From: a virus
Reading direction: 5' to 3' (one strand)
Length of the DNA stretch: 64,000 nt
Virus record (IMG/VR): IMGVR_UViG_3300040758_000047
Coordinates: 1 to 64,000 of that record
Shown here: one piece after another, positions 1-64,000 of the stretch
Position numbering within the stretch: the stretch's first letter is position 1
Layout of the letters: each line of letters starts with the position of its first letter
The notes under the pieces: generated by a model
What the model was told of the DNA's origin: nothing
The model's database searches: none
What the model saw: only the letters and a program-made list of their open reading frames with translations
Position numbers and translations under genes: made by a program

Positions 1-49
1 TCGTAAGCAACCGCGCGGCTGAAGCCGGCGGCTTTGTAACTAAGCCATG

Positions 50-1135
50 CTAAACAGCAGCACAACTCGCTACGTTCGGCCCGCTTACAGTGGCCCTGCC
101 AGCTATTACCCTGGCAGCGTTGGTATCCGCGTGCGCCGCGAAACCGCATGTAGCGCAACGGAATGTCGATTGGTTGGGGCGGTTGCCCTTGTCGGTGTGC
201 CCGCAAAGGGAACACTCCCGGCTGCTGTTCCTGGGATTCACGGCGACCAGGCAAACACCCGCCCGTTTCGCCTTGTACTCCAGGAACGCCCGCAACTGAG
301 CGAAGGCCCAACTGTGCAGAACTCCCCGTTGCCGCCGTGTAGCCCTTATCCGTTCGCGTATCCCCGTCAATTCCTCGACGGCGATCCCGCGCCCGGTGCG
401 TTCTGCGGCGGCAACGATCTGCTTAGAAATAACATGGTTGACGTGCTTGGCAAAGCGGCGTTCTTTGCCGGACAGTTTCTGCAACCGCCGCTTGGCCGAG
501 CGGGTCCGCCTGGCTTGCAGTTTGGCGCGAAGCCTGCGCTGGCGGTGCCGAACCGATTTGATCTCGCTCCCGCTGTACAGGTTGCCATCCGAATCGGCGG
601 CGATCTGCGCTACCCCGAGATCGACACCCAAGAAACCATCGGGCTGCGCCATCTTCGGATTCGGAGCCGAGCAGTTTGCCAAGACGTACCACTTGCCGCG
701 GACGTGGGCCAAATCGGTCTCGCCTTTACGATTTGCCAGCATGGTCCGTTGATGCTCGCCGCAGACGAAAGGGATTTTCAAGCGGCCATCGAGAGACCAT
801 ATCGAGATAGTAGAGGCCTCCAGGTCGTAGGACAGGATGCGCTGGTCGTAAGCCGCCGAACCCATGGCGCGAAACGTGCGCTTCGCCTTGCGGTCCAACT
901 TGTAGGCGTCGGCTACTTTGGAAATACAGCGAACCGCCGCTTGTGCGGAGACACCGAAGAGATTCCGGGCCTCCCGATAGCAGAGTCGGTGAAGGTCGAA
1001 CTGCCGGAACGTCTTCGATTCCCACGCCACACCGCTTATGTAGTTGCAGGCGGCATTGCAGGCGGCCAACGTGCGGCTCAGCACCGCGCCCTGCTCGGCA
1101 GTAGGTTCGAGTTTGAGTTGGGCCGTCAGGTTCAC
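50..1135 (-). CDS. tnpB: RNA-guided endonuclease TnpB
   Basis: RuvC motifs GVDLG, IAVEEL and ADTNAA; CxxC..CxxC zinc ribbon; N-terminal HTH. Confidence 0.95.
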   Translation of the reverse strand: MNLTAQLKLEPTAEQGAVLSRTLAACNAACNYISGVAWESKTFRQFDLHRLCYREARNLFGVSAQAAVRCISKVADAYKLDRKAKRTFRAMGSAAYDQRILSYDLEASTISIWSLDGRLKIPFVCGEHQRTMLANRKGETDLAHVRGKWYVLANCSAPNPKMAQPDGFLGVDLGVAQIAADSDGNLYSGSEIKSVRHRQRRLRAKLQARRTRSAKRRLQKLSGKERRFAKHVNHVISKQIVAAAERTGRGIAVEELTGIRERIRATRRQRGVLHSWAFAQLRAFLEYKAKRAGVCLVAVNPRNSSRECSLCGHTDKGNRPNQSTFRCATCGFAAHADTNAARVIAGRATVSGPNVASCAAV

Positions 1136-1537
1136 TCAGGATTCCTTCTGCCGCTCGATGTATTTCTGAATGGTCGCGGTGGACACAGCGCCCGCGCTGC
1201 CTACGTAATAGCTCCTGCTCCACATCGAAGGCAGCCGCGACTTCAGGGCCGGGAACTTCTCCCGCAATTCGTGCGACGTGTAGCCCTTGATCTGGTTGGC
1301 GATGTGCTGAGGTGCGTGCGTCGGGGGAGCCTTCAGGAACAGGTGAACATGGTCAGGCCTCACCTCAAGAGCGACGATCTCACAGTAGAGTTCCGCCGCC
1401 TTTGCCACAATCAGCGACCGGAGGGCGACTTCAACCTCGCCCACGAGAACTTTACGCCGATATTTTGGGCACCAAACGAAGTGATACGTCAGCGTCGAAA
1501 CACTGCCCCGAAGATGCCGGTAACGTTCAACGCTCAC
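1136..1537 (-). CDS. tnpA: IS200-type Y1 (HUH) transposase TnpA
   Basis: YHFVWCPKYRR, DHVHLF (HUH) and WSRSYY..IQKYIERQ; GTG start at 1537, 7 nt after TATAAT. Confidence 0.95.
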   Translation of the reverse strand: MSVERYRHLRGSVSTLTYHFVWCPKYRRKVLVGEVEVALRSLIVAKAAELYCEIVALEVRPDHVHLFLKAPPTHAPQHIANQIKGYTSHELREKFPALKSRLPSMWSRSYYVGSAGAVSTATIQKYIERQKES

Positions 1538-1544
1538 AGTTCCT

Positions 1545-1573
1545 ATTATACTCTGCCATTCGATAGCTGTCAA
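1545..1573 (-). promoter_or_regulatory. sigma70-type promoter of tnpA (leaderless)
   Basis: TTGACA-17 nt-TATAAT on the minus strand. Confidence 0.75.
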
Positions 1574-1665
1574 CCAAAACAAAGCGAGAAGCAGGCGACC
1601 AATGCGGTCGCCGCGCTATCCCTCCGCATGGCTGAAGCCAGCGGTTTCTCGCGCAAAGGAGTTTC

Positions 1666-2019
1666 ATGAAAACCCAGCGTAGGCTGAAGCCACGGCGCGG
1701 GCCTCCAGGGATACCAGAGCAGGAGTGGAGGAACCCAGCGTACTTGGCGTTTCTTCGTCGTGAAGGACTTTGCATAGCGTGTCTTAAGACCGGGAAAAGA
1801 CGTGCGGGACTGGGTTCCTGCGACCCTGCTCACGGTTCCGTAAACGGCATGGGGTCAAAAGGGCCCGACAAAGAGGCCGTCCCTCTGTGTCGCATCCACC
1901 ACGACGAAATGCACCGTATCAATTGGCCCCTGTTCCAGAATTTCTACGAGTTCAACCGTTACGATGTTGCGGCATACTGGTGGGAGAGGTTTAAGTCATG
2001 GCAGGAGACTTCGACGTAA
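1666..2019 (+). CDS. DUF968/HNHc-like putative nuclease
   Basis: YLAFLR..CIAC..DPAH..GMGSK..VPLCRIHH; AAGGAG RBS. Confidence 0.7.
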   Translation: MKTQRRLKPRRGPPGIPEQEWRNPAYLAFLRREGLCIACLKTGKRRAGLGSCDPAHGSVNGMGSKGPDKEAVPLCRIHHDEMHRINWPLFQNFYEFNRYDVAAYWWERFKSWQETST

Positions 2020-2219
2020 GCCGGGATGAGGAAAGGTTGCGTTTTGACCTGAACGCCTATGTTATCGGGAAAGAGGTCATCGGCCTTGCCGCTCGCCATG
2101 ACCGGGTAGAGCTTTACCTGAGCGACAACCGGATGGTTGCGTTTGAGGTTTGCGGACCTGATATTGTGATTGCAATCGCGGTCCCTAGACCGTTGATTGA
2201 GACAGGGAGGGTGCAGTGA
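1998..2219 (+). CDS. hypothetical protein
   Basis: ORF overlapping both neighbours in a plus-strand run. Confidence 0.45.
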   Translation: MAGDFDVSRDEERLRFDLNAYVIGKEVIGLAARHDRVELYLSDNRMVAFEVCGPDIVIAIAVPRPLIETGRVQ

Positions 2220-2599
2220 GCGACGAGTCCCACGTTGTACCGATTAACCTAGCGTCCAAATCAGCCCACAATAAAGAAACCCGGCCTCTGTATAACGAAG
2301 AAGGTGAGCAGATTGGGATGGCCACCTTGGAATGCGAGATAACCTACTCGCGGGTCATCCAAGCGGGGGAAGACACCTACCTCATGGTGGACGAAAAGAA
2401 CTGGGATGTAGCGCGCGGACGGTTTCCCTGGAAGATGACCGCGCGCACCCTCCCTGTGACGGCTCGCAAGTTAGGAATGGCTATGGTGGCCAAAACGGAT
2501 TACGCTGGCTATGTTCTGATTGAGATCGGCGAGCATATGTTCGTGGTTCCTGAACGGCACACGGAGGCGCTATGCAGGATGTACCCACAGAACCCATAA
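2216..2599 (+). CDS. hypothetical protein
   Basis: GGGAGG RBS; GTGA overlap with the upstream stop. Confidence 0.6.
   Translation: MSDESHVVPINLASKSAHNKETRPLYNEEGEQIGMATLECEITYSRVIQAGEDTYLMVDEKNWDVARGRFPWKMTARTLPVTARKLGMAMVAKTDYAGYVLIEIGEHMFVVPERHTEALCRMYPQNP
2227..2240. promoter_or_regulatory. parS-like palindromic site
   Basis: GTCCCACGTTGTAC. Confidence 0.7.
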
Positions 2600-2967
2600 C
2601 AATTAGATTCTTGGGGTTCGCATCGAAAAAGAACTTCTGGCGTCCCGGCAAAAACGGTAGAGGAATCTACCTCGACAAGAAGACTCGCGCCTTAGTCGAG
2701 CGTATGGAGCTTCAGGTGCCCGCTGAAGTTAGAGACTTGCGATTGGAAAGCCCTGACATGATCTGGACCTTCCGGTATACCAACGGTCACGCTGACCGCG
2801 ATGGGATCATGGTCACAGTACTCGATATCCTACAGAAATATGGTGTGCTGGTCAACGATTCGATCACAAGGTGTAATGGTCTGTGGACGGTTCACCCGGC
2901 TGAACGTGGGGAGTACGATGAAGTTGAGGTGACACTGATACCGAGAGAGCCCCGTGTCCCACATTGA
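2572..2967 (+). CDS. RusA-like Holliday junction resolvase
   Basis: SKKN motif and DRDG..VLDILQKYGVLVNDS acidic motifs typical of the RusA family. Confidence 0.65.
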   Translation: MQDVPTEPITIRFLGFASKKNFWRPGKNGRGIYLDKKTRALVERMELQVPAEVRDLRLESPDMIWTFRYTNGHADRDGIMVTVLDILQKYGVLVNDSITRCNGLWTVHPAERGEYDEVEVTLIPREPRVPH

Positions 2968-3253
2968 GCACATCCGAGACAAGTTAGCTAATCTGGAGGT
3001 CCGCCAACTACTGCGGGACGCCTCACGCCGACAGGCTAGCATCTTAAGGAAAGCCTACCGTTTCCGCAAGCTGGGAAGATTCGACCACCTCTTACATTTA
3101 CAATGTGGGATGACCTTGTGCTACGACAGGGCAGGAAAGTTGTGTTGGGCAAGCGCACCCAGAATCACTCAGGATAACAATCAGCAGTGCGAGATGGAGT
3201 TCATCTCCGACTCCGACCCCGCTTTGCCTTCCGTTTCTTCACCACAGAGTTAG
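2954..3253 (+). CDS. hypothetical protein
   Basis: ORF overlapping the upstream gene. Confidence 0.45.
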   Translation: MSHIEHIRDKLANLEVRQLLRDASRRQASILRKAYRFRKLGRFDHLLHLQCGMTLCYDRAGKLCWASAPRITQDNNQQCEMEFISDSDPALPSVSSPQS

Positions 3254-3386
3254 CCGCTCTTATGGCGGCACCCTCTGAGTACCCGCGTTCCAACATGCTG
3301 TTCGAAACGTGGCTCCATTGTCTCTGGGCCTTTCGGCTTTTCGCTTTTTTCGTGTGGCGCTTGGCATCACTTGGTTTCCAGGGCAT
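3201..3386 (-). CDS. small basic phage protein
   Basis: AGGAGG RBS; K/R-rich 61 aa; last gene of the late operon. Confidence 0.75.
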   Translation of the reverse strand: MPWKPSDAKRHTKKAKSRKAQRQWSHVSNSMLERGYSEGAAIRAANSVVKKRKAKRGRSRR

Positions 3387-3395
3387 AATATCCTC

Positions 3396-5321
3396 CTAAT
3401 TGTGACCTGTTAGGGGCGGATTTTGGATTACGGTGCCGTTCAAAAACTTGGTCCACTTCCGAATTCCGGCCTTATTGCGCCCGAGTGGTTCTACTTCAAT
3501 GCTCTTGATCTTGCCGCCGTATCGAGAAAGCATTTTAGAGACATTCGCTGGGGCTTGGTCTGAATCGTATTCGAGGGCACTGATCGTTTTCCCGCTGGCG
3601 TCTTTGGCTGTCAGTCGTATGCCCTCAAGGTTTACTTCGGTGGCCTTCTCGAATATAGATCGCACGGCTTGATGTAGTTCCTGTTGTTCTGACGTCTCGG
3701 GAGCGCTGGAGCCCTTCTGCGCCCCCTCAGTTTTCGGAGGGGCGGTCGCCGATTCGGGCGGAAGATTGGCTAGCGCTCCCGAATCCTTTTCACGTCCTTT
3801 TGGAGTCCCACGTTGTACTTCAGGTGGTGGGGAAGGCTTTTCTCCTGCCTTTAATTTCGCTTCCAGTTCCGCGATCCGCTTATTGTTAGCCGCAATCTTG
3901 TCCTCGGGGGATTCCTTTGCGACAACGGGTTCAGGAGGAAGGGAGGGCTTCCCTGCGGGTTCCCCCGTTTTTGGCATTTCCACCACATTCTGCTTGTGTG
4001 GAGGATTTTCCAGCACACCCATTTTCTCGGGACTCGGGACTGGCAAGACAGGCTCTTTCCCTTGGCTTGCCATGGCCTCCCTACGCACTCCAGAAACCTG
4101 AGAACGGCCTATGGATTCCGGGGTGGGCTCAGGTGGCGGGGCCGCAGTCGAAGCAGTGGCGGGCTTCTGTGGGCCAGCAGCGGGGGTTTCCTGGGAAACC
4201 GGGGTAGGAATAGACTTCGGGGATGGCTTGGCGGGTGGTTTGGTCTCCTGTACTCGCTCAGGTGGCTTCGCTAAAGGCTTTCCCGCTGCTGGGGTCTTGG
4301 CTTGTCGAGCTTCAAACTTCTTCAGGGCGTCATCAAGAAGTCGTTGCTTTTCCGCTTCGGTGGCGTTGGCGACTTTGTCCCAGGCGGTTTGGGCGGGTGA
4401 CAGCTTGGGAGATTCAGTCTTGGCCTCTGGAGGGGGTGGGGCGGGCGGACCAACAGGACCTTCTGGCCCCTTCGGAGTTTCCACGGTGGGCTTCGCTTCG
4501 ACTGGAGGCTTACCGGCCTTACCGCCTTTGGTCGCTGCTGCAATTAGGGCTATGTCACCTAAAGCGCGAGCGGCCTGCTTTCCGACTTCACGGTAATTAC
4601 CAGATTGGAGCGCATCTGCCGCCTCTGGAAAAGACTGAATAAAGTCATAACTCTGTGCGCCGATAAAGCCAGTTTTTATCATTTTACCTAGAACGTTTAT
4701 GGCTTTGGCCGCTCGCGGAAAATTGGCGAGTTTGGATTCCGGTAGCAGTATCGACCCAATAAGAAAGGCTGCGTTGAGCGGAGATGTCATACTGAGTCCG
4801 GTGTCGGCCAGTCCTTCACCTAACCCCGCCGAGAACTCCTGAACATTCTTAGGCGCTCCAGCTACTTTAGGGATTTCCTGGGCAGCCCAAGCGGCACCTT
4901 TCTCAACAGCAGGCTTGACGACTCCCTGTACTACCTCAGACGGCAGAAACGCCAGCCCTGGGAGTACGGAACCGCCGGTCAACTGGTTCTTGATTGCCGT
5001 GCCTACCTCGGACAAGGAGGGAAAATGTGCTTTGCCGGATGGTTCAGGCGGACTCTCAGGCTTACCGTTGGCGGATTTCGGGGCACCGTCTGACGGCTCA
5101 AGGCCCTTGATACTGTACAGGTTGTTAAACCCAGGAACGTGCCCTTGCATGTACTGGGCCCATTGTTGTGGGGTTATTTTACCCGGAGTCTCCTTAAGCA
5201 TCTGCTTGGTGGCCTGCCGGTAGACGTCGTACTTCGGGTCACCCGATGTCACAGCCTGTTTCATCTTAGTCGCGAACTCTTCTGCGGTGACTTCGCGAGG
5301 TTTCTGGGGCTGAGGGGTCAT
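3396..5321 (-). CDS. putative internal virion/ejection protein, Pro/Glu/Lys-rich
   Basis: 641 aa; position after nozzle and GNAT genes; low-complexity C-terminal half. Confidence 0.55.
   Translation of the reverse strand: MTPQPQKPREVTAEEFATKMKQAVTSGDPKYDVYRQATKQMLKETPGKITPQQWAQYMQGHVPGFNNLYSIKGLEPSDGAPKSANGKPESPPEPSGKAHFPSLSEVGTAIKNQLTGGSVLPGLAFLPSEVVQGVVKPAVEKGAAWAAQEIPKVAGAPKNVQEFSAGLGEGLADTGLSMTSPLNAAFLIGSILLPESKLANFPRAAKAINVLGKMIKTGFIGAQSYDFIQSFPEAADALQSGNYREVGKQAARALGDIALIAAATKGGKAGKPPVEAKPTVETPKGPEGPVGPPAPPPPEAKTESPKLSPAQTAWDKVANATEAEKQRLLDDALKKFEARQAKTPAAGKPLAKPPERVQETKPPAKPSPKSIPTPVSQETPAAGPQKPATASTAAPPPEPTPESIGRSQVSGVRREAMASQGKEPVLPVPSPEKMGVLENPPHKQNVVEMPKTGEPAGKPSLPPEPVVAKESPEDKIAANNKRIAELEAKLKAGEKPSPPPEVQRGTPKGREKDSGALANLPPESATAPPKTEGAQKGSSAPETSEQQELHQAVRSIFEKATEVNLEGIRLTAKDASGKTISALEYDSDQAPANVSKMLSRYGGKIKSIEVEPLGRNKAGIRKWTKFLNGTVIQNPPLTGHN
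3805..3818. promoter_or_regulatory. parS-like palindromic site
   Basis: GTCCCACGTTGTAC. Confidence 0.7.
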
Positions 5322-8300
5322 TTCTTCACCACATTCCCAAAGGCATCGTATTCAACTTGAGAGCCAGCAACTTGCCTCTGCTTTTTTCGTTTATCCGAAC
5401 GGTATCCCCGAATCACCGAGCGCGGATCAACCTTATTTATCGCAGCCGCTGCCAACACTTCCGAGGCCATATCCCAGTTATTTAGGTCGGCAGCGTTGCC
5501 GTATTCCTTAATGGCGGTAGTCAGACTCATCCCCCTACGTGTCGGGAAGCCGAATAACTGGGAACTGGCCGTGGGGGCCGCAATGGTTTCAGGGAACAAC
5601 TTGTGGGCTCCCTTCTGGATTACTCCACGAGCAACCAAAGGGATTCCCAATGCCTCCGCGCTCGCATAGAGACGCTGTGTGGCCTGTTCTCCGCCGCTTG
5701 CTCGTGGGTTGATTTCTTCGAAACCGCTGCCCGGTTCGTGATAACCAAGTTGTACGATACTCCAGCGAAGCGGCAGGGATAACTTGTTACCCAGTGTCTC
5801 AATTGGCGACATCAGCCAACCCATTGGCTCACGAAACCCCTTGCCTAATTCGAGATAACGCTGCGAGCCATCTGGATTATAACCGACAGATACATTAAAG
5901 GCATTTGTGGTGAGACTGTCGAGGTATTGATCTCCTACACGAGCGGGGGGGCCTGGGTTGTCCCAAGAAAAATGTGCTCCTTTTTTACCGCTGCGATCTT
6001 CCGTTTTAAAATATCCACTTAAGGCGTAGTTGAGTGCTTGCGTCGTCAGAAACCAGGATAATGCCGCTCCCGTCACGTATTTGCTTGTAATTCGAGAAGC
6101 CGCTTCGTTCTCGAACCCACTGGTTAGCACGCGAAGCCTCGATACTGACCAGCCAGGAGCAAGCATAAGGAAGTTCAACGCCTGTCTCGCCCGTGGACTA
6201 ATGAGCATTTTCTCCCAACTGACGGCCCCGTAGGCGTTATTTACATGATTGGCAACGGTGCGCCCCAGGTCGTCGATTCGTTCTGGTGTTGCATCCTTGC
6301 CTAACTTTGGGAGTTCATCGGCCATGATGGTTTCATAAGCATCCAGCATCGTTCCTTGGTGATAGTAGTCCCAAAGAGCGCTATCCCATGAGGACATCAA
6401 CGATGCCATCGTTCTGACAGGACCACCGGAGACCTTGGCAAAAATGTTATTACTGGCCGTCATGTCTCTCAGCCGGTCAATCAGCCATCCCTCACGTTCT
6501 TCGCTGTTCAGGTTAAGGCCACGCCCTAATGCCTCGCGCACAATTGAAGGGTCCATGCGCATCACTGGGGGGCGATCACCTGATCGACCAATGGCTTCGT
6601 AGACGCCAGACTTCACCCCACTAAAGAAGTGCGGATTAAATAAAAAGGTTTGCCGCAAGGCATCTCCAGCACGAACTCCTTTTGGCGTCTTGCCGATCCC
6701 CGGCAGCGGCTTACGGAGAGCGTAGATCGCCCGACCCTGTTCACTCAGCGTGTTGTAGTGGAACATCGAGAAAGTGAATATCGCTCGCTTTCCGAGGGCT
6801 CGCATCGTGTCCAGGGCTCCGAACAGGGTCGTCTTACCGGATTCTCCTATTGTCGGTAGGCCGTGACCGAATACAGAGTTTACTGCCATGTCGAAGTCTG
6901 GGTGGACATAAACGGGACGGCGCTCAAAGTACGGCATGTGTTCTTTGGTGGTAGTGCCAGCGTAAGTCACGCGGTAAAGAGCCTCGGCATCCGTTGCCCG
7001 CTTCCATCCATTTAGGCCAAGGTCCTTTGCTTCCGTTTCAGTGACAATTGTTCCCATGCTACGGAGCCAATTCGCCATCCTAACGTTCGCAATCACCTGA
7101 GTTGCGGTATCCGCACGAAGTTTTAAGACATCTGCGACGTCGGTATATTTAGGTTTTAACCCGTACTCCTCGATTCCTGTTTTGTACCCTGGAATCTTAC
7201 GCTCCTTAAGATAGGGGTCGTGCATCAGCGTGCGAGACACCCCGGCGCGAAATGCGGGGTCGCGTCCCTTAAAGTCCCACATCTGGGTCAGATACGCCTC
7301 GGATTCCTGGAGAGACACTGAGTCTCCCCACGCGGCGCGCAGTAAATCGTCCTGCTCTTTAGTCCACTTACGAAGTTCTGGCAACCATTGCCGCGCTTCC
7401 TTTGAAAGGCCGACTTCATCTGCTGTTGCATCGCCCTGTATGACGTATCCTAACTTTCGAATATCCCTATCGGCAACTGGAACCTCTGCTTTAAAATCGT
7501 AGAGGAAGCTGTTGATGTCAAAGTTTCTTATGGCTTTAAAGGCTGCTCTGTCAGCGACAATGTCAGCCGATATTTGCAAAAGCTTAGGTTTCGGCACGTC
7601 GAATACATCCGCTATGTCCCTGGCACCTTGGTGTTCGTAAAGTTTTTGGAGTCCCTTTGACGGCGCTTCAGCTTTGGCTTTTTCGAGCATCGGAATCTTA
7701 GCTTCGTCGGGAGCCTGAGCGATCTGCTTCCGCAGGGCCGATCTTTCCTCTAAGGGAACGAGGCGATACCCAGCGGTCCTAGCGACTAGGGTTTTAGCCC
7801 CCGCCTTAGCCGCTCCTAGCGACGTGACAATATCAGCAATCGCATCGGCCCAATCCTCAGGCGAGCCACTCTTGAAAGCCTTGGTTGATTTAGGGGCGGC
7901 CTGCATCAACCCCCCGAAACCAATTCCGAGGTCTACAATACCAGCTACCGGCGCAGTAGCAGGGAATAAATGCGCTGCCGTCAGGGCCAAGCCCACCGGA
8001 GAGGTGACGAAATCCACAACCTCAGGAGGGGCCTTGCCGAGTTCGACAGCAAAGCGAGACATCCAGTCAGCACCCTTGGATCTCTGGATGGAACGAGGGA
8101 GTATGGTTTTTGCCAGCTTGTCGTAGGCTTCTGTGACCGTTGTTCCTTTCCCAAAGTACTTTAATAGAGATGTCGTCGCTATGTTCCCCTTTGGGGCGTT
8201 GGGTTGCGGTGCGGCTTCTTGTTTGGGTGCCGATTCGAAGATATCCGGCAACGATGGAGTAACTGTCTTGTTTTCGGCAGACGAACGAGGAGGAGGGCTC

Positions 8301-8353
8301 GGCGGAAGGCTCGGTGGTTTCTGCTCGAAAATGTCAGGGAGTTGGTCTGCCAC
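5318..8353 (-). CDS. large internal virion/ejection protein
   Basis: 1011 aa, helical-looking, hydrophobic Gly/Ala segments; podovirus ejection-gene position. Confidence 0.6.
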   Translation of the reverse strand: MADQLPDIFEQKPPSLPPSPPPRSSAENKTVTPSLPDIFESAPKQEAAPQPNAPKGNIATTSLLKYFGKGTTVTEAYDKLAKTILPRSIQRSKGADWMSRFAVELGKAPPEVVDFVTSPVGLALTAAHLFPATAPVAGIVDLGIGFGGLMQAAPKSTKAFKSGSPEDWADAIADIVTSLGAAKAGAKTLVARTAGYRLVPLEERSALRKQIAQAPDEAKIPMLEKAKAEAPSKGLQKLYEHQGARDIADVFDVPKPKLLQISADIVADRAAFKAIRNFDINSFLYDFKAEVPVADRDIRKLGYVIQGDATADEVGLSKEARQWLPELRKWTKEQDDLLRAAWGDSVSLQESEAYLTQMWDFKGRDPAFRAGVSRTLMHDPYLKERKIPGYKTGIEEYGLKPKYTDVADVLKLRADTATQVIANVRMANWLRSMGTIVTETEAKDLGLNGWKRATDAEALYRVTYAGTTTKEHMPYFERRPVYVHPDFDMAVNSVFGHGLPTIGESGKTTLFGALDTMRALGKRAIFTFSMFHYNTLSEQGRAIYALRKPLPGIGKTPKGVRAGDALRQTFLFNPHFFSGVKSGVYEAIGRSGDRPPVMRMDPSIVREALGRGLNLNSEEREGWLIDRLRDMTASNNIFAKVSGGPVRTMASLMSSWDSALWDYYHQGTMLDAYETIMADELPKLGKDATPERIDDLGRTVANHVNNAYGAVSWEKMLISPRARQALNFLMLAPGWSVSRLRVLTSGFENEAASRITSKYVTGAALSWFLTTQALNYALSGYFKTEDRSGKKGAHFSWDNPGPPARVGDQYLDSLTTNAFNVSVGYNPDGSQRYLELGKGFREPMGWLMSPIETLGNKLSLPLRWSIVQLGYHEPGSGFEEINPRASGGEQATQRLYASAEALGIPLVARGVIQKGAHKLFPETIAAPTASSQLFGFPTRRGMSLTTAIKEYGNAADLNNWDMASEVLAAAAINKVDPRSVIRGYRSDKRKKQRQVAGSQVEYDAFGNVVKK

Positions 8354-8356
8354 CTT

Positions 8357-9964
8357 TTATCCCCCAGGCAGACGATCTACGTCTTCGCTAGTGAACCCGC
8401 TTGACGAATCCCCCTTGGCCCGTTGTTTCTTGTGCTGGTTGTAGAGGACGTCAAGCATATGATCGCGATCTGTTTCAGCTTGTTTCAGTTGCTTTTGCTC
8501 GGCTTCGTTATTGAGTTTGTCAGCCGCCGCCCGATCACTTGGGGGAGCCATGGAAAGGGAAATCCTGGTAGCTTCGCTGTCGTGTCGAGAGTTGATTCTT
8601 TCTACCTCGTTCGCATATCGCCCGTAAATCGACTGCTCACGGTTAAAAAAATTCTCGTCCTGGCGTAAGTCGGCAATCTCTGACGATGCGCTTCGTTCAT
8701 ACGCCTCTCCAGGAGTCAAGATGTATTGTTTAGTATTCGGGTCGTACATCTGATATTTATTTTCACCCTTTGCGCCCTTAACGACTCCGATCTTTTCTAG
8801 TGGATTACGAGGTGGATGATACACCCCGGTTTCCTTGAGCCAACCTTGCATGTCAGCAGGAAGCGGCAGTTTGGTCATTGGGTCAACCATCGTATCCAGT
8901 CGTGGGTCATATTCCGCTGCCACTTGTTGCGTTGGGTCCTGTGGGTTAGACAGGTTCACACGTTCACGTTTTCCGTACATCTCGTCAATAGCTACGTCCC
9001 GCAGCGACCGTGGGCTCCCTGGTACTTGCCCGGTTGTAACAGGCTCAGGAGGCTGCTGGGGACGGGAGGCTCCGCCCTGATACATCGGGCTGAAATTAGC
9101 GTTGGCGACCGGCTGTCGCCGCGCTACGAGGGACGGGGGGCCTGCGGGATGACTCCCTCTCCGAGCCGCCTCTTGTTCGTCAATAATCTTTTGCTCCAAA
9201 CGCTTCATTGGGTCGGCCGGAAGCGGTGGATACTGCGCCAACTGCCTGGATTCCCATTCGGCAGCTTGTTTTTGATCGCCGCCAAAGATCTGAACGACCT
9301 TATCATGCAATCCCTTAGTAGCCCCATAGGCTTCTTCTAGGTTGGAGACTCCTTTGGTTGCGTCTTGGTACTGCTGCGTAATTGTCGAGAGCGCCTTAGT
9401 CTTCGAGAACTCCGGTTTCACGCTGCCATCGGGATTGTAATAGGTGGCCTGAAGTATGTCTCCTGTTTTTCCAGGATCGGGTCCGCCTTTGGGCATCTTG
9501 CCGCCCGTCAGACCTTCCGCTAAGTCGTGCAAGGCATGAATTACCAGCCCATGCTGGTTCTTCTGCGTGTCATCCTTCCCCTTCCCCGCGCTCTTGTCTT
9601 TCCCTGATCCCTTTGGGAGTACTTCCTTGATGGCGTACCCTTGCTCTTGAAAGAACTGCTGCCGGATCTTATTTTTGGCCTCTTCGCTCAACTCAGGGTC
9701 CTTGAGCATCATATTGACCTGGCTCACGAATCCCTGTTGCCGCTTGAATTTCTCATCTTCTTGTTGGGCGTATTTGGCCTTGCGGCCTTTCGTTACGCCT
9801 TCAAGGAATTTCTCGATTCCGTAAGCGATGCCCGCAGCCTTACCGGGATAGGCTTGTGGTGCCTGAATTGGCTGTTGAGGTTGCGGTTGTAGCCAGTTTG
9901 AGAACGGCCCAGCGTAAAAATTCGGATCAGGAGGAGAGAAAACAGACTGGTTGTTGTCAGCCAT
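8357..9964 (-). CDS. putative ejection protein
   Basis: 535 aa, Q/P-rich with coiled-coil character; synteny. Confidence 0.55.
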   Translation of the reverse strand: MADNNQSVFSPPDPNFYAGPFSNWLQPQPQQPIQAPQAYPGKAAGIAYGIEKFLEGVTKGRKAKYAQQEDEKFKRQQGFVSQVNMMLKDPELSEEAKNKIRQQFFQEQGYAIKEVLPKGSGKDKSAGKGKDDTQKNQHGLVIHALHDLAEGLTGGKMPKGGPDPGKTGDILQATYYNPDGSVKPEFSKTKALSTITQQYQDATKGVSNLEEAYGATKGLHDKVVQIFGGDQKQAAEWESRQLAQYPPLPADPMKRLEQKIIDEQEAARRGSHPAGPPSLVARRQPVANANFSPMYQGGASRPQQPPEPVTTGQVPGSPRSLRDVAIDEMYGKRERVNLSNPQDPTQQVAAEYDPRLDTMVDPMTKLPLPADMQGWLKETGVYHPPRNPLEKIGVVKGAKGENKYQMYDPNTKQYILTPGEAYERSASSEIADLRQDENFFNREQSIYGRYANEVERINSRHDSEATRISLSMAPPSDRAAADKLNNEAEQKQLKQAETDRDHMLDVLYNQHKKQRAKGDSSSGFTSEDVDRLPGG

Positions 9965-10058
9965 AAAGGGCCTCTTCGGTGCTACAATACAAGTTGGGCC
10001 ACGGGAACGCTGTTGACGTTCTCATGGCCCTGAACACCCGATCCACTGGAGGGATCAG

Positions 10059-10562
10059 ATGCCCAAGACCAAGTGTAAACCACTTCCTGAAATCCCCCAA
10101 CGCTACATCGATAAATTCCGCTCGCTCATCGAAGTCGGGGGACCAGATGAATGCTGGCCCTACAGGGGCAAAAAGAACAACAAGGGATACGGGCAGGTCG
10201 TTATCTATAGAAACGACATCGAGCGCAAATTGCTGGCGAACCGCATCGCATATTTCCTTCACTATGGCGAAGATCCGTACCCGTTTCTGGTGTGCCATAC
10301 TTGCGACAACCCACCATGCTGTAATGGAAAACATCTGTTTAAAGGAACGCACCACACCAACCACGAAGACATGGCCAACAAAGGCAGAGGAACTCGCGGC
10401 GAATGGGATGCAATGGCTAAGCTCACCGCTCCTAGGGTGTTGAAAATCAGGGAACTCTGGGCGAGCGGGAGATGGAGTCAGCCGACTATTGGGAGAATGT
10501 TCGGCGTTACTCGATCGACTATTGGCCAAATCGTCAGACGTGAACACTGGAAGCATATTTAA
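10059..10562 (+). CDS. free-standing HNH homing endonuclease with C-terminal HTH
   Basis: ECWPY.G..KGYG..ANRIAY..VCHTCDNPPCCNGKHLFKGT..N..DM; antisense insertion between late genes. Confidence 0.9.
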   Translation: MPKTKCKPLPEIPQRYIDKFRSLIEVGGPDECWPYRGKKNNKGYGQVVIYRNDIERKLLANRIAYFLHYGEDPYPFLVCHTCDNPPCCNGKHLFKGTHHTNHEDMANKGRGTRGEWDAMAKLTAPRVLKIRELWASGRWSQPTIGRMFGVTRSTIGQIVRREHWKHI

Positions 10563-10565
10563 CCC

Positions 10566-11186
10566 TCAGAACTTAAAGTTTGGGTTCGAGAACGCTCCCC
10601 CGGCTGCGGTTCCCAGACCGCCCAACCCTTCACCAATAACCCCAAGCTTCGCGGCCTGCTGCTGCTCCTGCACATTCATAACGGCCTGTTCGCTCTGCGA
10701 AGCCCCGCTGTAGCCACTCAACGCTGCGCCTAATTGTTGAAGTCCGAATGCCCCTACGCCAGACCCGATGTTTGCCAGAGTGGTTGGGGCCTGGTTAATC
10801 ATCCCGGCTTCGGTATTCGCCGTCGTCGTTGCCCGTTGAGTCTGGAGATTTGCCAACGCCGCATCCCTTGCCGGTCCTGGCGGGATGTTATTCATGATTT
10901 GTTCTTGCGAAGCGTTAAACCCGCTGGTGATAGTGGAAATAGTGGGCATCGCCGCCGCTAGAGCCGCTGAACGATCACCTGAGGCTAAAGCCGTCTGCTG
11001 AGCGATGAGCGGCTGTTGAAGTTCTAGGGCTTCGGTCTGATTGGCCATGGCTTGCGGGGTTTCCGCTGTGGCGACGGCTGTCTCCTGGTTGGCTGTGTTG
11101 GTCACCGGCTGCGTGGAAGGCCCACCGCGGGTGATTAGGCTGAGACGGGAGACGTACCCGAATCGCCTCCATTGCGAATTGGTCAT
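10566..11186 (-). CDS. putative DNA pilot/ejection protein
   Basis: A/Q/G-rich 206 aa with a Gly-rich C-terminus; synteny. Confidence 0.55.
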   Translation of the reverse strand: MTNSQWRRFGYVSRLSLITRGGPSTQPVTNTANQETAVATAETPQAMANQTEALELQQPLIAQQTALASGDRSAALAAAMPTISTITSGFNASQEQIMNNIPPGPARDAALANLQTQRATTTANTEAGMINQAPTTLANIGSGVGAFGLQQLGAALSGYSGASQSEQAVMNVQEQQQAAKLGVIGEGLGGLGTAAGGAFSNPNFKF

Positions 11187-11189
11187 GCT

Positions 11190-11762
11190 TTAACCCCCAG
11201 TCCCACGTTGTACTCGCCAGTCCTCCCTAGTCAGGTAGGACATGACGGCGTCGGCAGGAACTCCATGGTACGATGCGAACTTTGGCAGAGGGGGTAAAAA
11301 AGTGAAGCCGAGCCGTCTCCCAAAAATCAGGGTGGCCCGGTTGTCAGCGAGGCTCAAGCCGTACAGGATATCAAGGTTTTCCGTTTCAAACGAATACTCA
11401 AGGGTCTTCTCGATCAACCGCAAAGGAATCCGGTGGTGCATGTATTCCCTGAATATTACGAACCCGCAATCGGCTTTCCGTCCTCCAGAACCTCCCCGGA
11501 TGCTCCAGAGCCACGCGAGACCGGCCAAGCGTGCTTCATGGGCATCGTTGCGGATAAAACAGCCGAGATAGCGGTTGTCCTTGGCTTCAAGCCACCCGAT
11601 GAACTCTTTGAGAGTGGGGACGTGGCTGAAGAAGACTGTCTCCAGAAGGTTATCGGCCTCCATCTGAATATAGGCTCTGGCCATCAAACTCTGAGAAATG
11701 TCGCTGGCTACGAACACCTCTGGGTGCGCTTTTATCTGGAGTACGCTGGTAGCGGTAGCCAT
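11190..11762 (-). CDS. GNAT-family acetyltransferase-like protein
   Basis: CGFVIFREY..DNRATLIFGRRLGF GNAT motif; usual podovirus position; ATG at 11762 preferred. Confidence 0.75.
   Translation of the reverse strand: MATATSVLQIKAHPEVFVASDISQSLMARAYIQMEADNLLETVFFSHVPTLKEFIGWLEAKDNRYLGCFIRNDAHEARLAGLAWLWSIRGGSGGRKADCGFVIFREYMHHRIPLRLIEKTLEYSFETENLDILYGLSLADNRATLIFGRRLGFTFLPPLPKFASYHGVPADAVMSYLTREDWRVQRGTGG
11200..11213. promoter_or_regulatory. parS-like palindromic site
   Basis: GTCCCACGTTGTAC. Confidence 0.7.
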
Positions 11763-11800
11763 CACTTTCAACTTTAGTCTTATGTCGTTAAAAACACAAT

Positions 11801-12904
11801 CTAAGCCCTCAACCAAAACGAACAGGTGAAGTACGCCGGTAACCCACCGTTTGCCACAGTTGGCGGATTGATGAGCGCCTGTGAAACCGTCACGTTATGG
11901 GTGTGCGTCTTCAGCGTGACCTGATTTCCGGTCCCTGTACTCACGGCAACGTCCGCGCCGCTTTCGCTGATAGTGCTGGCGCTTGCCGGTACTTCCAGTG
12001 TTGGGCTCGTAGCGGGGTTAACTGTTTCGCCGTAACCTCCGCCGAAGATGGCCGCTACGGTTCCGTTATAGTTGGGCGGAGTAACGCTAGTCGTTCCCCC
12101 AGTTGCCGTGGTGCAAGTATGTGCAGCCCCATCGCACGGGTACCATACCCCGCCTGGGGGAGCCGCCGCCGCCATCACGATGAACTGGGAACCGGGATCT
12201 CCCGGCGCATTACCCCAAGCAGTGCCGCTCCAAAGCCATTCGTGCATGTAAGTCTGATCGCTGAAACGAAATCCCGCATCGCTGCTCGACAAGTCTGTGG
12301 GCATATTCGCGTAGGAAGACGTAAACACACCGCTTTGGTAAACCCACACATTTGTCCCCGAGATTTTTTGGACGACGTAGGTTACTTGCCGGTCGCTGAA
12401 TGTGGAATTGCTTTCGAAGAATTGTGTCCCGGCCGGATACTTGGATGCCGGATAATGGGCTAGGCGGTTGGCATGGGTGTCGATCAACGTAAAAGGACCA
12501 CTTGTTGAGATACCCGCTCCCGATGAAGGGGTCACATCCTGCCATGCCGATCCGCTCCATCGGTATAACTTGACCGGGGTCGTGCTGGTCAATAGCAAGA
12601 CTCCCGCATCACTCGATATCAGATTTCCACTCCCCGAAGTCGTGCCGTAGATGATCCCCGCGACATAGGCCCACTGAGATGCACCGCTTATCATCTGCGA
12701 TTGGTAGGCTACATTCTGATCGGTAGCCACGAAGATGCTTTTCGGGTATTTGGCTGCCGGGTAATTGACCCGGTTGGCGTAAATGTCCGAATACACTACC
12801 CCGTCATCGGTGACTATCTGTTCACAGATTCTTTGAATGAGTGTATTGAAGCGGGTGCAGGCTCCAGTGAAGTCGGATTGAGTACAACCGAAGGGGACGT
12901 TCAT
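11801..12904 (-). CDS. tail-associated/fibre protein
   Basis: Beta-rich internal repeats and a collar-like PPGGVWYPCDG motif. Confidence 0.55.
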   Translation of the reverse strand: MNVPFGCTQSDFTGACTRFNTLIQRICEQIVTDDGVVYSDIYANRVNYPAAKYPKSIFVATDQNVAYQSQMISGASQWAYVAGIIYGTTSGSGNLISSDAGVLLLTSTTPVKLYRWSGSAWQDVTPSSGAGISTSGPFTLIDTHANRLAHYPASKYPAGTQFFESNSTFSDRQVTYVVQKISGTNVWVYQSGVFTSSYANMPTDLSSSDAGFRFSDQTYMHEWLWSGTAWGNAPGDPGSQFIVMAAAAPPGGVWYPCDGAAHTCTTATGGTTSVTPPNYNGTVAAIFGGGYGETVNPATSPTLEVPASASTISESGADVAVSTGTGNQVTLKTHTHNVTVSQALINPPTVANGGLPAYFTCSFWLRA

Positions 12905-15900
12905 CAGCCGCCGCCTTCCCCGAGAGTCATCATTTCGCTGAAGGTGATTTGTTTGTAAACCGCGTGCCGGTCAGATCCCAAGTATAGAAGTTCCAAGCCG
13001 CTCCCTTCCGCAAAAAACATAAACGGCGATGAGGAGTCCAACTGGACCCGGTAAGTCTTAGACTTGTTCAACCCGCTCCCCCATACGCTAGGGAGAAGGA
13101 ATCTCTCCTCTGAACGGGTAGCGTGGGCAGGAAGTGTTACTTCAAACGTGCCAGTGTCAGAAATAAGCGTCAGCGTCACCGGCGCCGGACACAGGTACTT
13201 CCACCATCCCTGCTTGACCAATTTCCAAAACTTCCAGCCACATGTCTGCTCGTAGCTATCCCAGTGGGTGACGGCGGCTGGCTCTTTGACGTGATCGAGA
13301 CTCCAGTCCCAGAGTTTGAAGGCCCCATTCGGGATAATCACTAATCGCCACTGCGTCCCACTCAGATTCGATGGGCAGGCTACCACAACCCTACGGTTGT
13401 CATAGGTGGTGTTCACTGGGAAGGTGGCGACTGTCCCAGCTTCGCCAGTTTGTAGATTGACTCCGGCTAAAGTTCCTTCTGTGTCTACGGTTAGAATTAG
13501 ATTTCTCGCCAACTTTAAGAACGGCCACCCGAACGAGTTCCACGGCGTACACAGTATGCTGTCAGGAGGATCTGGGGAGTTCTCCTGGTTGAATGGTGCC
13601 CAACGGGAAACTCCCCAATTATAGACTTGGGATAGTCCTCCACTACCAGCCGTAACAAGCAGTCTCCACATCTTTCCGAAGACGTCCACCGGAAGCGCGT
13701 AATTGACCTTTCGACTTGTAACTACACCAGTGTGGGAGAAGGAGAAGACCGAGCCATTCTCGTTTTCAAGAACGATATTCGCGGCGATCCCTCCCGTGTT
13801 CGCATCCAACCAAACCCAAGTAGGGTTCTTGTCATCCGGGGTTTCAGCGTCACGCCACGGTAACCACAATATCTGGGTCGGAGGGGCTTGAGATGTTCCC
13901 TCTGTAAACGGCGTCCATCTTGCTAGTCCCCAATCGAACACCTGTGCTTTACCCTTCGTTCCCGGCGTTAGAATAAGCCGCCACATCTTACCGAACGTGT
14001 CTGCTGGTATCGGGTAAGAGTTCTTGCGGTTGTCCACCGTTCCCGTATGCGTAAATGGGAACACATCTCCAGTCTCGTTTACCAACTGACATGCACAAGC
14101 GATGTTAGCCGTGTCCATATCAACCCAGACCCAAGTCGGGTTTTCCTCGACTGGTCCCTGTGCTGGCTTCCATGGGGTTGAGTAGATGATGTCCGCAGGA
14201 TAGTCCGTCTTGTCGAAGGTGTACTTCCACTGCTTGAAACCGATTGGCAGAGGGGTTGTGATTGGATACAGACGGATCAATTTGGCAATCGTATCCACAG
14301 CGATGGGGAAGGTACACTTGCTTCTGTCGCCAGTCAGCGTAAACTGTCCCACGTTGGACACCAGCGTTCCACCACCGATTCCATTGATGATGTCGAGTTG
14401 CAGGACTACGTTAGTGCCCGTAGCGGCAAGCGACAGATCCCATTCGACCGTCACTGTCCTCAAATACTTGTCGTAACCATGCCCGAGATCATCCCAATCT
14501 CCAGAGTGAACCACGTCGGCCTTGTCCGCCTTCTGGAAAGAGAACCGATGGCTGAACAATTGAAACATCCCGCCGTCAGTGGCAATCGAGGTTTGAGTGG
14601 TGTCCACAAATAACCGCCACTTTTTACCGATCAGTCCAGGGGGTATGGTGATGTTTCTGCGCCGGTCTTTTTCTGTAGTGGTTACAGTGAAGGTCCAGGG
14701 ATTTCCACCAATCATCACATTCGCTCCGTCTGCCTGGACGTTAACGGTGACCGGCCAGTTATTCGTATTCACTTCCAGGTCAATCTGGTTGGCGTATTTG
14801 TCGTACTCGTATCCGTCGTCCTCCCAAGGGGTATAGGACACAATGTCGGGCGGGTAATCCTCCTTTTCAAAGTCCACATTCAAGATGCGGAAGAAGAACG
14901 TGGAGGCCGTATTGAGAGTGAACCCACCCTCAGGACCCCCAAGAGCAATGGGCCGCAGGCGAACTTCCTTGACAATGGTTCCATCGGCTATCGGGAACGT
15001 CTTCAATGTCCGACCAGCTCCGCTGATGTCGGCAGTGAGGAGGGTAAACGACTGGACAGCTTCTCCGTACAGGAAAGAATCGCGTCCCGTGAGGACGTCC
15101 ATGACGATGGTTTGGTCAATTCCCCGAATAACGTCAAACTCCACCGTCATTTGGTAAAGCCGCTTGTCGTACTTATAGCCAAGGTTCATCCAATCAGTAG
15201 CCCCGCTGGTCGTCTGGATGCCAACGTCGTAATACTTCATGACCAGCGAATAGAAGGTCATTCTGGCCGGATAAGCTTGACCATAGATTCGATACGAAAA
15301 GGCCCTCGCTTCCTGACCATAAACCGTGGGTGGAGTTCCAGCAACCATGCCGGGGAGAAGCGAAATTAACTTTCTTCCAACAGTGCTGCCCGATTGGTAG
15401 TCGCTGAGGGGAAGAGTCACCGTGATCGTATTCACTGCCACATCGGAATAGTTCAACAGGATGTCGATACTTAGAGTCGCGGTTGCAGTATTCCCGGTGA
15501 CATCGAGATCAAGCAAGGCTTCCTGTAGTACCTTCTGTGATTCAGGAGAGCCGAAATCAAACCACGGCAGAGAGACCGAGAATGCGATGGGGCCTCCCTG
15601 CGTCGTTGGATCGGTCGTAAATGAGTCGCTAGTGAAGTTATAGTACGCGACGGTGGGCGGAAATCCAGGAACAACAGTGACTGGCACGATGGTTTCCTGG
15701 TCGTGCATCACGAACGATACGTTATCCAGCCCGGTCACTGACTCGATCATCATGCCAGTATCGGGTTCCGTGTAAGCGACAAAATCCAGATTGAATCCAA
15801 CACTTACAAACTCCTTCCACCTATCCCCAAACCTTGGCTCACAGATCAAGCGCAAATAAGACCCCCCAACCGCTGGGTACAGGAGATGGACCTCTCCTCG

Positions 15901-17952
15901 GACATATTCCATCAAACATTGGGACCAGCGTGAGGTATCTATTGGAAAGAACTGATTTTCAGTCTGACCCATCGACACCAGGCCGACTGGACCGCCGCCG
16001 TGGAAGATATTATCAATCGCCTCCGATCTCTTTCTGAGGTTACCTCCATCCCATGAATACACTCCGTCAACCGCCAGAAACCAAATTTCGGTATCCGTCT
16101 GGCACCATGCCCTGCGCCCGACTACACCCCTATTGGTAACCTGAACTGGCTGCACCAGAGATCCGTCGAGAATCAGCGTCTCGAAGAGCGAGTAAAGATT
16201 AAGCGAAACAATCTGGCCGCGAAACACGCAGAGATCTTTAATAGGATTGGACGGTGTTCCAGCCGCCACCACAGCTACAGATCCATCGGCGGGAGTGACC
16301 GCAACGGCTTCTGGCTGATCGCCTTTGGTCCGGTAAATGTAGTGCGGATTATTGGGATCTCCAGCGATGACCAAGAACTGTTGGTACGGAATCACCGTGA
16401 AGCATGGTTGGTTACAGATAGTGTCGATCTCGAAAGCGCCTTGCGGATACGCCGAATGAGTATGCTGAAAAAATGCGATGAACTGATTCGCTCCTGTTAT
16501 CTTTTGGATGATAACGTCCTCAGGATTGTCGTAGTACAAGTGCATCAGGGTTCCGGCTGTCACCCCAACTAAACTCCCATAGCCCGTAGCTAAGGTGACT
16601 GTCACCCAACCAGGGTTAGGTCCTGTGGTTAGTTGCGCCGTGGTAATCGCTGCGGAGAAATTTCCCGTGATCGGTTGAGGGGGGCCGCTTGGGACTGGCG
16701 GATCGTTGTCCGTAACCAATAGCCGATTCGGCTCCAAGTCCACATCGGCGACATTATCGATAAACGCTACCTGTGTGGGCGGCGACGTTATGGGCGGGTT
16801 CGCCAAGGACCCAACAAGCCTCCAAGCGTCGTAAAGTAACCCGCCGCGCCGGTAGATGTTAATGGTCCCAATTTGCGGGTCGCTGCTACCGTAGACCAAA
16901 ACTTTGACGGCCTGGAACAGAACGGACGCCGGTTGGCCAGAATAAGACAGCCCGTCCCCACCGAATCCAGCTTGAGTGGCCGCGCTGTCCGTCAGCATTG
17001 TCTGGGAGGGGTTGCCTTCGTTATTGGTGTCTGAGGCCACGAACGTGTAACGGTAATCATAAGGAGTCGAACTGCTCGGGCTGTTGGGTGTGCCGCCGTT
17101 CAAATTACCCGTTCCACCGATCGTGAACACTACAGTGCTTTGACCAGGATTCCCTACTAGTCCGCCGCCACCCTGAAATTGGATTGTAGGTTGTGAGGTA
17201 TAGCCCGTGCCTCCGCTTATCATCGTGAAAGACGTTAGACTTCCGGCAGAATCTCCAGGTTGGATGATTGAAGTGAATGTCCCGTTGGCTCCAGTTCCTC
17301 CACCACCAGTGGTTGTCCAAGTTCCGTATGGGACGAAGCAATCGTCATGCCCTGCCGTGAAGACCAATGAGATTAGGCGGCCTTGTGAGCTTGATGCGTT
17401 GTACGCCGCGACCAGAGGCACTCCCGCCGCTGGCAAGATGCCCCAGTTATGCAGGACGTTACCATTTGGGAGCGTAGTCGAATACGGGGATGCTCCGTTA
17501 TCCTTGAGCATCTGAAGTTCACTGGCGATGAAGGCCCAACTTCCACCCACGTTACCAGCCGCGTAGGCGGCCATTCGGAAAGACTTGCTCGTAAAGTTCG
17601 ATAAGGTATTGATGTTCGGAGCGACTTCAGTGAAGGTGTTGTAATCTAAGGTCCTATATAGACCTGTTACCCCAATCAATGATGTCGCTCCAATGTACCT
17701 AGGATTGGTCGAAGGGACTAGCGGATTCTCCCCAGGGGTATTAACCAGTTTTTGAATGCCGTAAGCGAAGCTGGGTCCAGAGAGTGTACCGCCGATTGAT
17801 CTCCTGCCGGACCTTGTGGAAAGCGAGCCCTCCTGCTTGACTTCGCAGTTAGACATGGATCGGTACTGACTGTCCTTGAGAAGGTTCGCGGCCTCCTTTG
17901 TTATGAGACCATTGGAACCGAATTGAAACTTCACCGACTTTGGATCAGCCAT
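12904..17952 (-). CDS. tail nozzle / head-closure-like structural protein with repeated C-terminal domains
   Basis: 1682 aa; N-terminal GL..N...GSLSTRSG, propeller-like middle (WFLAVDGVYSWDG), repeated W-D-G..K modules. Confidence 0.65.
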   Translation of the reverse strand: MADPKSVKFQFGSNGLITKEAANLLKDSQYRSMSNCEVKQEGSLSTRSGRRSIGGTLSGPSFAYGIQKLVNTPGENPLVPSTNPRYIGATSLIGVTGLYRTLDYNTFTEVAPNINTLSNFTSKSFRMAAYAAGNVGGSWAFIASELQMLKDNGASPYSTTLPNGNVLHNWGILPAAGVPLVAAYNASSSQGRLISLVFTAGHDDCFVPYGTWTTTGGGGTGANGTFTSIIQPGDSAGSLTSFTMISGGTGYTSQPTIQFQGGGGLVGNPGQSTVVFTIGGTGNLNGGTPNSPSSSTPYDYRYTFVASDTNNEGNPSQTMLTDSAATQAGFGGDGLSYSGQPASVLFQAVKVLVYGSSDPQIGTINIYRRGGLLYDAWRLVGSLANPPITSPPTQVAFIDNVADVDLEPNRLLVTDNDPPVPSGPPQPITGNFSAAITTAQLTTGPNPGWVTVTLATGYGSLVGVTAGTLMHLYYDNPEDVIIQKITGANQFIAFFQHTHSAYPQGAFEIDTICNQPCFTVIPYQQFLVIAGDPNNPHYIYRTKGDQPEAVAVTPADGSVAVVAAGTPSNPIKDLCVFRGQIVSLNLYSLFETLILDGSLVQPVQVTNRGVVGRRAWCQTDTEIWFLAVDGVYSWDGGNLRKRSEAIDNIFHGGGPVGLVSMGQTENQFFPIDTSRWSQCLMEYVRGEVHLLYPAVGGSYLRLICEPRFGDRWKEFVSVGFNLDFVAYTEPDTGMMIESVTGLDNVSFVMHDQETIVPVTVVPGFPPTVAYYNFTSDSFTTDPTTQGGPIAFSVSLPWFDFGSPESQKVLQEALLDLDVTGNTATATLSIDILLNYSDVAVNTITVTLPLSDYQSGSTVGRKLISLLPGMVAGTPPTVYGQEARAFSYRIYGQAYPARMTFYSLVMKYYDVGIQTTSGATDWMNLGYKYDKRLYQMTVEFDVIRGIDQTIVMDVLTGRDSFLYGEAVQSFTLLTADISGAGRTLKTFPIADGTIVKEVRLRPIALGGPEGGFTLNTASTFFFRILNVDFEKEDYPPDIVSYTPWEDDGYEYDKYANQIDLEVNTNNWPVTVNVQADGANVMIGGNPWTFTVTTTEKDRRRNITIPPGLIGKKWRLFVDTTQTSIATDGGMFQLFSHRFSFQKADKADVVHSGDWDDLGHGYDKYLRTVTVEWDLSLAATGTNVVLQLDIINGIGGGTLVSNVGQFTLTGDRSKCTFPIAVDTIAKLIRLYPITTPLPIGFKQWKYTFDKTDYPADIIYSTPWKPAQGPVEENPTWVWVDMDTANIACACQLVNETGDVFPFTHTGTVDNRKNSYPIPADTFGKMWRLILTPGTKGKAQVFDWGLARWTPFTEGTSQAPPTQILWLPWRDAETPDDKNPTWVWLDANTGGIAANIVLENENGSVFSFSHTGVVTSRKVNYALPVDVFGKMWRLLVTAGSGGLSQVYNWGVSRWAPFNQENSPDPPDSILCTPWNSFGWPFLKLARNLILTVDTEGTLAGVNLQTGEAGTVATFPVNTTYDNRRVVVACPSNLSGTQWRLVIIPNGAFKLWDWSLDHVKEPAAVTHWDSYEQTCGWKFWKLVKQGWWKYLCPAPVTLTLISDTGTFEVTLPAHATRSEERFLLPSVWGSGLNKSKTYRVQLDSSSPFMFFAEGSGLELLYLGSDRHAVYKQITFSEMMTLGEGGG
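14346..14359. promoter_or_regulatory. parS-like palindromic site
   Basis: GTCCCACGTTGGAC. Confidence 0.7.
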
Positions 17953-17973
17953 GTTATTACATCGACCACACCG

Positions 17974-19917
17974 TCACTGAATCCAACTGCCCATCACCAG
18001 CGGAGGGAGAGCGCCCGGCATCGTGCCATCGCTCGCGGCGTTCGCCTGGTTGATGTTAAGCGGCTGGTACCAGCTCGCCATCGTCGCGTAAATGATGTGC
18101 GGATCGCACTTCGACGGGGGGGCTACGCTGGTGATCCCCGCTGTCGCCGCTAGCGGAACATTGAACAGCGCCATGCAATTGGCTAGGTCCGCCATCGTTC
18201 CCGGCCCTCCGATCAGCGCATCGTAGTCCACCAAGCCCCGGTAAGGACCCACTCCTGCATAGCCGGTGCTCGATCCACTCGGCATATTCGACCACACCGG
18301 GCTCACGCTGGAGATATCTCCATAGGTCGCGCTCGGATGGGCTGCCGTGCCGTTGTCCCAGTGGTTGCCTTGAGCCGCCGAAGGCCAATAATTATTCGTG
18401 TTCCCCGCCGTCCAGTTGTTGCATGCCGCACCGCCCCACGTGCAGGCGGTTGCATTGTAGGTATTGCTCGTGTCCGGCTCGATACCGTAAGTCCACCCGA
18501 AGACTAGGTTGTCTTTGGCAATCACGTTGACATCGGCGTTGCCGGTAGATTCGCCGGGGGAGAGCCCTTGACTTTCGCCTGCCGCGTCGGGCAGCGATGC
18601 GATGACCGTGTTGTGAGACTCGGTGGTCCCGTTTGTGCCGCCGTTGCCGATGGAGTGAAAACAGATGTTTGTGTTGACGGGCTCGCTGCCGATTACCAGA
18701 CCCACGTTGCGCGTCACGCAGACGTTGTGGGCGAAGATGAAATTCGTCGTGTTCGCCGAGCCATTGTACTGAAGCACTCCGCCGCAGCCCTGGCACGCGT
18801 TGACGCTCCGCACGTTCGGCGTGATGCCGATGTTGTATTGGTAGATTGCAGTGCCCGTTCCGCCCGCCTGTCCCGTGCCGTCGTAAATCTCGTACTGATC
18901 GGTGTGGATGTTGGTCGTGTTCGATGGAACCAGCACGATTGAGTCGGGAGTGTTCGAATTGGAATAGTACGTGGTAGCCACGTCGCCGACCACGTTGTAT
19001 TGGGTCAAGATCGGGCTCAGCAGATTGCCGCCCCAGGAACCGGCTCCAAGCAACGGACCTTCATGGGCGCTCGAAGAAAACCACCCGTTCCCGCTGAGCG
19101 TCAGAGAAAACGCCTCATTCGGACTGGTCGCACCCTGATAGAACGTCATGGCGCTTTGCGGATTCATTGCCACGTTGTTCTCGACCAGAATGGGCTTTTC
19201 ACTGTAGTTCGTGTAGTCGCAGATCAAGGCGGTGGTCGAGTTGCATCCCGTATCGGCCGAAAAGCCGATCCAGAGGTTGTTCTCAATAAGGGTCGAACCC
19301 CCATTCCCCCAGACGCTATGGGCTTGGATCGCGTCCCAGCCGCCGCCGGAGAACACCGCGTCGATCAGCTGAAAGCCCGGGGTGCTGCCGCTGTTCCCGA
19401 AACCGACGTTGATACATTGAATGCTCGCGGCGGAAGAGCCGCAGGGCGACGCAACGATCACGTTTTGCAGATTCCAGACCGCATCGCCGTAAGATCCGCA
19501 ACTGCTATCGGCGTGAAATGCGATGGGAGACGTACCGTTCACCGAGTTGACCGTGACGTAGTTGGACGGGCTTGCAGCGCTGAAATCGAGCGTTCCGCTC
19601 TGGCAGACATCGAAGCCGAACATACTGGTGCCCCAGACCGTTCCGGTGCTTGCAAAGAGATAGTTCCGAATCCCGGCACCGTCGAGCTTCAGATCTCCTT
19701 GAACCTTGATCAGCCCCCCCACCGTCCATGTGGGAATGTTGTTAGTCACCGTATCGCCAGCAGCGATTACGACGGCATAGCCCGTCCCGTTGGGCACAAC
19801 TCCCCCAGCCCACGTTGACGTGCTGTTGGCCGGGCCGCCGCCACTGCCGTTCGACGTAACGGTGGTGACGGCGAAACTGAGCGAGCAGAAAGCGAAAATG
19901 GCAAGGATGGTCTTCAT
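17974..19917 (-). CDS. beta-helix/spike-like protein with signal peptide
   Basis: ATG at 19917 overlaps the upstream TGA (ATGA); MKTILAIFAFCSLSFA signal; TWAGGVVP..VVIAAGDTVT; Asn-ladder repeats. Confidence 0.7.
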   Translation of the reverse strand: MKTILAIFAFCSLSFAVTTVTSNGSGGGPANSTSTWAGGVVPNGTGYAVVIAAGDTVTNNIPTWTVGGLIKVQGDLKLDGAGIRNYLFASTGTVWGTSMFGFDVCQSGTLDFSAASPSNYVTVNSVNGTSPIAFHADSSCGSYGDAVWNLQNVIVASPCGSSAASIQCINVGFGNSGSTPGFQLIDAVFSGGGWDAIQAHSVWGNGGSTLIENNLWIGFSADTGCNSTTALICDYTNYSEKPILVENNVAMNPQSAMTFYQGATSPNEAFSLTLSGNGWFSSSAHEGPLLGAGSWGGNLLSPILTQYNVVGDVATTYYSNSNTPDSIVLVPSNTTNIHTDQYEIYDGTGQAGGTGTAIYQYNIGITPNVRSVNACQGCGGVLQYNGSANTTNFIFAHNVCVTRNVGLVIGSEPVNTNICFHSIGNGGTNGTTESHNTVIASLPDAAGESQGLSPGESTGNADVNVIAKDNLVFGWTYGIEPDTSNTYNATACTWGGAACNNWTAGNTNNYWPSAAQGNHWDNGTAAHPSATYGDISSVSPVWSNMPSGSSTGYAGVGPYRGLVDYDALIGGPGTMADLANCMALFNVPLAATAGITSVAPPSKCDPHIIYATMASWYQPLNINQANAASDGTMPGALPPLVMGSWIQ

Positions 19918-22900
19918 GGGTGTACGATGGTGAGCCGCGCGCTCAGCAGCGACGCGGTAGCCGAAGAACCGAGCGTATCGGAACCGTTGCGGTAGATCCT
20001 GCCGAATAGCATCGGCCCTGGCGTGCCTGCAACGCAAGCGCTGGGCAGCGTGAGGGTCTGCGGCCCAATGGCGTTCGAATAGCTCGCCGTAGTCTGCGCG
20101 GTGCTGGTGTACGACCGCGCCGAATCCCAAGCGGGATCGAGGCTCGCGCCTGTCGCGGGAACACAGGCCAATTGCAGATACCACGTGGCCGCACCGCTGG
20201 TCGCCGTGGTCAACCACTCCAGATCGAAGGTCACTGAGGTCCAGGAGTTTGAAAGCTGCGTCTGAAAGACCACCGCTGCCTGCGTTCCAGTCGCCGCGCC
20301 AAGGAAATCTACCTGGCCGAAAATGTTGTTGGTGAGTCCTGCGTGGGGGTTGAATTGCACCTGGTTCGTCCCGGCCGCGAAAGAGAAATTGCAGCCCGCC
20401 ACTCCCAGTTGCGAGAGACACTTGAACTCGCGCAGATCTGTCGTAGTGCTGACGGGGATCTCCGCACTCACGTTTGAGCCGCTCACTTGGAACGTGGCGT
20501 TTTGATAACCGGATGCCGCCGCTGGAGTCGTGCCGTTGAAGTTCGGCGACGTTACAGCGGAGCCATTCACGTTAACACTTCCGCCTCCTCCGCCTCCACC
20601 ACTTCCGCCTCCGCATACAGCCGCTCCAGCTACCCACGTGACATCCGAGCCGGTGCCCGAGGTGGAACATGCCCCAATCGTACAGTTCGAACAGTACATC
20701 TTCGAGCCGTTGCCGATCTGCCCGTTGGCGGTCAATTGGCTGATCTGCGAGTAGGTCTGCGGCTGGTAGGAGTGGACAAAGATTTTCCCTGGATTCCCCT
20801 CGCTGTTCATGTTCCAGGCAAGTGCTCCGTTCGTGATGGTGCTCGTAAGGTTGTCGAACTCGCCGATGGTGCCGATGCCGTACTCGAAGATCTTATAGCC
20901 GGTCGGCGTGGATTGGTCATCGAGAATCGTAAGATTGCGGACGTGGAACTCGGTTGTAACACCGAGAGCGAGCGCATAGTTTGGGCCGCCGTAGAATGAA
21001 CCTGCCCCAGCACCCCACTTTCTGGCCACGTCTCGCAGCGTCAGGCCGTTGACACTTACCAGGCCGCTCGATGTTTCCGACAGCCCAATGTCGTCCAGAT
21101 TCTCAAAGTAACTATTGGACACTTCGAGGCGGTTCACGTAGGCATTCACCCCATAGGACGGACCACCGGAAATCGTCACGTTGCTCAGTTGGAGGGTGGA
21201 GGTGTTCCCAATTGCAGCCCAGTCCACAATTCCTCCCATCATCGACTGCGGATTCGTGGAAAGAATTTGCACGTTCGTCATCTGAACGAACGGGTTACTT
21301 CCAAGATAAAAATTCGCGGTGCATCCCAACCACCGGCATTGAGGTCCTGCCATCCCACCGCCCCGGATAATAATATTAGAATAAGAAATGCTGGAGTTGG
21401 TCGGATTGTACGGCGCCTGACGCACCGGATCGTCCACCATGCCCTCTAGTAGTCCATTGCTCCATGCCACGTTACTAAGTTGGGTCGTGTCGATATTTTC
21501 ACCGTTCTTGACGGTGAAATTGCTGACCGTCGCGCCGCGCTCCTGATCTATCCCGCCAGGAGCGTTGTGGATTGAGATCGATTCATCACTTGAGTTGGTC
21601 ACCTGGAGATCCGAGGCGACTAGATCGACATCACCATTGGAGAGTAGACAACCCGCTACATTCAAACATTGCACACCCTGAATCAACGGGTGATCGTTGA
21701 ATTGACTAATCAGGACGTTCCCAGTGCCACCCGTGCTGCGAAAGTTCGTGACGGTCGGGTAATAGGCATCCTGGATCTGGAAGGCCAACGGAGCCTCAGA
21801 TGTGACCACCGCGCGCGTCGTCCAAACCCATAATCCATCCACCGTCCAGTTGGTAAACTTGGCCCGCGTGCCGCCTTCGAAGTAAAATCCATCGGCGTTT
21901 TGTTGATTGTCGAGCACGAAACGAGCTCCGCCAGACATCGCCCACTCCTGAGAGAATCCGGTACAGGTTGCAATGTGGAATGGAGCCGATGCTGGTGTGT
22001 AAATATGATAATCGCCATCTGGCATATAAATGCTGGTGCCTAGCGAACAAGCGGCGGCAACTGCGGCTGAATTGTCTGGAGCATATTGATAGGTCGCTCC
22101 CGCCGGGAAATCGGGTGAGAAGGACGGACTCACCGTAAGCGTCGTGTTGTTCGTCACGCTCTGGACTACGCTTCGCTGCGGGTGGTGCTGGTAGGTCCAG
22201 CCCGCACCGATCAGCACAGCGGTGTCGGCGCAGGTCCCGTTGGACACTCCCGAGGTCGCAAAGGTGAACGTCTTCGGGTAATCGCCAGTACCCACGCCGG
22301 TGATCGTGTGTGCGCCATTCATGTCGGCGCACGTCCCGGTCGAGCCGTTCACGTAGTAGACCGAATCGCCGACCGTGAACCCAGGCCATTGAAGTGACGT
22401 ACAGGTGGCCACGTTGGAAGTGATCGAGCAACTGAGGTGAGGGGTCGGCGTCACACCGCTGAGAGTGATCGAGTCGGACGCGTAAAACCCATTTGCCACG
22501 CCGCTGGTGGTGATTTCAAAGTTATAGCTTGATGTGGGATCGTTCGTGAAAAACGCTGGCTCGTTGGTGATCGAGTAGGTCCCGTTCAAGGAGCTATTGC
22601 CGGTGCCAGCGATGGTGACGTTGGCTCCGCTCGCCAGTCCATGCGGACTGTTGCAAGTGACGTACCCGACGTTCGCCGCAACCACTATGTTGCAGGCGTA
22701 CTGACCCGCGCCGACTTGCGGGTACATCGTGTGCTGCGTGGTGACGTGATAGGTGTCCACCACCTGGTAGATGGTCCAGCATTGGCCGGGGGCATTGTTG
22801 AGGGTGCCCCCGTAGATCGTCGAGCAGATAACGTCGCCTTTGCTCAACCCGGTGGTGGTCGCGCCGCCGAAGAAAGTGACAATTGAGCCGATGGACTGGA

Positions 22901-23954
22901 TGCCCAATTCGTCCGGGCCGCTGGGCTGGCTGGTGATGTAGCCCGTTCCCGAGTGAACGGTGTCGTAAACGATGATCGGCTGATTAGCCGAAAACAACGT
23001 CGTGAAGGAGGTCCCTGTTCCGGTGACGGTAGCACCGCTTGTTGCCACCGTCCCGAGTCCGGCGAGCGCCGCTTGTCCGCCGACAATTGCCGAGGTGAAA
23101 CTCGTAGGAGAGCTGGAGGTTTTGCCGCCCTGTCCGGGGCACCCCGAGGTGGTGTCGTTTCCGCTGGCGTCCAAACATAGCGGGGTGCCTGCCGACCCCG
23201 ACACTGTTCCCGCCATTTGAACTTTATTCGTATACGTTCCCTGCGAGTTACCATTGAGCAAATTGGCAAGTCCGCTCGCCGCAGTGGTACCACCCGTGCC
23301 GCCCTGGCCTACGAGTAACGGAAAACTAAGGACGAAGCACCCCGAGGTGGTGTCGTTTCCGCTGGCGTCCAAACATAGCGGGGTGCCTGCCGACCCCGAC
23401 ACTGTTCCCGCCATTTGAACTTTATTCGTATACGTTCCCTGCGAGTTACCGCTCAAGAGATTTGCGAGTCCTGTGGCGGCGGTAGTCCCCCCGGTTCCTC
23501 CCTGAGCAAGGGTTAACGGAAAACTAAATGCCCCTACTCCGGTTGAAAAGAAGGGGGTTCGCAGGGCCGTGTAAGTCACCACGGCATTGCCAGTGATTGC
23601 AATCTGGATGTACTTGTGGTTCCCGTTTCCGTAGGCGATAGGCGGGCTGCTCGATTGAGTTATCTGTGAGGCCGTCCCATAACTCGTCCATGGACCCGAA
23701 CAGGATACATCGGAGTAATTGAGGGCAACGGTCCAAGTGCCAGACCCGGAGACAACGCCAACAGAGTGGTAATAGTTGGAGCGTGAAATTGCCGACACAT
23801 TGGACACCACACCAGGGCATCCAGGGATTTCTCCCGCCCAGCTAGAACTGATTCCGTAGATGACCGTTTGCAGGACAGCCTGTTGCACGGACTGTGCGAA
23901 CAGAAGTCCCACGTGGGACGCCGCGAGGAGGGATATCAGGGCAAGTTTGCGCAT
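19914..23954 (-). CDS. tailspike/fibre-like protein with a pectin-lyase-like beta-helix and signal peptide
   Basis: AGGAG RBS; MRKLALISLLAA..LFAQ; DNSAAVAAA..IYMPDGDY beta-helix cap; GGTGGTTAA fibre repeats. Confidence 0.72.
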   Translation of the reverse strand: MRKLALISLLAASHVGLLFAQSVQQAVLQTVIYGISSSWAGEIPGCPGVVSNVSAISRSNYYHSVGVVSGSGTWTVALNYSDVSCSGPWTSYGTASQITQSSSPPIAYGNGNHKYIQIAITGNAVVTYTALRTPFFSTGVGAFSFPLTLAQGGTGGTTAATGLANLLSGNSQGTYTNKVQMAGTVSGSAGTPLCLDASGNDTTSGCFVLSFPLLVGQGGTGGTTAASGLANLLNGNSQGTYTNKVQMAGTVSGSAGTPLCLDASGNDTTSGCPGQGGKTSSSPTSFTSAIVGGQAALAGLGTVATSGATVTGTGTSFTTLFSANQPIIVYDTVHSGTGYITSQPSGPDELGIQSIGSIVTFFGGATTTGLSKGDVICSTIYGGTLNNAPGQCWTIYQVVDTYHVTTQHTMYPQVGAGQYACNIVVAANVGYVTCNSPHGLASGANVTIAGTGNSSLNGTYSITNEPAFFTNDPTSSYNFEITTSGVANGFYASDSITLSGVTPTPHLSCSITSNVATCTSLQWPGFTVGDSVYYVNGSTGTCADMNGAHTITGVGTGDYPKTFTFATSGVSNGTCADTAVLIGAGWTYQHHPQRSVVQSVTNNTTLTVSPSFSPDFPAGATYQYAPDNSAAVAAACSLGTSIYMPDGDYHIYTPASAPFHIATCTGFSQEWAMSGGARFVLDNQQNADGFYFEGGTRAKFTNWTVDGLWVWTTRAVVTSEAPLAFQIQDAYYPTVTNFRSTGGTGNVLISQFNDHPLIQGVQCLNVAGCLLSNGDVDLVASDLQVTNSSDESISIHNAPGGIDQERGATVSNFTVKNGENIDTTQLSNVAWSNGLLEGMVDDPVRQAPYNPTNSSISYSNIIIRGGGMAGPQCRWLGCTANFYLGSNPFVQMTNVQILSTNPQSMMGGIVDWAAIGNTSTLQLSNVTISGGPSYGVNAYVNRLEVSNSYFENLDDIGLSETSSGLVSVNGLTLRDVARKWGAGAGSFYGGPNYALALGVTTEFHVRNLTILDDQSTPTGYKIFEYGIGTIGEFDNLTSTITNGALAWNMNSEGNPGKIFVHSYQPQTYSQISQLTANGQIGNGSKMYCSNCTIGACSTSGTGSDVTWVAGAAVCGGGSGGGGGGGSVNVNGSAVTSPNFNGTTPAAASGYQNATFQVSGSNVSAEIPVSTTTDLREFKCLSQLGVAGCNFSFAAGTNQVQFNPHAGLTNNIFGQVDFLGAATGTQAAVVFQTQLSNSWTSVTFDLEWLTTATSGAATWYLQLACVPATGASLDPAWDSARSYTSTAQTTASYSNAIGPQTLTLPSACVAGTPGPMLFGRIYRNGSDTLGSSATASLLSARLTIVHP
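23139..23450. repeat. 114-bp identical direct repeat (23139-23252 and 23337-23450), 198-nt period
   Basis: Direct comparison; encodes GNSQGTYTNKVQMAGTVSGSAGTPLCLDASGNDTTSGC twice. Confidence 0.92.
23906..23919. promoter_or_regulatory. parS-like palindromic site (perfect)
   Basis: GTCCCACGTGGGAC. Confidence 0.75.
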
Positions 23955-24004
23955 CGGCACTCCTGTCTCACGGCGAGAGGGAAGCGCCTGAAATCAGTAT
24001 ACTT

Positions 24005-24748
24005 CTATCCTTTATCCTCTGGTAGGGGGATTTCGCCCGTGATGGCTTGGAGTGCCGAGATCGTTTCCCGATACTGCGCATGGGAGAATGCCGCTGCCTG
24101 CGCATTCTTCAGTTCATTATCCCCGCTATAGACCCGCTCGTGGATGCCCCAAAGAAGCCCTACGAGGGCTATGTCGTCCGGCAGCAGGGGAATTGTATCG
24201 TTCACCGTCGCCATCTGCGTGTTGGTCTTTCTGGTGCCCACAATGGTCAATCCCCGGTGCTGATCGGGAGTCCACACCACGCTATTTCCATCCGTGATGC
24301 TGAACGAGTCGTATTGCCCATGTGGAGGGTCTGGCTCATTCGGGCCTGGGATGTAAACAGAGTCGTAGTTTGGAGCCGGAGCCAAGCCGATAGTCTTCGG
24401 AGGCAGGTTGTCGGTGTAGTACCCAATGGGTATATCCAACTCGCGCCGCCATCCTCTTCTCGTGTTGTTCATGTCGGAAACGGTAACTTTCGGCAGCCAC
24501 CGACCCGCAAGAAAGACCTGCTCGATCGCCATAATGTCGTCAGGGACGGTGTAGGTCGGGACGCCCGCGAACACCGACATGGTCCACACGCGCTTGATAC
24601 AGCCGGTTTGTTTGAGGAAATCGAGGAGGGTCAGATTGGCAAGATCCAAGAATTGAGCTGGCGTAATGCAACCAAGAACAAGACCGTTTGGTGGATCTTC
24701 TAAATAGTCGTAGCAAAGTCGATTATAGATGTCGGTCAGCGTTGCCAT
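24005..24748 (-). CDS. head-tail adaptor-like protein
   Basis: YTVPDD..P.GYY..IGLAPAP pattern of podovirus adaptors. Confidence 0.6.
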   Translation of the reverse strand: MATLTDIYNRLCYDYLEDPPNGLVLGCITPAQFLDLANLTLLDFLKQTGCIKRVWTMSVFAGVPTYTVPDDIMAIEQVFLAGRWLPKVTVSDMNNTRRGWRRELDIPIGYYTDNLPPKTIGLAPAPNYDSVYIPGPNEPDPPHGQYDSFSITDGNSVVWTPDQHRGLTIVGTRKTNTQMATVNDTIPLLPDDIALVGLLWGIHERVYSGDNELKNAQAAAFSHAQYRETISALQAITGEIPLPEDKG

Positions 24749-24990
24749 CAGGACTCACCTGGTTCGATCTCTCGGCTTTCCTCGATCCGTTCGATCAAGT
24801 CGTCGGCCTCTTCCTCAGAACAGTCCGTCGTCTTCCCCCAGCCGTCATAGAACCCTTCGTCAGTGAACCAGTGCTCCAATCCTGTTGCATCCGTGAGATG
24901 ATTCAGAACCTTCCCCAAGGACGCGCTGACGGGAGGCACTAAGGTTAGGATTTCAATCATTCCGCTTTCCCACTGAACACGCAGCTTCAT
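24748..24990 (-). CDS. hypothetical protein
   Basis: Short acidic ORF coupled to the next gene. Confidence 0.5.
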   Translation of the reverse strand: MKLRVQWESGMIEILTLVPPVSASLGKVLNHLTDATGLEHWFTDEGFYDGWGKTTDCSEEEADDLIERIEESREIEPGES

Positions 24991-25021
24991 GCTGCTTCGC
25001 TCCATACTGGAAGTGCTTGCT

Positions 25022-25687
25022 TCACAACGAACCTTTCCCCTCAGCGGGCTCAAGTTCCTTGGCCAGGAAATAGCGAGGGAATACCACAGACTCATACAGG
25101 AGCATCGCTTTTATACCCCGCACGAATTCTTGGTACACAAGGCTGGCCGCATTGAACGGCGCTCCCACCTCCTTCAACATGATTCTTCCGCGCACATATT
25201 TGACTAGTACTTCCGCCAGTTCGTCATTCAGATCCACCACGTCTCCAGCGTTCACCAGCGGCGTTATGGGGGCCACTCCCTGGACTTCCAGCAGCCCGCC
25301 TCCATTCGCGTCCAAGGGGTGAATCCCGAAGACAGTCAATCCCAAAGGGAACCAGCGGGCTACCTGACCTTCCCATTGGTTTGAATCCACGGCCCAGTTC
25401 CGAAATCTCTGCGCGAGTTTGGCGAGGCTGTATTTTTCCAATTCCTGCTCTTCGTAGTAAACCTTCGTCGGGATCAAGATACCAGAAGGGATCGAGTAGA
25501 GCAGTTGGTTGGCAACGGTGAATCCGGGGACTGGTATGGTGTTCTGGTTCCAGCCGACCAAAAGGTTAGTGCGTCTAAGGACCTCGTTTAAGATTGACGT
25601 GACCTGCGCAGGCACATAGAGGCCAGTGTTATTGTCCAACCCGTCCCATACGAGTTGCTGAAGCGTACTGAGGGTGAACGTGGGCAC
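25022..25687 (-). CDS. head-tail adaptor-like protein (paralogue)
   Basis: TLSTL..LYSIPS..FGIHP pattern resembling 24005-24748. Confidence 0.6.
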   Translation of the reverse strand: MPTFTLSTLQQLVWDGLDNNTGLYVPAQVTSILNEVLRRTNLLVGWNQNTIPVPGFTVANQLLYSIPSGILIPTKVYYEEQELEKYSLAKLAQRFRNWAVDSNQWEGQVARWFPLGLTVFGIHPLDANGGGLLEVQGVAPITPLVNAGDVVDLNDELAEVLVKYVRGRIMLKEVGAPFNAASLVYQEFVRGIKAMLLYESVVFPRYFLAKELEPAEGKGSL

Positions 25688-25912
25688 CTAATTCCTCACC
25701 CCTTCGTAAAGTCCGGGAACATGGTCCGGTTCTGAGTACTCTCGGAGGTCCGCAGAGTGGTGGATCACTGCTGGCGGATTCAGTTCCTCATCTACGAACG
25801 GCAGGCATTGGCAATGTCTTGAGCGAGCATGAACCATCCAGTCATCGACGGGAACAATGTGGTTTTCGTTTTCCACAACCCACACTTCCCAACCTGAATT
25901 TGACTGGCTCAC
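25688..25912 (-). CDS. hypothetical protein (His/Cys motif)
   Basis: HIVP.DD..H...C.C.P..HHS.D.RE. Confidence 0.6.
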   Translation of the reverse strand: MSQSNSGWEVWVVENENHIVPVDDWMVHARSRHCQCLPFVDEELNPPAVIHHSADLREYSEPDHVPGLYEGVRN

Positions 25913-25918
25913 GTAGGC

Positions 25919-26137
25919 TCACCGCCTTGTTGCGCCGCGCTTCCTTTTCCGGTGCTGCGCCGCCCGCTTGAAGTTCTCGGCCATAACAGCCTTACGCTTT
26001 GCTAGCCCACCCTTGCGTTTCGCTGCCGCGATCTTGGAACGAGTCGCCTTACCAAAGCTCCCAACGGTTCCGCGTTTCTCCATGGATTCGCGGGCTGCCT
26101 GCATCCACTTGCCGCGCTTCTTGCTCTTGCGTGCCAT
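25919..26137 (-). CDS. small basic protein
   Basis: GGGAGG RBS; very K/R-rich. Confidence 0.7.
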   Translation of the reverse strand: MARKSKKRGKWMQAARESMEKRGTVGSFGKATRSKIAAAKRKGGLAKRKAVMAENFKRAAQHRKRKRGATRR

Positions 26138-26170
26138 GCTTCCTCCCTGATCTCACGGCAGTTCAGAGAG

Positions 26171-26449
26171 TCAATCACAGACCGAATCGCCGCTCCTAAA
26201 GGTCCCTCCGCCGCGAGTCTTTCGTTTTGCCATGACGCCGATAGCCTTCCAGTCATGTTTGCGTTGCTTGATTTCGGCGTCGGTAGGCGGAGTCCAATGG
26301 CCAAGTTGAGCAGGGCCGTTGAATATCACCTTGTCTCGGTCCTCGATCCGTTGCTTGGCTTGCATCGCCGCCTGGTCTGGTCCTTTCAGATTCTTGCCGT
26401 AAAGCGGCGTCAGATGGCTGATGTGCCGTTCGAAATTTGCTTGTCCCAT
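26171..26449 (-). CDS. hypothetical protein
   Basis: GAGG RBS; in operon. Confidence 0.6.
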   Translation of the reverse strand: MGQANFERHISHLTPLYGKNLKGPDQAAMQAKQRIEDRDKVIFNGPAQLGHWTPPTDAEIKQRKHDWKAIGVMAKRKTRGGGTFRSGDSVCD

Positions 26450-26454
26450 AATGG

Positions 26455-26718
26455 TTATCCTCTTTCCGATGTCCCCAGCGCACGCAAGACGTAAACGGCT
26501 TCGTCGGCCATGTAGTGCTTAGCCATAAATGCTGCCAGTCGATTGGCTATCGTCCCGATGCTTTCCGAAGCGACTCCATTTACATAGGGGATTCTCTTTA
26601 TCCCTCGGCGATTAGGCATAGCCACCAATTGGGACATGGCCCGACTGTCGGTACGGATGTAGCGGTACTTTTCGTTCTCGGCAACCGTTTCCGATTTACA
26701 CTCCGCGCTTCGTCCCAC
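26455..26718 (-). CDS. hypothetical protein
   Basis: AGGAGG RBS; GTG start lies inside a palindromic site. Confidence 0.6.
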   Translation of the reverse strand: MGRSAECKSETVAENEKYRYIRTDSRAMSQLVAMPNRRGIKRIPYVNGVASESIGTIANRLAAFMAKHYMADEAVYVLRALGTSERG

Positions 26719-26725
26719 GTTGAAC
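26712..26725. promoter_or_regulatory. parS-like palindromic site over a start codon
   Basis: GTCCCACGTTGAAC. Confidence 0.7.
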
Positions 26726-26763
26726 CTCCTAACTTGATTGTACCGAAACGCACGACACGGCTC

Positions 26764-27942
26764 CTAGTACGCACCCGGTTGATAGGCTGCATGATTGACA
26801 TACCAGTTCCACGTCGGAGCGAATTGATTCATCTGTAATCTGTAATCCTGAAGGTCAGTAAGATAACGACCCTGATCGCTCTGGATCGCATTTTCCATCA
26901 GGCGCTCGAATTCTTTTTCCCAATACATCGCTCCCTGCGGATCATTAAAAGGGTCCTTTGATCTGTCGTTGGGGATGACACGAGTCCGAAGACAATCAGC
27001 CACGGCTCCGGCGATAAAGATTTGCGGGTTAAGAAACGGAGGGAGCATGTCATTTGGCTGTTTTAGAGTAGGCCACCCGTCTTCGTACACAACCCCGATA
27101 CCGTATGCGCCGGTTTGTATCGGCCAGATGGCCCACTGCATACAACCACCTGGGTCTGGAGGCATACTTATCAGTTCCTCCGGGTTTCCGCCCTGCTGTA
27201 GTTGAGGATCTTGGAATGCTAGCCAGTCGCTAGTCTTCCCTATCCCGACCACGTTCCCCGCGATCGCATCGTAAGCGTACAACATTCGTCTGGCCGTTGA
27301 ACTCGGGATCGTTGATCCGGCAGGTATAGGCTTAGCGTAAAGCATGAAAATGTAGTACGTGATCCCCGTCTGTGGAACCCCACCATACGGCATGTCCGTT
27401 TGAAGCGTTGTACTTGAAGTCACTGCTTGAACGGTCGGCACGTATGTTCCAGTGTTCAACTGAAGCCCCGCCAAACTCGATGCCTGCAACGTCACGCCAG
27501 TTGCGTGAGGATATTGGCAATACGCCGTGAATTTATTTCCCCTGATGCTCTGGACACTAATTACTTCGGTGCTCGCGGGAGTTCCCTGATCCAGCAGGAG
27601 ATACATGCCCTGGTTAATCCCGGTAAGCGAACCTGGTTGAATTTCCACGTACCCCGGTGAGTCGGTGATCGGAGTCGCCAAGACCGTATTCACAGCGTCG
27701 TTTACTGGCCAGTTCGTCCCAACCCCCACAACTTGATTAGAGCCTGAGGTGAGAGTCAGAGTCCCTCCGTCGTTATACTGGGCGGGGACCACCATGATCC
27801 CCATACGCATCAGGTCCGACCAGTTATGCGCATCAACTACATTGGAGATTCTGCGATTGATGAGATTCTTGACTAGCGTTTCTGGACGGGGACAGATTTC
27901 CCTGACTTGGCCCTGCGCATCCCATAGCGAGATTCCCGACAT
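26764..27942 (-). CDS. adaptor/tail-tubular-A-like structural protein with inserted beta domain
   Basis: LINR..W pattern at the N-terminus, IWP..and helical C-terminus; inserted GSNQVVGVGTNW module. Confidence 0.55.
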   Translation of the reverse strand: MSGISLWDAQGQVREICPRPETLVKNLINRRISNVVDAHNWSDLMRMGIMVVPAQYNDGGTLTLTSGSNQVVGVGTNWPVNDAVNTVLATPITDSPGYVEIQPGSLTGINQGMYLLLDQGTPASTEVISVQSIRGNKFTAYCQYPHATGVTLQASSLAGLQLNTGTYVPTVQAVTSSTTLQTDMPYGGVPQTGITYYIFMLYAKPIPAGSTIPSSTARRMLYAYDAIAGNVVGIGKTSDWLAFQDPQLQQGGNPEELISMPPDPGGCMQWAIWPIQTGAYGIGVVYEDGWPTLKQPNDMLPPFLNPQIFIAGAVADCLRTRVIPNDRSKDPFNDPQGAMYWEKEFERLMENAIQSDQGRYLTDLQDYRLQMNQFAPTWNWYVNHAAYQPGAY

Positions 27943-27945
27943 CGG

Positions 27946-28230
27946 TTACTTCCTTGGGGGCCAAAACCACTTCCCCGGTTCGGGGGATTCGGAATACTGA
28001 ACTGAAGTTTTCCAAACCAGCCCAAGAGGTTGCGGGGTGGCGCTCGCGTAGCTGTAGAACCCGTTGTTGGACCAGTCGGGGAAGACGCTCAGGTTGACCG
28101 TTCCTGTGTCTTGGACCACGGATACCACCATGGCCGCGACTACTTCTCCGGCATGATGTTTCTGGTCCGGCCTGAGGTCCTGTTCTTGAATGCAATAGTA
28201 AACGATCCGTCCGATGACCAGCCCGTCCAT
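27946..28230 (-). CDS. conserved small phage protein
   Basis: GRIVYY..AAMV..VNLSVF..G.W.WPP pattern; AGGAG RBS. Confidence 0.7.
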   Translation of the reverse strand: MDGLVIGRIVYYCIQEQDLRPDQKHHAGEVVAAMVVSVVQDTGTVNLSVFPDWSNNGFYSYASATPQPLGLVWKTSVQYSESPEPGKWFWPPRK

Positions 28231-28279
28231 TGAATACTCCTAAGCGAAGCGTATCACTAATTTACAGGGAAATGAAGGG

Positions 28280-28293
28280 GCCCAACGTGGGAC
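28280..28293. promoter_or_regulatory. parS-like palindromic site
   Basis: GCCCAACGTGGGAC. Confidence 0.7.
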
Positions 28294-28516
28294 TATAAGC
28301 CTTTGTCGAACATCGCTGGGTTTACTTTCCTGTCTCCAGAAGGCTTATGCCATGGTCCATCAGGTGAGCGGTCCTTTAATCTCCGCCATGCTCCACACAC
28401 GTAACACCACATCGCTAAACCTCCAAGGATAATCCAGCAGTTCCTTTCGTGACGACAATACTGCCTTCTCCTGCAAGCCATATTATCCCCTGCCAAACGC
28501 GCGTACCCCTTGAAGA

Positions 28517-28798
28517 CTACTCCACGAAGCCGTAGAGTGGTTCAATTTTGACGTTCAAGGCGTTCTGAAACGTCCCAGTCGCTTTGCCACCTGCTCCGTA
28601 GATAGCGCTCTGGTAACCTCCCGCCGTCACAGCGACGGCGGAACTTGGATCTTGCGCTGCAAGACACGCCGCGATCAGCGCCGCCGCCGCCTGTCTGACT
28701 GTTTCTTCTGGCTCGACACACGGGTTCTTGGCGAACTGCGTGGCGAGTTTGGCAGCTACCGGAATTGGTCTGCCAACACTGCTTACTCCCCAAGACAT
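28517..28798 (-). CDS. hypothetical protein
   Basis: AAGGAG RBS before MSWGVS. Confidence 0.65.
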   Translation of the reverse strand: MSWGVSSVGRPIPVAAKLATQFAKNPCVEPEETVRQAAAALIAACLAAQDPSSAVAVTAGGYQSAIYGAGGKATGTFQNALNVKIEPLYGFVE

Positions 28799-28817
28799 AT
28801 TGTTTCTCCTTTGTTTT

Positions 28818-29183
28818 TTAGATGCTCCTGCCGATGCCCGGGATAACCCCACTGAACTCCGGCAAGACCTTTCCGTCTCCTTCCATCATTGCCCACAAAT
28901 GCAAACAGTGCGCATGGATGTTGACGTAATTCTCCTCTGGCGGGAAGACCGCGTAAGCATAGAGGTCACTGCCTATAAAAGCGTTCTTGATCTTCACGGT
29001 GTCATCGTGGTTTGGTGTCCAAGACTTGCGAGAATAAGACACATGTAGCCATTGGCGACCATCCTCTTTCTCTTCGCAGTCCACCAGGACCCGTAACCCG
29101 CCATCTTTCTCGCGAACGGCATAGCCGTCTCCCCACTTCTGGATGACCTCCCATCCTTTTGGGCACTCGAATTTCCAGTCCAA
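28818..29183 (-). CDS. conserved phage protein (W.HVS.S...P...YVNIH..CLHLW family)
   Basis: Characteristic motif; TTG start at 29183 overlaps a palindromic site. Confidence 0.65.
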   Translation of the reverse strand: MDWKFECPKGWEVIQKWGDGYAVREKDGGLRVLVDCEEKEDGRQWLHVSYSRKSWTPNHDDTVKIKNAFIGSDLYAYAVFPPEENYVNIHAHCLHLWAMMEGDGKVLPEFSGVIPGIGRSI

Positions 29184-29191
29184 CGTGGGAC
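29178..29191. promoter_or_regulatory. parS-like palindromic site over a start codon
   Basis: GTCCAACGTGGGAC. Confidence 0.7.
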
Positions 29192-29194
29192 CCC

Positions 29195-29896
29195 CTATCT
29201 CTTTCCGATCACCATCTCCCCACCTGTGGGGATCGGCATCGTCTGCACGGCGCTTCGATCGTAGTCTGCATTCGTGACCTTGTGGGTTCGCAAATGGTAA
29301 CTCTCGATTAGGGGAGAGATGTAGGTCTTGATCCCCAACCTCCGCAGGCGTATAAAGAGCGAGAAGTCCTCGGACCATTGGCCGATGATGTCGAACGGCT
29401 GTTCCCCTAATTCGTTCTGAATCCGGTCGAATACCCGGCGTTTTACCAACAGGCATCCGGCCCCCACACACGATACTTGCTGGAGCATGGCGTTCCAGTC
29501 CAGTTCCGCGATGGTCACGAAGCCTTGGGTTTCTTCGTTCCAATGAAAGGCCACTGGGAGGTGAGGGTAGACCTTGTACCTATAGAGGGCCGAAAGCACT
29601 TCCACATCGCACTTCTTCATCAACTGAATCATACGAACCGCGATGTCGGGGTCAAAAGCATGATCGGTATCCAACATCAGCAGCCAGTCTCCCATCATCC
29701 CCTTCACAAGCTGATTTCTCGCGGAGGAATGGTAAGAAGTGCTCGGGGCCATCAAGTGAACATACTCACCGGGCTTACAAAGGAACTCGGAGTCGAACTG
29801 TATCATTTGGGCAAGGGACCAGCAGAACTCCCACGGCACCGAGGGAACGGATCCCATGATCCCAAGGGTCCCAATCGGCTTATTCATCAGCAGCAT
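29195..29896 (-). CDS. GT-A fold glycosyltransferase
   Basis: ARNQLV, LLMLDTD (DxD), GAGCLLVKRRVF and SEDFS. Confidence 0.85.
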   Translation of the reverse strand: MLLMNKPIGTLGIMGSVPSVPWEFCWSLAQMIQFDSEFLCKPGEYVHLMAPSTSYHSSARNQLVKGMMGDWLLMLDTDHAFDPDIAVRMIQLMKKCDVEVLSALYRYKVYPHLPVAFHWNEETQGFVTIAELDWNAMLQQVSCVGAGCLLVKRRVFDRIQNELGEQPFDIIGQWSEDFSLFIRLRRLGIKTYISPLIESYHLRTHKVTNADYDRSAVQTMPIPTGGEMVIGKR

Positions 29897-29899
29897 GGT

Positions 29900-30568
29900 T
29901 CACTCCAGTGGCGGCAGGTCTTCGTGCTCAAATCGTTCAATCTGTTGTTTGGACCACTCCGGGTCATACAGATGACGGAAGGGGTGCTCCCAAAACGCAT
30001 CATGGTTTAAAGCCACGGCGGGGTTGTCGATCAGATTCCAGAATTTCCACCCCCGCTTGCTCGCCCGAAACGCGACGCTTTGATTGTCGCAAGCCCATTT
30101 CTGGTCCATGCGCTCATCGAACCCGCCGATGTCCTTCAATGCCTTCAGTGGTGCCGCTGCCCAATCGGCCTCCCAGTTCATCCAATGCGGTTCACCGCGA
30201 TTTTCAGATCTCCACTCTTTGACTAAGGGTGTCTTGTAGAACATCTTCCCGTTCATCTCCCAATACCCAGGAGCCTTCGGGACAGGGGCGGTGAAGAAGT
30301 ACCCCGACATGGATCTGAATGCCTCAACAAACTTCTGAAGTCCGTCGCGCTCAAACCAGAGCCAGTCCTCAGCTACCACCACCAGTTTCCCGCGCGCCCT
30401 ACGGAGCATCGAGTTGAATGCGGCGTTGAGCCGATGCTCTTTTCCGCTGTCGATCTCCACCAGCCATTCAAAATCTTGGCACGTCTGATCCTTCAGGGAT
30501 TGCTCGATGGGCCGAAGGGCCTGAAGCCCCCTAATTGTGGGGCTGAGAACACTGACCAGAGGCGTCAT
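29900..30568 (-). CDS. GT2-family glycosyltransferase
   Basis: PLVSVLSPT, QTCQDFEWLV, ARGK and IGGFDE. Confidence 0.85.
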   Translation of the reverse strand: MTPLVSVLSPTIRGLQALRPIEQSLKDQTCQDFEWLVEIDSGKEHRLNAAFNSMLRRARGKLVVVAEDWLWFERDGLQKFVEAFRSMSGYFFTAPVPKAPGYWEMNGKMFYKTPLVKEWRSENRGEPHWMNWEADWAAAPLKALKDIGGFDERMDQKWACDNQSVAFRASKRGWKFWNLIDNPAVALNHDAFWEHPFRHLYDPEWSKQQIERFEHEDLPPLE

Positions 30569-31029
30569 TAGAAATTACCGTCCGCAACTTGAAAGACCCG
30601 TAGGCCACGAGCGCGGTACATGTCCACTACTTGCTTACGATCCTCAAAGACTCCACCGATTTCAACTCCTCCTGGCCTGTCTTTAATGAGTTGGTCGAGC
30701 AACTCCGATTTCACAACGGAATCTTCTCGGTGGTCCCCTTGCTTGCGCATGTACAGGCCGCTAAACTGGACATCGTGCTTCACAAGCCATGAAGTAGTCG
30801 CGGCCTCCACTTCGTCGCTTCGCCCCGATATGAGGACTATTCCGTATCCGGCATCCCATAGAATCCTGGCGACTCGGATCACTTCATCTATTGGCTTATC
30901 GTTGGGACAAGCCGCGAAGAAAGCGCGCCAATCTGCCGCGTTTGGTGTGTGGTCTGGCTTGCGAGTGATTAGGTGAAGGCGATGCGATAAATCCGCGAGG
31001 GTACCGTCAATGTCAAATATATAAATCAT
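30568..31029 (-). CDS. HAD phosphatase (polynucleotide 3'-phosphatase-like)
   Basis: FDIDGTLAD, SGR, FEDR..VVDM..G motifs as in the T4 PNK phosphatase domain. Confidence 0.88.
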   Translation of the reverse strand: MIYIFDIDGTLADLSHRLHLITRKPDHTPNAADWRAFFAACPNDKPIDEVIRVARILWDAGYGIVLISGRSDEVEAATTSWLVKHDVQFSGLYMRKQGDHREDSVVKSELLDQLIKDRPGGVEIGGVFEDRKQVVDMYRARGLRVFQVADGNF

Positions 31030-33233
31030 CTCAGCCATCCTCCGGGAGGCTTGGCGTGATCCCACTTCTTCTTGAAGATCTCCATGTTCCGGTCGTACCT
31101 TCGACGAAACTCTTCTTGGTCATAATACGAGCGGAAGGTTTGGCCTTGAAGGTGTTGGGCTCTAACGGGTTTAACGGCGATTGTAAACCCGGCGATTCTG
31201 GCTCGCGCCAGAAAATCGTCATCGAGAAATCCGTATCCTCCGTTGAACTCCTCGTCATAAACGTATCCGCCGACAGCCTCGTAGACGTTTCTCGGGATGC
31301 ACCACAGCGAGGTTTCCAGCTTCATCTGGCCAGTCAATACGAAGGTCTCAGGTGCCCACGAAGTAACCGTTTCTGGGACTGCCATTGTCTCCAGCCAATC
31401 GGGATCTTCGATCATAACGTCATTGCACACGATGAAAATAAACTGCCCTTGCGCTTTTTCGAAGGCTAAATTGATGGCGGTGGCCTCTCCTTTCTGATCG
31501 GCAACGATGATCTCGATCCCTTCGGGGGAGTTCTGTTTGATTAACCCAAGGCTTCGGGCCGACATCTCCCTGACTTTACCTTCTGGATCGTAATCCACAA
31601 ACACTACAGAGTACTTCGGTCTGTCGTCCACTGCTACCACCCCTTCCCCACATACTGGGTCAAATCCATACTCGATTGGGTATCGGACAATTGCCTTCAA
31701 ATGCGCTTCCCTCAGCCACGAGTCGATCACTTCAGGAGGACAGTGATGGTGCTCACCATATCCCGATGGTGCTATGGAGTCGTCTGGATTCGGATGCCGC
31801 GTGTCATTCGGAACAGTGAAGACAATCCTGCCACCGGGTTTCAGCAGTTCCTTGAACTTCAAGAGTTGCTTGGGAACCGCGTCCGTGGGAAAGTGCTCCA
31901 GAATCTCTGTCGCGGCCACAACATCGAACGAATGCCGCTGAAACGGTCGGGGGAGGTCGCGGGCGTCTGAAATGATGTCCGCTGCGTTGGGTTTACAAAG
32001 GTGCTTGTCGAACTCGTACTTGTCAAGATTAACGGCACCGATCTTCCGCATTTCTCCGCCATCGTCGCAACACCCTACATTCAGAATCTTCCCCTGACCC
32101 TTAGAGTGCTTGAGCGCAAAGATGAACTGTGCGCCGGTGTTTTTGTGATCCTCGACACCATACATCCATGTCTCGATGAAGTCGATGTACCGCTCCCAGT
32201 TGAAGGTAGATCTTGCCCACGGCATCATGTCGGCGCGGATCTGCTCTTGCAGTCCCACGTTGGACGCCAGCTTGTAAATCTCCCCAACATACCGGGCCTG
32301 CGTTAACGGATCTTCTGGATCACCAAAGATCCAGATTCCATGAAGGCAATAGTCTCCCGCTGCCCATGTTGGGGAAATGATCGGGATGGCACCCAGCGCC
32401 ATTTCTTCGATACCAGAAATAAACCCCGTTTCCGTAAACAGCGTCGGGTGAGCCGACATCCCACAGGACAATTTCTCCTGGTATAGCCGCTTCTGCCCGA
32501 TCCTGCCCAGATGAGTGACCCCCGGTTGTTTCATCTCCCGCATGGCCTCATCGTAAATCAGCTTCCACTGATTGGTCGGCGGGTTCGAGGCGATGATCTT
32601 CTCCATGTTGTCGAACCCGTAGGCAATGACCAATTCAAGGTCATGCACCCACTGACGCGCTTTACGGAAGATCTTCAACAGGGGGAGGAGTCCGCGATCA
32701 GGAGAACTGGCAAAGATGATCTTCCTTGGATTTCTCGTGGGCACGCCTTCGGCCTCGATCTCCCGTATCAAGTCGTTTCGGATGCCATTGAACCCCTGGC
32801 ACACCTTCTTGGCGTATTTGGGGTACTCTTTCATCGTGAAACTGGCATGAGTCGGGCAGAGAGCGATAAAGCGGTCTAATTTCTCCCACCGTTCCTCGGT
32901 AAGGTGGGGGTAGAACACATCTTGGCTAACCAATGACAAGACCTGTCCGGGATGCTCAAGGGGGAAATTATCGAGGACCTCTGGGCACCGAGACACGAAC
33001 CACCATCCAGGCCGGGTGTAATCGGCCTCAGAAAGGGGTAGCCAGCGCGTCCCTAGCCACTCAGGGGGCGTATCCTGCCGCAGGGGGGCGTAGACCACCA
33101 CCTCGTGCCCGCGCCTCGCCAAGCGCCTAGAAACCTCCACAACGGCGGTCTCCGAACCGCCTATTCCGGGGTCCTCAGGGTTGCGCATATCCCAAGGCTC
33201 GAAAGTGACGGGGCTGATGATCGTTACCTGCAT
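31026..33233 (-). CDS. multidomain glycosyltransferase: GT-B + SAM methyltransferase + GT2
   Basis: GIGGSET, SSPDRGL, ETGFISGIE; ILNVGC and EILEH..LKPGG; C-terminal DEEF..GF.DDDF. Confidence 0.85.
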   Translation of the reverse strand: MQVTIISPVTFEPWDMRNPEDPGIGGSETAVVEVSRRLARRGHEVVVYAPLRQDTPPEWLGTRWLPLSEADYTRPGWWFVSRCPEVLDNFPLEHPGQVLSLVSQDVFYPHLTEERWEKLDRFIALCPTHASFTMKEYPKYAKKVCQGFNGIRNDLIREIEAEGVPTRNPRKIIFASSPDRGLLPLLKIFRKARQWVHDLELVIAYGFDNMEKIIASNPPTNQWKLIYDEAMREMKQPGVTHLGRIGQKRLYQEKLSCGMSAHPTLFTETGFISGIEEMALGAIPIISPTWAAGDYCLHGIWIFGDPEDPLTQARYVGEIYKLASNVGLQEQIRADMMPWARSTFNWERYIDFIETWMYGVEDHKNTGAQFIFALKHSKGQGKILNVGCCDDGGEMRKIGAVNLDKYEFDKHLCKPNAADIISDARDLPRPFQRHSFDVVAATEILEHFPTDAVPKQLLKFKELLKPGGRIVFTVPNDTRHPNPDDSIAPSGYGEHHHCPPEVIDSWLREAHLKAIVRYPIEYGFDPVCGEGVVAVDDRPKYSVVFVDYDPEGKVREMSARSLGLIKQNSPEGIEIIVADQKGEATAINLAFEKAQGQFIFIVCNDVMIEDPDWLETMAVPETVTSWAPETFVLTGQMKLETSLWCIPRNVYEAVGGYVYDEEFNGGYGFLDDDFLARARIAGFTIAVKPVRAQHLQGQTFRSYYDQEEFRRRYDRNMEIFKKKWDHAKPPGGWLR
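32252..32265. promoter_or_regulatory. parS-like palindromic site
   Basis: GTCCCACGTTGGAC. Confidence 0.7.
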
Positions 33234-33521
33234 CTAAAGGTACTCCGCAGCGGTCGGCTGCACGGTTATCATTTTGACGGGCTGGAGTTTCTGGTGGAAA
33301 GTCATCTGCTGAAGCCAGAGGTTGCCGGAAAATAGAACATCGAAACGTTCTTTCCATGTGAACCTCCACCGGGTGGTCACTACCCCATCTGGCCTAGAAC
33401 TGATGATCGACGGAAGGGGCAAGTACTCAGGTTGGTCCTTGGCGATGACTGTCTCGTTGTACATCTTGGCGTCTGCCATCGACGGGTGACGCAACAAAAC
33501 TGGTGAACACGGGTATGGCAT
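33234..33521 (-). CDS. conserved hypothetical phage protein
   Basis: AKDQPEYLPLP..W..TWKER..LF.G.LW; AGGAGG RBS. Confidence 0.65.
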   Translation of the reverse strand: MPYPCSPVLLRHPSMADAKMYNETVIAKDQPEYLPLPSIISSRPDGVVTTRWRFTWKERFDVLFSGNLWLQQMTFHQKLQPVKMITVQPTAAEYL

Positions 33522-33563
33522 CTAATTTCCTCCTGTGTGCCCCGAGAATAAGCACTCGTGGGA

Positions 33564-33902
33564 CTACTTCTCCATTTGATTCGGCGTAGTGAGAGGTTTC
33601 ACAACCCCCTTGGGAGCTTCGGGTGGCCTGACCAACTCCAACTTGTCGGTCAGCGTGCAGTTCTCGCATTTAGCCGCTTTCCGTGCAGCGGTCGCCGCTT
33701 GATCGAAGGCCGATTGCGCCACTTCGTGTTGCTTGTACAGGCCGTTGAACTGAATCTGGATTTGCGCCATCTGGTTCTCGATGGTCAATAAAGTGATCTT
33801 GGCGTCCTGAAGCTTCACTTTTTCCGCATCGGGAATCTTGGGCTGTTCTTGGGATTGAGCAAAAGCGAGGGAAGCCAGCAGAGAGAGAAGGACCGTTTTC
33901 AT
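33564..33902 (-). CDS. exported coiled-coil protein
   Basis: Signal MKTVLLSLLASLAFA-Q; coiled coil; CxxC. Confidence 0.7.
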   Translation of the reverse strand: MKTVLLSLLASLAFAQSQEQPKIPDAEKVKLQDAKITLLTIENQMAQIQIQFNGLYKQHEVAQSAFDQAATAARKAAKCENCTLTDKLELVRPPEAPKGVVKPLTTPNQMEK

Positions 33903-33909
33903 GACTCTG

Positions 33910-33938
33910 AGTATAGGGATTTACGTTGGTAGAGTCAA
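33910..33938 (-). promoter_or_regulatory. sigma70-type leaderless promoter
   Basis: TTGACT-17-TATACT, 7 nt before ATG 33902. Confidence 0.65.
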
Positions 33939-34204
33939 GAGACTTTCTCCGGCATATCCCAGATCAAGCGTGTACTGCGGCAACCAGTAGCAGGCGCTTC
34001 CCGGCTCAATCACTCGATAACCTTATGGCGGATCGCGGTGGCCACCGCCGGATGCGCCGGGTGAGCAGTACGTGCTGCTGCGAATCGGTGACCAATTATT
34101 CCGCGTGTGCGTCAGCGTAACTGCCGAGGAAATTGAGGGGGACGCCCGCCTTCTTGCAATCCGCCAACCCGCCCCCGGACCCGACAGAAAAGCCTAGTTC
34201 TGTC

Positions 34205-35806
34205 TTAGTGAAACGCCGTAATCAGCATACCTAGCGATTGACTCGGATTGACAACAAAATTGAAGCTTAGTTGTGTCTGCGCTGTGTCAAAGAAGTGGAG
34301 GCCGACATCGCCATTTGTGAGTCCACTCGAATCACCGCCGCAAACCCCGGCAGTCGTGACGGAACAAGCGTTGATGGCGGTTGGGCACGGGAAATCGTCC
34401 ACTACACCGGTCGGACCTGAGACAGACAGAACAGGCCCCGTTCCCATTGTGCCAGTACCAATCAATAAATCATTGGTTTCGCCTGGAGTTATCAGTGGCA
34501 CCCCGGATATCGAGGCACCCGTGGATGGAGTGCTGCCCGCTGTCGTGTCCTTAAAGACAGATGAGGATGTGATTTGAGTACTGCCAGAGCCAGCCGTTGC
34601 TGCCGTGTCGAGAGAGGTAGCTGTGGTGCAGTAATAAGTCAGAAGGTCGTTGCCTCCGCCAGCGCTGACGGCACTAATCGTATAGGTATTGGGGTTTGAG
34701 ATCGTGACGCTGTGGTACCAGACCGTCCCACTTCCACCACCATTTGACACGCTGGAAAAATTATTACTGAGACTATCCGAGACACTTGTCACGTAAGAAG
34801 CATCGTCGGTGACAACCACCATGGTTGTATTTGTGGGACACGGAATGTTTTGCACATATGTAGCCGCCACATTAGACATATTCTGCGAGGATGCGAGCAC
34901 CTGTGCCCCAGATCCAGTCGGGGCCGACCCTCCCGAACCGGGCTTGAACGCAGCAGCCATGATAGTGAATGAATCATGGGTTGTTTGAGAGATTGTGACC
35001 GCGGGAGTAAAGCTCGTCGCCGTGGCTATGCAATACATCTCCAGATGACCGGCAAATGTATTCTCATCCAATAGAGTGCAGCCGGAGGGTATCGTGATCG
35101 CGCCCCAGGCGTTGCCCTGCTGTATCGTGTTGTTTTCGCTCTCATCATCCACTTCGATATAGACAAGATCGCCCACCACCACGGTGATCCCTGTGCCGGA
35201 AATGTTCGGAGCCGTGTTATTGGTTGGAACTACAGCAGTCTTGCAGGAACTAGTTCGCAGGGCACCCGTCGTAGCAATATTATAGAAACTTCCAAGGCCG
35301 AAATAAAAATCTCCTGTTTTATGCCCCCACGTCACGGTTACTTGTGTTGGGGTGGTGGTTGCAGGGGGGACAAAATTCATCGCGTAGTAGATGTTATGAT
35401 CTGCTCCATTTGGAATCGCAATCCCAGCGTCCTTGCAACCTGAACCGACCGTGAAAGTTGAGTTCCACGTATTCCCGCTTCCGCTGTTGCCATTGTCCGT
35501 CAGAGTTGGCGTGCAGGGTGACGCGCACGTTTGGACATATCCATTGCCGGTAGTGGGATTGTTGGGCCATTCCCCCGAGACGATTACGAGGGAGCCGGTG
35601 GTCACGCCGTTGGGCCAAGCGGTCGGGTCTAGCGTAAAAATAGGAGCGTTCATACCAGTGGTTGTTGAACGCGTGATTACATTCTTGCCGAAAAATTGGG
35701 TCAACGACGGAGTACCACCTGAAGCATGGGAGCCCATCGTCCCTGGACCCGGCATTGGAATCTGATGCCAGGACAGCGAGAGGAGAACAAGAGAAAGTAA
35801 AATCAT
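34205..35806 (-). CDS. S/T/G-rich beta-sandwich repeat protein with hydrophobic N-terminus
   Basis: MILLSLVLLSLSW; two repeated modules with GDLV/NDLLI motifs. Confidence 0.65.
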   Translation of the reverse strand: MILLSLVLLSLSWHQIPMPGPGTMGSHASGGTPSLTQFFGKNVITRSTTTGMNAPIFTLDPTAWPNGVTTGSLVIVSGEWPNNPTTGNGYVQTCASPCTPTLTDNGNSGSGNTWNSTFTVGSGCKDAGIAIPNGADHNIYYAMNFVPPATTTPTQVTVTWGHKTGDFYFGLGSFYNIATTGALRTSSCKTAVVPTNNTAPNISGTGITVVVGDLVYIEVDDESENNTIQQGNAWGAITIPSGCTLLDENTFAGHLEMYCIATATSFTPAVTISQTTHDSFTIMAAAFKPGSGGSAPTGSGAQVLASSQNMSNVAATYVQNIPCPTNTTMVVVTDDASYVTSVSDSLSNNFSSVSNGGGSGTVWYHSVTISNPNTYTISAVSAGGGNDLLTYYCTTATSLDTAATAGSGSTQITSSSVFKDTTAGSTPSTGASISGVPLITPGETNDLLIGTGTMGTGPVLSVSGPTGVVDDFPCPTAINACSVTTAGVCGGDSSGLTNGDVGLHFFDTAQTQLSFNFVVNPSQSLGMLITAFH

Positions 35807-38800
35807 CGCTCCACCCTCCAGTTTACCTCAGCCCCGCTTGCCACGGTTAAAGATCCAGTGGACCAGTTGCAGACTTGGAAGTTCACGTTGTTTGTCGTTG
35901 GATAAGCAGTGATTGCTAAGCCACCCGTAGTAGCTGGAGTGAATCCGGTGACCGCTCCCCACGCCGCATTCGGGGTGAACGAGATAACATCAGTTGAGGC
36001 CACTCCAGATGCCGAGATGGTCAAAGTAGCACAACTTGTGCTAGTAATCGCCCCTAGACTATTCAATGATCCAGTCGAGGATGATGCAGTCGTACCCGTG
36101 GCAATAGTTTGGGGAATGTTGTACGCAGTACCACCTGCAAGGGCGAGGGTAGCGGCTCCAGATACTCCTGCCGTTCCCGAGCCACTCTTGGCACCGCCCG
36201 CTCCAGTGACCAACGCGATATTCCCTCCCGCGCCACCAGAATCATTACCCGCCCCGCCTGCCCCGCCAGTGCCCGAGGTGATAGTGATTGTCCCACCAGC
36301 ACCTCCCACTGTGGAGGTGGTGCCCGAGCCGGTCGCTGCACCTCCTGTACCGCCTGCGATGGCCGGAGAACTACCAACGCCTCCAGTGTTGGTCCCAGTT
36401 GACGAGGTAGCACCGCCCGCCACGCCACTGATATTGAAGAGGGTTGTGGCTGTCGTACCGTTGCCGCCTGCGCTGGCTGGAGCTGTTCCTGCTAGTGTCA
36501 ACCCAGAACTGGAAGTAATAGGATACGTGAAGGTAGCGTCGGCGGTGGGGTTGGCCAAGCCAGATGTTGACTTATCGAGCGTGATTGCAGGTAGATCACC
36601 GGAGGCAATGGTTCCCCATACTGGCGCTGCACTGACCGTCCCGTTGCCCGTCTGGACTAGGAAGTTTTTAGTACTGGTGGTGTTGCCCGCCAGACGGGTG
36701 GGCGCTGGAGTAGAGTTCTCATAAATCAAATCTCCGAGGGTGTTCATCGGGTTAGTGAGAATGTTCGACCATGAGGTTGTGCCTGATCCATTGGTGGTGA
36801 GGGAGTACCCATTTGTGCCCCCGGTGGGCGGCAGGGTGAAAGTGTAGTTGGCTGTTGCCGCGCTAGCTAGGATTGTGTGGAAGGCGGCACTGGGGTTAGC
36901 CAGTTGGAGAGTGCCGCCCACGCTGTTGTCCACGCCCAGAGTTACAGCCGCCGTCCAGGAGGATGCGGAGGTGCTGGAAGCGTTGGGAACAGTTCCCGCC
37001 GCAGCGGAGGTGGCGTTCGTGCCACCCTGAGCGATGGTCACATTCGCTTCACTACCAACCGCGTAAGTCGAACCGGCAAAGGTCGCTATTCCAGCACTAG
37101 GTTGGCTAGTAGCATACACCAATCCACTAGCAACGATTGGACCTATTACAGTAATACTGCTAGCAGGAGCGGCAAAGTTTAGCGTAGTAGTGTTAGTCGT
37201 GCCCAACACTAACTGGTTTGTAGCAGCCGTAATAGTCTGAGCAGCAGTAAACGTATTAGCTCCCAGCGTGGCAAGAGTACTTGTAACGTTAGGAGCAGTA
37301 ACAGTCACTGCTCCAGAACTAGTGGGGAACGACAAAGTGGTCAGATTAGAACCAGCACCAAATATCAACTGGTTAGACGTAGGGGAGAAAGTCTGTGCGG
37401 TACTCCAGGTATTTGCTTGCCCGATACCAGGAATAGTTTGAGAAGTCGTTGGCATGGTAAAGGTTGCTGTACCACCCAACGCAAACGTAGCGGTATAGGC
37501 TCCTGTCTCTGTTATACCGCCGCCACTTGCGATAGACAATCCAGTAACCGTAGTAGCCGCAATCGCTCCAGTACCAATCACTGCCAACGCACCAGCGGAA
37601 CTCATTTGTACCCCGTTACCGTTGCTGTCGAACCGGACGGGGTGTGCCGCTGATCCAGACGCCGTACTAACTCGAAAGATATTACCAGTACCTGTGTTAC
37701 TGGCCGTATCCGTCAACTCAAATAAATCTATAGCAGATCCAGTCGTAGAATTGTAGGTAAGAGTGGTAGTGTCGGCCGCCATTGTAAGCGATAGATTGCC
37801 AGTTGGATTTCCAATAGAACTCCAGCCTGGACTACCTCCCGATGGACAGGTCTGGAAAGATGGGGTAGTAGTCCCATAGCTAGTTGCACCAGACATCAAA
37901 CATTGTCCATTACCTGTGGGAGTTACCCATGTTGGATTTGTTGCACCAGACATCAACGCACTATACGCGGTCGTTGCTAACCCGGCAAGTGCTGTTGGGG
38001 ATGATCCATATACAAGATATCCTGCGGTCATTGACGTTGGGTAGGCAATGGTTGAGAAGATTGGATTCGCCGCTCCCTGTCCAATGAGAGGCATATTAGA
38101 TGCCCCCTGTGCCGTGGACACCGGGGATGACCCAGAAGCTCCGGCAAGCACCACCCCGTATTGCGTGAGGAGACTTCCGCAAGATATAGCTGTCGAGGTC
38201 GATCCGTAAAGAATGCCGCCCTGCGTACAGGAGCTTGGGTGAGAAACCGTAGAGTACGCCGGAGTTGCAGATGCCCCTTGGCCGACCAACGGCATATTTA
38301 GCGCTCCTGCTGCAAGCCTTGCCGCCGCTCCCGACGAACCACCAACAAATAAGTCCCCGGTCGTCGTTAAGGGGTAATTCGTGAGTGATGCGATGGCTGG
38401 AACGTAGGAAGCCGTAAGCGCTGTCCCATTCCATACTCCAGAGCTAATCGTACCAACCGATGTCAAGCTTGATCCAGTGCCACAAATCCCAGTCTGCGGG
38501 TTTAATAGTTCCCAGTAAGTTCCATCATAAGTGGCAATGGCGACAGCGGTTGTCAATATATCGTTGGCAACCAAAGCGCTCTGCCCGCACTTGGTAATCG
38601 TCGGAGAGCTAAGGCCGTTGACCGTTAAGGTGGGAGCGGCGGCGGTATTAGCTGCCGTAGCCTTCCACATCACCGTTAATCCAGCGACCATTAATGTAGC
38701 TGGCGGAGCCAACGTCACGGTTTGCGCCTGAGCGGTCCCGCCACCCGCAGCGTACTCTGTTGAATCCAAGTCAGCCCAGCTTTTATATGAACCAACCGCT

Positions 38801-39876
38801 GAAGATCCGCCACTCGCCAACATCTGGTTAGCCGTGCCCGCCGTGCCTGATTGCACTGCCCCAGTCGAAGTCGTGCCTCCGAACAGAGGCGCATAGGCCG
38901 TCAGGGATGTCGCTCCCGTACCTCCACCAGCGACAAGAGCCGTACCAAAAGAAGGGGTCGTTGAAGACCCGCCAGAGACTAAAGGAACTCCGCTGGTTCC
39001 GCTGGTAGCAATCCAAGTAGGGTTCGTCGCTCCAGCCCCAAGAACCCCATAGGCCGTAGTGGCTAAGTTGGCGAGTGCTGTAGCGCTCGACCCATAAACG
39101 AGTCCCCCTGCGGTCATTGCAGTTGGATACGCGATCGAAGAAAAGACCGGATTCGCCGCGCCTTGGCCTATTAGCGGCATGTTAGATGCCCCCTGTGCAC
39201 TAGCTGTGGGAGATGACCCAGCACCACCACCAAATAACACCCCGTATTGAGTTAATGCCGCTGAACTAGCCCAGGAAGATGCACTGCTGAAATAAGGGAT
39301 ACCTCCGTTGTTGCCTGCTACAGTCAACGCAGGAGTGGTCGTTGCTGAACCAACCGAGATCAATCCGCCCGTAAAGCTTACACTAGTGACGGTCCCGTTT
39401 ATTGCCGAGGTCGTTAATAGATCCCCGTTCACATCATGAAATTGCCAGCCCGCTGCCGTGCTCATAATCGCCGAGGTGTTCGCAGCCATCGTCATTGGCG
39501 CTAGAATCTCGTATGCGGCGGTTGTGCCATTTACGTAGAGCGTGACAGATGACACTGAAGAACCACTCGCATTTACCAACTCGATTGAAGTTATATAGGT
39601 GTTCACGGTGGATGTGCCCGTATAAAGAGCGCTCCCGGTAGATGTCGGCAGTTGGCCTTGGGCTAACACGCCGGGAGTTGTTATGTATGGGGCCGACGTG
39701 CTCACAGTGGTGCCAAAGATGGTGTAGGTGACCGCACTTGCGGTCCCCGCAGATCCATAGATTGTGCCGCTAGGTGCCAGCGTGAATAGTTCATTGTATG
39801 GCACGCCGACCGTCGAGATTGGCTGTTGCGCCAACGCTGGCAAGCACAATACGAGGATAGGCAGGAACTTCCTCAT
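35803..39876 (-). CDS. long S/T/G/A-rich fibre-like protein with signal peptide
   Basis: MRKFLPILVLCLPALA-QQ; fibre motifs GTVTSV, GGTGATSLT, TNPMNTLGDLIY; internal repeats. Confidence 0.72.
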   Translation of the reverse strand: MRKFLPILVLCLPALAQQPISTVGVPYNELFTLAPSGTIYGSAGTASAVTYTIFGTTVSTSAPYITTPGVLAQGQLPTSTGSALYTGTSTVNTYITSIELVNASGSSVSSVTLYVNGTTAAYEILAPMTMAANTSAIMSTAAGWQFHDVNGDLLTTSAINGTVTSVSFTGGLISVGSATTTPALTVAGNNGGIPYFSSASSWASSAALTQYGVLFGGGAGSSPTASAQGASNMPLIGQGAANPVFSSIAYPTAMTAGGLVYGSSATALANLATTAYGVLGAGATNPTWIATSGTSGVPLVSGGSSTTPSFGTALVAGGGTGATSLTAYAPLFGGTTSTGAVQSGTAGTANQMLASGGSSAVGSYKSWADLDSTEYAAGGGTAQAQTVTLAPPATLMVAGLTVMWKATAANTAAAPTLTVNGLSSPTITKCGQSALVANDILTTAVAIATYDGTYWELLNPQTGICGTGSSLTSVGTISSGVWNGTALTASYVPAIASLTNYPLTTTGDLFVGGSSGAAARLAAGALNMPLVGQGASATPAYSTVSHPSSCTQGGILYGSTSTAISCGSLLTQYGVVLAGASGSSPVSTAQGASNMPLIGQGAANPIFSTIAYPTSMTAGYLVYGSSPTALAGLATTAYSALMSGATNPTWVTPTGNGQCLMSGATSYGTTTPSFQTCPSGGSPGWSSIGNPTGNLSLTMAADTTTLTYNSTTGSAIDLFELTDTASNTGTGNIFRVSTASGSAAHPVRFDSNGNGVQMSSAGALAVIGTGAIAATTVTGLSIASGGGITETGAYTATFALGGTATFTMPTTSQTIPGIGQANTWSTAQTFSPTSNQLIFGAGSNLTTLSFPTSSGAVTVTAPNVTSTLATLGANTFTAAQTITAATNQLVLGTTNTTTLNFAAPASSITVIGPIVASGLVYATSQPSAGIATFAGSTYAVGSEANVTIAQGGTNATSAAAGTVPNASSTSASSWTAAVTLGVDNSVGGTLQLANPSAAFHTILASAATANYTFTLPPTGGTNGYSLTTNGSGTTSWSNILTNPMNTLGDLIYENSTPAPTRLAGNTTSTKNFLVQTGNGTVSAAPVWGTIASGDLPAITLDKSTSGLANPTADATFTYPITSSSGLTLAGTAPASAGGNGTTATTLFNISGVAGGATSSTGTNTGGVGSSPAIAGGTGGAATGSGTTSTVGGAGGTITITSGTGGAGGAGNDSGGAGGNIALVTGAGGAKSGSGTAGVSGAATLALAGGTAYNIPQTIATGTTASSSTGSLNSLGAITSTSCATLTISASGVASTDVISFTPNAAWGAVTGFTPATTGGLAITAYPTTNNVNFQVCNWSTGSLTVASGAEVNWRVER

Positions 39877-39877
39877 A

Positions 39878-40492
39878 TTACTGGTAGTACGCCGTCAAAG
39901 ACATTGTAGTGCAACCAGTTGTGGTTGACCCAGCATCCGCAGTAGCCGCCGCAAAGCCAATGCCGCTAGTAAAATTCTCCAGCGCAAGCTGTCCAGGCGC
40001 AATGGTAAGCCCAAGTCCAGCCTGTACCATATAGGAATCCACTACTCCCGTTCCAATGCTCGGCACGCCAGAGTTGTTATAAAACTGAAGGAAACACGTC
40101 ACGGTGCCATAGTTGCTTGCGGAAAATCCGTAGAGGTTCCCGGCACTGCCCTTAATGTTTAAGGCCGTTCCCGTGTAGGTATGGTGATACATAGTGAAAG
40201 CATACGTGGCCGAGGTGCTGGGAGTAGTCGGTGAAACCGACAGGGCATTCGTCACGTAGGCATTCACCCCGATGACATTACCTGACGGGGCCGACCCATA
40301 AGCGGTAGGAGTGGCTGTAATTGAAGAGCCTCCTTCTTGTGATAAATTGACGCTCACGGGAATCATACTGGAGATGCCTTGCACGGTGATTACTCCAGGC
40401 GCAGCAGTGCCCGCCGTCCCAGATCCAGTTACGGGTTGCTGCGCCAAGGAGACACCGGCACAGAGAGTGAGTGCCGCGAATAATTTTCTCAT
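39878..40492 (-). CDS. exported decoration-like protein
   Basis: Signal MRKLFAALTLCAGVSLA-QQ; IKGSAGNLYG..FLQFYN jelly-roll-like motif. Confidence 0.65.
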   Translation of the reverse strand: MRKLFAALTLCAGVSLAQQPVTGSGTAGTAAPGVITVQGISSMIPVSVNLSQEGGSSITATPTAYGSAPSGNVIGVNAYVTNALSVSPTTPSTSATYAFTMYHHTYTGTALNIKGSAGNLYGFSASNYGTVTCFLQFYNNSGVPSIGTGVVDSYMVQAGLGLTIAPGQLALENFTSGIGFAAATADAGSTTTGCTTMSLTAYYQ

Positions 40493-40803
40493 TTCTGTTT
40501 CCTTTCAATCCATTCGAAGTCGTCGTTAATGTCCCAGTGCTTTTCATCGGCGCGGCAGAGTTCACGTACTTGTTTTCGCCAAACCTCAATCTTTTCGTTA
40601 AGCTCCTTCAGTTCTTTTTCGGCTTCCTTTTGGTCTATCTGGGCTTGGAGGATTTGATTCCTGTCCGTCATGACACGCTGGAGGGCTACGTAAGCCTTCC
40701 TAGTAAGTTGTAGCACTTCCACTTTTTGCGCGTCCGTCACGGGGGCTGGCTTCTCATCGGAGAATGCCACCAGCGAGGCGAGCAGGAGGATAAGCGTTCT
40801 CAT
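40489..40803 (-). CDS. exported coiled-coil protein
   Basis: Signal MRTLILLLASLVAFS; coiled coil; resembles 33564-33902 in architecture. Confidence 0.65.
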   Translation of the reverse strand: MRTLILLLASLVAFSDEKPAPVTDAQKVEVLQLTRKAYVALQRVMTDRNQILQAQIDQKEAEKELKELNEKIEVWRKQVRELCRADEKHWDINDDFEWIERKQK

Positions 40804-40931
40804 AGGCTATCTAGATGCCTCTTGTGGATACGGCGGCGGTCGGCGTAATTACGTATCGCCCGAGTCCACCGGCCAATCGGCTCTAACGCAATCAAGATCG
40901 CGCAAGCCATAATGACATCTACCTGCCACAT

Positions 40932-41288
40932 TTACGTAAACTCCGTTACCGAGAGAAGGCCACCGATGGCACTACTGACCGCAGCAATCGATCCCTTCCA
41001 GCACGCATCCTGGTAGATTCGGCTACTACCGTCTCCAACGGTTCCGCCAGCAGGGAGTGATATATGAAATGCGCTCGATGTAGGATTTGCCCCTAGCCCG
41101 ATGTAGATCACGGTTGTCCCTAAGTTCTGGAGCATGAAACTCAGTCGGGCTGGGTTGGCTGGTAGGACTGTCGCGGCCCCAAGTCCAACCGTGGTTTGAC
41201 TCGGGGCGCTGGCTGTCGTAGAAATAGGCCCTTGCGTTATCGAAATCCCGTTGAGGGGGTTGACGCGAGGTGCCGGACAATAACCCAT
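40932..41288 (-). CDS. small virion decoration-like protein
   Basis: ANPAR..QNLGTT.IYIG pattern. Confidence 0.6.
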   Translation of the reverse strand: MGYCPAPRVNPLNGISITQGPISTTASAPSQTTVGLGAATVLPANPARLSFMLQNLGTTVIYIGLGANPTSSAFHISLPAGGTVGDGSSRIYQDACWKGSIAAVSSAIGGLLSVTEFT

Positions 41289-41305
41289 ACTGCCCTTCCT
41301 AAGCC

Positions 41306-41319
41306 GTCCAACGTTGGAC
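41306..41319. promoter_or_regulatory. parS-like palindromic site (perfect variant)
   Basis: GTCCAACGTTGGAC, intergenic. Confidence 0.7.
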
Positions 41320-41363
41320 TAATTTAATGGTATTGCCTTGCACAATCACGGTCAAGCAATACC

Positions 41364-41411
41364 AAAAATAACGCCGCGCCCATCGGATCATTGACCCGAC
41401 AGACGCGGCGC
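41364..41411 (-). terminator. intrinsic terminator after the capsid operon
   Basis: Long GC hairpin (CGCCGCG..CGCGGCG) followed by TTATTTTT on the minus strand. Confidence 0.75.
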
Positions 41412-41434
41412 TTTCCCTCTGCCGTGAGAGCCTG

Positions 41435-41893
41435 TTAGATGTATTCAAGCGTGACCGTGACGCCGCCTACCGGAGGCAACGCACCGGGAATTGACCAGCG
41501 CCAGCCGAGGCCGTCACCGACCGCCAATACAGTCAATACGGTCGAGTTGAACAGCGTGCCCTGCTGATAAACGTCCACCGCCGAGAAGTGAGATATGGTG
41601 GAAGCCAACACGTTCGCCGAAGACCCGAGTGGCGTTGAGCCAACCGCGTGAACCAGCATACCGGCGGTCGAACCCAGAACGCTGTGGCGCTCCGTCACCG
41701 CCACCACTTGACACGGCGCATCGGCGGTAAAGATGTGATTGGTGATTGAGGTCTGGTAGGACGATCCAGCCGGGGAGCTTCCCGTCAATTGCCCCTGCCA
41801 TGCGATTGTGTACGAGACCTGCGACGGAGTGACTGGGTTGTATGCTCCAGCCGGGTTGAACTGCGATCCGCTTTGATAAACGTTGGTAATCAT
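41435..41893 (-). CDS. putative capsid decoration protein
   Basis: GAGG RBS; beta-rich; follows the capsid gene. Confidence 0.55.
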   Translation of the reverse strand: MITNVYQSGSQFNPAGAYNPVTPSQVSYTIAWQGQLTGSSPAGSSYQTSITNHIFTADAPCQVVAVTERHSVLGSTAGMLVHAVGSTPLGSSANVLASTISHFSAVDVYQQGTLFNSTVLTVLAVGDGLGWRWSIPGALPPVGGVTVTLEYI

Positions 41894-41912
41894 AATCCTC
41901 TCTTGACCTCCA

Positions 41913-42461
41913 TTAACTGCTCGTCGGGGCCGGGCTTGAGCTAGTACTGGTGCTGGCATCTTCCACTTGCCACTGCGTTCCGTCCGACAGCAGCGTGACT
42001 GCCGATTCGTCCGAGTGGAAGGTGATCGTGGTGTGGGCGTTCCCGAGATTCTGCCCCGACTGGCAGACCACAGTTCCGTTGCCAGCACCCACTCTAGCGA
42101 TCGTGATGGACTTGCCGACGAAAACCGTGGCATCGCACAGCGTTACTGCAAACGCGCTGGTTCCAGTCATGACGACATAATCGTCGGTGGCTCCGTTGAC
42201 GGTGTACGCCGCCGAAACCGAGGTAGGCTTGGACACCCACGCAGCTATCTTCTGCCAAGCCCCGCCAGGGTAGGTCGTGCTGGGAGCGCTCACCAACTTG
42301 TAAATAAGCGGCTGGCCAGCGGAGGCGGACGTGATCCAGATCAGGTCCCCGAGTTTGAGGTTCATCCCGGTCACGTCCGACGAAGCCGTAGGCAGCGTAT
42401 TGGCGTAGAACATCTGCTGTTCGCTGGGAAGATAAGCCGGAGTCGCAATGAAAGACGGCAT
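41913..42461 (-). CDS. putative capsid decoration/fibre protein
   Basis: AGGAGG RBS; YTV..TD..SVTLLSDGTQW motif. Confidence 0.6.
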   Translation of the reverse strand: MPSFIATPAYLPSEQQMFYANTLPTASSDVTGMNLKLGDLIWITSASAGQPLIYKLVSAPSTTYPGGAWQKIAAWVSKPTSVSAAYTVNGATDDYVVMTGTSAFAVTLCDATVFVGKSITIARVGAGNGTVVCQSGQNLGNAHTTITFHSDESAVTLLSDGTQWQVEDASTSTSSSPAPTSS

Positions 42462-42470
42462 GAATCCTCC

Positions 42471-42995
42471 TTAGAGCACGCTCGAATTGAGCACGATGTT
42501 GTTGGCAACGTACTGTGACGGAGTCGTCACACGGAACATGGCGACGTCGATATTCAACACGCCAGCCGTGCAGTGAGCCAAGGTGTCACCTGTTGGCGTA
42601 AAGGTCACCTGGGGGGTGACCGCCGACAACTGACCCATCGGCTGTGCGAACGTCTCCTGGATGGTCGTGTCGGCCACCGCCTGGAACACATTGAACGGCT
42701 GAGTGAAGAAGTTGGTTGTCCCGCCCGACTTCCCTACACTGACCGTCATCCCAGTGAGCGAACCGCCGGTGAACGATGTCGAGTGCTTGACCCGCATGTA
42801 GAGCAGAAAACTGCCCTGCGGGAACGTCATCGCAGTGCTCGTGTTATACGGCGGCCCGCTCAGCGTGTTGTAGAGATTGAACGTGTACGCCACGCCGGAG
42901 CTGGTGCTCGTAGTCTGGAGGTCCAGATAGGTGAACTGGAAACTCCAAAACTGGATTGTGCCGCCGAGATTGCCTGCTAATCCTTGTTGTGTCAT
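42471..42995 (-). CDS. putative capsid cement/decoration protein
   Basis: Immediately after the capsid gene; beta-rich. Confidence 0.6.
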   Translation of the reverse strand: MTQQGLAGNLGGTIQFWSFQFTYLDLQTTSTSSGVAYTFNLYNTLSGPPYNTSTAMTFPQGSFLLYMRVKHSTSFTGGSLTGMTVSVGKSGGTTNFFTQPFNVFQAVADTTIQETFAQPMGQLSAVTPQVTFTPTGDTLAHCTAGVLNIDVAMFRVTTPSQYVANNIVLNSSVL

Positions 42996-43046
42996 TTACA
43001 TGATCCTCACTTCTTTTTCCTCTGCCACGCAACTCATTGAAAACAC

Positions 43047-44516
43047 TCAGAAAAGCGTCGAGGCGAGTTTGAAACAGGTCCGGGGGCTTGGCACCATTAG
43101 ATTTGAGCCGCTAAGGAACTGGCCGCTCACATCGATCGAGTTGTTCACGCCCTTGAATCCGGTAAACCCGAATTGAAACAGGTCTACCTGGGAGAAGTAC
43201 CACTCCACGTAGGCCGTGTTCAATCCGAACATCTTGCCGATCGGCGAGCTACCCGAAGGAAGATACCGCGAAATGACCACATCGGCGGCATTGAACCTGA
43301 AGTTCTGGAATCCCACGTTGGCCAGATCGTTGTCTTTATTCTCATACCGCATTGCAGGCTGCGTGCCCTGCCAGATCAAGTTCCAGCCGTTCTGTGTGAC
43401 CACTATCAGGTCCGGGTGATCCGAGCCCCAACAGGCGTTTCCATAGGCCGTGTTGAGTTGTGCCAAGGTGAACGTGGTCACCGTGGCCTGATAGGCATTC
43501 AGCCCGCCAACGGTGCCAGTCGTCAAACCATTGATATCGGTTCGGTTCTGGCCGCCGACTTGGGAGTAATTTGTTCCGTCGTCGATCCACTCATCAAATC
43601 CGTTCAGGTATTTAGCCCGCGCACCCTGCCCGTTCTGGTACATATTGACGGCCAGGATCTTCGCCATCTTCAATGAGGCGTTGAGGAACTTCATCTCTAC
43701 CTGATTGAAAATCGCCTCTTGGCCATCGTCGTTCATCGCGTCCCATCCGTATAGCGTGATGTTTACCCACGCTACCTTCAGGTCCACCGTGATCGCCGCG
43801 TCGGTCGTAACGAAGTTGATGTCCATCGTTTCGCCCTTGCCCATAAAATCGCCGAGGAGTTCCCCAACAATCACGGGCCTCCTTACGCGGCTGTTGCCCG
43901 CGAATCGTTCTGCTCTCTGCTGACTGAGCCTAGTAAATGCAGGATCTGCACCGTAGATGATCGTTCGTGTTGCGACCGGGTTCGCTATTCCCGGCCTTCT
44001 CACACTTTCATGTGAGACCAGACCATATCATCACCCCGAAGGGTGCCGCGCGCTTCCGAGCACTTGCCCGTACTCCCCGAAGGGATGGCCGTTGAACGTT
44101 CCCATTTCTGGGCTTCGCTGCTGATTACCCCGAAGGGCTTCCCAGCAATTCACGCGGTTTTCGAGGCGGCTTTCACCGCCAAGGGACTATCAGTTAATCC
44201 GTTGTCTTCTCTACGATGTAATCGTACACATCCTTGATGTTGCGACCGGGTTCGCTATTCCCGGCCTTCTGCAAGTTTCCCAGCAGAGCAGATCATCTCA
44301 TCGGCCCGCTTCGGGTCGCCTCGCGCTTCGGGCCGCTTGGCCCTACTCCCTCTCGGGATGATCGTTGAACCTTCCGACTCTCGTCGGCTTGGCTGCTGAT
44401 TGCCTTGCCCGCCAATTCGGGTTTAGGTGTCCCAGCAATTCACGAGGTTTGCATAACCGATCTCTCGGCTAAGGCCCTATGTCTAAGGCGTCCAGCTCCG
44501 TTAGCTGCAAGGCCAT
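43047..44516 (-). CDS. major capsid protein, spliced: join(44516-44486, 44231-44197, 43961-43047), 326 aa
   Basis: AGGAGG RBS then ATG 44516; removing two introns gives in-frame MALQLTELDAYVYDYIVEKTTDIIYGADPAFTRL...; located after scaffold; PDLIVVT and GFQNFRFN motifs. Confidence 0.88.
43962..44196 (-). ncRNA. group I intron 2 (235 nt, ORF-less, IA-like)
   Basis: P AAUUGCUGGGAA, Q AAUCAGCAG, R GUUCAACGGCCA, S GAUAUGGUCU; P1 exon GGAU/GUCC with U-G; P3 CCGCGUG/CGCGCGG; P7.1/7.2; terminal G; P10 UGAU/AUCA. Confidence 0.9.
43968..44270. repeat. 33-bp identical direct repeat (43968-44000 and 44238-44270) at the intron 3' ends
   Basis: TGTTGCGACCGGGTTCGCTATTCCCGGCCTTCT occurs twice. Confidence 0.93.
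44232..44485 (-). ncRNA. group I intron 1 (254 nt, ORF-less, IA-like)
   Basis: P AAUUGCUGGGA, Q AAUCAGCAG, R GUUCAACGAUCA, S GAGAUGAUCU; P1 exon GCCU/GGGC; P3 CCUCGUG/CGCGAGG; terminal G; P10 ACAU/AUGU. Confidence 0.9.
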
Positions 44517-44536
44517 TCTACGTACCTCCTATTTCA

Positions 44537-44565
44537 TTGACATTGAGTAGGGGTTGGCGTACACT
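44537..44565 (+). promoter_or_regulatory. leaderless promoter of the endonuclease gene
   Basis: TTGACA-17-TACACT, 6 nt before ATG 44572. Confidence 0.7.
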
Positions 44566-44571
44566 AAACGT

Positions 44572-45279
44572 ATGGAACAACCCCAGCAAACAAAGATCAG
44601 ACTGAGTACTCGCGTGTACAAGGCCTGTCCTCACTGCGGAGAACAACATTCCGCCAGAGAAATATGGCCGCACCGAAAACGGTGCGAGCTTAACCCTAAG
44701 AACCTGCCGAAGACGATAAAAGAGGCCCCAAAGAAAGGTCCGGGAATGCCTGTGTCTTGCAACTACTGCGGACACAAGACCGTGCAGTTGCTTCTTCAGA
44801 GACATTTCGCAACCTGCCCGAATATCACGATCCTCGAAGGACAGAAGGTCTGTACTATCTGCCAATCCATCCTGTCGATAGATGACTTTTCGGCTCATTG
44901 CAGATCTCCGGGCGGAAGAAGCAACATCTGCAAGAAGTGCGCCTGCGCGAGATCTACGACTTGGTATCACACGCCGAAGAATCACATGTCCCGTAGAGAA
45001 CGTATGGAATACAAACTCTACGGCCTCAGTCCAGAAGGACGAAAGTCCCTTGAGACTGCGCAGAACGGTCTGTGCGCCATTTGCGGTAAGCCGCCCAGCG
45101 GAGGACCGAAGAACGAGAGGCTGGCCGTCGATCACAATCACAATTTCCCCGGCACTCACCGAGCACTCCTTTGCGAGAAGTGCAATACAGGCCTCGGTGG
45201 GTTTTTGGACGACCCGGCCTTGCTCGTCAAGGCAATCGCTTACCTTGCGAGTCACCGAAAGATCGCCGCTGTTTCCTAG
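44572..45279 (+). CDS. endonuclease VII-motif (His-Me finger) free-standing homing endonuclease
   Basis: YGL..Q.GLCAICG..LAVDHNH..RALLCEKCNTGLG..DD..AIAYL; N-terminal zinc fingers. Confidence 0.9.
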   Translation: MEQPQQTKIRLSTRVYKACPHCGEQHSAREIWPHRKRCELNPKNLPKTIKEAPKKGPGMPVSCNYCGHKTVQLLLQRHFATCPNITILEGQKVCTICQSILSIDDFSAHCRSPGGRSNICKKCACARSTTWYHTPKNHMSRRERMEYKLYGLSPEGRKSLETAQNGLCAICGKPPSGGPKNERLAVDHNHNFPGTHRALLCEKCNTGLGGFLDDPALLVKAIAYLASHRKIAAVS

Positions 45280-45302
45280 CCTCATCTTGCCTTTCGGGAG
45301 CG

Positions 45303-46226
45303 CTATACTGCGCTCCCGCTCATTTCCTTCTCTAACTTCTTCTGGACGTACTGCTGCGAGATGATCCCTTTACCTAAAGGCGCTTCAATGGCGTCGCCTT
45401 CCTTGGGCTTCAACCGTTCCAGTTGGCGCCGCTGCAAAGGTCCCAGCTTCCTTCCGCCACCGCCGCCGTCCACAATCGTCGGACTGTGCCCGCTCAACGC
45501 CGCTGCTTGCTTGCGGCCCTCCGCAATGCCTTCTTCGCGAGCCGCCTTCTTCTCCGCTTCACGGGTCGCCGTATCGCGTGCTGCGAACTTATCCTTGTAG
45601 AAGTCGTTGTAGGCTTCGTCTGGGTCGATGTTCGCCATCGATGTTTTCTTAGCTTCGGCCAACTTCTTCATGTGCTCGAAGACGGCGGGCGCATCCAAGG
45701 CCTCTCCGAAGGTCTTCTCGTGCGCCCCGAATTTCGGCGTCAATTTCTGGTAGACCTCCTGGAAGCGATTGCCCCAACCGTTGATAGTCGAGTTCAGTTC
45801 GGGGCGGATTTCCTTGTCCCGAAATTCCGTCAGCTTCGAGGTCAGCGTGTTCACATCCACCACGCCCTTCGCGGTCAGCGATTCATCGATCAACTTCTTT
45901 ACGTCTTCGGCGGTCATATCAAGTTCTCCACGCGCCCGCAACTTCTCCACCTCTGCGGTGGCTTCGGCTAGTGATGTCCGAACGCGGCTGTGTTCTTGTT
46001 CCCACATAGGCCAATCTGTTTCCTTGAAGTGCCGCCATTTCTCCAACTCCTCGACTACCGGAGGCAGAGTTTCGTATTGAAGTGCTTTGACCCTGGGAAG
46101 TAATGGTTCCACTTGCTCCCCAAGTTCGGCATATCGTTTCACGGCAGGATACTTCTCGGAGATGGCCTTGAGACTGTTGCGTTCGCCGTCATCGGCGATC
46201 GCGGCTAATAGGTTCTCAAAGGGCAT
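45303..46226 (-). CDS. capsid scaffolding protein
   Basis: Charged, helical 307 aa between portal and capsid genes. Confidence 0.65.
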   Translation of the reverse strand: MPFENLLAAIADDGERNSLKAISEKYPAVKRYAELGEQVEPLLPRVKALQYETLPPVVEELEKWRHFKETDWPMWEQEHSRVRTSLAEATAEVEKLRARGELDMTAEDVKKLIDESLTAKGVVDVNTLTSKLTEFRDKEIRPELNSTINGWGNRFQEVYQKLTPKFGAHEKTFGEALDAPAVFEHMKKLAEAKKTSMANIDPDEAYNDFYKDKFAARDTATREAEKKAAREEGIAEGRKQAAALSGHSPTIVDGGGGGRKLGPLQRRQLERLKPKEGDAIEAPLGKGIISQQYVQKKLEKEMSGSAV

Positions 46227-46238
46227 CTTTATTCTCTC

Positions 46239-46607
46239 TTACATCACCGGACTGGGAGGTCCGGCTGATGGGTTAGACGGCGGTTGCGGCGGCACTACCG
46301 GGCTACCCTTGGCCATTCCGCTCCGCTGTGCTTTCTTCTGGATCTCTTCGGCGAGTTTCATGCCCGCTTCGGCGATCGGTTTGAACAGTGGAACCAATGA
46401 GGGGTCGAAGGATTCCAATAGGGTTTTCGTCTCACCCACCCACTGGTCGAGCTTTTGAATCTGCCCCATCACCTGTTGCACGACCTGCATCCCATCCTGG
46501 GGCTGATTGACGCCTTGCGCTGAGAATACCGATTGCTGCTGCTCTGGAGGGGCCTGCTGTTGCTGGATAATGTCAGGAGGCAGCGGAGGTGTGGTGCCCG
46601 TGGCCAT
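46239..46607 (-). CDS. hypothetical P/Q-rich head-module protein
   Basis: Translationally coupled ORF. Confidence 0.65.
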   Translation of the reverse strand: MATGTTPPLPPDIIQQQQAPPEQQQSVFSAQGVNQPQDGMQVVQQVMGQIQKLDQWVGETKTLLESFDPSLVPLFKPIAEAGMKLAEEIQKKAQRSGMAKGSPVVPPQPPSNPSAGPPSPVM

Positions 46608-46916
46608 TTACGCCTTCTTGGTCCGATTCTTCCCTTCGAACGAGTGCTGCATAGTTGTCTCGCTCATCCCGTCCTTGTCGTATGGGCTGCTTGCCTTCCT
46701 CGACAAATTGACAAGCGTGGCCCCGTCGTGCGAGTGCTCGCCATGACTCTGCCTATCGCCGAAGGCGGCGACTGGATTCGGTTTACGGCTGAGGGAAACC
46801 TGGGTTGCCGTGATATGGGCGTTCGGTTTGGGACCGCCTCGATCCGGCATATCTTTCGGGCCTTGGGCTAACTTCTCCTTGCTCGAAGTTGCGTGAAAGT
46901 TTTGAGGGTATTTCAT
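46608..46916 (-). CDS. hypothetical basic protein
   Basis: GGAG RBS. Confidence 0.6.
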   Translation of the reverse strand: MKYPQNFHATSSKEKLAQGPKDMPDRGGPKPNAHITATQVSLSRKPNPVAAFGDRQSHGEHSHDGATLVNLSRKASSPYDKDGMSETTMQHSFEGKNRTKKA

Positions 46917-46919
46917 AGA

Positions 46920-46982
46920 CTATCTCCGGTACACGCGCTTGTTACGGCGCGATGCCTTCTTCCTGCCCTTCTTTCTGGCCAT
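46920..46982 (-). CDS. basic micro-protein MARKKGRKKASRRNKRVYRR
   Basis: 20-aa ORF ending 4 nt before the next start. Confidence 0.55.
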   Translation of the reverse strand: MARKKGRKKASRRNKRVYRR

Positions 46983-47074
46983 AAATTTTTTCCGTGGTCA
47001 TGCTGGAATAAAGGGTGGCCTATTTTCTTGACTTAGGCACGCCACCGGGCCACCCCAGCGGGAGGCGTGTTGGG

Positions 47075-47119
47075 TTACTTGCGACCGTGCTTGCGGCCTT
47101 TCTTTCCCCGACGTGCCAT
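47075..47119 (-). CDS. basic micro-protein MARRGKKGRKHGRK
   Basis: 14-aa ORF with strong GGGAGG RBS. Confidence 0.6.
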   Translation of the reverse strand: MARRGKKGRKHGRK

Positions 47120-47248
47120 GGTGGGCCTCCCTTCGTAAAAGTCCTCAAACGGAACCTGAGGCTGTAATAAACGTACTACAAGTCAATGAAAGGGGATGCT
47201 TCCCAACGTGTCTAGACAGTTGCTCACTTTCTGGCTATTCTTGGATCA

Positions 47249-47488
47249 GTGGCTACCCCTAAAGACTTGAAACTATGGACTTCCGAGATTCCTCACTTCC
47301 CATTCGTAGACCCTAATCTTGAGTACATCGGAACTAGCAAACTGAGGCTTCTAAATGCTAAGGCGCTGCGCCAACTAAGACGACCAATAGTTGTTCAGGA
47401 CCAGATCACCAACAAGCCATTGGTAGTGATCGTCAAGTACGAGCACTACCTCCAGGTTCAAAGGATTCTCTTGGAGGGATACGAGTGA
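47249..47488 (+). CDS. Phd/YefM-like antitoxin or regulator (solo)
   Basis: IGTSKLR..PIVV..KPLVVIVKYEHY pattern; own promoter TAGACA-17-TATTCT at 47213-47241. Confidence 0.55.
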   Translation: MATPKDLKLWTSEIPHFPFVDPNLEYIGTSKLRLLNAKALRQLRRPIVVQDQITNKPLVVIVKYEHYLQVQRILLEGYE

Positions 47489-47496
47489 TGGCGGTA

Positions 47497-47510
47497 GTCC
47501 CACGTGGGAC
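47497..47510. promoter_or_regulatory. parS-like palindromic site (perfect)
   Basis: (A)GTCCCACGTGGGAC(T). Confidence 0.75.
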
Positions 47511-47658
47511 TCAACTCAGCGATAGTTCGAGCATCGTGCCACCGCGCTCTCCGTTCGGATGCTTCCACTGACCAAGATCGCGTACCACAACCATGTACCC
47601 CCAACCCCCTCTTTGTACGTGAAGGTAGAGAGACATCAAGGTGAACGGGGTCCAGGCG

Positions 47659-49527
47659 CTATACGGGTGAGCCCTGTCGCTGACTTCTCGTTTGACGCGG
47701 CGTTCTTCCTGCACCCTTCGGCCCTCCACCAATACCCGCCTCGTGTTCTTTCTGCATTTCCTGTATGACAAGGTCTGCGTTCTCCGGGAATTCCGCTTGC
47801 CGATAAAGACCGTGAAGTGACAGAGCGCCCATCTTGAAATACGTGGCCGCCCTCACCTCCTTCTGCATTCTACTCGTTCCGTGAGTCGATCCAGGAGCGA
47901 TCTTCATACTGAATGCCCGCCAGAAATCCTCCTTCGGTGCCGAGGAAGGAACCATGGTCCCAGCGTCGTAATCGAAGTCTTCCGGCGTCATCCCGTCTGC
48001 CCCCAGCACTCTCATACGTCCGCTTAAAGTGGCGTACTGGAAGACGTTCGATACCATCTGTGACCCAGCTTCTTCTAATGCGATCTCAAGGTAGCGGCTT
48101 TCCAATTGGAATGGACCGCTCAACGTCTCCCTCATCTGTTCGATGGCTTCACCTCCCGGCACTTGCTTTTTCTTGGCGATGCCGGAGATGTCCAATGATC
48201 CAGAACGTTTCTTGATCGTCTCGACGAGATACCGGAGAAACTCTCCGATGTACGGAGGCAGATTCGGCGGGTCCATGTAGCGGAAGTCACCGGGTTGGGC
48301 GATTGGGTTCATCAGAATTTTTTGCGCCGGTTTAGCGGGTTGGAAGGCATCCCACACCACTTCGGCCATCGCACCACGCTTGCCCACTACGTTCAGGTTC
48401 AACGCTCTCTTTACGGCTTCCTCTACTCCGGCACCGATGCTATTCGTGGCTTGGCACTGTGGGATCAATCTTCGGTACTTCGAGATTCCACCGGGGCTCC
48501 ACACGCAGGGATTCAACTGAAGCATCGTGAAAGGATACAGTCCGTGCCAGAAGGGGCTTGGACCGTCGTACATGATCCGATCCCCGGCGAAAATCACCAG
48601 CCTCTTACGCGGGAATAATCTTGCTCCTGGGGGCACAAGATAGTGGTAATTGTACTGACTGGGATGAAGGTCCTGATTCTGAACGAACACTTCATTGCCA
48701 GATTCATTGATCGACCAATCGTCGAAATAGACCTCCTTCAACTCGATCACTGGGAACGGTACGTAGGTCCCTTCGGATTCTCGAACTGGACCGCCGCGCT
48801 GCGACATCTTGTGCTTCATGGCGGGACTCATCGCATTCCACGTGTACTCAGGCACGCTAGAAGGTCGAACGTACTTGTCCTGAGAAAGTGACCGGCTCAG
48901 GTTGACCGTGTACTTTTCCAGCCCTTGGCATTTCTCTTTGCCGAACTTGGCGTAGAAGTACGGGAGTGGTTTGTAGTTCTGATAGATGACCGCTGCCGAT
49001 TCCTGTATCTTTCCGTTACAGAGAACCGGAATCACCTGATCGGCCCCGTGCGCTGAAAACTGGAATTGGTTTTCTCCGGCTACGTGCTTCAGGAATCCTG
49101 TCCCAAATAGCGCATGGTCCAGCCACTCCACCACAATCGCATCCAGGTTCATGTTGAACCACAGCGACCGGATGTACTTGTGAACCGTCTCGGCTTGCTT
49201 TTTGTACGCCTCGACCGATGACGTGATGTCGATAGTAGGGCGGATCTGACTCAATGACGACAGGGCTTCTAAACGCATATCACCCATGTAATCGTCATAG
49301 TACTTTGACCTGTAGTCTGGACGTGTCGAGGGATACCAGTTGCCGTCCAAGTAGTCCAGGATTCTTTCGATCTCTTGCAGGTCCCGCCAAGAGCGCATTT
49401 CCTCCATCCCCTGGCGGAGAAGGGCGTCGCGCCAACCTAGAAGTTTTCTAGAGTATTGGTCAGGGAAATCGCGCGAGCCAGAATTGCGTTCGACGGATGC
49501 GCGAGGAACGATCGCTAACGAAGCCAT
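47659..49527 (-). CDS. portal protein
   Basis: 622 aa between TerL and scaffold; ALFGTGFLK, SPFWHGLYPF, Q..TN..and SG..DISG portal motifs. Confidence 0.85.
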   Translation of the reverse strand: MASLAIVPRASVERNSGSRDFPDQYSRKLLGWRDALLRQGMEEMRSWRDLQEIERILDYLDGNWYPSTRPDYRSKYYDDYMGDMRLEALSSLSQIRPTIDITSSVEAYKKQAETVHKYIRSLWFNMNLDAIVVEWLDHALFGTGFLKHVAGENQFQFSAHGADQVIPVLCNGKIQESAAVIYQNYKPLPYFYAKFGKEKCQGLEKYTVNLSRSLSQDKYVRPSSVPEYTWNAMSPAMKHKMSQRGGPVRESEGTYVPFPVIELKEVYFDDWSINESGNEVFVQNQDLHPSQYNYHYLVPPGARLFPRKRLVIFAGDRIMYDGPSPFWHGLYPFTMLQLNPCVWSPGGISKYRRLIPQCQATNSIGAGVEEAVKRALNLNVVGKRGAMAEVVWDAFQPAKPAQKILMNPIAQPGDFRYMDPPNLPPYIGEFLRYLVETIKKRSGSLDISGIAKKKQVPGGEAIEQMRETLSGPFQLESRYLEIALEEAGSQMVSNVFQYATLSGRMRVLGADGMTPEDFDYDAGTMVPSSAPKEDFWRAFSMKIAPGSTHGTSRMQKEVRAATYFKMGALSLHGLYRQAEFPENADLVIQEMQKEHEAGIGGGPKGAGRTPRQTRSQRQGSPV

Positions 49528-49561
49528 AGGTGCCTCAAATCGTCCTCACGGCAGGGGAGAT

Positions 49562-49663
49562 TCAGCGCCGCGCCTTTAGTTTGCGTTCGGCGCGATGAGG
49601 GGCATTTGGCTGGCGAGGGCTGTTGCCTCCCTTCACCTTCCGGCCTTTGTGGCCTCGTTTCAT
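49562..49663 (-). CDS. basic micro-protein MKRGHKGRKVKGG...RKLKARR (33 aa)
   Basis: AGGAGG RBS; directly upstream of portal. Confidence 0.6.
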   Translation of the reverse strand: MKRGHKGRKVKGGNSPRQPNAPHRAERKLKARR

Positions 49664-49740
49664 AGAGGAGCCTCCTGCGCTTATCCTAAGCTATTTCTTT
49701 GGATTCGGCAACGTTACCTACACTGTTCAGCCTACATCAA

Positions 49741-49754
49741 GTCCCACGTTGGGC
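49741..49754. promoter_or_regulatory. parS-like palindromic site
   Basis: GTCCCACGTTGGGC, upstream of portal. Confidence 0.7.
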
Positions 49755-49801
49755 CCATGTTCGCTTAAGGAGCATTCCATAATCTACCACCAAATGGCTA
49801 A

Positions 49802-50353
49802 TCACGGTTTGCGCCACGTCAAACCGGCGTGCGAGCGGCGGATGGCGCGGGCCAGCGCGGAGATCACTTTCTCGCTGAATTCCGACAGTAGGGAGCTTTC
49901 CTTGGGCCGGGTGGGAGCTTTCTCGCTCTGCGAACGTTGCAATTCTTCGCGGATGGTGGCAAGGCGCAGGCCGCGCTCATGCAGGATTCCGGCGGCGAAA
50001 CACTTCTCCTCGCGCAGCAGGCCGAGCAGCAGGTGCTCGGTGCCGATGTGCTTGTGGTTGAGGCGCTCGACTTCCTCGGCCCCGTAAGCGAGCACGCGCT
50101 TGCATTCGTGGCTGAGTGGCAGCTCGACGGAAGTGGAGACCTTTTCCCGGGGCGCGGTATGCCCCTCGATCTGTTTGCGGATCGATTCCACCGCGCTGTC
50201 CGAGCGCAGAAAGCGGTTCGCCAGCGCCTTGTCCTCGCGCAGCAGGCCCAGCAGCAGATGCTCCGTCTCGATATAGGGACTGCCGAACTTCCTGGACTCA
50301 TAGCGGGCGACGAAGATCACCCGCCTCGCTTTTTCCGTGTATCGCTCAAACAT
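49802..50353 (-). CDS. stand-alone ClpC N-terminal (double Clp-N repeat) protein, truncated clpC derivative
   Basis: MFERYTEKARRVIF, two TEHLLLGLLRE repeats, no Walker A; GC-richer than its neighbours. Confidence 0.9.
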   Translation of the reverse strand: MFERYTEKARRVIFVARYESRKFGSPYIETEHLLLGLLREDKALANRFLRSDSAVESIRKQIEGHTAPREKVSTSVELPLSHECKRVLAYGAEEVERLNHKHIGTEHLLLGLLREEKCFAAGILHERGLRLATIREELQRSQSEKAPTRPKESSLLSEFSEKVISALARAIRRSHAGLTWRKP

Positions 50354-50391
50354 AGGATTTGCGAAGCCCCCGGTAGATCGTTTCACTGTCG

Positions 50392-51255
50392 TCAGGATAC
50401 ATCATTATCGACGTTTGGTTCTGGCTTTGCGGGGATGTCCTCTTCGAGAAAATCTTCAGCAAAGGTGATCTTTGGAATTTTGTATGGTCGCAATTTATTT
50501 TCGAAATACTTAAAGCCTTTATCGCTGATGCTGTACTTTTGGGCACCGCCAACAATAATGTCAACGCTAGTTCCGGTTCCAACATCACGACTCCGCTCCG
50601 CCGCAAACTTGGCGCGTAGTAGTTCATAAATGCAGGCCCCAAGCGTTATAGTGTCGGGATCGTACATCTCATTCTGACAAAGAAACGCCTGAGCAATGTC
50701 TGACCCAGTGCCGATTGTTGAATAGTCGTTTTCCCAATGTACTTCGCCGGAAAGATCAACACGAACGATCTGTCCGTATTGTTCCGCATCGAATAACGCA
50801 ATCAACAACTCTGCGCCAAGGTTCAAATGGCGTATCTCGTGCCACACATCGTCGTAGTGAGATTCTCGGAGCCATTCCCGCCCGTGTTTAGAGAATTCCT
50901 CAAAGTCCATGTTAAGGGTCATACTAACGAAGTGATTTACTAATTTACGCTTCACATTGCGGCACGCCGCTCTCAATCCCTCAAGTAAGGCGTCGATATG
51001 CAAATCGGTATCTGCCGGATTAGACTCTCGCATGTATCCACGTATCGCTGGATCACAAGCGTTAAGTAATTGATCGGCGCGTGTCGGTTGTCCAGAAATC
51101 AAGATCGAGCAGTGCGATTCTCCTTCTTCGATTTCTCGTAGCTTGTCTGCATCGTCCGAAGTTATTAGCGTGCCTTTGTTAACCTGCCAGTCACGGCACA
51201 AAACTAGCGTTGACTTTGCTTGGTAGGTGCAGGTTGCGGCAATACACAGCGTCAT
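50392..51255 (-). CDS. proteasome-beta/HslV-like Ntn hydrolase
   Basis: M-T-L-C-I-A start (Thr1), LCRD, DK, IGTGS and D.GTG motifs; GGAGG RBS before ATG 51255. Confidence 0.7.
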   Translation of the reverse strand: MTLCIAATCTYQAKSTLVLCRDWQVNKGTLITSDDADKLREIEEGESHCSILISGQPTRADQLLNACDPAIRGYMRESNPADTDLHIDALLEGLRAACRNVKRKLVNHFVSMTLNMDFEEFSKHGREWLRESHYDDVWHEIRHLNLGAELLIALFDAEQYGQIVRVDLSGEVHWENDYSTIGTGSDIAQAFLCQNEMYDPDTITLGACIYELLRAKFAAERSRDVGTGTSVDIIVGGAQKYSISDKGFKYFENKLRPYKIPKITFAEDFLEEDIPAKPEPNVDNDVS

Positions 51256-51323
51256 GGCCTCAGGCTCCTCTGTGTATTGATCCTCACAGATTTCCTGTGG
51301 GTGTGTCGAGTATATTTGTGCCG

Positions 51324-51782
51324 TCACGACGCCTCTTTGGCTTCGGCAACCTGTTGTTTCTTTTCGGCTTCCTTGAGGTCACGTAATGTGGCGGTAGCTT
51401 TCTGCAATTTCCTCCCATCTTCGGAGGCTTCACAATTGCTTGGGAGTTCGGATGGGAGGGCCACACCATTGCTGCGGCACCACTCTTTTTGCTGTTGGAA
51501 GGTTTCTATGTAGCGGGGCTTAGGTTTGCCGTCCGGGGTATTCCTGTCCCAGACCCAGTGGTGAAGGTCCTGGCGGTCGCCATCGTCTAGGGATCTGTCC
51601 ACGTATTTCCGTCCCATATCTCCCATGAAGGGACTGGCGAACGAACTGGGTATCTTCTCCGTTCTTTCCCCGCACTCTTCGCAGGGCTCAGTCGGATCGT
51701 CCCAGTGTTTATAGAAGTGCTCCACAATCAGACCACGGTTGCCGCAGGTCTTGGAGACGCACACTGACTCAAAAACTGGCAC
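51324..51782 (-). CDS. FmdB-like zinc-ribbon protein
   Basis: MP.FE..C...C..E......C..CG; commonly found near phage portal genes. Confidence 0.65.
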   Translation of the reverse strand: MPVFESVCVSKTCGNRGLIVEHFYKHWDDPTEPCEECGERTEKIPSSFASPFMGDMGRKYVDRSLDDGDRQDLHHWVWDRNTPDGKPKPRYIETFQQQKEWCRSNGVALPSELPSNCEASEDGRKLQKATATLRDLKEAEKKQQVAEAKEAS

Positions 51783-51785
51783 AAT

Positions 51786-52280
51786 CTACTCCTGTCCCAC
51801 GTGGGACTCCTGAACTGGCCGTAAGGCCATCTCCAAGCTTTCTATTGCCGCCTTAGTTGCTGCGGCTACCTCGCACAGATCAGCAAGGCTTTCTCGTGGT
51901 ATATTAATTGATCGGAACTCAGCCAAACGGATGGCTGGATATATCTGACCAGTAAACGGTCCTTCGTGACCTCTCTTGAAGCCAGTGAACCCGTATTTAA
52001 CAGTCCTGCCAAGGGTTCTATTGGCGATCATGCGCCTTACCAATTCATTAGCCGCTGGGATCAGGATAGAGTCTTCTTGTTTCCGACGAGCAGCCTCATT
52101 TTTATCAATGAGGTAGAACTCAACGTCTATGGTCTTGCAGGAGGCTACCGCCTCAATATCCGCTCCTTCAAGGTTTTCAGTCGCACAGTCTGATCCGTAC
52201 AACGTTATGTGGCCTTCGTTCCTGCGAAGAAATTCAAGTGCGAGTAACCTGTATTTGTCCTTGTCGAGTTCGAACATCAC
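51786..52280 (-). CDS. hypothetical protein
   Basis: Coupled ORF. Confidence 0.6.
   Translation of the reverse strand: MMFELDKDKYRLLALEFLRRNEGHITLYGSDCATENLEGADIEAVASCKTIDVEFYLIDKNEAARRKQEDSILIPAANELVRRMIANRTLGRTVKYGFTGFKRGHEGPFTGQIYPAIRLAEFRSINIPRESLADLCEVAAATKAAIESLEMALRPVQESHVGQE
51794..51807. promoter_or_regulatory. parS-like palindromic site (perfect)
   Basis: GTCCCACGTGGGAC. Confidence 0.75.
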
Positions 52281-52852
52281 ACCGCCTCCGTATGGCTCTC
52301 TGCGATGTCCTGGAACAGCCCGCCGCCCAGAGACTCCTGAATCAGTTTGACCAGATCGGTGCCTGTCTCGAACTTACCGCCCAGAAGTGTTTCTAGGGCC
52401 TGCTTGTCTTTGGGCATCATGCGGACCAAGTGAGGATAGCCGGAGTTTCCCATATTGTATTGCATCGGGTCTCCGTCTATGAAGATGTCCCAGATGTCCT
52501 GGATCAGCTCTTTCACGGTTCGCCCTTGAGATGTTGCGGCCTCCTGGTAATAGTCTTCGTATACCGGGTCCACGGAGCACCGGAACGTCAACTTGCCCTC
52601 TTCGCGGCCCGCCGCCTCCGCCAATAGCGGCAAGAGTTCTTCGCCGGAAGTCGGTTCTAAGCCGGTGGACTCCGTGATGCGCGCCATCTCGTTCGGGGTG
52701 AGCATCAGCCCGCCGCCTGAAACGTCCTTTAAGAGTGTCTGGATGATCTGGGTGAGCTTCTGAACTTCGTTCTCATCCCCCTCGACCATGGTCATTAGGG
52801 GTCCGATGTCGTTCTCGGATAGCTCAAGTTGAATGTTGTACTTAACGCTCAC
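52277..52852 (-). CDS. hypothetical acidic protein
   Basis: AAGGAG RBS. Confidence 0.65.
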   Translation of the reverse strand: MSVKYNIQLELSENDIGPLMTMVEGDENEVQKLTQIIQTLLKDVSGGGLMLTPNEMARITESTGLEPTSGEELLPLLAEAAGREEGKLTFRCSVDPVYEDYYQEAATSQGRTVKELIQDIWDIFIDGDPMQYNMGNSGYPHLVRMMPKDKQALETLLGGKFETGTDLVKLIQESLGGGLFQDIAESHTEAV

Positions 52853-52894
52853 GGCTTTCTCCTTGGGTTTTATAGTACTCCCGTTTCCCCTTGA

Positions 52895-55141
52895 CTACAA
52901 GTCCTCAATCCTCGGTTCATAAGGCTGGCCTTCCGGCTTCTTCCCCATCAACGTCATCAGTCCTTCAAAACCCAACGAGTTGGGCAGTTGGATTTCCAGC
53001 GAAATAGCCTTCAGTTGGATCGAGCCGCATTGCGGACAACGGTATTCTCGTTCCGGGTTATCGCAGACCCACGGCCATTTGCCTTCCGAGTCCACCGTCT
53101 CCCCGTACCGGCAAGTCTGACAGTAACACCGATACCGCGCGGGCTTCTGGACTTCCACTACGCCTGGAACGCGAACGCGGCCTCCTTCGTCACAGTCCAT
53201 TTCATGGGCGCAGTAAAGAGAGATGAGACCGGCAAGGAGTTCGTCGTCGTGAAACGTTTCCTCAGCCCCGAAGGTCCGCGAGTCAGCCTCTTCTTTCCGG
53301 TAAGTGGTCATTTCCTCTGCAAAGTTTGCTGACCTAATTACCCAAGTGTGAGACAAGAGCCAGTCCACTCCCGTCTGATGAAGGTACGCCTTCGTATTCA
53401 CTTTGGTGTACCAATGCCATTTCCCGGACAAAGGGTGCAGGGAGTCCAGATGTTTCCACCGGAAGACATTTGGGTACTGATAAAAAATCAGCACATCGTC
53501 ACCAACAGTCTGATAGACGTTGTACTCGATGCACATCAAGGCGTCGTTGTACCACCTTCCAATGACGTTACAGTAGAAGGCCAATTCCTTGGGCTTGGTG
53601 TGGTTATCCCTCCAGACCGCCACTTGCTCATCGGGCTGGCCAAACTTACCGATCTTGTTGACGAAGATCACACTGTAGTCTTGGCCGATTCCTTCGCTCG
53701 GGTCCACTCCAACTGAGTACTCAACGCCCAGTAGCGGCTCCTCCCAGACCCAAAAAGGGGTCTCGTCTTGGCGATGATCGACATTGCACCCCTTGATGTA
53801 ACACCGGCCATCTTCTCCGCCCGCCCCGTGGATTTCGCCGGTTTCCCGATAAATCTTTCCCTTCCTGACTGGATTCCGATCTACGGTCGAATTCACCCAC
53901 TCGCGGCAGGCATCGTTGAACATCACGAAACCACTTACCTGCCAAGCGTCCTCGGCGGTGACGGCCATTTCCTGAAGCCACTGTTTCTTGGCCTTCTCCC
54001 CCTGTTCTTCAGCTTGCTCGCGGTTGTCCTGATGCCAATAGCATTGCTCGTCCGTCAGCACCATCGGTTGCAAGGTTCCCGTGTCACAGTCGGGGCACTT
54101 TGCTCCACTGACCGATTCTCCGAATAACGCGGCTTTGCGCCACTTCCGACAATTCGCGCACGTCAGCCATTCCTTCTTGGCCCGCTCCCGCATCAGTCTC
54201 TCTGGTTCTTGAATGCACCAACCGTTCGGAGGAGCCAGAACTCTGGTTGTCTCGAAGAAGCTCGGAAGAAACAGTGGATACCAACGTGGCCATTTGCCTT
54301 GATCCATACGCCGCTCACACGCTCTCCAGATTCGATGCGCAGCGGTTCCGGCTCCTTCACCCGTCCCTTCGATGAATCCGAAGACTTGCGGTTTATCAGC
54401 CATCGAGTTGCCTAAATCGGCGTTGACAATGCGCTCTAAGTCGTCCTCAAGGTAGCCACAAAACTCTGAGACGTGGGCCGCGTCTACAGCGATCCCTTGT
54501 CCTACTCCAGAGTATTGGTTCGACCATTGCACCATTACACGAGAGTTCATGCCAGGATGTCTTAAACGGAGTAGCGGGTCCTCATTCTCGAAGAATAAGC
54601 CCGTCTCTTCTTTACGGCTGGACTGCATCGGCTTCAACCACCACGGCATGTTGTCGTAGATGTACAGCATATAGCCGAATAAGTAAGAAGAGTGCGCCCG
54701 ATCAACCGAGACTACGATGGCTCTCGTATTTGGAAAGAACATCGCCCGCCAAGCGATCATCGCTTCAATCAAAGTCGAGCAGCCCAATTGGCGAGCTTTC
54801 AAAATCAAAATCTTCTGTGCTCTGCCCTTGGCCTTCAGTTCGTAGTACTTATCGAGAATGATGAACTGGCTTTCCCAGAGTGATAGGAGTTGTCGCTTCA
54901 GTTCCTTCGTAGTGATCCAGAAGTAATTTCTCGCGGCGTAGCTGAAATCGTTTCGGCAGGCACGGGCTTGTTCGACGATGGCCGCTTTGAGCTTCTTCCC
55001 GTCAGCCAACCCCTCAATCAGTTCAAATCTTTCGATAGAGGGGATCAGGTCCCAGTCTTCTTCCCTAATCTTCAGTTTTAAGGGGAGGTCCCGATCCAAG
55101 TACTCGATCATGGCGGATACGCCAGGGTCGCGTCGCCACAT
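52895..55141 (-). CDS. terL: terminase large subunit
   Basis: Walker A ILKARQLGCST, Walker B AHVSEF, nuclease VGVDPSEG..DYS, IEYN and HDD. Confidence 0.95.
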   Translation of the reverse strand: MWRRDPGVSAMIEYLDRDLPLKLKIREEDWDLIPSIERFELIEGLADGKKLKAAIVEQARACRNDFSYAARNYFWITTKELKRQLLSLWESQFIILDKYYELKAKGRAQKILILKARQLGCSTLIEAMIAWRAMFFPNTRAIVVSVDRAHSSYLFGYMLYIYDNMPWWLKPMQSSRKEETGLFFENEDPLLRLRHPGMNSRVMVQWSNQYSGVGQGIAVDAAHVSEFCGYLEDDLERIVNADLGNSMADKPQVFGFIEGTGEGAGTAAHRIWRACERRMDQGKWPRWYPLFLPSFFETTRVLAPPNGWCIQEPERLMRERAKKEWLTCANCRKWRKAALFGESVSGAKCPDCDTGTLQPMVLTDEQCYWHQDNREQAEEQGEKAKKQWLQEMAVTAEDAWQVSGFVMFNDACREWVNSTVDRNPVRKGKIYRETGEIHGAGGEDGRCYIKGCNVDHRQDETPFWVWEEPLLGVEYSVGVDPSEGIGQDYSVIFVNKIGKFGQPDEQVAVWRDNHTKPKELAFYCNVIGRWYNDALMCIEYNVYQTVGDDVLIFYQYPNVFRWKHLDSLHPLSGKWHWYTKVNTKAYLHQTGVDWLLSHTWVIRSANFAEEMTTYRKEEADSRTFGAEETFHDDELLAGLISLYCAHEMDCDEGGRVRVPGVVEVQKPARYRCYCQTCRYGETVDSEGKWPWVCDNPEREYRCPQCGSIQLKAISLEIQLPNSLGFEGLMTLMGKKPEGQPYEPRIEDL

Positions 55142-55143
55142 GA

Positions 55144-55647
55144 CTATTCCTCGACCGGCTTGGTCTTCTCGTACTCCACGGGGGTGGCAACCAGATCCAC
55201 CACTCTGCGAGCTGGTCCTAACTGGCGGGTTTCCTGTTCGTCAGCCAACATGCGGAAGATAGCGTCCGGTGTAGCCAGCCCCTTGGAACCTGAGGCGCTG
55301 ATATTGGCTGTCTGATTATTGTTGTTCTGTTGGACGTTGACAACCGTGCCCGCCTTGCCACCTTCTACTAAGCCGTACATCTGGGCCACAAGTCTCATCG
55401 CCGCCACATCTCCCGCTTCTACGCTAATCTCCAAGTTATGGAATAACTTAAATAGGTGCTTGATGGCGTGAAAGGCCTGGATTTTCCCTTGAATGGAACG
55501 GCTGGAGAGGTTCTTGGCGGTGACCTTGATGCCAGCGAATTTCTCGGGAATAACCAGTGGGGGAGCGGGGTTCAACGTGGGACTGCTGGCAACCTGCTTG
55601 ATCTGGGTTGCGATGGGGGTCACTTTCGGCTTCTTTTTGTCCGCCAC
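55144..55647 (-). CDS. putative terminase small subunit
   Basis: Directly upstream of terL; GDVAAMRL helix and VNVQQNN tail; promoter TTGACT-16-TATATT at 55654-55681. Confidence 0.55.
   Translation of the reverse strand: MADKKKPKVTPIATQIKQVASSPTLNPAPPLVIPEKFAGIKVTAKNLSSRSIQGKIQAFHAIKHLFKLFHNLEISVEAGDVAAMRLVAQMYGLVEGGKAGTVVNVQQNNNNQTANISASGSKGLATPDAIFRMLADEQETRQLGPARRVVDLVATPVEYEKTKPVEE
55570..55583. promoter_or_regulatory. parS-like palindromic site
   Basis: GTTCAACGTGGGAC. Confidence 0.7.
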
Positions 55648-55688
55648 GACCCCAATATAGCAGACTTACTTTAAGAGTCAATCTGAAC

Positions 55689-55731
55689 AAAAAAATCGGC
55701 TGTGGCCGCAACGGAGGATGCAGCCACAGCC
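55689..55731 (-). terminator. intrinsic terminator
   Basis: GGCTGTGGCTGCA..TGCGGCCACAGCC hairpin followed by a T7 tract on the minus strand. Confidence 0.8.
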
Positions 55732-55754
55732 AGATCCAGACGCGGATTGAAAGT

Positions 55755-56096
55755 TTAGGTGGCCGATGTTGGTAATTCCGCTACGGCTGCGTCGGCGGCG
55801 GTCTTTGCGGTTGCCGCCTGCGTGACCAGATTCGTCAGGATCGTCTGCGTCGCGGGACTCAATACGTCCCCTTGGTTGGCGATCGACTGCTGAAGCTGTG
55901 TAATGGTGGCCTCCAGGCCGGTGATGCCGGTTGCAAGCGTGGCTACATCCCCTTGCAAGGCTGTGATGGAACCTTGAATTGCCGTCAGTTGCGTTGCGAT
56001 TGCGCTCATTTGTCTCTCCAGAAACGATTGGCCTGCTAGTATAGCAGCGAGTTGAATCCCGATGCCTGCCAGCGGATTTTGAATAGGCCAGTTCAT
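55755..56096 (-). CDS. coiled-coil protein
   Basis: Heptad repeats rich in A/T/Q; start uncertain. Confidence 0.6.
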   Translation of the reverse strand: MNWPIQNPLAGIGIQLAAILAGQSFLERQMSAIATQLTAIQGSITALQGDVATLATGITGLEATITQLQQSIANQGDVLSPATQTILTNLVTQAATAKTAADAAVAELPTSAT

Positions 56097-56191
56097 AGAA
56101 CGATGGTACTACACCTTGGGACTTATACTATATAATTCCCTTCGTTTTCGTCGGTTTCTACTCTCATTTCCTAACCTCTCTGCCTGACCCT

Positions 56192-56476
56192 CTACTGCGT
56201 AATCTCTTTGACTCTAAGGAAGCGGTAATCGTCATACGCTCCTTCCTTAAAATACTTGTCATGGTTATGACCGGCGTTATCTACCGCCGATAGATATTGC
56301 TCTTTCGTGGCAGTCCCAGTGACCTTAAAGGTATGACTGGCGATCGTCACCAAATCATCAATTTCGGGGGCCAGCCCTGCCTTGAATGCTATGATCCCTA
56401 TTCGGGAAAGCTCTTCAGCAATACGATCCGTTGGCTCACGTAACCGGGGATCATAGCATTCAGGGCGCTGTCCCAT
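56192..56476 (-). CDS. hypothetical protein
   Basis: ORF in operon. Confidence 0.55.
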   Translation of the reverse strand: MGQRPECYDPRLREPTDRIAEELSRIGIIAFKAGLAPEIDDLVTIASHTFKVTGTATKEQYLSAVDNAGHNHDKYFKEGAYDDYRFLRVKEITQ

Positions 56477-56487
56477 CTATTTGCCCT

Positions 56488-56859
56488 TCACTCTGGCAAC
56501 GCCTGGACCATTTCGCGCACGTCGCGCATACTAACGCCAGCAGCCAAGAGGTCGCGCGCACTGACGCCAGCAGCCAAGAGGGCGCGCGTACTGACGCCAG
56601 CGGCCAAGAGGTAGCGCGCACTAAAGCCAGCGACCCAGAGGGCGCGCGCACTGACGCCAGCGACCCAGAGGTCGCGCGTACTGACGCCAGCGGCCAAGAG
56701 GTCGCGCGCACTGACGCCAGCAGCCAAGAGGTCGCGCGCGATAACGCCAGCAGCCACGAGGTCGCGCGTACTAACGCCAGCAGCCCACTTTTCTTTGATG
56801 GCTGATATATCAGCTTCCAGTCGATCCAGTTCCTTCAATAACTCAGATTTCGTTTGCAT
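56488..56859 (-). CDS. decapeptide-repeat protein (RDLLAAGVSA)n
   Basis: AGGAG RBS; about 9 repeats. Confidence 0.65.
   Translation of the reverse strand: MQTKSELLKELDRLEADISAIKEKWAAGVSTRDLVAAGVIARDLLAAGVSARDLLAAGVSTRDLWVAGVSARALWVAGFSARYLLAAGVSTRALLAAGVSARDLLAAGVSMRDVREMVQALPE
56521..56786. repeat. 30-bp tandem repeat, about 8.9 units
   Basis: GTCGCGCGCACTGACGCCAGCAGCCAAGAG consensus, head to tail with no spacers. Confidence 0.95.
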
Positions 56860-56925
56860 CGTCTCTCTCTCCTAAACATGTGGCGTCCGTCCATTCGATC
56901 TTGCTGTGGCTGTCCCATCTACTTC

Positions 56926-57894
56926 CTAACCTCCTGGCCTGGGGGGAACCAGCCGTGAATTGGCCACACTCTGATCCCTCAAGGATGACTGCAAAATCGA
57001 ATCCTCATGCTTAGAAGCTCTAGGGTCGGATATGGACCGAAAACCTTTTTGCATCTGCCCTTCTTGCTTTGTAAGCCGGTCGCCCATCGGAAGGTTGTCA
57101 GTGTCGAAATTTCCAATCTCCCTTAATGGAGGGGAATCACCGATCTCCGCCGGAGACATGTACTTCGGGCGGGGCTTGTACATTGCCTTCAATTGCTCCA
57201 GGATTTCATCGAGCGCCGCGCTAATGTCCTGCTTTTCGTCGTAGACGCTGAAGGTCTTGCGAGCTACCAATAGGCCAAGAGATGTAGGCTGTCCTTCAAC
57301 AGCTCCCCCGCCAGCACTATCCGACACGGCATCGTGCTTGTAGGTCAAATGAACCAGTCCCATCCCGGCCTGGTTGAGGACATTCTTGCGCGCCCGTAAA
57401 GTCAACTTTCCTTCCAGCCCCCTCGGCTCGAATTCGATGTAGTCCGGTGAATTATCGTTAATAAGAGCAATCAGATCCGACACGTCCCACTTAGGGTTTT
57501 CCGTTAGGTTTGATGGCCTTTTTCCTGTGACTGCCCGCCTGCGGACGGTTCCCGCCGTGAATACCTTACGCTTTATATCGGCGGGCTTATGCTCGTCGAA
57601 TCCCGGATCTCCCGGCATTAAAATTACGCTCTTGGCCTCTCCGGGGTCCGTAGCAACGTCTTTATGGAGCACCACGGCTCCCAGTGGCGGGGGAGGGTGA
57701 ACGTCCAACGTGGGACTCGGCACGCCCGGTGGAACCGTGGCAATACCGGATTCCTCCGTGTTCATGTCATAGAGCATTTCCACCGTGTCCACCACGTCCT
57801 CGGTGAGTAGAATAGAGTCCTGGGTCTTCTTCAGCCCACGGTCGAGGGTCTTCTGAATGTAGCGGGCGAACTTATCCTTGAGTGCTTGGTCCAT
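56926..57894 (-). CDS. hypothetical protein
   Basis: Long ORF; ATG at 57894 (MDQALK) preferred. Confidence 0.65.
   Translation of the reverse strand: MDQALKDKFARYIQKTLDRGLKKTQDSILLTEDVVDTVEMLYDMNTEESGIATVPPGVPSPTLDVHPPPPLGAVVLHKDVATDPGEAKSVILMPGDPGFDEHKPADIKRKVFTAGTVRRRAVTGKRPSNLTENPKWDVSDLIALINDNSPDYIEFEPRGLEGKLTLRARKNVLNQAGMGLVHLTYKHDAVSDSAGGGAVEGQPTSLGLLVARKTFSVYDEKQDISAALDEILEQLKAMYKPRPKYMSPAEIGDSPPLREIGNFDTDNLPMGDRLTKQEGQMQKGFRSISDPRASKHEDSILQSSLRDQSVANSRLVPPRPGG
57703..57716. promoter_or_regulatory. parS-like palindromic site
   Basis: GTCCAACGTGGGAC. Confidence 0.7.
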
Positions 57895-58070
57895 GCTTCC
57901 TGGCGTCTCTTTCCTTGCAGAGCCTTGAAATTCAGCGCACCCACCTCCCCAGAAATTAGTCCGCCTCACTCCAAGGCTCTGCACGGCCCTCTATCCGCTA
58001 GAGGGTTGCGTTTGTACTCCAACCGGCTGCGGTGTATTGTGTTTTAGACTGTCGGGTGTTTTCTCCTTTC

Positions 58071-58394
58071 TTACTGGTTCAGATTACTCGTCGTCGTTTG
58101 CGACATATTGGACAGGGTTGCAACGTTGTACGACATGGCCCCGACCGGAGCTTTCCCGTAGAAAACGGTGGCTCCACTAGTGGTCGTGGGGAATAGACCG
58201 CCTTGCGTCTCGACGAGATACCGGAGAAACTCTCCGATGTACGGAGGCAGATTCGGCGGGTCCATGTAGCGGAAGTCACCGGGTTGGGCGATTGGGTTCA
58301 TCAGAATTTTTTGCGCCGGTTTAGCGGGGTGTAAAGCATCCCACACCGCTTCGGCCACCACAGCACTCTTGCCCCAGGGGCTATCTTGCTCCAC
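58071..58394 (-). CDS. small ORF carrying an in-frame copy of a portal segment
   Basis: 58206-58328 is identical to portal 48217-48339. Confidence 0.6.
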   Translation of the reverse strand: MEQDSPWGKSAVVAEAVWDALHPAKPAQKILMNPIAQPGDFRYMDPPNLPPYIGEFLRYLVETQGGLFPTTTSGATVFYGKAPVGAMSYNVATLSNMSQTTTSNLNQ

Positions 58395-58411
58395 CGCCTT
58401 CTGGACGGTGG

Positions 58412-58612
58412 CTAGGCGAAAGGGCGGACCAGTACCTCCGCCTTCTGCATATCCACTTTGGGTGCTTCACCACCCATCACGGCAGCAAGGGCGGCGGACT
58501 GTCCATCTCGGGCAATCACAGCCTTGGGGCCAAAGACCAACTTCTCGACGGCCCCTTCTTCGGCTTCTTTCTTGCTCGGCTTCTCGATGATCGCTACTTC
58601 AAACAACGGCAT
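58412..58612 (-). CDS. conserved small phage protein
   Basis: AAGGAG RBS; MPLFEVAII..EVLVRPF. Confidence 0.65.
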   Translation of the reverse strand: MPLFEVAIIEKPSKKEAEEGAVEKLVFGPKAVIARDGQSAALAAVMGGEAPKVDMQKAEVLVRPFA

Positions 58613-58626
58613 TGCACTTCTCCTTT

Positions 58627-59169
58627 TCAGACTTGATCCTTCATTCTTGCGTTTGGCTCGTATACTAAAGTCTTCTTGGCCCGGTCCATGGCTTCTGCCC
58701 AATCTACCCCGTAACGTCGCCGGATTCCTTCCGCCCGTTCGCGGAGTTCCGCCTCCTGATCGGTCATGTCCGTGTAGCCGCTTCCATCTCCACCCAGAAT
58801 CTTAGTCAACCAGTTGGTCTGGCTCCTGGTGAACTTCTCGAAGGAGAGGGACAGGGAATCCAGGGCGGCGAGTTGCTTGGATGCTTGATCTGTCCGCTCG
58901 ACACGCCCGCCAACAAGACCATCACGAACTAAAGCGAGATTGTCGTTGATCGTTGAAAGATGCGTTCGGGTTATGCCCGCCTGCTCCTGGATGGCTGCGT
59001 TCACTTTGCAAATCTGGTCGCGGATCTCGGTGAACTCCAGCGATGGCTGGTACACCGTGGGACTGCGCATGACCCTCACGGTGGAGAGTACCATCTTGTA
59101 GACGGCCACTACCACCGCGATCGCCACGATCCCGTAGCCAATCCACGACATCAAGACTTGCAGCGTCAT
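58627..59169 (-). CDS. membrane-anchored protein
   Basis: N-terminal TM helix WIGYGIVAIAVVVAVY; ATGA overlap. Confidence 0.6.
   Translation of the reverse strand: MTLQVLMSWIGYGIVAIAVVVAVYKMVLSTVRVMRSPTVYQPSLEFTEIRDQICKVNAAIQEQAGITRTHLSTINDNLALVRDGLVGGRVERTDQASKQLAALDSLSLSFEKFTRSQTNWLTKILGGDGSGYTDMTDQEAELRERAEGIRRRYGVDWAEAMDRAKKTLVYEPNARMKDQV
59050..59063. promoter_or_regulatory. parS-like site (one extra mismatch)
   Basis: GTACACCGTGGGAC. Confidence 0.5.
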
Positions 59170-59528
59170 TTCGCAACCTTCTTTTTGTGGCTTTTCCTGA
59201 CCTCGACGAAGTAACCTTGGCTCAATAGAAAGTCCGTGCCCGACTTCACATACTGTTGTACGCGGGCCTTGGAGATATCCAGCGCTTGAGTGTACTTCAT
59301 CCCGATTAAATAAGCCTTGGTTTCCGGCCACTCCGAACCCTGCAAGAACATAATGGCGGCATTGATCGCAACCTTCAATCGAGTCCGTTTACGATGTGAC
59401 CAGTCTTCGGGAGGTTCCGGCGCGCGTTTATAGATACGCGGGTCCGATGCCGTCATACGGCCTTCGCGGATCGCCTTCCTCAGGTCGCGAGGGGTCATTC
59501 CAGGATGTCCTCGGCTCTTTCCAGCCAT
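59166..59528 (-). CDS. putative HTH DNA-binding protein
   Basis: ALDISKARVQQY sigma-4-like HTH; start uncertain. Confidence 0.45.
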   Translation of the reverse strand: MAGKSRGHPGMTPRDLRKAIREGRMTASDPRIYKRAPEPPEDWSHRKRTRLKVAINAAIMFLQGSEWPETKAYLIGMKYTQALDISKARVQQYVKSGTDFLLSQGYFVEVRKSHKKKVAK

Positions 59529-59764
59529 TCGGGAATCGGTTTGCCGTGGTAGATGAACTCCAAGAAACGAACCGCCATTTCATTGCACGACAGTTCGCTT
59601 TGGATGTGGACAACGTCGAACACGCTCTCGATGGAGGCGAACCGCTCGATGGCGATGCCGATCTTGTTTGGTCCTTGGCATCCTACTTCATAGCAGAGCC
59701 CCAAGGTTTTGATGATCTCAAGGGTGAGTTGGAATTTGGTCATTGCTTTGGATGCTCCTTCCAA
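59495..59764 (-). CDS. hypothetical protein
   Basis: ORF in operon. Confidence 0.5.
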   Translation of the reverse strand: MEGASKAMTKFQLTLEIIKTLGLCYEVGCQGPNKIGIAIERFASIESVFDVVHIQSELSCNEMAVRFLEFIYHGKPIPEWLERAEDILE

Positions 59765-59903
59765 TACTTCGCCGTTGCTATAATGGTGTACCCATCTTGG
59801 TCTTCGACATTTTCCCAGCGCCCTGTCGAGATCAAGAACTTCTTCGCCTCATCGTAGGTCATCCCCATTGCTATTTCGAAATCGCTGGGCCTTTGCTCGG
59901 GCT

Positions 59904-60722
59904 TCATCCCAACACCCCTACCTTCCCATCGCCTTCATACTTTAAGATGATCTCGTCTTCACTGATTTCCTTGACCACCACATTTGTTTCCAGTTGTACC
60001 CTGCCCGACTTCCCTACGACTTTAAGAGCGGCAATCATCCCCGGTTTTGCTGACCACTGCCACGCTGCCTTCGGCCCCTCCATCAACTTCACAACTTCGG
60101 CTTCGTCAACCACGTCGTTGGTCAAGTAGTCCTGAATTTGGCGCAAAATCATGGCTTTGGTGGGCCGATCGTCGGGCTCCTCGCGTTCGCGGGCCGTCAC
60201 TCCCCTAGTCGAGGCTTCCCGCTTGGCCTTCCGTTCCGCCACTTTCTTTTTCTTGGCTTGCTTGGTTTCGCCTCTTCGAATCTCGCCGACCAACGATAAG
60301 GAGACGCCAATGTACTTGGCGATCTGGGTGTCTTTCCACTCCCCAATCTTCTCGTCGGTTACCGCCAATTCAACGGCGCGTCTTTTGTCGGCATTGGTCA
60401 GCCGTGCGCCGTGATGGGAGTTTTCCAATAGGGCGTACTTCAGTGCATCGGAGGCGTCCCCATCGTGTATGACGGCGGGGATTTCCAGCTTGTTTTCCTG
60501 CCGGTAGGCTTCGATGCGATGGAAGCCGTCCGCGACACGGTAGGAGTTGTCTCCGTTACGGAAGATATGAATGGGGTCCATATTCCCGTGCTCCTGAATT
60601 AAGGAGCGGTACTGATGGACCAATCTGGCGTCGAGGGTGATGCGAATTTGGACGGAATTAGTTTCGTCAATTTGCTCGATGGGAACCAGCTTAACGGTTT
60701 TCTTGGTGGCAGAGGGTGTCAT
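59904..60722 (-). CDS. ParB/Srx-domain protein with HTH (ParB-like)
   Basis: VPIEQI..QIR..DPI..VADGFHR (GxxR box)..EN..HG..LT.ADKRRAV; HTH DTQIAKYIGVSLSLVGEIRR. Confidence 0.85.
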   Translation of the reverse strand: MTPSATKKTVKLVPIEQIDETNSVQIRITLDARLVHQYRSLIQEHGNMDPIHIFRNGDNSYRVADGFHRIEAYRQENKLEIPAVIHDGDASDALKYALLENSHHGARLTNADKRRAVELAVTDEKIGEWKDTQIAKYIGVSLSLVGEIRRGETKQAKKKKVAERKAKREASTRGVTAREREEPDDRPTKAMILRQIQDYLTNDVVDEAEVVKLMEGPKAAWQWSAKPGMIAALKVVGKSGRVQLETNVVVKEISEDEIILKYEGDGKVGVLG

Positions 60723-60729
60723 TGTCTTT

Positions 60730-60743
60730 GTCCCACGTTGTAC
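60730..60743. promoter_or_regulatory. parS-like site between the promoter and start codon of the ParB-like gene
   Basis: GTCCCACGTTGTAC, 7 nt upstream of ATG 60722. Confidence 0.75.
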
Positions 60744-60789
60744 TCGATCTATAGGGTACGCGGAGTCAAGAGTGAAGTCAAGAGGTGTT

Positions 60790-61002
60790 TTAATACCTTC
60801 TCAAGACGTTTCCCTGGATCATCAGTTCAGCCTCCCGTAACACCACGAACCCATGGATTTGCTGAACTTCTTTTTTGGAGTATCCAGAAAGCAGCATGAT
60901 CTTAGCCGCACGCACCCTGGACTCATAGACGGGGTTCGCAGGCTTCGGTCGGCGGTCCTCCACATCATCTTCAATTTGGTGGATCATATAAATGTCGGAC
61001 AT
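60790..61002 (-). CDS. hypothetical protein
   Basis: Short ORF. Confidence 0.45.
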   Translation of the reverse strand: MSDIYMIHQIEDDVEDRRPKPANPVYESRVRAAKIMLLSGYSKKEVQQIHGFVVLREAELMIQGNVLRRY

Positions 61003-61094
61003 AGGATAAGATCGTTATCCAGAGCCAGAGCCATCGCAATAGCCATGGCCACCGCCATCGCCAGAGCCGTAATCCGGGTCGGAGTTTCACGGCC

Positions 61095-61427
61095 TCAGTC
61101 CTTCAGCGCCTCGCGGAGCTTGTCAAGTTCCACTGTGTAGGTCGGTTCTGTGTATTCCCCGCCGTGAATCTTGTACAGAATCCAGACCGACTGGTAGCGC
61201 TCATCGGCGTGAACCGCATCCAATCTGTTCTTCAAGTCTTCCGCCGCCCGCGCGACGGCGAGCAGGCCTTGCCGCTCTCGTTGGAGTTTCAGGATCTCAT
61301 CCCGCAGTAGGGGATAGCTGCGAAATGCTGCAATGGACCACTTTAAGTCAGCCGATGGCCATTCCTGTGCCACCGCAGCCAGACGCAGTCGGTCCAACTC
61401 CGCGATGATCTCGTTGATGTCAGCCAC
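61095..61427 (-). CDS. hypothetical protein
   Basis: AGGAGG RBS. Confidence 0.6.
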   Translation of the reverse strand: MADINEIIAELDRLRLAAVAQEWPSADLKWSIAAFRSYPLLRDEILKLQRERQGLLAVARAAEDLKNRLDAVHADERYQSVWILYKIHGGEYTEPTYTVELDKLREALKD

Positions 61428-61510
61428 GTTCTACCTCCTGCCTCAGCACTTGCGCCAACGCTGGGACTTATATACATGATATAGATTGAGATTCAGGGAG
61501 TGTTTCAACA

Positions 61511-62617
61511 TCAACTTGTAGCCCGCTGTTCTGAGGGGCATAGCCCCGCAAGGCTCATCCCGAGCCTTTTGATGTTTAGTGCCGCGTTGTGATCCCGCCC
61601 CAAAGTCAACCCGCATGAACAGGAATGCACCCGCTCGCTAAGTTCCTTTCGGATGATGACACCACAGCCGCTGCACTTCTGAGATGTCCCCTTCGGGTTG
61701 ACCGGCACCATCCACTTACCAGCGTATTCTGCTTTGTAAGTTACCTGCCAGATCAACAGCCCCCAGGCTGCATCCATGATTGACTTTGCTAACTTGGATC
61801 GCACCATATTTCGGATCTTCAGATCCTCGTGAGCAATTAAATCGTAGTTCGCTACCAGCCACTTGCTGACGTGGTGGATGTAGTTCAACCGCGCACTTGC
61901 GGCCCGTTGATGAGCGCGGCGCAACGCCTCACGCGCACGGAGGCGGTTATGTGACCCGCGCGTCTTGGTTGCTAACGAGCGATTGGCGGAGGCGATCCGA
62001 TTTTCGTGCTGACGTATCCAACGCGGATTCTCAATCTCGGTTCCGTCACTCAGTGTCGCCAGGGTAGTCAGGCCAACATCAATCCCTACCGGGTGCATTA
62101 CCACGCACTTCTCTGGGGCGGGGCCGATATCACAGACTACGTTAGCCGTCCATCTCTTGCCATCACGCTTTACCGTGCAGTATTTTGCGCGGCCCCAAAT
62201 AGGACGCCCACCACGCGCCCGAATATCCCCCACGTTCGGTATTTTGATCGAACGCTCGCGGACTACGGGCAAACTGAACCCGAAGGAATCGTACCTGAAA
62301 CGTGAACGATAACGCGGGAACCCCGGCTTCTCGCCAGCCTTGCAACGGCGGTAGAACGCCTTGAATGCCCGGTCAACCCGACGCAACGGGTCACGCTGGA
62401 TATCACAGGCGATCCACTGGAATGCCAGGTCTTTGCGGAGTTCCGTCAACTCCTTCTGCTGGTCATAGTACGTGATCGACTTGTGCTGGAGTTTCCATGC
62501 CTCTTTTCGCTCCTGAATACAGGCGTTCGCAGTCTCGCAGTTATCCTCAAGAATCCGATTCAACTCCGCAACCTGCGTAGCGTTTGGACGAAGACGAAAC
62601 TGAAAGGTTCTCAGCAT
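61511..62617 (-). CDS. tnpB: solo TnpB nuclease
   Basis: FQFRLRP HTH, GFPRY, GIDVG, HEDL, CSGC..CSCG and RDHNAA; catalytic D-E-D intact; no adjacent tnpA. Confidence 0.92.
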   Translation of the reverse strand: MLRTFQFRLRPNATQVAELNRILEDNCETANACIQERKEAWKLQHKSITYYDQQKELTELRKDLAFQWIACDIQRDPLRRVDRAFKAFYRRCKAGEKPGFPRYRSRFRYDSFGFSLPVVRERSIKIPNVGDIRARGGRPIWGRAKYCTVKRDGKRWTANVVCDIGPAPEKCVVMHPVGIDVGLTTLATLSDGTEIENPRWIRQHENRIASANRSLATKTRGSHNRLRAREALRRAHQRAASARLNYIHHVSKWLVANYDLIAHEDLKIRNMVRSKLAKSIMDAAWGLLIWQVTYKAEYAGKWMVPVNPKGTSQKCSGCGVIIRKELSERVHSCSCGLTLGRDHNAALNIKRLGMSLAGLCPSEQRATS

Positions 62618-62640
62618 GTTTCAGCGCACAGGGGAGTCAA

Positions 62641-63048
62641 CTATATAATTCCCTTGACTTTCCTGGGGACCACCCGTCTGACCGGCTTGGATGGATCGGA
62701 GATCGGGCCGGAGACCATGCGATTGTCGATCTCGGCATTCCCCAGTTTCGGCAGTTCCCCCGTGACTTTCTCGATCGTCTCCGCGATATGCGCCTGAGCT
62801 TCGGTTACGGCCACCGGAAGGTCCGGTGCCGGGATGTCCCACGGCATCTCCAGATCTTCACCGTCGAATGCCGTCGATTCCACCGGGGTCTCGGCAGGGG
62901 AACTCTCCGCAGACTTGATTGGCCTTCCGGCTCCCCTCTTCCTTTTTCTGGGGACGTCCCACAGAGGCGACCCGCACTCCGCACAACGTTTCGGAGTTTC
63001 CAGGGTAGAGTCGAAGTCCTCTTCGCAACGAATACAGTGGTAGGTCAT
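62641..63048 (-). CDS. zinc-ribbon protein
   Basis: CIRC..PKRCAECGSPLW. Confidence 0.6.
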   Translation of the reverse strand: MTYHCIRCEEDFDSTLETPKRCAECGSPLWDVPRKRKRGAGRPIKSAESSPAETPVESTAFDGEDLEMPWDIPAPDLPVAVTEAQAHIAETIEKVTGELPKLGNAEIDNRMVSGPISDPSKPVRRVVPRKVKGII

Positions 63049-63052
63049 TTAC

Positions 63053-63538
63053 TTATGTACCCTCCCTGATTCGCTTGGCGGCTTCCTTCAAGACGTCCCG
63101 CCACCCAATGCAGGAATCTGGTTTATTCCCGGAGACCATCGTGTCTAGAATCTTTGCGCAGCGCTCGGAGATCACTTCACGACCATCAAGCAAAGTGATC
63201 CTCTTTTCCGTAACCTTCTTAATCATGCGTTTCCTCTTGTTTCCATTGTTCCGCCTCGCCTTCCCGGACGCCCTCTCCACGGTGAGCAACTCGAACTCCT
63301 CGGGGGATATGACCTTATCGATCTCGACAAATTCGATCGGGCCATCCTCATTATTAATCGACGCTACAAATGGCCAATCGTCAGTGAGTGAGTCCGTCCG
63401 AAGTCGATCTCGGAACCAACAGCAGCCGTCTTCTACTGCGATCTCCAAGTTGAGTTTCGCACCTTCCTCTTGGATTAGATTCCAAAAACGCGCCACGCGC
63501 TTAGCGCATTCATCAGTCGCTATTCTGATCGATTTCAT
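63053..63538 (-). CDS. hypothetical protein
   Basis: AGGAGG RBS. Confidence 0.55.
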   Translation of the reverse strand: MKSIRIATDECAKRVARFWNLIQEEGAKLNLEIAVEDGCCWFRDRLRTDSLTDDWPFVASINNEDGPIEFVEIDKVISPEEFELLTVERASGKARRNNGNKRKRMIKKVTEKRITLLDGREVISERCAKILDTMVSGNKPDSCIGWRDVLKEAAKRIREGT

Positions 63539-63995
63539 GATTGGTCCTCCTAGGAGCCTCGATCATCTTGAACTTGGTCTCGGTCAGCCATTGGTACAAC
63601 GTGGTACCGGAAGCGTTGACCACACGGTAGGGCAAATACACCTCAGCGGCGGAAACCATCGAGGTTTGGATCATGGCGTTCTGCGCCTGCACCCACCTCA
63701 ATAATTGCCTCCAGGCAATTCGCTCGGCGTCGCGCATGGCTTTCTCGCGGAAGTCCGCACGGGGCCGCTTGGCTCTGGCTTCGAGCAGCCGGAAGACCGG
63801 CTCGATCCTGACCGGCATGTCGAACAGAACATCCTTCTCGCCGATGCGCATCACCCACCGCAGGCCGGAAACCCTGCCGTCTTTGTAATCCGTGTTGACC
63901 GCCGTTGCCCCGGAACTCACCAGTTCGCCCACAATCTCACTGACTGTCCGCTGAACGGAGACGCCGGTGGTTTCCATGAAAATCGCTTTGCTCAT
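63513..63995 (-). CDS. conserved hypothetical phage protein
   Basis: T..EI..L...GA..RIAWR.L..WV.AQ..LPY pattern. Confidence 0.65.
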   Translation of the reverse strand: MSKAIFMETTGVSVQRTVSEIVGELVSSGATAVNTDYKDGRVSGLRWVMRIGEKDVLFDMPVRIEPVFRLLEARAKRPRADFREKAMRDAERIAWRQLLRWVQAQNAMIQTSMVSAAEVYLPYRVVNASGTTLYQWLTETKFKMIEAPRRTNHEIDQNSD

Positions 63996-64000
63996 TTGGG

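Follow-up and report, generated by a model that had tools for sequence, protein, structure and literature searches.

We found that the genome of an environmental phage (a record of 96,503 bp, G000) carries 27 copies of a palindrome, aGTCCCACGTGGGACt (at ≤2 mismatches), and that it also encodes an orphan protein of the ParB family (272 aa). These sites are probably operators or loading sites of a phage-encoded homodimeric binder, most likely the 272-aa protein itself, and a phage-encoded operator network of the KorB/Noc type is the probable arrangement. The window to which we refer below is the whole stretch of 64,000 nucleotides that was analysed, i.e. the first 64 kb of this genome.

Distribution and form of the palindromic sites

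All 17 motif positions listed for the window in the first-pass annotation hold the motif (Table 1), 16 of them at ≤2 mismatches to GTCCCACGTGGGAC. The comparison with shuffled sequence that had been proposed there was carried out: the 16 observed copies stand against 0.34 expected (mean of 100 dinucleotide-preserving shuffles, with a maximum of 3 and none reaching 16). The reversed pattern, used as a control, gave 0 matches over the 96,503 bp. With a density of 1 per 3.6 kb, the sites are scattered over the whole genome and do not form a centromere-like cluster.

The conserved unit comprises 16 bp, with A favoured before and T after the palindrome in 33 of the 54 half-sites (consensus aGTCC(C/A)ACGT(G/T)GGACt). 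Conservation ends at 16 bp, and the sites therefore have no extended repeat flanks. Pair 5/10 is non-complementary in 17 of the 27 sites and pair 3/12 in 8, and the orientation of the sites bears no relation to the strand of the gene (8 same, 9 opposed). This uncompensated variation by half-site, together with an orientation independent of transcription, points to recognition by a protein that binds DNA as a dimer.

Eighteen of the 27 sites are intergenic or lie ≤40 nt from a gene end, although such DNA makes up 18% of the genome (binomial p = 5e-8), which bears out the earlier remark that many copies sit at gene junctions; the same enrichment was seen in four genomes (p = 5e-8 for G000, and 1.5e-5, 0.003 and 0.002 for the others). 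The remaining third are intragenic and use all three reading frames. The peptides noted previously were all found again (full set VQRGT, (S/G)PTL(D/N) and S(H/N)VG), and the copy at 23906 does encode ASHVG within a typical Sec-type leader, MPMRKLALISLLAASHVGLLFAQS. The view that selection acts on the palindrome at the DNA level is thus supported. The proximity of sites to a Shine-Dalgarno sequence plus start codon carries no information, since the random baseline is 22%.

Several positions are shared with relatives. The junction in G006 (a syntenic relative, see below) that is orthologous to the one at 23906 also has a site, 15 nt upstream of the start. The site at 57703 is kept in the close relative L007 (15 of 16 bases, in flanks that are ~65% identical), and the G001 orthologue of the same 352-aa ORF has a site at the homologous position. 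The G006 orthologue of ORF 58627-59331 has one at a relative position similar to that of 59050. The large terminase gene is preceded directly by ORF 55144-55647 (-), which contains another site.

A scan of 60500-61000 for sigma-70 promoters gave no match; the host may use another type of promoter. The HIP1 signature of a cyanobacterial host was also sought, and no enrichment of GCGATCGC was seen. Restriction avoidance was considered as the cause of the preference for asymmetric variants and was rejected, as G006 and G011 do not fit it. The counts of GGATCC in G001 (2 observed vs 32 expected) do fit, and those of CACGTG in G000 (14 observed vs 24 expected, mostly inside sites) fit in part.

Table 1. 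Palindromic sites of the window and the gene of the ParB-family protein
Feature	Position	Strand	Context
palindrome GTCCCACGTTGTAC	2227..2240		11 nt inside 5' end of ORF 2216-2599 (+)
palindrome GTCCCACGTTGTAC	3805..3818		deep within ORF 3396-5321 (-), frame 0 (VQRGT)
palindrome GTCCCACGTTGTAC	11200..11213		junction of ORFs 11190-11816 and 10566-11186 (-), 13 nt before downstream start
palindrome GTCCCACGTTGGAC	14346..14359		within 1682-aa ORF, frame 2 (SNVG)
perfect copy	23906..23919		within signal-peptide codons of 1348-aa ORF
palindrome GTCCCACGTTGAAC	26712..26725		just downstream of ORF 26764-27942 (-)
palindrome GCCCAACGTGGGAC	28280..28293		gene junction, ~50 nt upstream of ORF 27946-28230 (-)
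palindrome GTCCAACGTGGGAC	29178..29191		within ORF 28818-29543 (-), frame 1 (GPTLD)
palindrome GTCCCACGTTGGAC	32252..32265		within 735-aa ORF, frame 2 (SNVG)
GTCCAACGTTGGAC	41306..41319		intergenic, 17 nt upstream of start of ORF 40932-41288 (-)
perfect copy	47497..47510		intergenic, between convergent ORF 47249-47488 (+) and portal gene
GTCCCACGTTGGGC	49741..49754		intergenic, ~220 nt upstream of portal gene 47659-49527 (-)
perfect copy	51794..51807		junction, directly before AGGAG and GTG start of ORF 51324-51782 (-)
copy GTTCAACGTGGGAC	55570..55583		64 nt inside ORF 55144-55647 (-)
copy GTCCAACGTGGGAC	57703..57716		within 352-aa ORF
weak copy GTACACCGTGGGAC, 3 mismatches	59050..59063		within ORF 58627-59331 (-)
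copy GTCCCACGTTGTAC	60730..60743		7 nt upstream of ParB-like ATG, divergent intergenic region 60723-60852
orphan ParB-family protein, 272 aa	59904..60722	-	N-terminal ParB fold, HTH and C-terminal domain

The 272-aa protein and other candidate binders

The presence of a phage-encoded ParB-like protein, as claimed from the first reading, was confirmed by sequence and by predicted structure. The 272-aa protein matches Pfam PF02195 (ParB_N; E = 2e-8, 34.6 bits against a cut-off of 26.3) and the PHROG ‘ParB-like partition protein’ (E = 4.6e-18). Its AF2 model (mean pLDDT 78) has KorB as best structural match (8qa9_B; Z 13.7, rmsd 4.6, 158 residues), with model residues 7-174 aligned to KorB 51-259, and it also matches Noc (7nfu_A; Z 10.4, 164 residues, model residues 3-172) and ParB-parS (6t1f_D; Z 10.0, 151 residues, model residues 10-171). 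Matches at Z 9-13.7 include ParB, Noc, KorB, PadC and Srx, which places the protein in the ParB/Srx superfamily fold.

A central HTH lies at about residues 131-150 (IAKYIGVSLSLVGEIRRGE; helices 131-138 and 142-150), and a basic linker is predicted to join it to a beta-rich C-terminal dimerisation domain (~186-272). The homodimer prediction places the interface in residues 186-272, with a median ipSAE of 0.74 vs 0.00 for the best control, a mark that was reached by 20 of 30 solved homodimers and by 1 of 23 monomers; the predicted runs share ≥62% of contacts, with a partner pLDDT of ≥67.

Q25, R27, G66, R69 and N101 show little or no variation among 20 family members. Box I has the form QxR (Q25 and R27, nearly invariant). 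Box II has the phosphate-binding GxxR form: it reads DGFHR, with G66 and R69 invariant, and aligns with GERRWRA of M. xanthus ParB, a single Arg being kept (GFHR). In box III (ENSHH) the N is conserved across the family and the E is not. The behaviour of a nucleotide-dependent CTPase clamp is therefore only putative, since box II is DGFHR and not GERRxRA and the glutamate of box III is unconserved; the nucleotide preference of ParB-fold proteins is in any case unpredictable from sequence (PMC12704722).

It had been stated that no ParA is visible in the window, and this extends to the whole phage, as no ParA-type ATPase (PF13614) was found in the 96.5-kb genome; the positive control of this search was detected in 14 of 14 genomes. 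The ParA-interaction motif LG(R/K)GL was not found at the N-terminus of the 272-aa protein. Among cultured phages the protein has no relative closer than ~33% identity (N-domain), and tblastn gave no match in mycobacteriophages.

A lambda-O-like initiator (92471-93706 of the phage genome; PHROG ‘replication initiation O-like’, E = 2e-19) was considered as the main binder and rejected. Its C-terminal domain alone is common to G000, G001, G006 and G011, and it is a poor alternative because the DNA-binding N-terminus is unconserved between G000 and G006, though the motifs of these two phages nearly coincide. Beyond it, about 60 other ORFs of G000 (Pfam, PHROG, PDB-sequence and Atlas searches) yielded no DNA-binding candidate, and the core 122-aa and 263-aa proteins show no detectable DNA-binding family. 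A Tet/JBP dioxygenase partner was likewise rejected, with PF12851 absent from G000, G006, G001, G011 and G008. A general scan of about 60 of the ≥120 ORFs of G000 revealed no integrase or immunity repressor. A search of GenBank phages with the 1682-aa virion protein gave no match.

Palindromes and the ParB-like family in related phages

Six lineages with multi-kb flanks encode the ParB-like family, and each has its own dispersed palindrome of the GTCC type. The 94.6-kb syntenic relative G006 carries 29 copies of GTCCAACRTTGGAC and G011 carries 18 copies of GTCCGRATYCGGAC; GTCCAACGTGGGAC is dispersed in G007/G012, GTMCAAYRTTGKAC in G008 and GTCCAACATGTTGGAC in G010. Between G000 and G006 there is positional conservation of sites, and the motif has changed in concert. 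The palindromes of G006, G011 and G001 vary at their centre and are almost constant over the outer 5 bp. More distant contigs bearing ParB_N also have dispersed palindromes of their own, GAAACGGCCGTTTC in L046/L049 and TGGTAACGTTACCA in L087/L088/L092/L103. The co-occurrence of the ParB-like family and the palindromes among relatives is confounded by common descent.

The part of the proposed check on relatives that concerned the palindromes therefore stood; the expected covariation with HTH residues did not appear in any simple form. A simple correspondence between recognition helix and motif was rejected on the example of L178, which has STGFIANVRAG yet carries GTCCAACGTTGGAC sites.

The site at 60730 is a candidate autoregulatory operator of the ParB-like gene. 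Five lineages, with protein identities that go down to 43%, have a site shortly before the family gene, 8-39 nt from its start codon: at 8 nt in G000, 14 nt in L179 (70% identity), 16 nt in L172 (61%), 15 nt in L030/L032/L174 (47%) and ~39 nt in L173 (43%). G006, G011 and L176 have no site before the gene.

The expectation that relatives without the gene should have no comparable array failed in one lineage. Six-frame HMM searches detected no member of the ParB-like family in G001 (96,253 bp, 96% complete, 40% TerL identity to G000) or in the near-identical L009-L017, and this lineage nevertheless carries ~16 dispersed copies of GTCTGKATMCAGAC, one symmetric transition apart from the motif of G011. 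G001 and its relatives are 91-100% identical and count as one lineage. In the slot that the ParB-like gene occupies elsewhere, G001 has an 82-aa Cys-rich ORF, and a conserved site lies right against the ATG of this ORF.

Occurrence of the motif in bacteria

The exact 14-mer also recurs between genes in some bacterial MAGs: a 6.9-Mb Vulcanimicrobiota MAG (G016) has 28 copies at ≤1 mismatch, often paired, and several Myxococcota MAGs have 5-8. None of these MAGs encodes the phage ParB-like family, so other proteins can presumably use the sequence. The bacterial loci with the 16-mer have ordinary chromosomal flanking genes and no family member nearby. G016 has canonical parS-like sites as well, and the motif is thus not its parS. 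Some of the bacterial copies resemble terminator hairpins with A-tracts and T-tracts. The richest bacterial genome has 1 site per 246 kb, and the density in the phage is ~70 times that. The GC content is 55% in the phage vs 64-75% at the MAG loci.

Alternative explanations

The sites might be bound by a different dimeric DNA-binding protein of the phage, common to the clade or replaced by lineage, the ParB-like protein being regulated through them or having another role. We consider this unlikely, even though the G001 lineage has retained dispersed palindromes of the shape GTC-N8-GAC without the ParB-like gene, shares one site position with G000 in orthologous genes and has a site at the Cys-rich ORF in the slot of that gene, and even though there is no simple covariation of HTH residues with the motif. 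Against it, no other recognisable DNA-binding fold could be tied to the sites among the ~60 ORFs scanned, neither the initiator, with its unconserved N-domain, nor the core 122-aa and 263-aa proteins being suitable; the G001 group counts as a single lineage; and the site at the start of the ParB-like gene itself is conserved in five lineages. Recognition by a host protein (a global regulator or one of ParB/Noc type), the differences in motif reflecting different hosts, is improbable. The repetition of the 14-mer in MAGs that lack the phage family would agree with it, as would a half-site one transition away from the natural parS half-site GTTCCAC, but the much higher density in the phage, the canonical parS-like sites of G016 and the difference in GC content speak against a host factor, and the stepwise change of the motif among closely syntenic phages fits phage-encoded specificity better.

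The palindromes could also be nucleic-acid structures (cruciforms, RNA hairpins, terminators or processing sites) or REP/MITE-like remnants, which we judge very improbable indeed. In favour of such a reading, several copies are found shortly before start codons (at 5-25 nt), the central variable positions in G006, G011 and G001 are loop-like, some bacterial copies look like terminator hairpins and both G000 and G001 carry TnpB genes. The stems of G000, however, vary without compensation and a third of its sites are intragenic in all frames. Moreover, in contrast to intrinsic terminators, the flanks contain no T-run after the sites and nothing terminator-like was matched around 60730, and TnpB alone was detected, with no gene of the TnpA/RAYT type, in the general scan of ~60 of the ≥120 ORFs.

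Comparison with known systems

KorB of the IncP plasmid RK2 acts on 12 dispersed OB operators of a 60-kb plasmid (PMC11790492; PMC13768133). The 272-aa protein shares with it the layout of the ParB family (N-terminal nucleotide-binding fold, central HTH and C-terminal dimerisation domain), and the sites of both are short scattered palindromes; those of KorB lie in part at promoters and in part far from them or within genes, and KorB is also autoregulated. In contrast to KorB, which works with the ParA homologue IncC and has the clamp-locking partner KorA, the phage has no ParA and no KorA-like partner was identified in it. Its protein lacks the GERRxRA form of box II, and its 27 sites lie on a 96.5-kb virus without sign of plasmid maintenance. 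Noc of Bacillus, with roughly 70 chromosomal NBS sites, is likewise an orphan paralogue of ParB in whose action ParA plays no part, its N-domain and HTH align with those of the model, and its site is a dispersed 14-16-bp palindrome a few symmetric changes away from parS. It differs in being cellular, in its far lower site density and in its N-terminal amphipathic membrane-tethering helix, which is not evident by eye in MTPSATKKTVKL. For the orphan ParB-family proteins Noc, KorB, BisD and VirB, recent work has established a role as CTP switches with long-range action on DNA; to our knowledge, all characterised switches of this kind are cellular, plasmid-borne or ICE-borne.

Canonical ParABS systems (P1 ParB, or N15 SopB with its dispersed sopC) have in common with the phage the ParB fold and a palindrome with a CACGTG core near parS, and are set apart by ParA, the LG(R/K)GL motif and a centromere-like cluster of sites, which G000 lacks. 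The stoperators of Cluster A mycobacteriophages and the conserved inverted repeats of the Streptomyces phage phiC31 are bound by repressors at tens of sites, including some inside operons, and thus also consist of many copies of one site spread over a phage genome. Stoperators, however, are asymmetric and oriented with transcription, unlike the sites described here, and the binders of both kinds of repeat are immunity repressors of temperate phages without a ParB fold. Phage ParB activators associated with 5mYOX have a neighbouring dioxygenase of the Tet/JBP type and no DNA-binding domain (PMC13229309), in contrast to the HTH-bearing 272-aa protein and the absence of PF12851.

The closest published parallel to the array is the repeat of the Cluster O mycobacteriophages (Corndog), non-temperate siphophages with >30 copies of a 17-bp dyad, TGTTCGGNNNCCGAACA, of which ~40% lie between genes, 30% near 5' ends and 30% within genes, with an orientation unrelated to transcription (PMC4351075). 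A dimeric binder of unknown identity was predicted by the authors, and these phages encode a protein with a ParB-like domain, gp90, for which no link to the repeat was proposed or tested (PMC4351075). The repeat differs from that of G000 in sequence, spacing (7-3-7 in Cluster O) and host.

Proposed mechanism and significance

The earlier proposal that the ParB-like protein acts at these sites agrees with its fold, with the lack of ParA, with the co-occurrence of family and palindrome and with the site just before the protein's own gene in five lineages; it is weakened by the counterexample of G001 and by the lack of simple HTH covariation. If it is correct, the two HTH domains of the dimer would read the two half-sites, and the protein would regulate its own gene through the site at 60730 and would control many transcription units of the phage, as KorB does from the dispersed OB sites of RK2. 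The intragenic sites may be additional nucleation points. The dimer might also close into a nucleotide-dependent sliding clamp and spread along the DNA.

A more far-reaching reading is tentative and rather doubtful: the 272-aa protein might be a nucleotide-gated clamp that loads at the ~27 sites and coats the whole viral chromosome, palindrome and protein co-diversifying between lineages as a code of orthogonality or incompatibility. If true, the coat could be a mark of ‘self’ that shields the DNA from nucleases and defence systems, could silence it, or could condense and organise it for replication and packaging. This would be the first viral genome-wide system of the parS type, and it could explain the Cluster O dyad repeats.

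Our analysis has brought to light a clade of ~95-kb uncultured phages whose lineages each have a palindrome of their own in 16-30 copies; most of these lineages also encode a KorB-like protein, and its gene begins immediately behind a site. Should binding be confirmed, these phages would offer protein/site pairs that have diverged naturally and on which the evolution of specificity in the ParB family could be followed. They would also be a case of loading sites spread over a whole viral genome, and might account for the dispersed dyad repeats that were reported from Cluster O mycobacteriophages in 2015.

Site architecture and placement

In the window, GTCCCACGTGGGAC occurs 16 times at up to two mismatches, against a mean of 0.34 and a maximum of 3 in 100 dinucleotide-preserving shuffles, which bears out the excess proposed in the first-pass annotation; of the 17 copies listed there, the one at 59050 has three mismatches and falls outside this count. 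The full phage record (G000; 96,503 bp, 55% GC, terminal overlap of 127 bp), whose first 64 kb make up the window, holds 27 copies and no match to the reversed control pattern. The sites take the form aGTCCCACGTGGGACt, with the half-site variant GTCCCACGTTGTAC. The half-site consensus derived from the counts is a-G-T-C-C-(C/A)-A-C, invariant at positions 4, 6 and 7, and no conservation was found outside the 16-bp unit. Bases are non-complementary at pair 5/10 in 17 of the 27 sites and at pair 3/12 in 8, and this uncompensated variation favours a pair of half-sites recognised by a dimer over a hairpin maintained by selection.

Sites that are intergenic or lie within 40 nt of a gene end make up 18 of the 27, compared with 18% of the genome (p = 5e-8), and the same three-fold boundary enrichment was seen in three related genomes. 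Several copies directly precede a Shine-Dalgarno sequence and start codon (see the table of coordinates). As had been noted from the sequence alone, intragenic copies are read in different frames (all three are used), and one encodes ASHVG within a Sec-type leader. G000 carries a selected, half-site-structured and boundary-enriched operator array.

Several further features of these genomes were recorded. The orientation of asymmetric copies in G000 bears no relation to the local gene strand (8 vs 9). Four genomes each favour an asymmetric version of their palindrome at one position: position 5 in G000 (17/27), the central CA in the related phage G006 (20/29, with TA never seen at the centre among the 29 copies), and position 6 in the relatives G011 (14/16) and G001 (12/16). 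The orientation of such copies flips between genome halves in G001 (11/12) and apparently also in G011, and does not do so in G000. Certain 6-bp palindromes are strongly avoided, both in G000 (TCCGGA, 0 vs 23 expected; GGATCC, 5 vs 28) and in G001 (GGATCC, 2 vs 32; CACGTG, 3 vs 18; AACGTT, 4 vs 17), which suggests restriction pressure by their hosts. The signal peptide is a textbook example, and such a leader is unusual on a structural protein of a tailed phage. The two arrays of 30-bp units are mutually inverted and lie inside ORFs whose translated repeat suggests a pair of paralogous genes for pentapeptide-repeat proteins. Only the C-terminal domain of the lambda-O-like initiator is common to the initiators of G001, G006 and G011; the replication genes are flanked by palindrome copies in G000 and G001.

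Coordinates of the features discussed
Feature	Position	Strand	Remarks
272-aa ParB-like protein	window 59904-60722	-	
Palindromes directly 5' of Shine-Dalgarno sequence and start codon	G000 11200, 41306, 51794, 60730, 68784, 75609		
Position-matched sites	G000 / G006: 23906 / 60418; 75609 / 22514; 81204 / 29541		
Sec-type signal peptide MPMRKLALISLLAASHVGLLFAQS	window 23811-23960	-	opens 1348-aa virion-module protein
Solo TnpB	window 61511-62617	-	adjoins ParB-like locus; Pfam OrfB_IS605 E = 6e-20; Cas12f1-like TNB E = 3e-19
Weaker TnpB-like ORF	antisense to ORF 47-1669		
TnpB of G001	G001 86065-87210		39% identical to window TnpB
Arrays of tandem 30-bp units	window 56534-56800; G000 69506-69800 (L027 5506-5800)		about 9-10 units each
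Lambda-O-like replication initiator	G000 92471-93706 (L028 8471-9706)		PHROG E = 2e-19; upstream of DnaB
DnaB	G000 94031-95410		
Small serine recombinase and sigma-70-like protein	G001 12208-12897 and 14694-15503 (L021)		Resolvase E = 3e-39; region 4 E = 3e-7; upstream of terminase genes
82-aa Cys-rich ORF	G001 13937-14185		

The 272-aa ParB-like protein

Profile searches placed the protein in Pfam ParB_N (E = 2e-8) and in the PHROG family "ParB-like partition protein" (E = 4.6e-18); its whole-protein homologues (40-70% identity) were found in metagenomes only. A 20-sequence alignment of the family was used for an AF2 model (mean pLDDT 78), whose top structural match was KorB of RK2 (8qa9_B, Z 13.7, rmsd 4.6 over 158 residues, model residues 7-174), followed by Noc (7nfu_A, Z 10.4, 164 residues) and parS-bound ParB (6t1f_D, Z 10.0); these matches indicate that the protein shares both the HTH domain and the nucleotide-binding fold with them. 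Q25 and R27 of box I and G66 and R69 of the box II GxxR (as DGFHR) are conserved throughout the family; conservation does not extend to the second arginine of box II or to the glutamate of box III. According to a recent survey, the ParB fold can bind CTP, ATP or GTP, with a preference unpredictable from sequence (PMC12704722).

A homodimer was predicted with a median ipSAE of 0.74 (best control, 0.00), contact agreement between runs of at least 62% and partner pLDDT of at least 67, a level that 20 of 30 solved homodimers and 1 of 23 monomers also attained. The predicted interface is the C-terminal beta-rich domain (residues 186-272); this result may derive in part from likeness to solved ParB-type dimers. 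The protein belongs to the ParB fold superfamily and not to a ParABS partition system: the lack of a ParA gene, already remarked in the window, extends to the whole of G000, which also encodes no Tet/JBP dioxygenase.

Pairing of the protein family with dispersed palindromes

All six family-encoding lineages with multi-kb flanking DNA carry a dispersed palindrome of the same type, and GTCCAACGTTGGAC-type sites also occur on smaller metagenome contigs.

Palindromes of phages encoding ParB-like proteins
Phage or contig	Motif	Copies	Remarks
G006	GTCCAACRTTGGAC (also written GTCCAACATTGGAC)	29	94.6 kb, complete, syntenic; capsid 80%, portal 58% identical
G007/G012	GTCCAACGTGGGAC	11 in 51 kb of G007	
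G008	GTMCAAYRTTGKAC	about 13-14	
G010	GTCCAACATGTTGGAC (16 bp)	2 in 11 kb	
G011	GTCCGRATYCGGAC	18	83 kb
L046/L049 (distant ParB_N)	GAAACGGCCGTTTC	about 10 in 20 kb (L046)	
L087, L088, L092, L103 (distant ParB_N)	TGGTAACGTTACCA	3-4	

Between G000 and G006 several sites stay in place with respect to orthologous genes as the motif itself changes in concert, and the intragenic 57703 site keeps 15 of its 16 bases in the close relative L007, where the flanks are about 65% identical. In five lineages (43-70% protein identity) the start codon of the family's gene is closely preceded by a site, at 8 nt in G000, 14 nt in L179, 16 nt in L172, 15 nt in L030/L032/L174 and about 39 nt in L173, which is the layout expected of an autoregulated DNA-binding protein. 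A KorB/Noc-fold protein, predicted to dimerise, is genetically linked to the palindrome array.

Evidence bearing on the pairing

The co-occurrence among relatives is confounded by common descent, and an equally dense motif in relatives lacking the gene had been named in advance as one outcome that would count against the pairing. G001 (96,253 bp, 96% complete, TerL 40% identical) is a relative with no family member detected by BLAST, Pfam or six-frame family-HMM searches. It contains no copy of the G000 motif, and nevertheless carries a dispersed palindrome of its own, GTCTGKATMCAGAC (also written GTCTGGATACAGAC), in about 16 copies, one symmetric transition from the G011 motif. One of its sites occupies the place in the orthologous gene that corresponds to window 57703, a coincidence whose chance we estimate at about 5%. 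The other contigs on which the motif occurs, L009-L017, match G001 at 91-100% identity over the region compared, and so represent a single lineage with it. A conserved G001 site abuts the ATG of the 82-aa Cys-rich ORF, which fills the slot of the ParB-like gene elsewhere and could, as a lead only, be a candidate replacement binder. The recombinase and sigma-70-like proteins of G001 have no homologues in G000, G006 or G011. The suggested covariation of HTH residues with the palindrome did not hold in a simple form: G011 has RSGK instead of RRGE in its recognition helix and a changed inner half-site, yet L178, with a very different helix, has GTCCAACGTTGGAC sites.

Among prokaryotes, 185,579 species were scanned through one genome each, and the exact 16-mer turned up in 42 stretches. 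Several are ordinary hairpin terminators and others belong to a repeat of Myxococcota MAGs whose flanks are conserved; in Kofleriaceae and other Myxococcota MAGs the same core lies inside a longer conserved repeat. One bacterial genome flagged as unpublished (G015) has five copies, a count on which none of the conclusions rests. A 6.9-Mb Vulcanimicrobiota MAG (G016) contains 28 copies of gGTCCCACGTGGGACc at no more than one mismatch; most are intergenic, and many form pairs separated by 36-44 bp or groups of three to four (L122, L156, L160-L163). Their density is 1 per 246 kb, compared with 1 per 3.6 kb in the phage; canonical parS-like sites are present and the phage ParB-like family has no member there. 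These palindromes may form an uncharacterised regulon or repeat.

Proposed function and wider occurrence

Taken together, we consider the 272-aa protein the probable binder of the palindromes. It would bind the dispersed sites, autoregulate through the site at 60730 and control many transcription units. More speculatively, the intragenic sites might offer additional points of nucleation, with a nucleotide-bound clamp spreading outward from them, although coating of the whole genome, as first proposed, seems an unlikely function. As mechanistic analogues, KorB and its OB sites (PMC11790492) come nearest, together with Noc and its NBS sites. Among published observations, the nearest is a dyad repeat with no known function that occurs in more than 30 copies in Cluster O mycobacteriophages, whose genomes also code for a protein with a ParB-like domain (PMC4351075). 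Dispersed palindromes likewise accompany distant ParB_N proteins on other phage contigs, each with its own sequence, which indicates that such pairs may be widespread in phages.

Follow-up and report, generated by a model that had tools for sequence, protein, structure and literature searches.

Predicted Sec-type export signals on fibre- and spike-like proteins of a short-tailed soil phage

Leader-bearing genes of the structural arm

The window analysed was a stretch of 64,000 nucleotides from the 96.5-kb genome of a short-tailed (podovirus-type) soil phage, whose host phylum is probably Acidobacteria (Acidobacteriota). The features of its structural arm are listed in Table 1. The two SU10-type adaptor paralogues were found to be separated by an ORF of 115 aa. 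The P0002 and P0001 genes were present between adaptor 2 and the hub, inside the tail module, and the P0007-P0003 cluster was placed between the head genes and p392. P0007 was a weak paralogue of P0003, and a promoter-like (sigma-70-like) site was present at 33910-33938, ahead of P0003. The GC content of the leader genes was similar to that of the rest of the genome, with a modest rise over P0001/P0002. No integrase was noticed in the 96.5-kb genome, in the ORF list and in scans of selected genes, which covered a minority of the genes outside the structural arm. Apart from the conserved hub, no leaderless fibre-like protein was found in the genome.

Table 1. Features of the structural arm (a slash marks the predicted cleavage site).
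Feature	Position	Strand	Basis or context
Major capsid protein	43047..44003	-	query used to collect 68 related loci
P0007, 104 aa: predicted signal peptide (or signal anchor), then coiled coil	40489..40803	-	first gene of accessory block
P0006, 204 aa: predicted signal peptide SLA/QQ, then small beta-sandwich	39878..40492	-	ORF and ESM Atlas
P0005, 1357 aa: predicted signal peptide ALA/QQ, then fibre of mosaic tail-fibre modules	35803..39876	-	module comparison
P0004, 533 aa: hydrophobic N-terminus without basic residue, weak/possible signal	34205..35806	-	ATGA-coupled to P0005 stop; GGAGG site
P0003, 112 aa: predicted signal peptide AFA/QS, then coiled coil with CxxC	33564..33902	-	ORF
Gene cluster next downstream of P0003: cytoplasmic glycosyltransferase, methyltransferase and HAD-phosphatase	29195..33233	-	kept in relatives without fibre block
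p392, conserved backbone protein, 392 aa, leaderless, upstream of adaptors	26764..27942	-	comparison with relatives
Two SU10-type head-to-tail adaptor paralogues, both leaderless	25022-25687 and 24005-24748 (span 24005..25687)	-	PF24175, E 9e-8 and 4e-10
P0002, 1346 aa: predicted signal peptide LFA/QS, jelly-roll N-domain (~25-135), two fibre repeats, spike-like body, C-terminal domain	19914..23954	-	between adaptor 2 and hub
P0001, 647 aa: predicted signal peptide, then right-handed beta-helix of tailspike or PL6-lyase type	17974..19917	-	ORF and structure model
Tail hub or nozzle-like protein, 1682 aa, leaderless	12904..17952	-	full-length conservation in relatives; weak similarity to Tunturi_1 gp31

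The initial annotation had proposed start codons for seven minus-strand ORFs with Sec-type signal peptides, and all seven ORFs were found to begin at those codons. The start choice is supported by ATGA start/stop overlaps with the upstream gene at three starts (P0001, P0004, and P0006) and by GGAG-type ribosome sites preceding P0002 and P0004; no Met was present soon after the leaders in the seven translations. A stretch of 15-35 residues was taken as a Sec/SPase I leader if a basic n-region was followed by an uncharged hydrophobic h-region about 8-16 residues long and by a c-region whose -3/-1 positions hold small residues. Six leaders (P0001, P0002, P0003, P0005, P0006, and P0007) were of this textbook type: the n-region is basic, the hydrophobic core runs without a charge for at least 9 residues, and Gln mostly comes next after a cleavage site with small -3/-1 residues. 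The seventh, P0004, which had already been named as the weakest, departs from the n-region and cleavage-site rules and is only a possible signal because it contains no K/R and no good cleavage site. The assignment of the seven proteins to a virion module holds for gene position only. A lipoprotein (SPase II) signal was rejected for P0001, P0005, and P0006, where the leader Cys is preceded by FAF, LVL, and LTL, respectively, and not by a lipobox ([LVI][ASTVI][GAS]C). In the seven translations, inspected by eye, no barrel, PEP-CTERM or lipobox was seen that would indicate an outer-membrane route.

A rule-based scan of the whole genome recognised leaders in 10 of its 117 genes; among 329 shadow ORFs, 5 (1.5%) were matched (binomial p 1.3e-5). 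The P0001 leader was recognised by eye, in addition to the 10 rule-based matches. Five further leader genes were present beyond the window (genome positions 70077, 86153, 90193, 90662, and 91122), so that about 12 of the 117 genes carry a leader. In style, the leaders are the same as those of secreted proteins encoded by cellular genes on an Acidobacteriaceae contig.

Architecture of the proteins and conservation of the leaders

P0001 was predicted to form a beta-helix, as had been proposed (model pTM 0.83). The best matches of the model were tailspike receptor-binding domains (Z 20.7 to 7eea), and the comparison with canonical tailspike beta-helices gave Z values of 15-21. The helix begins at about residue 25, directly behind the leader, and the model contained no N-terminal docking (particle-binding) domain. 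The P0001 gene was found to travel within a module of 2.3 kb that is shared by contigs with no other relationship.

P0002 contained 28 Cys. Its N-domain was conserved (31-76% identical) on variable bodies of 723-1548 aa. The fold matches of this domain were borderline (XepA/YomS-like jelly roll, Z 8.5), and no known virion-docking domain was present among those above noise. Three genomes of the clade (this phage, G003, and G005) had a P0002-type gene inside the p392-adaptor-hub block, and the N-domain had one weak match in 301 Acidobacteriaceae (host-family) genomes. A conserved N-domain with a variable body, in an adaptor-hub slot held across phages with capsid proteins about 40% identical, would be the signature of an anchored virion fibre. 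A GTG codon was present inside the P0002 leader, within a palindromic DNA site.

P0005, for which fibre repeats had been claimed, does share modules with canonical tail fibres; its modules were 35-83% identical to leader-bearing and to canonical leaderless fibres. About half of the homologues sharing its modules carried a leader and the others canonical anchor N-termini. An Oligoflexia MAG was also found to encode giant leader-bearing proteins with a P0005 module. The predicted folds and modules of P0001 and P0005 are of virion type. The nearest ESM Atlas clusters of P0006 were 87-100% viral with no Pfam family, and those of P0004 were viral only.

The block 34205-40932 was missing in relatives with an 88% identical capsid protein and is considered accessory because of its absence from close relatives. 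P0003 was retained in the relatives L019-L021, which have no fibre block. In L022, the hub followed directly after adaptor 2. The large leader-bearing genes shifted position among complete relatives and, in G001, lay about 40 kb from the capsid gene. In G004 and G005, large unassigned leaderless proteins adjoined the hub, and these could be the real fibres.

The leader was kept in 10 of 10 orthologues of the P0002 N-domain (31-76% identical), with an invariant A-x-A/Q cleavage site in the five that were aligned, and in nearly all full-length P0001 relatives. Between P0001 and P0054, a relative 97.5% identical, 7 of 16 leader residues were identical as against 616 of 632 in the mature chain. 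The leaders look functional, as their character is conserved in orthologues while their sequence drifts. Mature Cys counts were even in 31 and odd in 9 of the leader-bearing proteins of the clade, whereas other proteins were divided 226 to 225 (Fisher p 8e-4). The Cys content itself was not raised (1.54 vs. 1.45%, p 0.24). Of the many Cys pairs claimed earlier, the even number was thus confirmed as a bias but not an overall enrichment. The even-Cys bias points to an oxidising compartment.

Leader-bearing proteins in other phages and in bacteria

The cultured Acidobacteriota podovirus Tunturi_1 of Tunturiibacter (PP887698; PMC11924767) had the nearest large terminase (25% identity). Like the present phage, it contained the same backbone (hub, GNAT, and ejection proteins) and late proteins with leaders, here five (gp12, gp13, gp14, gp16, and gp17), which were called consecutive. 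Four of the five had +1 Gln, three were at least 900 aa long, and two were annotated as tail spike and virion structural protein. Cys totals were even in gp12, gp13, and gp17, and in gp14 after omission of the leader Cys. Unlike the present phage, Tunturi_1 lacked the P0002 N-domain; the sequence shared by the two was limited to a single short fibre module and a weak match in the hub. Signal peptides are nowhere mentioned and no proteomics is reported in the Tunturi_1 paper (PMC11924767). Tunturi_3, with the backbone and host strain of Tunturi_1, contained leaderless fibres in the adaptor-hub slot.

Sec-type leaders with +1 Gln were also found in the Cellulophaga phages phi18:3 (podovirus, gp085-087; NC_021794) and phi10:1 (siphovirus, gp091-094; NC_021802), in fibre-like or pectate-lyase-like late proteins adjoining the tail genes. 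The database records annotate these proteins as structural/tail from MS/MS proteomics. In phi18:3, a leaderless protein of about 1600 aa was followed by large virion structural proteins. However, these phages had no detectable sequence similarity to the present one, and their host phylum is Bacteroidota. In our literature search, no paper was found on the Cellulophaga leaders or on how such proteins reach the particle. Detection by MS in purified virions can stem from co-purifying envelope material.

Canonical tailspikes and fibres (P22, HK620, CBA120 TSPs, Pam1, Phi92 gp150, and SU10 fibres) have the beta-helix fold predicted for P0001, and canonical podovirus fibres share with the present set the mosaic modules, the conserved N-domain with a variable distal part, and the adaptor/hub gene slot. 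However, they are leaderless and their assembly is cytoplasmic. A particle-binding domain of 100-230 residues precedes the helix in the matched canonical chains; P0001 has no such stretch.

Cellular counterparts are known, namely the MAT fibres of Bdellovibrio (Caulton et al., 2024; PMC10769870) and WceF of Pantoea (PMC7949094), which resemble tail fibres or tailspikes, carry Sec leaders and act outside the cytoplasm. These are cellular genes without a virion, whereas the present genes belong to the late operon of a lytic-type phage. The MAT fibres resemble P0005 in having a leader and mosaic modules, although the present genes are phage-borne. Porphyromonas phage genes were reported with signal peptides obeying the Bacteroidetes Q-rule (Matrishin, 2023; PMC10367356). 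As in the present set, the leader style of the host is copied, including +1 Gln; unlike the present set, their function is unknown, they were read as envelope modifiers, and no tail parts were named. According to its description, the Q-rule is confined to Bacteroidetes (Bochtler, 2018; PMC5837995), and the host of the present phage is probably from the Acidobacteriota.

Export, docking and alternative explanations

The textbook account places the whole assembly of tailed phages in the cytoplasm, and to our knowledge no periplasmic arm of tail morphogenesis is on record for the Caudoviricetes. Our literature search found no paper describing or explaining an export-signal route for tailed-phage fibres. 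The leader proteins would serve the phage itself at the host surface, as tailspike-like protein, depolymerase-like beta-helix and mosaic fibre with their small partners. They would be made as Sec precursors and carried across the inner membrane by host SecYEG; signal peptidase I would cleave behind A-x-A, mostly exposing Gln, and folding with disulfide formation would follow in the periplasm. Up to this point the proposal is read from sequence and has several independent supports. Export to the periplasm and folding there had been suggested in the initial annotation, and they are well supported by the conserved character and drifting sequence of the leaders, the even Cys numbers, and the +1 Gln shared with a cultured Acidobacteriota phage. 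Export of the leader-bearing proteins is highly probable. Since fibre- and spike-like proteins bear bacterial secretion signals, the host-recognition apparatus most likely folds away from the cytoplasm, in which phage particles are assembled.

In the later steps, the P0002-type protein would join the adaptor/hub of DNA-filled particles through its jelly-roll N-domain, either when holin lesions merge cytoplasm and periplasm under an intact outer membrane or at lysis. The accessory parts would be P0001 and the P0007-P0004 block, either carried on P0002/hub or active on host polysaccharide as enzymes and fibres that stay free in the periplasm or are secreted. By analogy, attachment of P0002 to virions after export is plausible because of its conserved N-domain and variable body, its adaptor-hub slot, and the MS/MS precedent in Cellulophaga. 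The account as a whole, from Sec export to P0002 docking onto particles, is evenly balanced in our judgement. It faces dilution of the exported proteins at lysis. Docking of exported proteins onto virions falls just short of an even chance; the lack of a particle-binding domain in P0001, the absence of the 34205-40932 block in relatives, and the wandering positions of the leader genes count against it. Only tentatively, and with rather more doubt, we suggest a split route for this clade and, in parallel, for some Bacteroidota phages, in which heads, adaptor, and hub would be made in the cytoplasm while fibres and spikes would be Sec-exported, cleaved by signal peptidase I, and disulfide-bonded in the periplasm, and would dock onto completed particles only when holin lesions or lysis join the compartments.

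The exported proteins may instead never become virion-bound, and would then be periplasmic or secreted depolymerases, lectin-like fibres, and partners acting on the exopolysaccharide/LPS of the infected cell. Their purpose would be to release progeny from the matrix, to destroy receptors on debris or to exclude superinfection, and they would have arisen from tail fibres whose virion anchor was swapped for a leader. The division of the P0005 module-sharing homologues between leaders and canonical anchors is consistent with such an origin. The bare beta-helix of P0001 behind its leader resembles periplasmic or secreted PL6 lyases and AlgG, and a Pel9A-like helix was found at residues 17-92 of a relative's protein. 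The mobility of the P0001 gene, the presence or absence of the P0007-P0004 block among close relatives, the wandering gene positions, the adjoining cytoplasmic sugar-modifying genes, and the cellular precedents WceF and MAT fibres argue in the same direction. However, the P0002 architecture and its slot recur across phages with capsid proteins about 40% identical, the families are virus-only, and Cellulophaga virions contain leader-bearing proteins by MS, according to the record annotation. Free proteins would also leave the phage with no evident receptor-binding protein except the conserved hub, and no route across the outer membrane was seen by eye in the translations. This explanation is a serious possibility, though a doubtful one.

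It is improbable that the N-termini are not cleaved export signals but uncleaved anchors, handles for cytoplasmic assembly or aggregation, or products of mis-chosen starts. P0004 has no basic n-region, P0007 could be an i-spanin-like signal anchor, and the leader calls were rule-based; a shorter P0002 isoform is conceivable because of the GTG in the palindromic site. Against this, ATGA coupling and ribosome sites fix the starts, no Met comes closely behind the leaders, A-x-A/Q is invariant in the aligned P0002 orthologues, the Cys parity points to an oxidising compartment, and the leaders equal in style those of secreted Acidobacteriaceae proteins. Display on the lysogen surface, also raised initially, by lysogenic-conversion proteins from a prophage (morons like lambda Lom/Bor) is very unlikely: the sigma-70-like promoter ahead of P0003, the lom gene (leader-bearing, outer-membrane) in the lambda tail-fibre region, and the variable presence of the 34205-40932 block, the only moron-like trait, are outweighed by the lack of a noticed integrase in the ORF list and the selected genes scanned, the ATGA coupling within the late operon, the GC content (like the rest of the genome except over P0001/P0002), the single weak N-domain match in 301 host-family genomes, and the size of the proteins, which are far larger than known morons and made of fibre modules.

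Both Tunturi_1 and its host are in culture, which puts the question within direct reach of experiment. If fibres and spikes of common soil and marine phages do fold in the periplasm, disulfide-stabilised and possibly pyroglutamate-capped receptor-binding proteins would be possible, which is relevant to persistence in acid soil. The infectivity of the progeny would then depend on host Sec, SPase I, and Dsb, which would offer the host a new point at which to control the phage or defend itself. Receptor-binding proteins would be misfiled by annotation pipelines in which a signal peptide counts against a role in the virion, and the leader would have to be removed for host-range prediction and recombinant depolymerase expression. 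If the proteins stay free, they would form a large secreted toolkit against host exopolysaccharide, which would matter for carbon turnover in peat and tundra.

Signal peptides of the virion-module proteins

The seven ORFs, P0001 to P0007, were found to start where the initial annotation had placed them, and start codons were fixed by ATGA start/stop overlaps (P0001, P0004, and P0006) and by GGAG sites (P0002 and P0004). Signal peptides had been assigned to all seven proteins. Six of the N-termini fitted the rules for a leader (a predicted Sec/SPase I signal peptide), containing a basic n-region, a hydrophobic core free of charges, a small -3/-1 site and, in most, Gln as the next residue, whereas P0004 was devoid of a basic residue and of a good site. 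Leaders were called with a strict rule set written for this analysis and not with a trained predictor; the rule set matched 10 of the 117 genes against 5 of the 329 shadow ORFs (p = 1.3e-5). The P0001 leader, recognised by eye and outside this count, was the eleventh in the genome, and five of the leader-bearing genes lie outside the window. In lambda, the rule set picked Lom, Bor, Rz, and RexB, which are two secreted and two inner-membrane proteins. Visual inspection of the leaders and C-termini of the seven proteins revealed no PEP-CTERM, autotransporter barrel, or lipobox.

From the sequences, the leaders were judged to be functional on three independent lines, namely conserved character, difference in rate, and cysteine parity. 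In ten phages, the P0002 N-domain has an orthologue (31-76% identical), every time with a leader in front of it; these leaders are unrelated in sequence, and the A|Q site was invariant in the five that were aligned. Among 1.8 billion representatives, 19 relatives of P0001 were found, and nearly all full-length ones begin with a leader. Between P0001 and its 97.5%-identical relative P0054, the mature chain was identical at 616 of 632 positions and the leader at 7 of 16. In the five complete clade genomes (the phage and four relatives), the number of Cys in mature leader-bearing proteins was even in 31 and odd in 9, against 226 and 225 in leaderless proteins (Fisher p = 8e-4); the four large leader-bearing proteins of Tunturi_1 contained even counts too. 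The total Cys content of leader-bearing proteins was not significantly enriched (p = 0.24), so the many Cys pairs noticed initially are better worded as paired Cys.

Of the 44 leader matches of the clade, 20 had Gln directly after the predicted cut, a count inflated because the scan favours cleavage before Gln where several sites fit. The same was true of 4 of the 5 leaders of Tunturi_1, a phage of a cultured strain of Acidobacteriota. The Q-rule, described in print as Bacteroidetes-specific, may by these sequences extend to Terriglobia.

The palindrome GTCCCACGTGGGAC, which recurs genome-wide, has a perfect copy within the signal-peptide codons of P0002, where it accounts for the odd 'SHVG' in the hydrophobic core and puts an in-frame GTG inside the leader. 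The window contained 16 near-copies against 0.34 expected, and the P0002 orthologue of a related locus (L018) was devoid of the site. Immediately ahead of P0003, the sole sizeable gap in the cluster (300 nt) contained a match to a sigma-70-like promoter (TTGACT, 17 nt, TATACT; 10/12).

Genome layout and host

The window spans the first 64 kb of one phage contig of 96,503 bp, and its late genes were all found on the minus strand. Among 50,697 phage records, the closest terminase was that of the Tunturiibacter phages Tunturi_1 and Tunturi_2 (25% identity), which are podoviruses of Acidobacteriota (PMC11924767), and a P0005 fibre module was found again in a bog MAG of Acidobacteriaceae; on these grounds, the host is probably an acidobacterium (Acidobacteriota). 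At least the first 100 bases of the contig (genome 1-150) were repeated at 77641 onward, and the peptide encoded by the last 60 nt of the contig is also encoded at the start of the 47-1669 ORF. These matches suggest an internal repeat and an assembly that is circular or terminally redundant.

Features of the phage genome and of compared contigs (window positions unless stated)
Feature	Position	Strand	Family source
Large terminase	52895-55141	minus	PHROGs
Portal	47659-49527	minus	PHROGs
Capsid protein	43047-44003	minus	PHROGs
Conserved 392-aa protein (p392)	late minus-strand genes	minus	
SU10-type adaptor paralogues (two)	25022-25687 and 24005-24748	minus	PF24175
Hub-like protein, 1682 aa	12904-17952	minus	
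GNAT	among late genes	minus	
Large Q/P-rich proteins (three), taken as putative ejection proteins	late genes	minus	
P0001	17974-19917	minus	
P0002	19914-23954	minus	
P0003	33564-33902	minus	
P0004	34205-35806	minus	
P0005	35803-39876	minus	
P0006	39878-40492	minus	
P0007	40489-40803	minus	
Palindrome GTCCCACGTGGGAC, perfect copy	23906-23919		
Promoter-like match	33910-33938	minus	
Competing overlapping ORFs	41417-42461 (41435-42133 vs 41913-42461)		
Glycosyltransferase cluster	29195-33233		
2.3-kb P0001 module	17972-20243; L002 4700-6968; L003 1340-3608		
612-aa protein with papain-like (C1) peptidase domain	genome 84337-86908 (L005 4337-6908), outside window		
Small membrane proteins	genome 83248-84152		
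Giant proteins of L009 (Oligoflexia MAG)	4115-18448		

At 41417-42461, two overlapping ORFs compete; since 41417-41836 was conserved at about 70% in relatives (tblastx), the 3' part of the 41435-42133 frame probably belongs to a real gene that starts further on. The glycosyltransferase cluster contained a GT4-methyltransferase-GT2 fusion (735 aa), a PNKP-type HAD phosphatase, and two GT2 genes, and was kept in relatives without the fibre block; it may act on a virion protein, an exported fibre, or host polysaccharide. The gene of the C1 peptidase protein overlaps the end of a 251-aa leader-bearing gene. The small membrane proteins just downstream of it resemble a lysis cassette, and no family was matched by them.

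Folds and homologues of the proteins

Searches of Pfam and PHROGs with the seven proteins gave no match apart from two marginal PHROG rows, both for P0007 (E about 0.006-0.008). No meaningful match was found in the PDB sequence search with P0001, P0002, P0005, and the hub, no tblastn match of P0002 and P0005 among the 50,697 phage records, and no relatives in pattern scans of IMG/VR and metagenomes with these two proteins. Glycosylation was considered and rejected, as N-x-S/T and D-S/T-[AILVMT] sequons were not above composition, with P0002 a marginal exception (z 2.0-2.5).

Of the features claimed initially, a beta-helix was recovered in P0001 and fibre repeats in P0005. P0001 was predicted to fold as a right-handed beta-helix (pTM 0.83), and its best matches were tailspike receptor-binding domains (7eea, Z 20.7; Phi92 gp150; phi29 gp12) as well as PL6 lyases or AlgG. 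In the model, the helix starts at about residue 25, straight after the leader, whereas the matched tailspike chains have 100-230 residues of particle-binding domain at this place. P0005 was found to be a mosaic, its 47 homologues sharing modules of 40-400 residues (mostly about 60-200) at 35-83% identity; about half of the homologues have leaders, and others begin with classical leaderless tail-fibre N-termini. The N-domain of P0002 was modelled as a jelly roll, with borderline top matches (XepA/YomS, Z 8.5), apparently followed by fibre repeats and then a spike-like body. The closest ESM Atlas clusters of P0006 and P0004 were 85-100% viral and without a Pfam family, and P0003 and P0007 were weak paralogues, each a leader plus a coiled coil. 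A P0005 fibre module is common to three adjacent giant proteins of the Oligoflexia MAG (2366, 437, and 2000 aa; the first has a leader), which resemble cellular fibres of the MAT type from a relative of Bdellovibrio.

Comparison with relatives and possible roles

By capsid protein, 68 related IMG/VR loci were gathered, and four complete relatives were taken for comparison. The backbone was conserved (terminase, portal, scaffold, capsid, p392, adaptors, hub, GNAT, p206, and ejection proteins). Each complete relative contained 6-11 leader matches, several among its largest proteins, some with Pel9A-like or Beta_helix domains or a ConA-like lectin domain.

Two comparative patterns conflict. One favours a virion role for the P0002 type, because its gene lies within the p392-adaptor-hub block in the phage and two complete relatives (G003 and G005), its N-domain is retained while the body varies, leaderless fibres occupy its slot in Tunturi_3 (same backbone, host strain shared with Tunturi_1), and the N-domain is nearly absent among 301 Acidobacteriaceae genomes. 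The other pattern argues against a virion role, or at least for 'accessory', because the region 34205-40932 is entirely missing from relatives with an 88% identical capsid protein (three loci, L019-L021, retain only a P0003 homologue), adaptor 2 runs straight into the hub in L022, and the giant leader-bearing genes of G001 are about 40 kb away from the capsid gene. On the same side, the P0001 gene appears mobile: with the last ~330 nt of P0002 it forms a 2.3-kb module that was 91% nt-identical in two metagenome contigs, while the sequences flanking it there are otherwise unrelated. One of these contigs has a serine recombinase close by; L002 contained five consecutive leader-bearing genes.

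Leaders were present on every one of gp12, gp13, gp14 ('tail spike'), gp16, and gp17 ('virion structural protein') of Tunturi_1, whose paper leaves them unmentioned and reports no proteomics (PMC11924767). The P0002 N-domain was searched for in Tunturi_1 and not found. In Tunturi_3 and Tunturi_4, no leader was seen on the fibre and tail genes that were checked, so the trait is not general among acidobacterial phages. In the GenBank records of Cellulophaga phages phi18:3 (gp085-087) and phi10:1 (gp091-094), the proteins contain Sec-type leaders with Gln at +1, and the record notes read 'annotation based on experimental MS/MS proteomics analysis'; in cultured phages, purified virions have thus yielded fibre-type proteins with leaders, although co-purification is possible. 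BLAST found no similarity between our phage and phi18:3. The literature search gave no paper on tail-fibre export signals or periplasmic maturation of tail parts; the nearest printed discussion concerns Porphyromonas phages, where Q-rule leaders on unknown genes were interpreted as envelope modifiers (PMC10367356). Cellular analogues are the MAT fibres of Bdellovibrio and WceF.

The leader-bearing proteins are very probably exported by Sec and cleaved by SPase I. The initial annotation had proposed that they fold in the periplasm and then attach to virions or are displayed on the lysogen surface; such display is unlikely. For P0001 and the P0007-P0004 block, two readings are equally good: additional appendages, or enzymes and fibres that act on host polysaccharide while free in the periplasm or secreted. 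That the P0002 type docks onto particles is proposed tentatively, at somewhat less than even chances. By established lysis biology, holin lesions are big enough to join the cytoplasm and the periplasm while the outer membrane is still intact, and this interval would be a workable one in which the P0002 type could dock.

Follow-up and report, generated by a model that had tools for sequence, protein, structure and literature searches.

The kind of gene arrangement described here is known, and its closest precedents are orf142 of phage Twort, psbA and the endonuclease F-CphI of cyanophage S-PM2, and the capsid introns of crAss-like phages. In the present case, the natural ‘before’ and ‘after’ examples are unusually clear. 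Twort orf142, the tail tube gene of a Staphylococcus phage, contains three group I introns (PMC10136302, PMC11878797). It resembles our gene in being a late structural phage gene with clustered, ORF-less, IA-type introns, and in having two similar introns around a very short exon, of 23 nt in Twort and 35 nt here. The earlier note on this DNA had drawn the comparison for the first of these reasons, and the comparison is apt. With so short an exon between like introns, skipping of that exon is possible in both genes. The differences are that our gene encodes a major head protein rather than a tail tube; that it has two introns, not three; that a free-standing endonuclease adjoins it; and that the guides, P10, P2, P7 and P9 of its introns are differentiated, so that inclusion of the exon should be favored. 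The 23S rRNA gene of Coxiella burnetii also has a very short exon, of 34 nt, between two group I introns, and skipping has been observed there (as cited in PMC10136302). That gene is bacterial and not protein-coding, and one of its introns is of subgroup IB2, the other of IA3.

In cyanophage S-PM2, the free-standing enzyme F-CphI cuts the intronless allele of psbA, and the intron blocks self-cleavage (PMC6083498, PMC3984707); collaborative homing of the enzyme with this ORF-less intron has been shown experimentally (PMC6083498). F-CphI has a C-terminal Endo VII motif with the DHHRN residues kept, as does the enzyme in our phage, and in both phages an ORF-less intron lies beside the free-standing endonuclease gene, although cleavage and protection are putative here. 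Our introns are two rather than one, they occupy a capsid gene, and those of related phages are found at six different sites, with the endonuclease in the same position nearby. That group I introns also enter capsid genes is shown by crAss-like phages of the Delta and Zeta groups, in which metagenomics has found the major capsid genes split by one to several of them (PMC7886860). Those introns were recognized through the endonuclease domains that they encode (PMC7886860), whereas ours are ORF-less, and they belong to another phage lineage and another capsid family than ours, which is phrog_9953, distantly like the capsids of Mx8 and Mx9.

The window—the whole stretch of 64,000 nt that was analyzed—comes from an environmental phage genome of 96.5 kb. 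Its capsid ORF matches phrog_9953 (‘major head protein’) with an E-value of 6e-17 and, weakly in tblastn, the annotated major capsid proteins of Mx8, Mx9, BUCT555 and ppBjS10J-1; Pfam has no family for it. The 239 homologues are mostly 322–328 aa long. The genes run in the order TerL, portal, scaffold-like gene, capsid gene. The scaffold-like gene, presumed by its position to have a scaffold function, gave no family match in Pfam or phrog profile searches, but its place beside the capsid gene is conserved in relatives, and where relatives lack the endonuclease, 49 nt separate its end from the capsid start. The features of the region are collected in Table 1.

Table 1. The split capsid gene and its neighbors, in coordinates of the window
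Feature	Positions	Strand	Remarks
Exon 3 (E3), main body of major head protein	43047..43961	(-)	304 codons + stop
Intron 2 (I2), group I, IA-type, ORF-less	43962..44196	(-)	235 nt; after codon 22, phase 0, ‘site E’
3' segment of intron 2 (P9.1 + tail)	43962..43996	(-)	identical to intron 1 counterpart, ~44232-44266
Exon 2 (E2), micro-exon	44197..44231	(-)	35 nt; completes Tyr11, then VYDYIVEKTTD
Intron 1 (I1), group I, IA-type, ORF-less	44232..44485	(-)	254 nt; codon 11, phase 1, ‘site B’
Exon 1 (E1), major head protein gene	44486..44516	(-)	31 nt; MALQLTELDA + first base of Tyr11 codon
Shine-Dalgarno AGGAGG	44525..44530	(-)	read from sequence; 8 nt 5' of capsid start codon
Free-standing Endo VII/DHHRN-type endonuclease gene	44554..45279	(+)	directed away from capsid gene
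Scaffold-like gene	45303..46226	(-)	307 aa; 5' neighbor of capsid gene; left neighbor of cassette

The capsid gene begins with the ATG at 44516 (minus strand), and its AGGAGG is aligned in relatives L003-L006 at the DNA level. The ribosome-binding site, start codon, and exon and intron lengths given in the earlier note all hold on re-reading, and removal of the two inserts does restore one frame: E1, E2 and E3 (31, 35 and 915 nt) join into an open frame of 326 aa that starts MALQLTELDA-YVYDYIVEKTTD-IIYGADP. The predicted spliced protein has the junction peptides MALQLTELDAYVYDYIVEKTTDIIY. Had the homologous capsids lacked the MALQ...TTD N-terminus, this interpretation would have been in trouble; instead they match residue by residue, E1 agreeing with the N-termini of uninterrupted homologues, and the spliced protein agreeing with them over its first 29 residues. 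The earlier note had also remarked that the list of open reading frames misses the gene, and the database protein made from the same DNA, P0001, indeed has only 275 aa and starts MIVGELLGD. Skipping of the 35-nt exon would shift the frame, as had been supposed, and yields a computed peptide of 20 aa. Translation of the unspliced RNA would run into stops: a TAG occurs in frame five codons inside intron 1, and the first codon of intron 2 is an in-frame TAA. All phase-0 members of the intron family open with an in-frame TAA or TGA as their first codon, and a stop at the start of the intron is typical of phage introns (PMC3984707).

Both inserts are group I introns. The Rfam model RF00028 (gathering score 50) matches intron 2 at 43999-44206 with 82.2 bits (E 2e-19) and intron 1 at 44269-44495 with 51.8 bits (E 3e-10), in each case over its full length, model positions 1–253. 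The covariance-model search that the earlier note had proposed thus places both above threshold; neither the rest of the 64-kb window nor the rest of the 96.5-kb genome yields a further match. The structural elements listed in that note—P1 with its U-G pair, P10, P3, P7.1/P7.2 and the terminal G—were identified again in both. In intron 1, P1 is GCCU/AGGGC and P10 is ACAU/AUGU; in intron 2, P1 is GGAU/AGUCC and P10 is UGAU/AUCA. In both, the 5' splice site is marked in P1 by a U.G pair; both also have the P7.1/P7.2 hairpins and the P7 pseudoknot, and end in G. The fold, core helices P3–P8 included, is supported by covariation: across eight related introns, 96.9% of cells are paired in the conserved fold, and double changes occur in 38 of 66 pairs, the P7 pseudoknot included (GAUCA/UGAUC, GGCCA/UGGUC, GACUA/UAGUC). 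None of 500 shuffles matches the observed covariation, and slid controls are 31–45% paired. An insertion of ~31 nt relative to the Rfam consensus consists of two covarying hairpins (helices 9 and 10), P7.1/P7.2, between P7 and P3'; by these predicted hairpins both introns belong to subgroup IA. The ORF list has no ORF of 60 aa or more inside either intron.

The 3' segments of the two introns match at 29 of 29 aligned positions, but their ribozyme cores are only 68–76% identical, and each core is nearer to that of an intron in another phage. Identical 3' ends joined to diverged cores point to gene conversion within the genome. Recent tandem duplication was considered and rejected, given that identity is confined to the last ~30 nt and that each core has its nearest kin elsewhere. 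A maximum-likelihood tree of 11 introns has no supported fork, and we therefore give no order of events, no ancestral site, and no descent of intron 1 from intron 2.

The positions of the splice sites do not depend on the fold, because intronless alleles set the boundaries independently. In alignments of DNA, introns 1 and 2 are precise, clean insertions relative to the intronless alleles of L003-5, L009 and L010, and intron 1 is a clean insertion relative to L006 as well; the comparison with intronless homologues suggested earlier has thus come out in favor of both. Exons 1 and 2 together differ from the intronless allele of L004 by ten synonymous and one non-synonymous codon changes, and in exon 1 all codon differences outside the start codon are synonymous. 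Judging from these differences, both exons are under purifying selection and translated, and from this synonymous bias we infer that splicing occurs. Both introns probably splice themselves, and production of the capsid protein can soundly be taken to depend on two splicing events.

The introns belong to an ORF-less family, related members of which occupy at least six sites (A–F) within the first ~52 codons (~150 nt) of the capsid gene. Close relatives with the same gene order (L003-5) have no introns; others have a single intron, or introns at other sites. Site B is occupied by intron 1 and by an intron in L027 that falls below the Rfam gathering threshold but scores 154 bits with a family-specific nhmmer profile. 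Site E is occupied by intron 2 and by orthologous introns in L006-8, L031 and L056. The same 4-nt target and guide pair can recur at different sites: GGAU/AGUCC at site A (L012) and at site E (intron 2, L006, L031, L056), and CGAU/AGUCG at site C (L032, L041) and at site F (L057). L032 has a second intron, which contains an ORF; Pfam has no family for it.

The neighboring gene starts at TTG 44554 or ATG 44572, and so 38–56 nt from the capsid start. Its product matches PF02945 over residues 154–232 (E 4e-18; 65 bits against a cut-off of 23.6) and phrog_2633 (E 3e-30), and its best solved relative is Hpy99I (E 1e-9), with CxxC..DHNH..R..CxxCN kept. The hallmark residues of DHHRN enzymes, CX2-4C, D-H-x-H, R and CX2C-N, are catalytic and zinc-binding (PMC6083498); here they read CAIC ... 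VDHNH ... HRALLCEKCN, and the motif is kept in all ten neighboring homologues. The Endo VII domain is C-terminal and lies behind a Cys-rich N-terminal extension, as in members of the ‘endonuclease clade’ and unlike the resolvase clade (PMC6083498). The gene is antisense within the late operon, between the scaffold-like and capsid genes, and a scan for promoters and terminators around it found 2 and 4 sites, where shuffled sequence gives 1.7 and 3.5, no excess that would speak for a promoter of the gene. It is the sole PF02945 gene in the 96.5-kb genome; neither PF02945 nor RF00028 is found anywhere in the genomes of three relatives (100%, 94% and 82% complete), and the enzyme thus appears dispensable. 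We consider it a candidate homing endonuclease.

An adjacent Endo VII (DHHRN) endonuclease gene, divergently oriented between the scaffold and capsid genes, accompanies the introns in all seven intron lineages with known context, but occurs in only 4 of 47 intronless lineages, in a sample extended by a profile scan of viral contigs. Fisher's p is 1.9e-6 overall and 7e-4 inside the close clade, values that are indicative only, the lineages not being phylogenetically independent. The four lineages with endonuclease and no intron (L009, L014, L092, L106) indicate that an intron is not required for carrying the enzyme, and that other means of self-protection must exist. Enzyme and intron can also be seen to move together. 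L041/L044 is 100% identical to L004 until 17 nt beyond the scaffold stop, and 97–100% identical again from ~150 nt 3' of the intron region; the tract between, which contains endonuclease and intron, is 74–91% identical. Against a backbone of 97–100% identity, this relative is thus set apart solely by a cassette of endonuclease and intron, together with some diverged exon, ~100 nt in length. On this comparison, endonuclease and intron were transferred jointly with co-conversion of exon, in these relatives rather than in the window itself.

What we think happens is this. The introns are most likely selfish, and most likely travel with the adjacent Endo VII/DHHRN endonuclease, a reading to which we give a probability of roughly 0.7. 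After transcription each ribozyme would fold, and its internal guide would pair with the last bases of the 5' exon; the U.G wobble would mark the 5' splice site, where an external guanosine would attack, and the freed exon would then attack behind the intron's terminal G. Carried out twice, this would join the three exons into the mRNA for the capsid protein, while the in-frame stops at or just inside the introns would halt ribosomes on unspliced RNA. In this scheme the endonuclease would cut capsid alleles that have no cassette, repair of the cut would bring in the endonuclease, the intron and adjoining exon (‘collaborative homing’), and the intron would disrupt the enzyme's target within its own genome. 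Splicing itself, the specificity of cleavage and the intron's protective effect are presumed parts of the scheme.

Two alternatives concern what the introns do. It is highly improbable that they are decayed and do not splice, the capsid protein being made from an internal start (the GTG at 44003, or the Met of MIVGELLGD) without its first 22–51 residues. Gene callers yield ORFs truncated in this way, such as P0001, and the intron of L041/L044 ends in A, without a terminal G; but compensatory changes maintain the ribozyme fold, exons 1 and 2 are intact behind a strong ribosome-binding site and evidently selected, the N-terminal 22 residues are kept across homologues down to ~50% identity, and the sequence in front of the internal starts reads as having no ribosome-binding site. 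That the introns are a regulatory device, with splicing rate-limiting or condition-dependent so that it sets the timing or the amount of synthesis of the virion's most abundant protein, we find decidedly unlikely. The introns do lie right at the 5' end of a late gene with high expression, the stops make translation strictly splicing-dependent, and exon skipping—known in Twort orf142 (PMC10136302, PMC11878797)—would abort the protein. The earlier note had seen in this a possible timing switch, a suggestion that finds no support here: the closest relatives, L003-5, share the head module and manage without introns, others have one intron or use different sites, and presence goes hand in hand with an endonuclease that is mobile and a cassette that was transferred. 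Neither a conserved regulatory element nor a partner protein turned up, and the cognate P1 and P10 pairings are favored over the cross pairings that skipping requires. Presence and site are polymorphic, and presence is linked to the endonuclease; the pattern is that of a selfish element rather than of a conserved regulatory device.

The other two alternatives would detach the endonuclease from the introns. The gene might be a Holliday-junction resolvase or packaging nuclease that belongs to the phage itself, comparable to T4 gp49, as it is the single PF02945 gene of the genome and the family includes true resolvases (PMC6083498). This is unlikely: the relatives without any PF02945 gene include the complete genome noted above, the domain layout is that of the endonuclease clade, and the gene is antisense in the late operon, is sporadic among near-identical backbones, and moves with an intron. 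A stronger case, though still a rather doubtful one, can be made for movement at the level of RNA, by reverse splicing into capsid mRNA at any short guide-complementary site, with reverse transcription and recombination as later steps and the endonuclease a mere neighbor. The repeated target and guide pairs (A and E; C and F) fit it, and reverse splicing is classically argued, on circumstantial grounds, from related introns that sit at several sites in a gene (PMC3984707), but it leaves the seven-out-of-seven association with the endonuclease unexplained, and likewise the DNA-level cassette with its co-converted exon. Such movement may well act alongside homing and not in its stead.

Some process beyond endonuclease-driven homing is needed, because homing copies an intron to the same site, not to six different ones. 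Tentatively, the 5' end of the capsid gene could be an arena in which one ORF-less intron family re-targets itself by hops resembling reverse splicing, and in which the Endo VII enzyme spreads the copies, any insertion being sufficient to disrupt a long recognition site; we regard this as possible but speculative. Each of the window's introns would on this view be an ‘immunity’ insertion made independently of the other, the two being directed perhaps at endonuclease variants that differ in specificity, and the system would be the first protein-coding, phage-borne one that allows RNA-level site switching and DNA-level collaborative homing to be studied side by side. The alternative insertion sites, with their matched guides, are available as a set, and the relatives provide natural genomes from before and after, in which to study how an endonuclease spreads an ORF-less intron. 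How introns reach new sites, and how endonucleases and introns cooperate, can thus be tested with a few defined sequences.

The gene is also a clean added example of introns in a phage's most highly expressed structural gene, and a practical warning. Automatic annotation shortens this capsid protein from 326 aa to 275, and in many relatives the result is as bad or worse. Clustering of proteins, prediction of structures and classification of phages are misled by it. Homologues P0003, P0008, P0011, P0017, P0028, P0036, P0071 and P0087, whose contigs the lineage sample leaves out, have intron-like N-termini, and the ‘...PVAT...’ N-terminal peptide of several database proteins is translated intron.

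The window belongs to a complete virus record of 96,503 bp with direct terminal repeats, and its capsid gene lies in a standard head module. A profile search matches the main ORF of this gene (43047-43961 and upstream) to phrog_9953, 'major head protein' (E 6e-17), beginning at profile position 74, which aligns with ORF residue 46; the main ORF is thus short of some 28 N-terminal residues. Just upstream lie two group I introns, the only two that Rfam recognizes, whether in the window or genome-wide. The earlier note had placed tandem introns here, I1 and I2, around a micro-exon, and the covariance-model search finds both, full-length. Joined as predicted, exons E1, E2 and E3 form one open frame of 326 codons, and in protein comparison the spliced N-terminus agrees, residue for residue, with the start of intact homologues. 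Among 120 homologues inspected, the majority are 322-328 aa long, and the N-termini read M-A/S-L-x-L-T-E-L-D-A-Y-V-x-x-x-I-V-x-K-T-T-D-x-I-Y. L003-5, the nearest to the window among the relatives (88-89% protein identity), have a capsid gene that is uninterrupted at the DNA level, and alignment to these intronless alleles shows both inserts to be exact insertions, at ...GACGC(C/A)T^A(T/C)GT... and ...ACGGA(T/C)^ATCATC... (caret, junction).

The structural signatures claimed for the introns hold up as well. The last base of either 5' exon is a U, paired with the guide G in P1 helices GCCU/AGGGC (I1) and GGAU/AGUCC (I2); a 4-bp P10 is possible with the next exon in each case, ACAU/AUGU (I1) and UGAU/AUCA (I2); and both introns terminate in G. 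A segment of ~31 nt, missing from the Rfam consensus, folds into P7.1 and P7.2, the hairpin pair that is usual in subgroup IA.

Features of the head module and capsid gene of the window, and capsid-gene insertion sites of the intron family (E, exon; I, intron; L numbers, related loci from other viral and metagenome contigs)
Feature	Position	Strand	Remarks
Large terminase	52895-55141	-	standard head module
Portal	47659-49527	-	standard head module
Scaffold-like gene, 307 aa	45303-46226	-	standard head module; precedes capsid gene
Endonuclease ORF, 241 aa	44554-45279	+	opposite to capsid gene; between scaffold-like and capsid genes
E1	44486-44516	-	exon, capsid gene
I1	44232-44485	-	intron, capsid gene
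E2	44197-44231	-	micro-exon, capsid gene
I2	43962-44196	-	intron, capsid gene
E3	43047-43961	-	exon, capsid gene
Group I intron match	44269-44495	-	Rfam, 51.8 bits, full model covered
Group I intron match	43999-44206	-	Rfam, 82.2 bits, full model covered
Site A	after codon 9		L012
Site B	in codon 11		window I1, L027
Site C	after codon 14		L032, L041/L044
Site D	after codon 19		L020
Site E	after codon 22		window I2, L006 group, L031, L056
Site F	~codon 52		L057

From a conserved fold, purifying selection on the micro-exons, and in-frame stops we infer that I1 and I2 are spliced, and we put at about 0.93 the probability that they are active ribozymes whose excision is required for the full capsid protein. 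Eight family members (62-78% identical), of which two are the window's and six come from relatives, share a single fold, with 96.9% of cells paired. Both sides have changed at 38 of 66 pairs, and such changes occur in all helices, the P7 pseudoknot among them; the P7 helices are thus ordinary covarying variants with no departure from the canonical form. Of 500 shuffled controls none matched this covariation, and pairing falls to 31-45% when the partners are slid. Across E1 and E2, 10 codons differ from L004 synonymously and one conservatively (E/D); by this comparison the micro-exons are under purifying selection, a finding explicable only if both are translated into the capsid protein. Translation of unspliced RNA would be halted at once, for I2 opens with an in-frame TAA, an in-frame TAG lies five codons into I1, and the first intron codon is TAA or TGA in every phase-0 relative. 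A stop at the intron start is a known trait of phage introns (PMC3984707).

Skipping of E2 would disrupt the gene, as the earlier note anticipated, leaving a predicted peptide of 20 residues. The introns' own P1 and P10 pairings are clearly superior to the cross pairings that skipping requires, and I1 and I2 show compensatory differences in P2, P7 and P9; in tandem-intron engineering, differentiation of this kind promotes exon inclusion (PMC10136302).

The comparison covered 122 related loci on viral and metagenome contigs. Introns were sought in them with Rfam and with an nhmmer profile of this family, the endonuclease with tblastn. A single family of ORF-less introns, 235-270 nt long, occupies six capsid-gene sites, and the guide of each intron fits its own insertion site. 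The odd N-termini (...PVAT...) of several database proteins are translations running out of these introns. The core of I1 is nearest the site-C intron of L041 (86-88% identity) and that of I2 nearest the site-E intron of L006, yet the last ~30 nt of I1 and I2 are identical to each other, and so this segment appears to have been homogenised within the window's genome. A tree of 11 introns gave no resolved branching order.

The endonuclease has its Endo VII domain at the C-terminus (PF02945, E 4e-18), with the residues CxxC...DHNH...R...CxxCN; its best solved relative is Hpy99I. Relatives that lack it have scaffold-like and capsid genes 49 nt apart. With loci clustered into lineages at at least 90% nucleotide identity, seven intron-bearing lineages have a known upstream region, and in all seven an Endo VII gene, always divergent from the capsid gene, lies at this position; only 4 of 47 intronless lineages have one (Fisher one-sided p 1.9e-6, and 7e-4 within the close clade; these values ignore shared ancestry). 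A divergent Endo VII gene adjoins an uninterrupted capsid gene in L009, L014, L092 and L106. Two complete intron-bearing relatives have one capsid intron each and the adjacent endonuclease; three others (100%, 94% and 82% complete) have neither Endo VII gene nor group I intron genome-wide. This phage group can therefore do without the enzyme, a point against its being the phage resolvase.

A before-and-after pair among the relatives is instructive. Both the endonuclease and a site-C intron are present in L041 and L044 and absent from L004. Up to 17 nt past the scaffold gene L041 matches L004 completely (100%), then diverges into the endonuclease gene; past the intron region, identity is 74% over the first 75 nt (where L041 is 86% like L006), 91% over the next 75, and 97-100% over the rest of the gene. 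By this pattern a single contiguous cassette was copied into an L004-like genome: endonuclease, capsid 5' end with intron, and ~100 nt of exon. Double-strand-break repair with co-conversion, as in homing, would be expected to leave such a footprint, seen here in a relative. No cassette-free partner as close to the window as L004 is to L041 was found among the relatives. Between the capsid genes of the window and L006, identity is 95% over nt 151-225 of exon 3 (window 43737-43811), 91% over nt 226-300, and only 72-85% elsewhere, a mosaic that suggests past recombination close to the intron region.

I1 and I2 are probably selfish, spreading along with the candidate homing enzyme, the product of the free-standing Endo VII/DHHRN gene beside the capsid gene. 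The arrangement is that of 'collaborative homing', established in cyanophage S-PM2 between F-CphI and a psbA intron without an ORF (PMC6083498, PMC3984707); the likeness is of an ORF-less intron with a free-standing endonuclease. The earlier note's idea that splicing might serve as a timing switch for capsid synthesis is not favoured by the pattern of intron presence and absence among relatives. Homing would not account for everything: six insertion sites need some further process. Reverse splicing might supply it: target/guide pairs recur at different sites (GGAU/AGUCC at A and E, CGAU/AGUCG at C and F), circumstantial evidence of the sort customarily cited for it (PMC3984707).

Counterparts of the window's introns are known. 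Group I introns are already recorded in capsid genes of crAss-like phages (PMC7886860). Two similar IA introns flank a 23-nt exon (35 nt in the window) in another late structural gene, Twort orf142, since recognized as encoding the tail tube (PMC10136302, PMC11878797), and a comparably short exon, of 34 nt, separates two introns in Coxiella 23S rRNA (PMC10136302). Introns of isolated phages, in polymerase and terminase genes, share with the window's only the ribozyme core (70-77% over ~140 nt). The value of the present introns is that they offer a clean case, surrounded by comparative material.

Some smaller observations are worth recording. The site-C intron of L041 (1068-1085) and L044 (236-253) ends in A (...CACTAAGA^CACATCG), where all other family members have G; the change, in two contigs, is not compensated in P7, and reading through this variant gives protein cluster P0003 (37 members). 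Across the whole endonuclease gene of the window runs an antisense 255-aa ORF (44518-45285, -) with no family support, probably the shadow ORF of a GC-rich gene. Also antisense to the endonuclease gene, on the late-gene strand between scaffold and capsid genes, is a terminator-like hairpin with T-run (44668-44687, -); such hairpins are no more numerous than in shuffled sequence. The genome carrying L020 has a second, weak Endo VII-like match (G005 67052-67294, -; 21.7 bits, below cut-off), distant from the capsid gene. L032 has a second interruption, of ~790 nt (1354-2146), late in its capsid gene: U precedes it, it ends in ...AACATAAGCG, and its removal restores ...EW^YFSK.... Inside it, in the same orientation, is an ORF of 237 aa that has a LAGLIDADG-like stretch (LAAMLECEGCF) and no Pfam match; the insert probably represents a group I intron with its own ORF, missed by Rfam. 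In the more distant L101 (2400-3000), an intron-like element with a weak family-profile match (20 bits) sits just ahead of capsid residue ~94, preceded by an ORF; no Endo VII gene lies in its vicinity, and it is possibly a different, endonuclease-encoding intron. In L012, an array of ten tRNA genes (5800-7406) lies ~1.8 kb downstream of the capsid gene.
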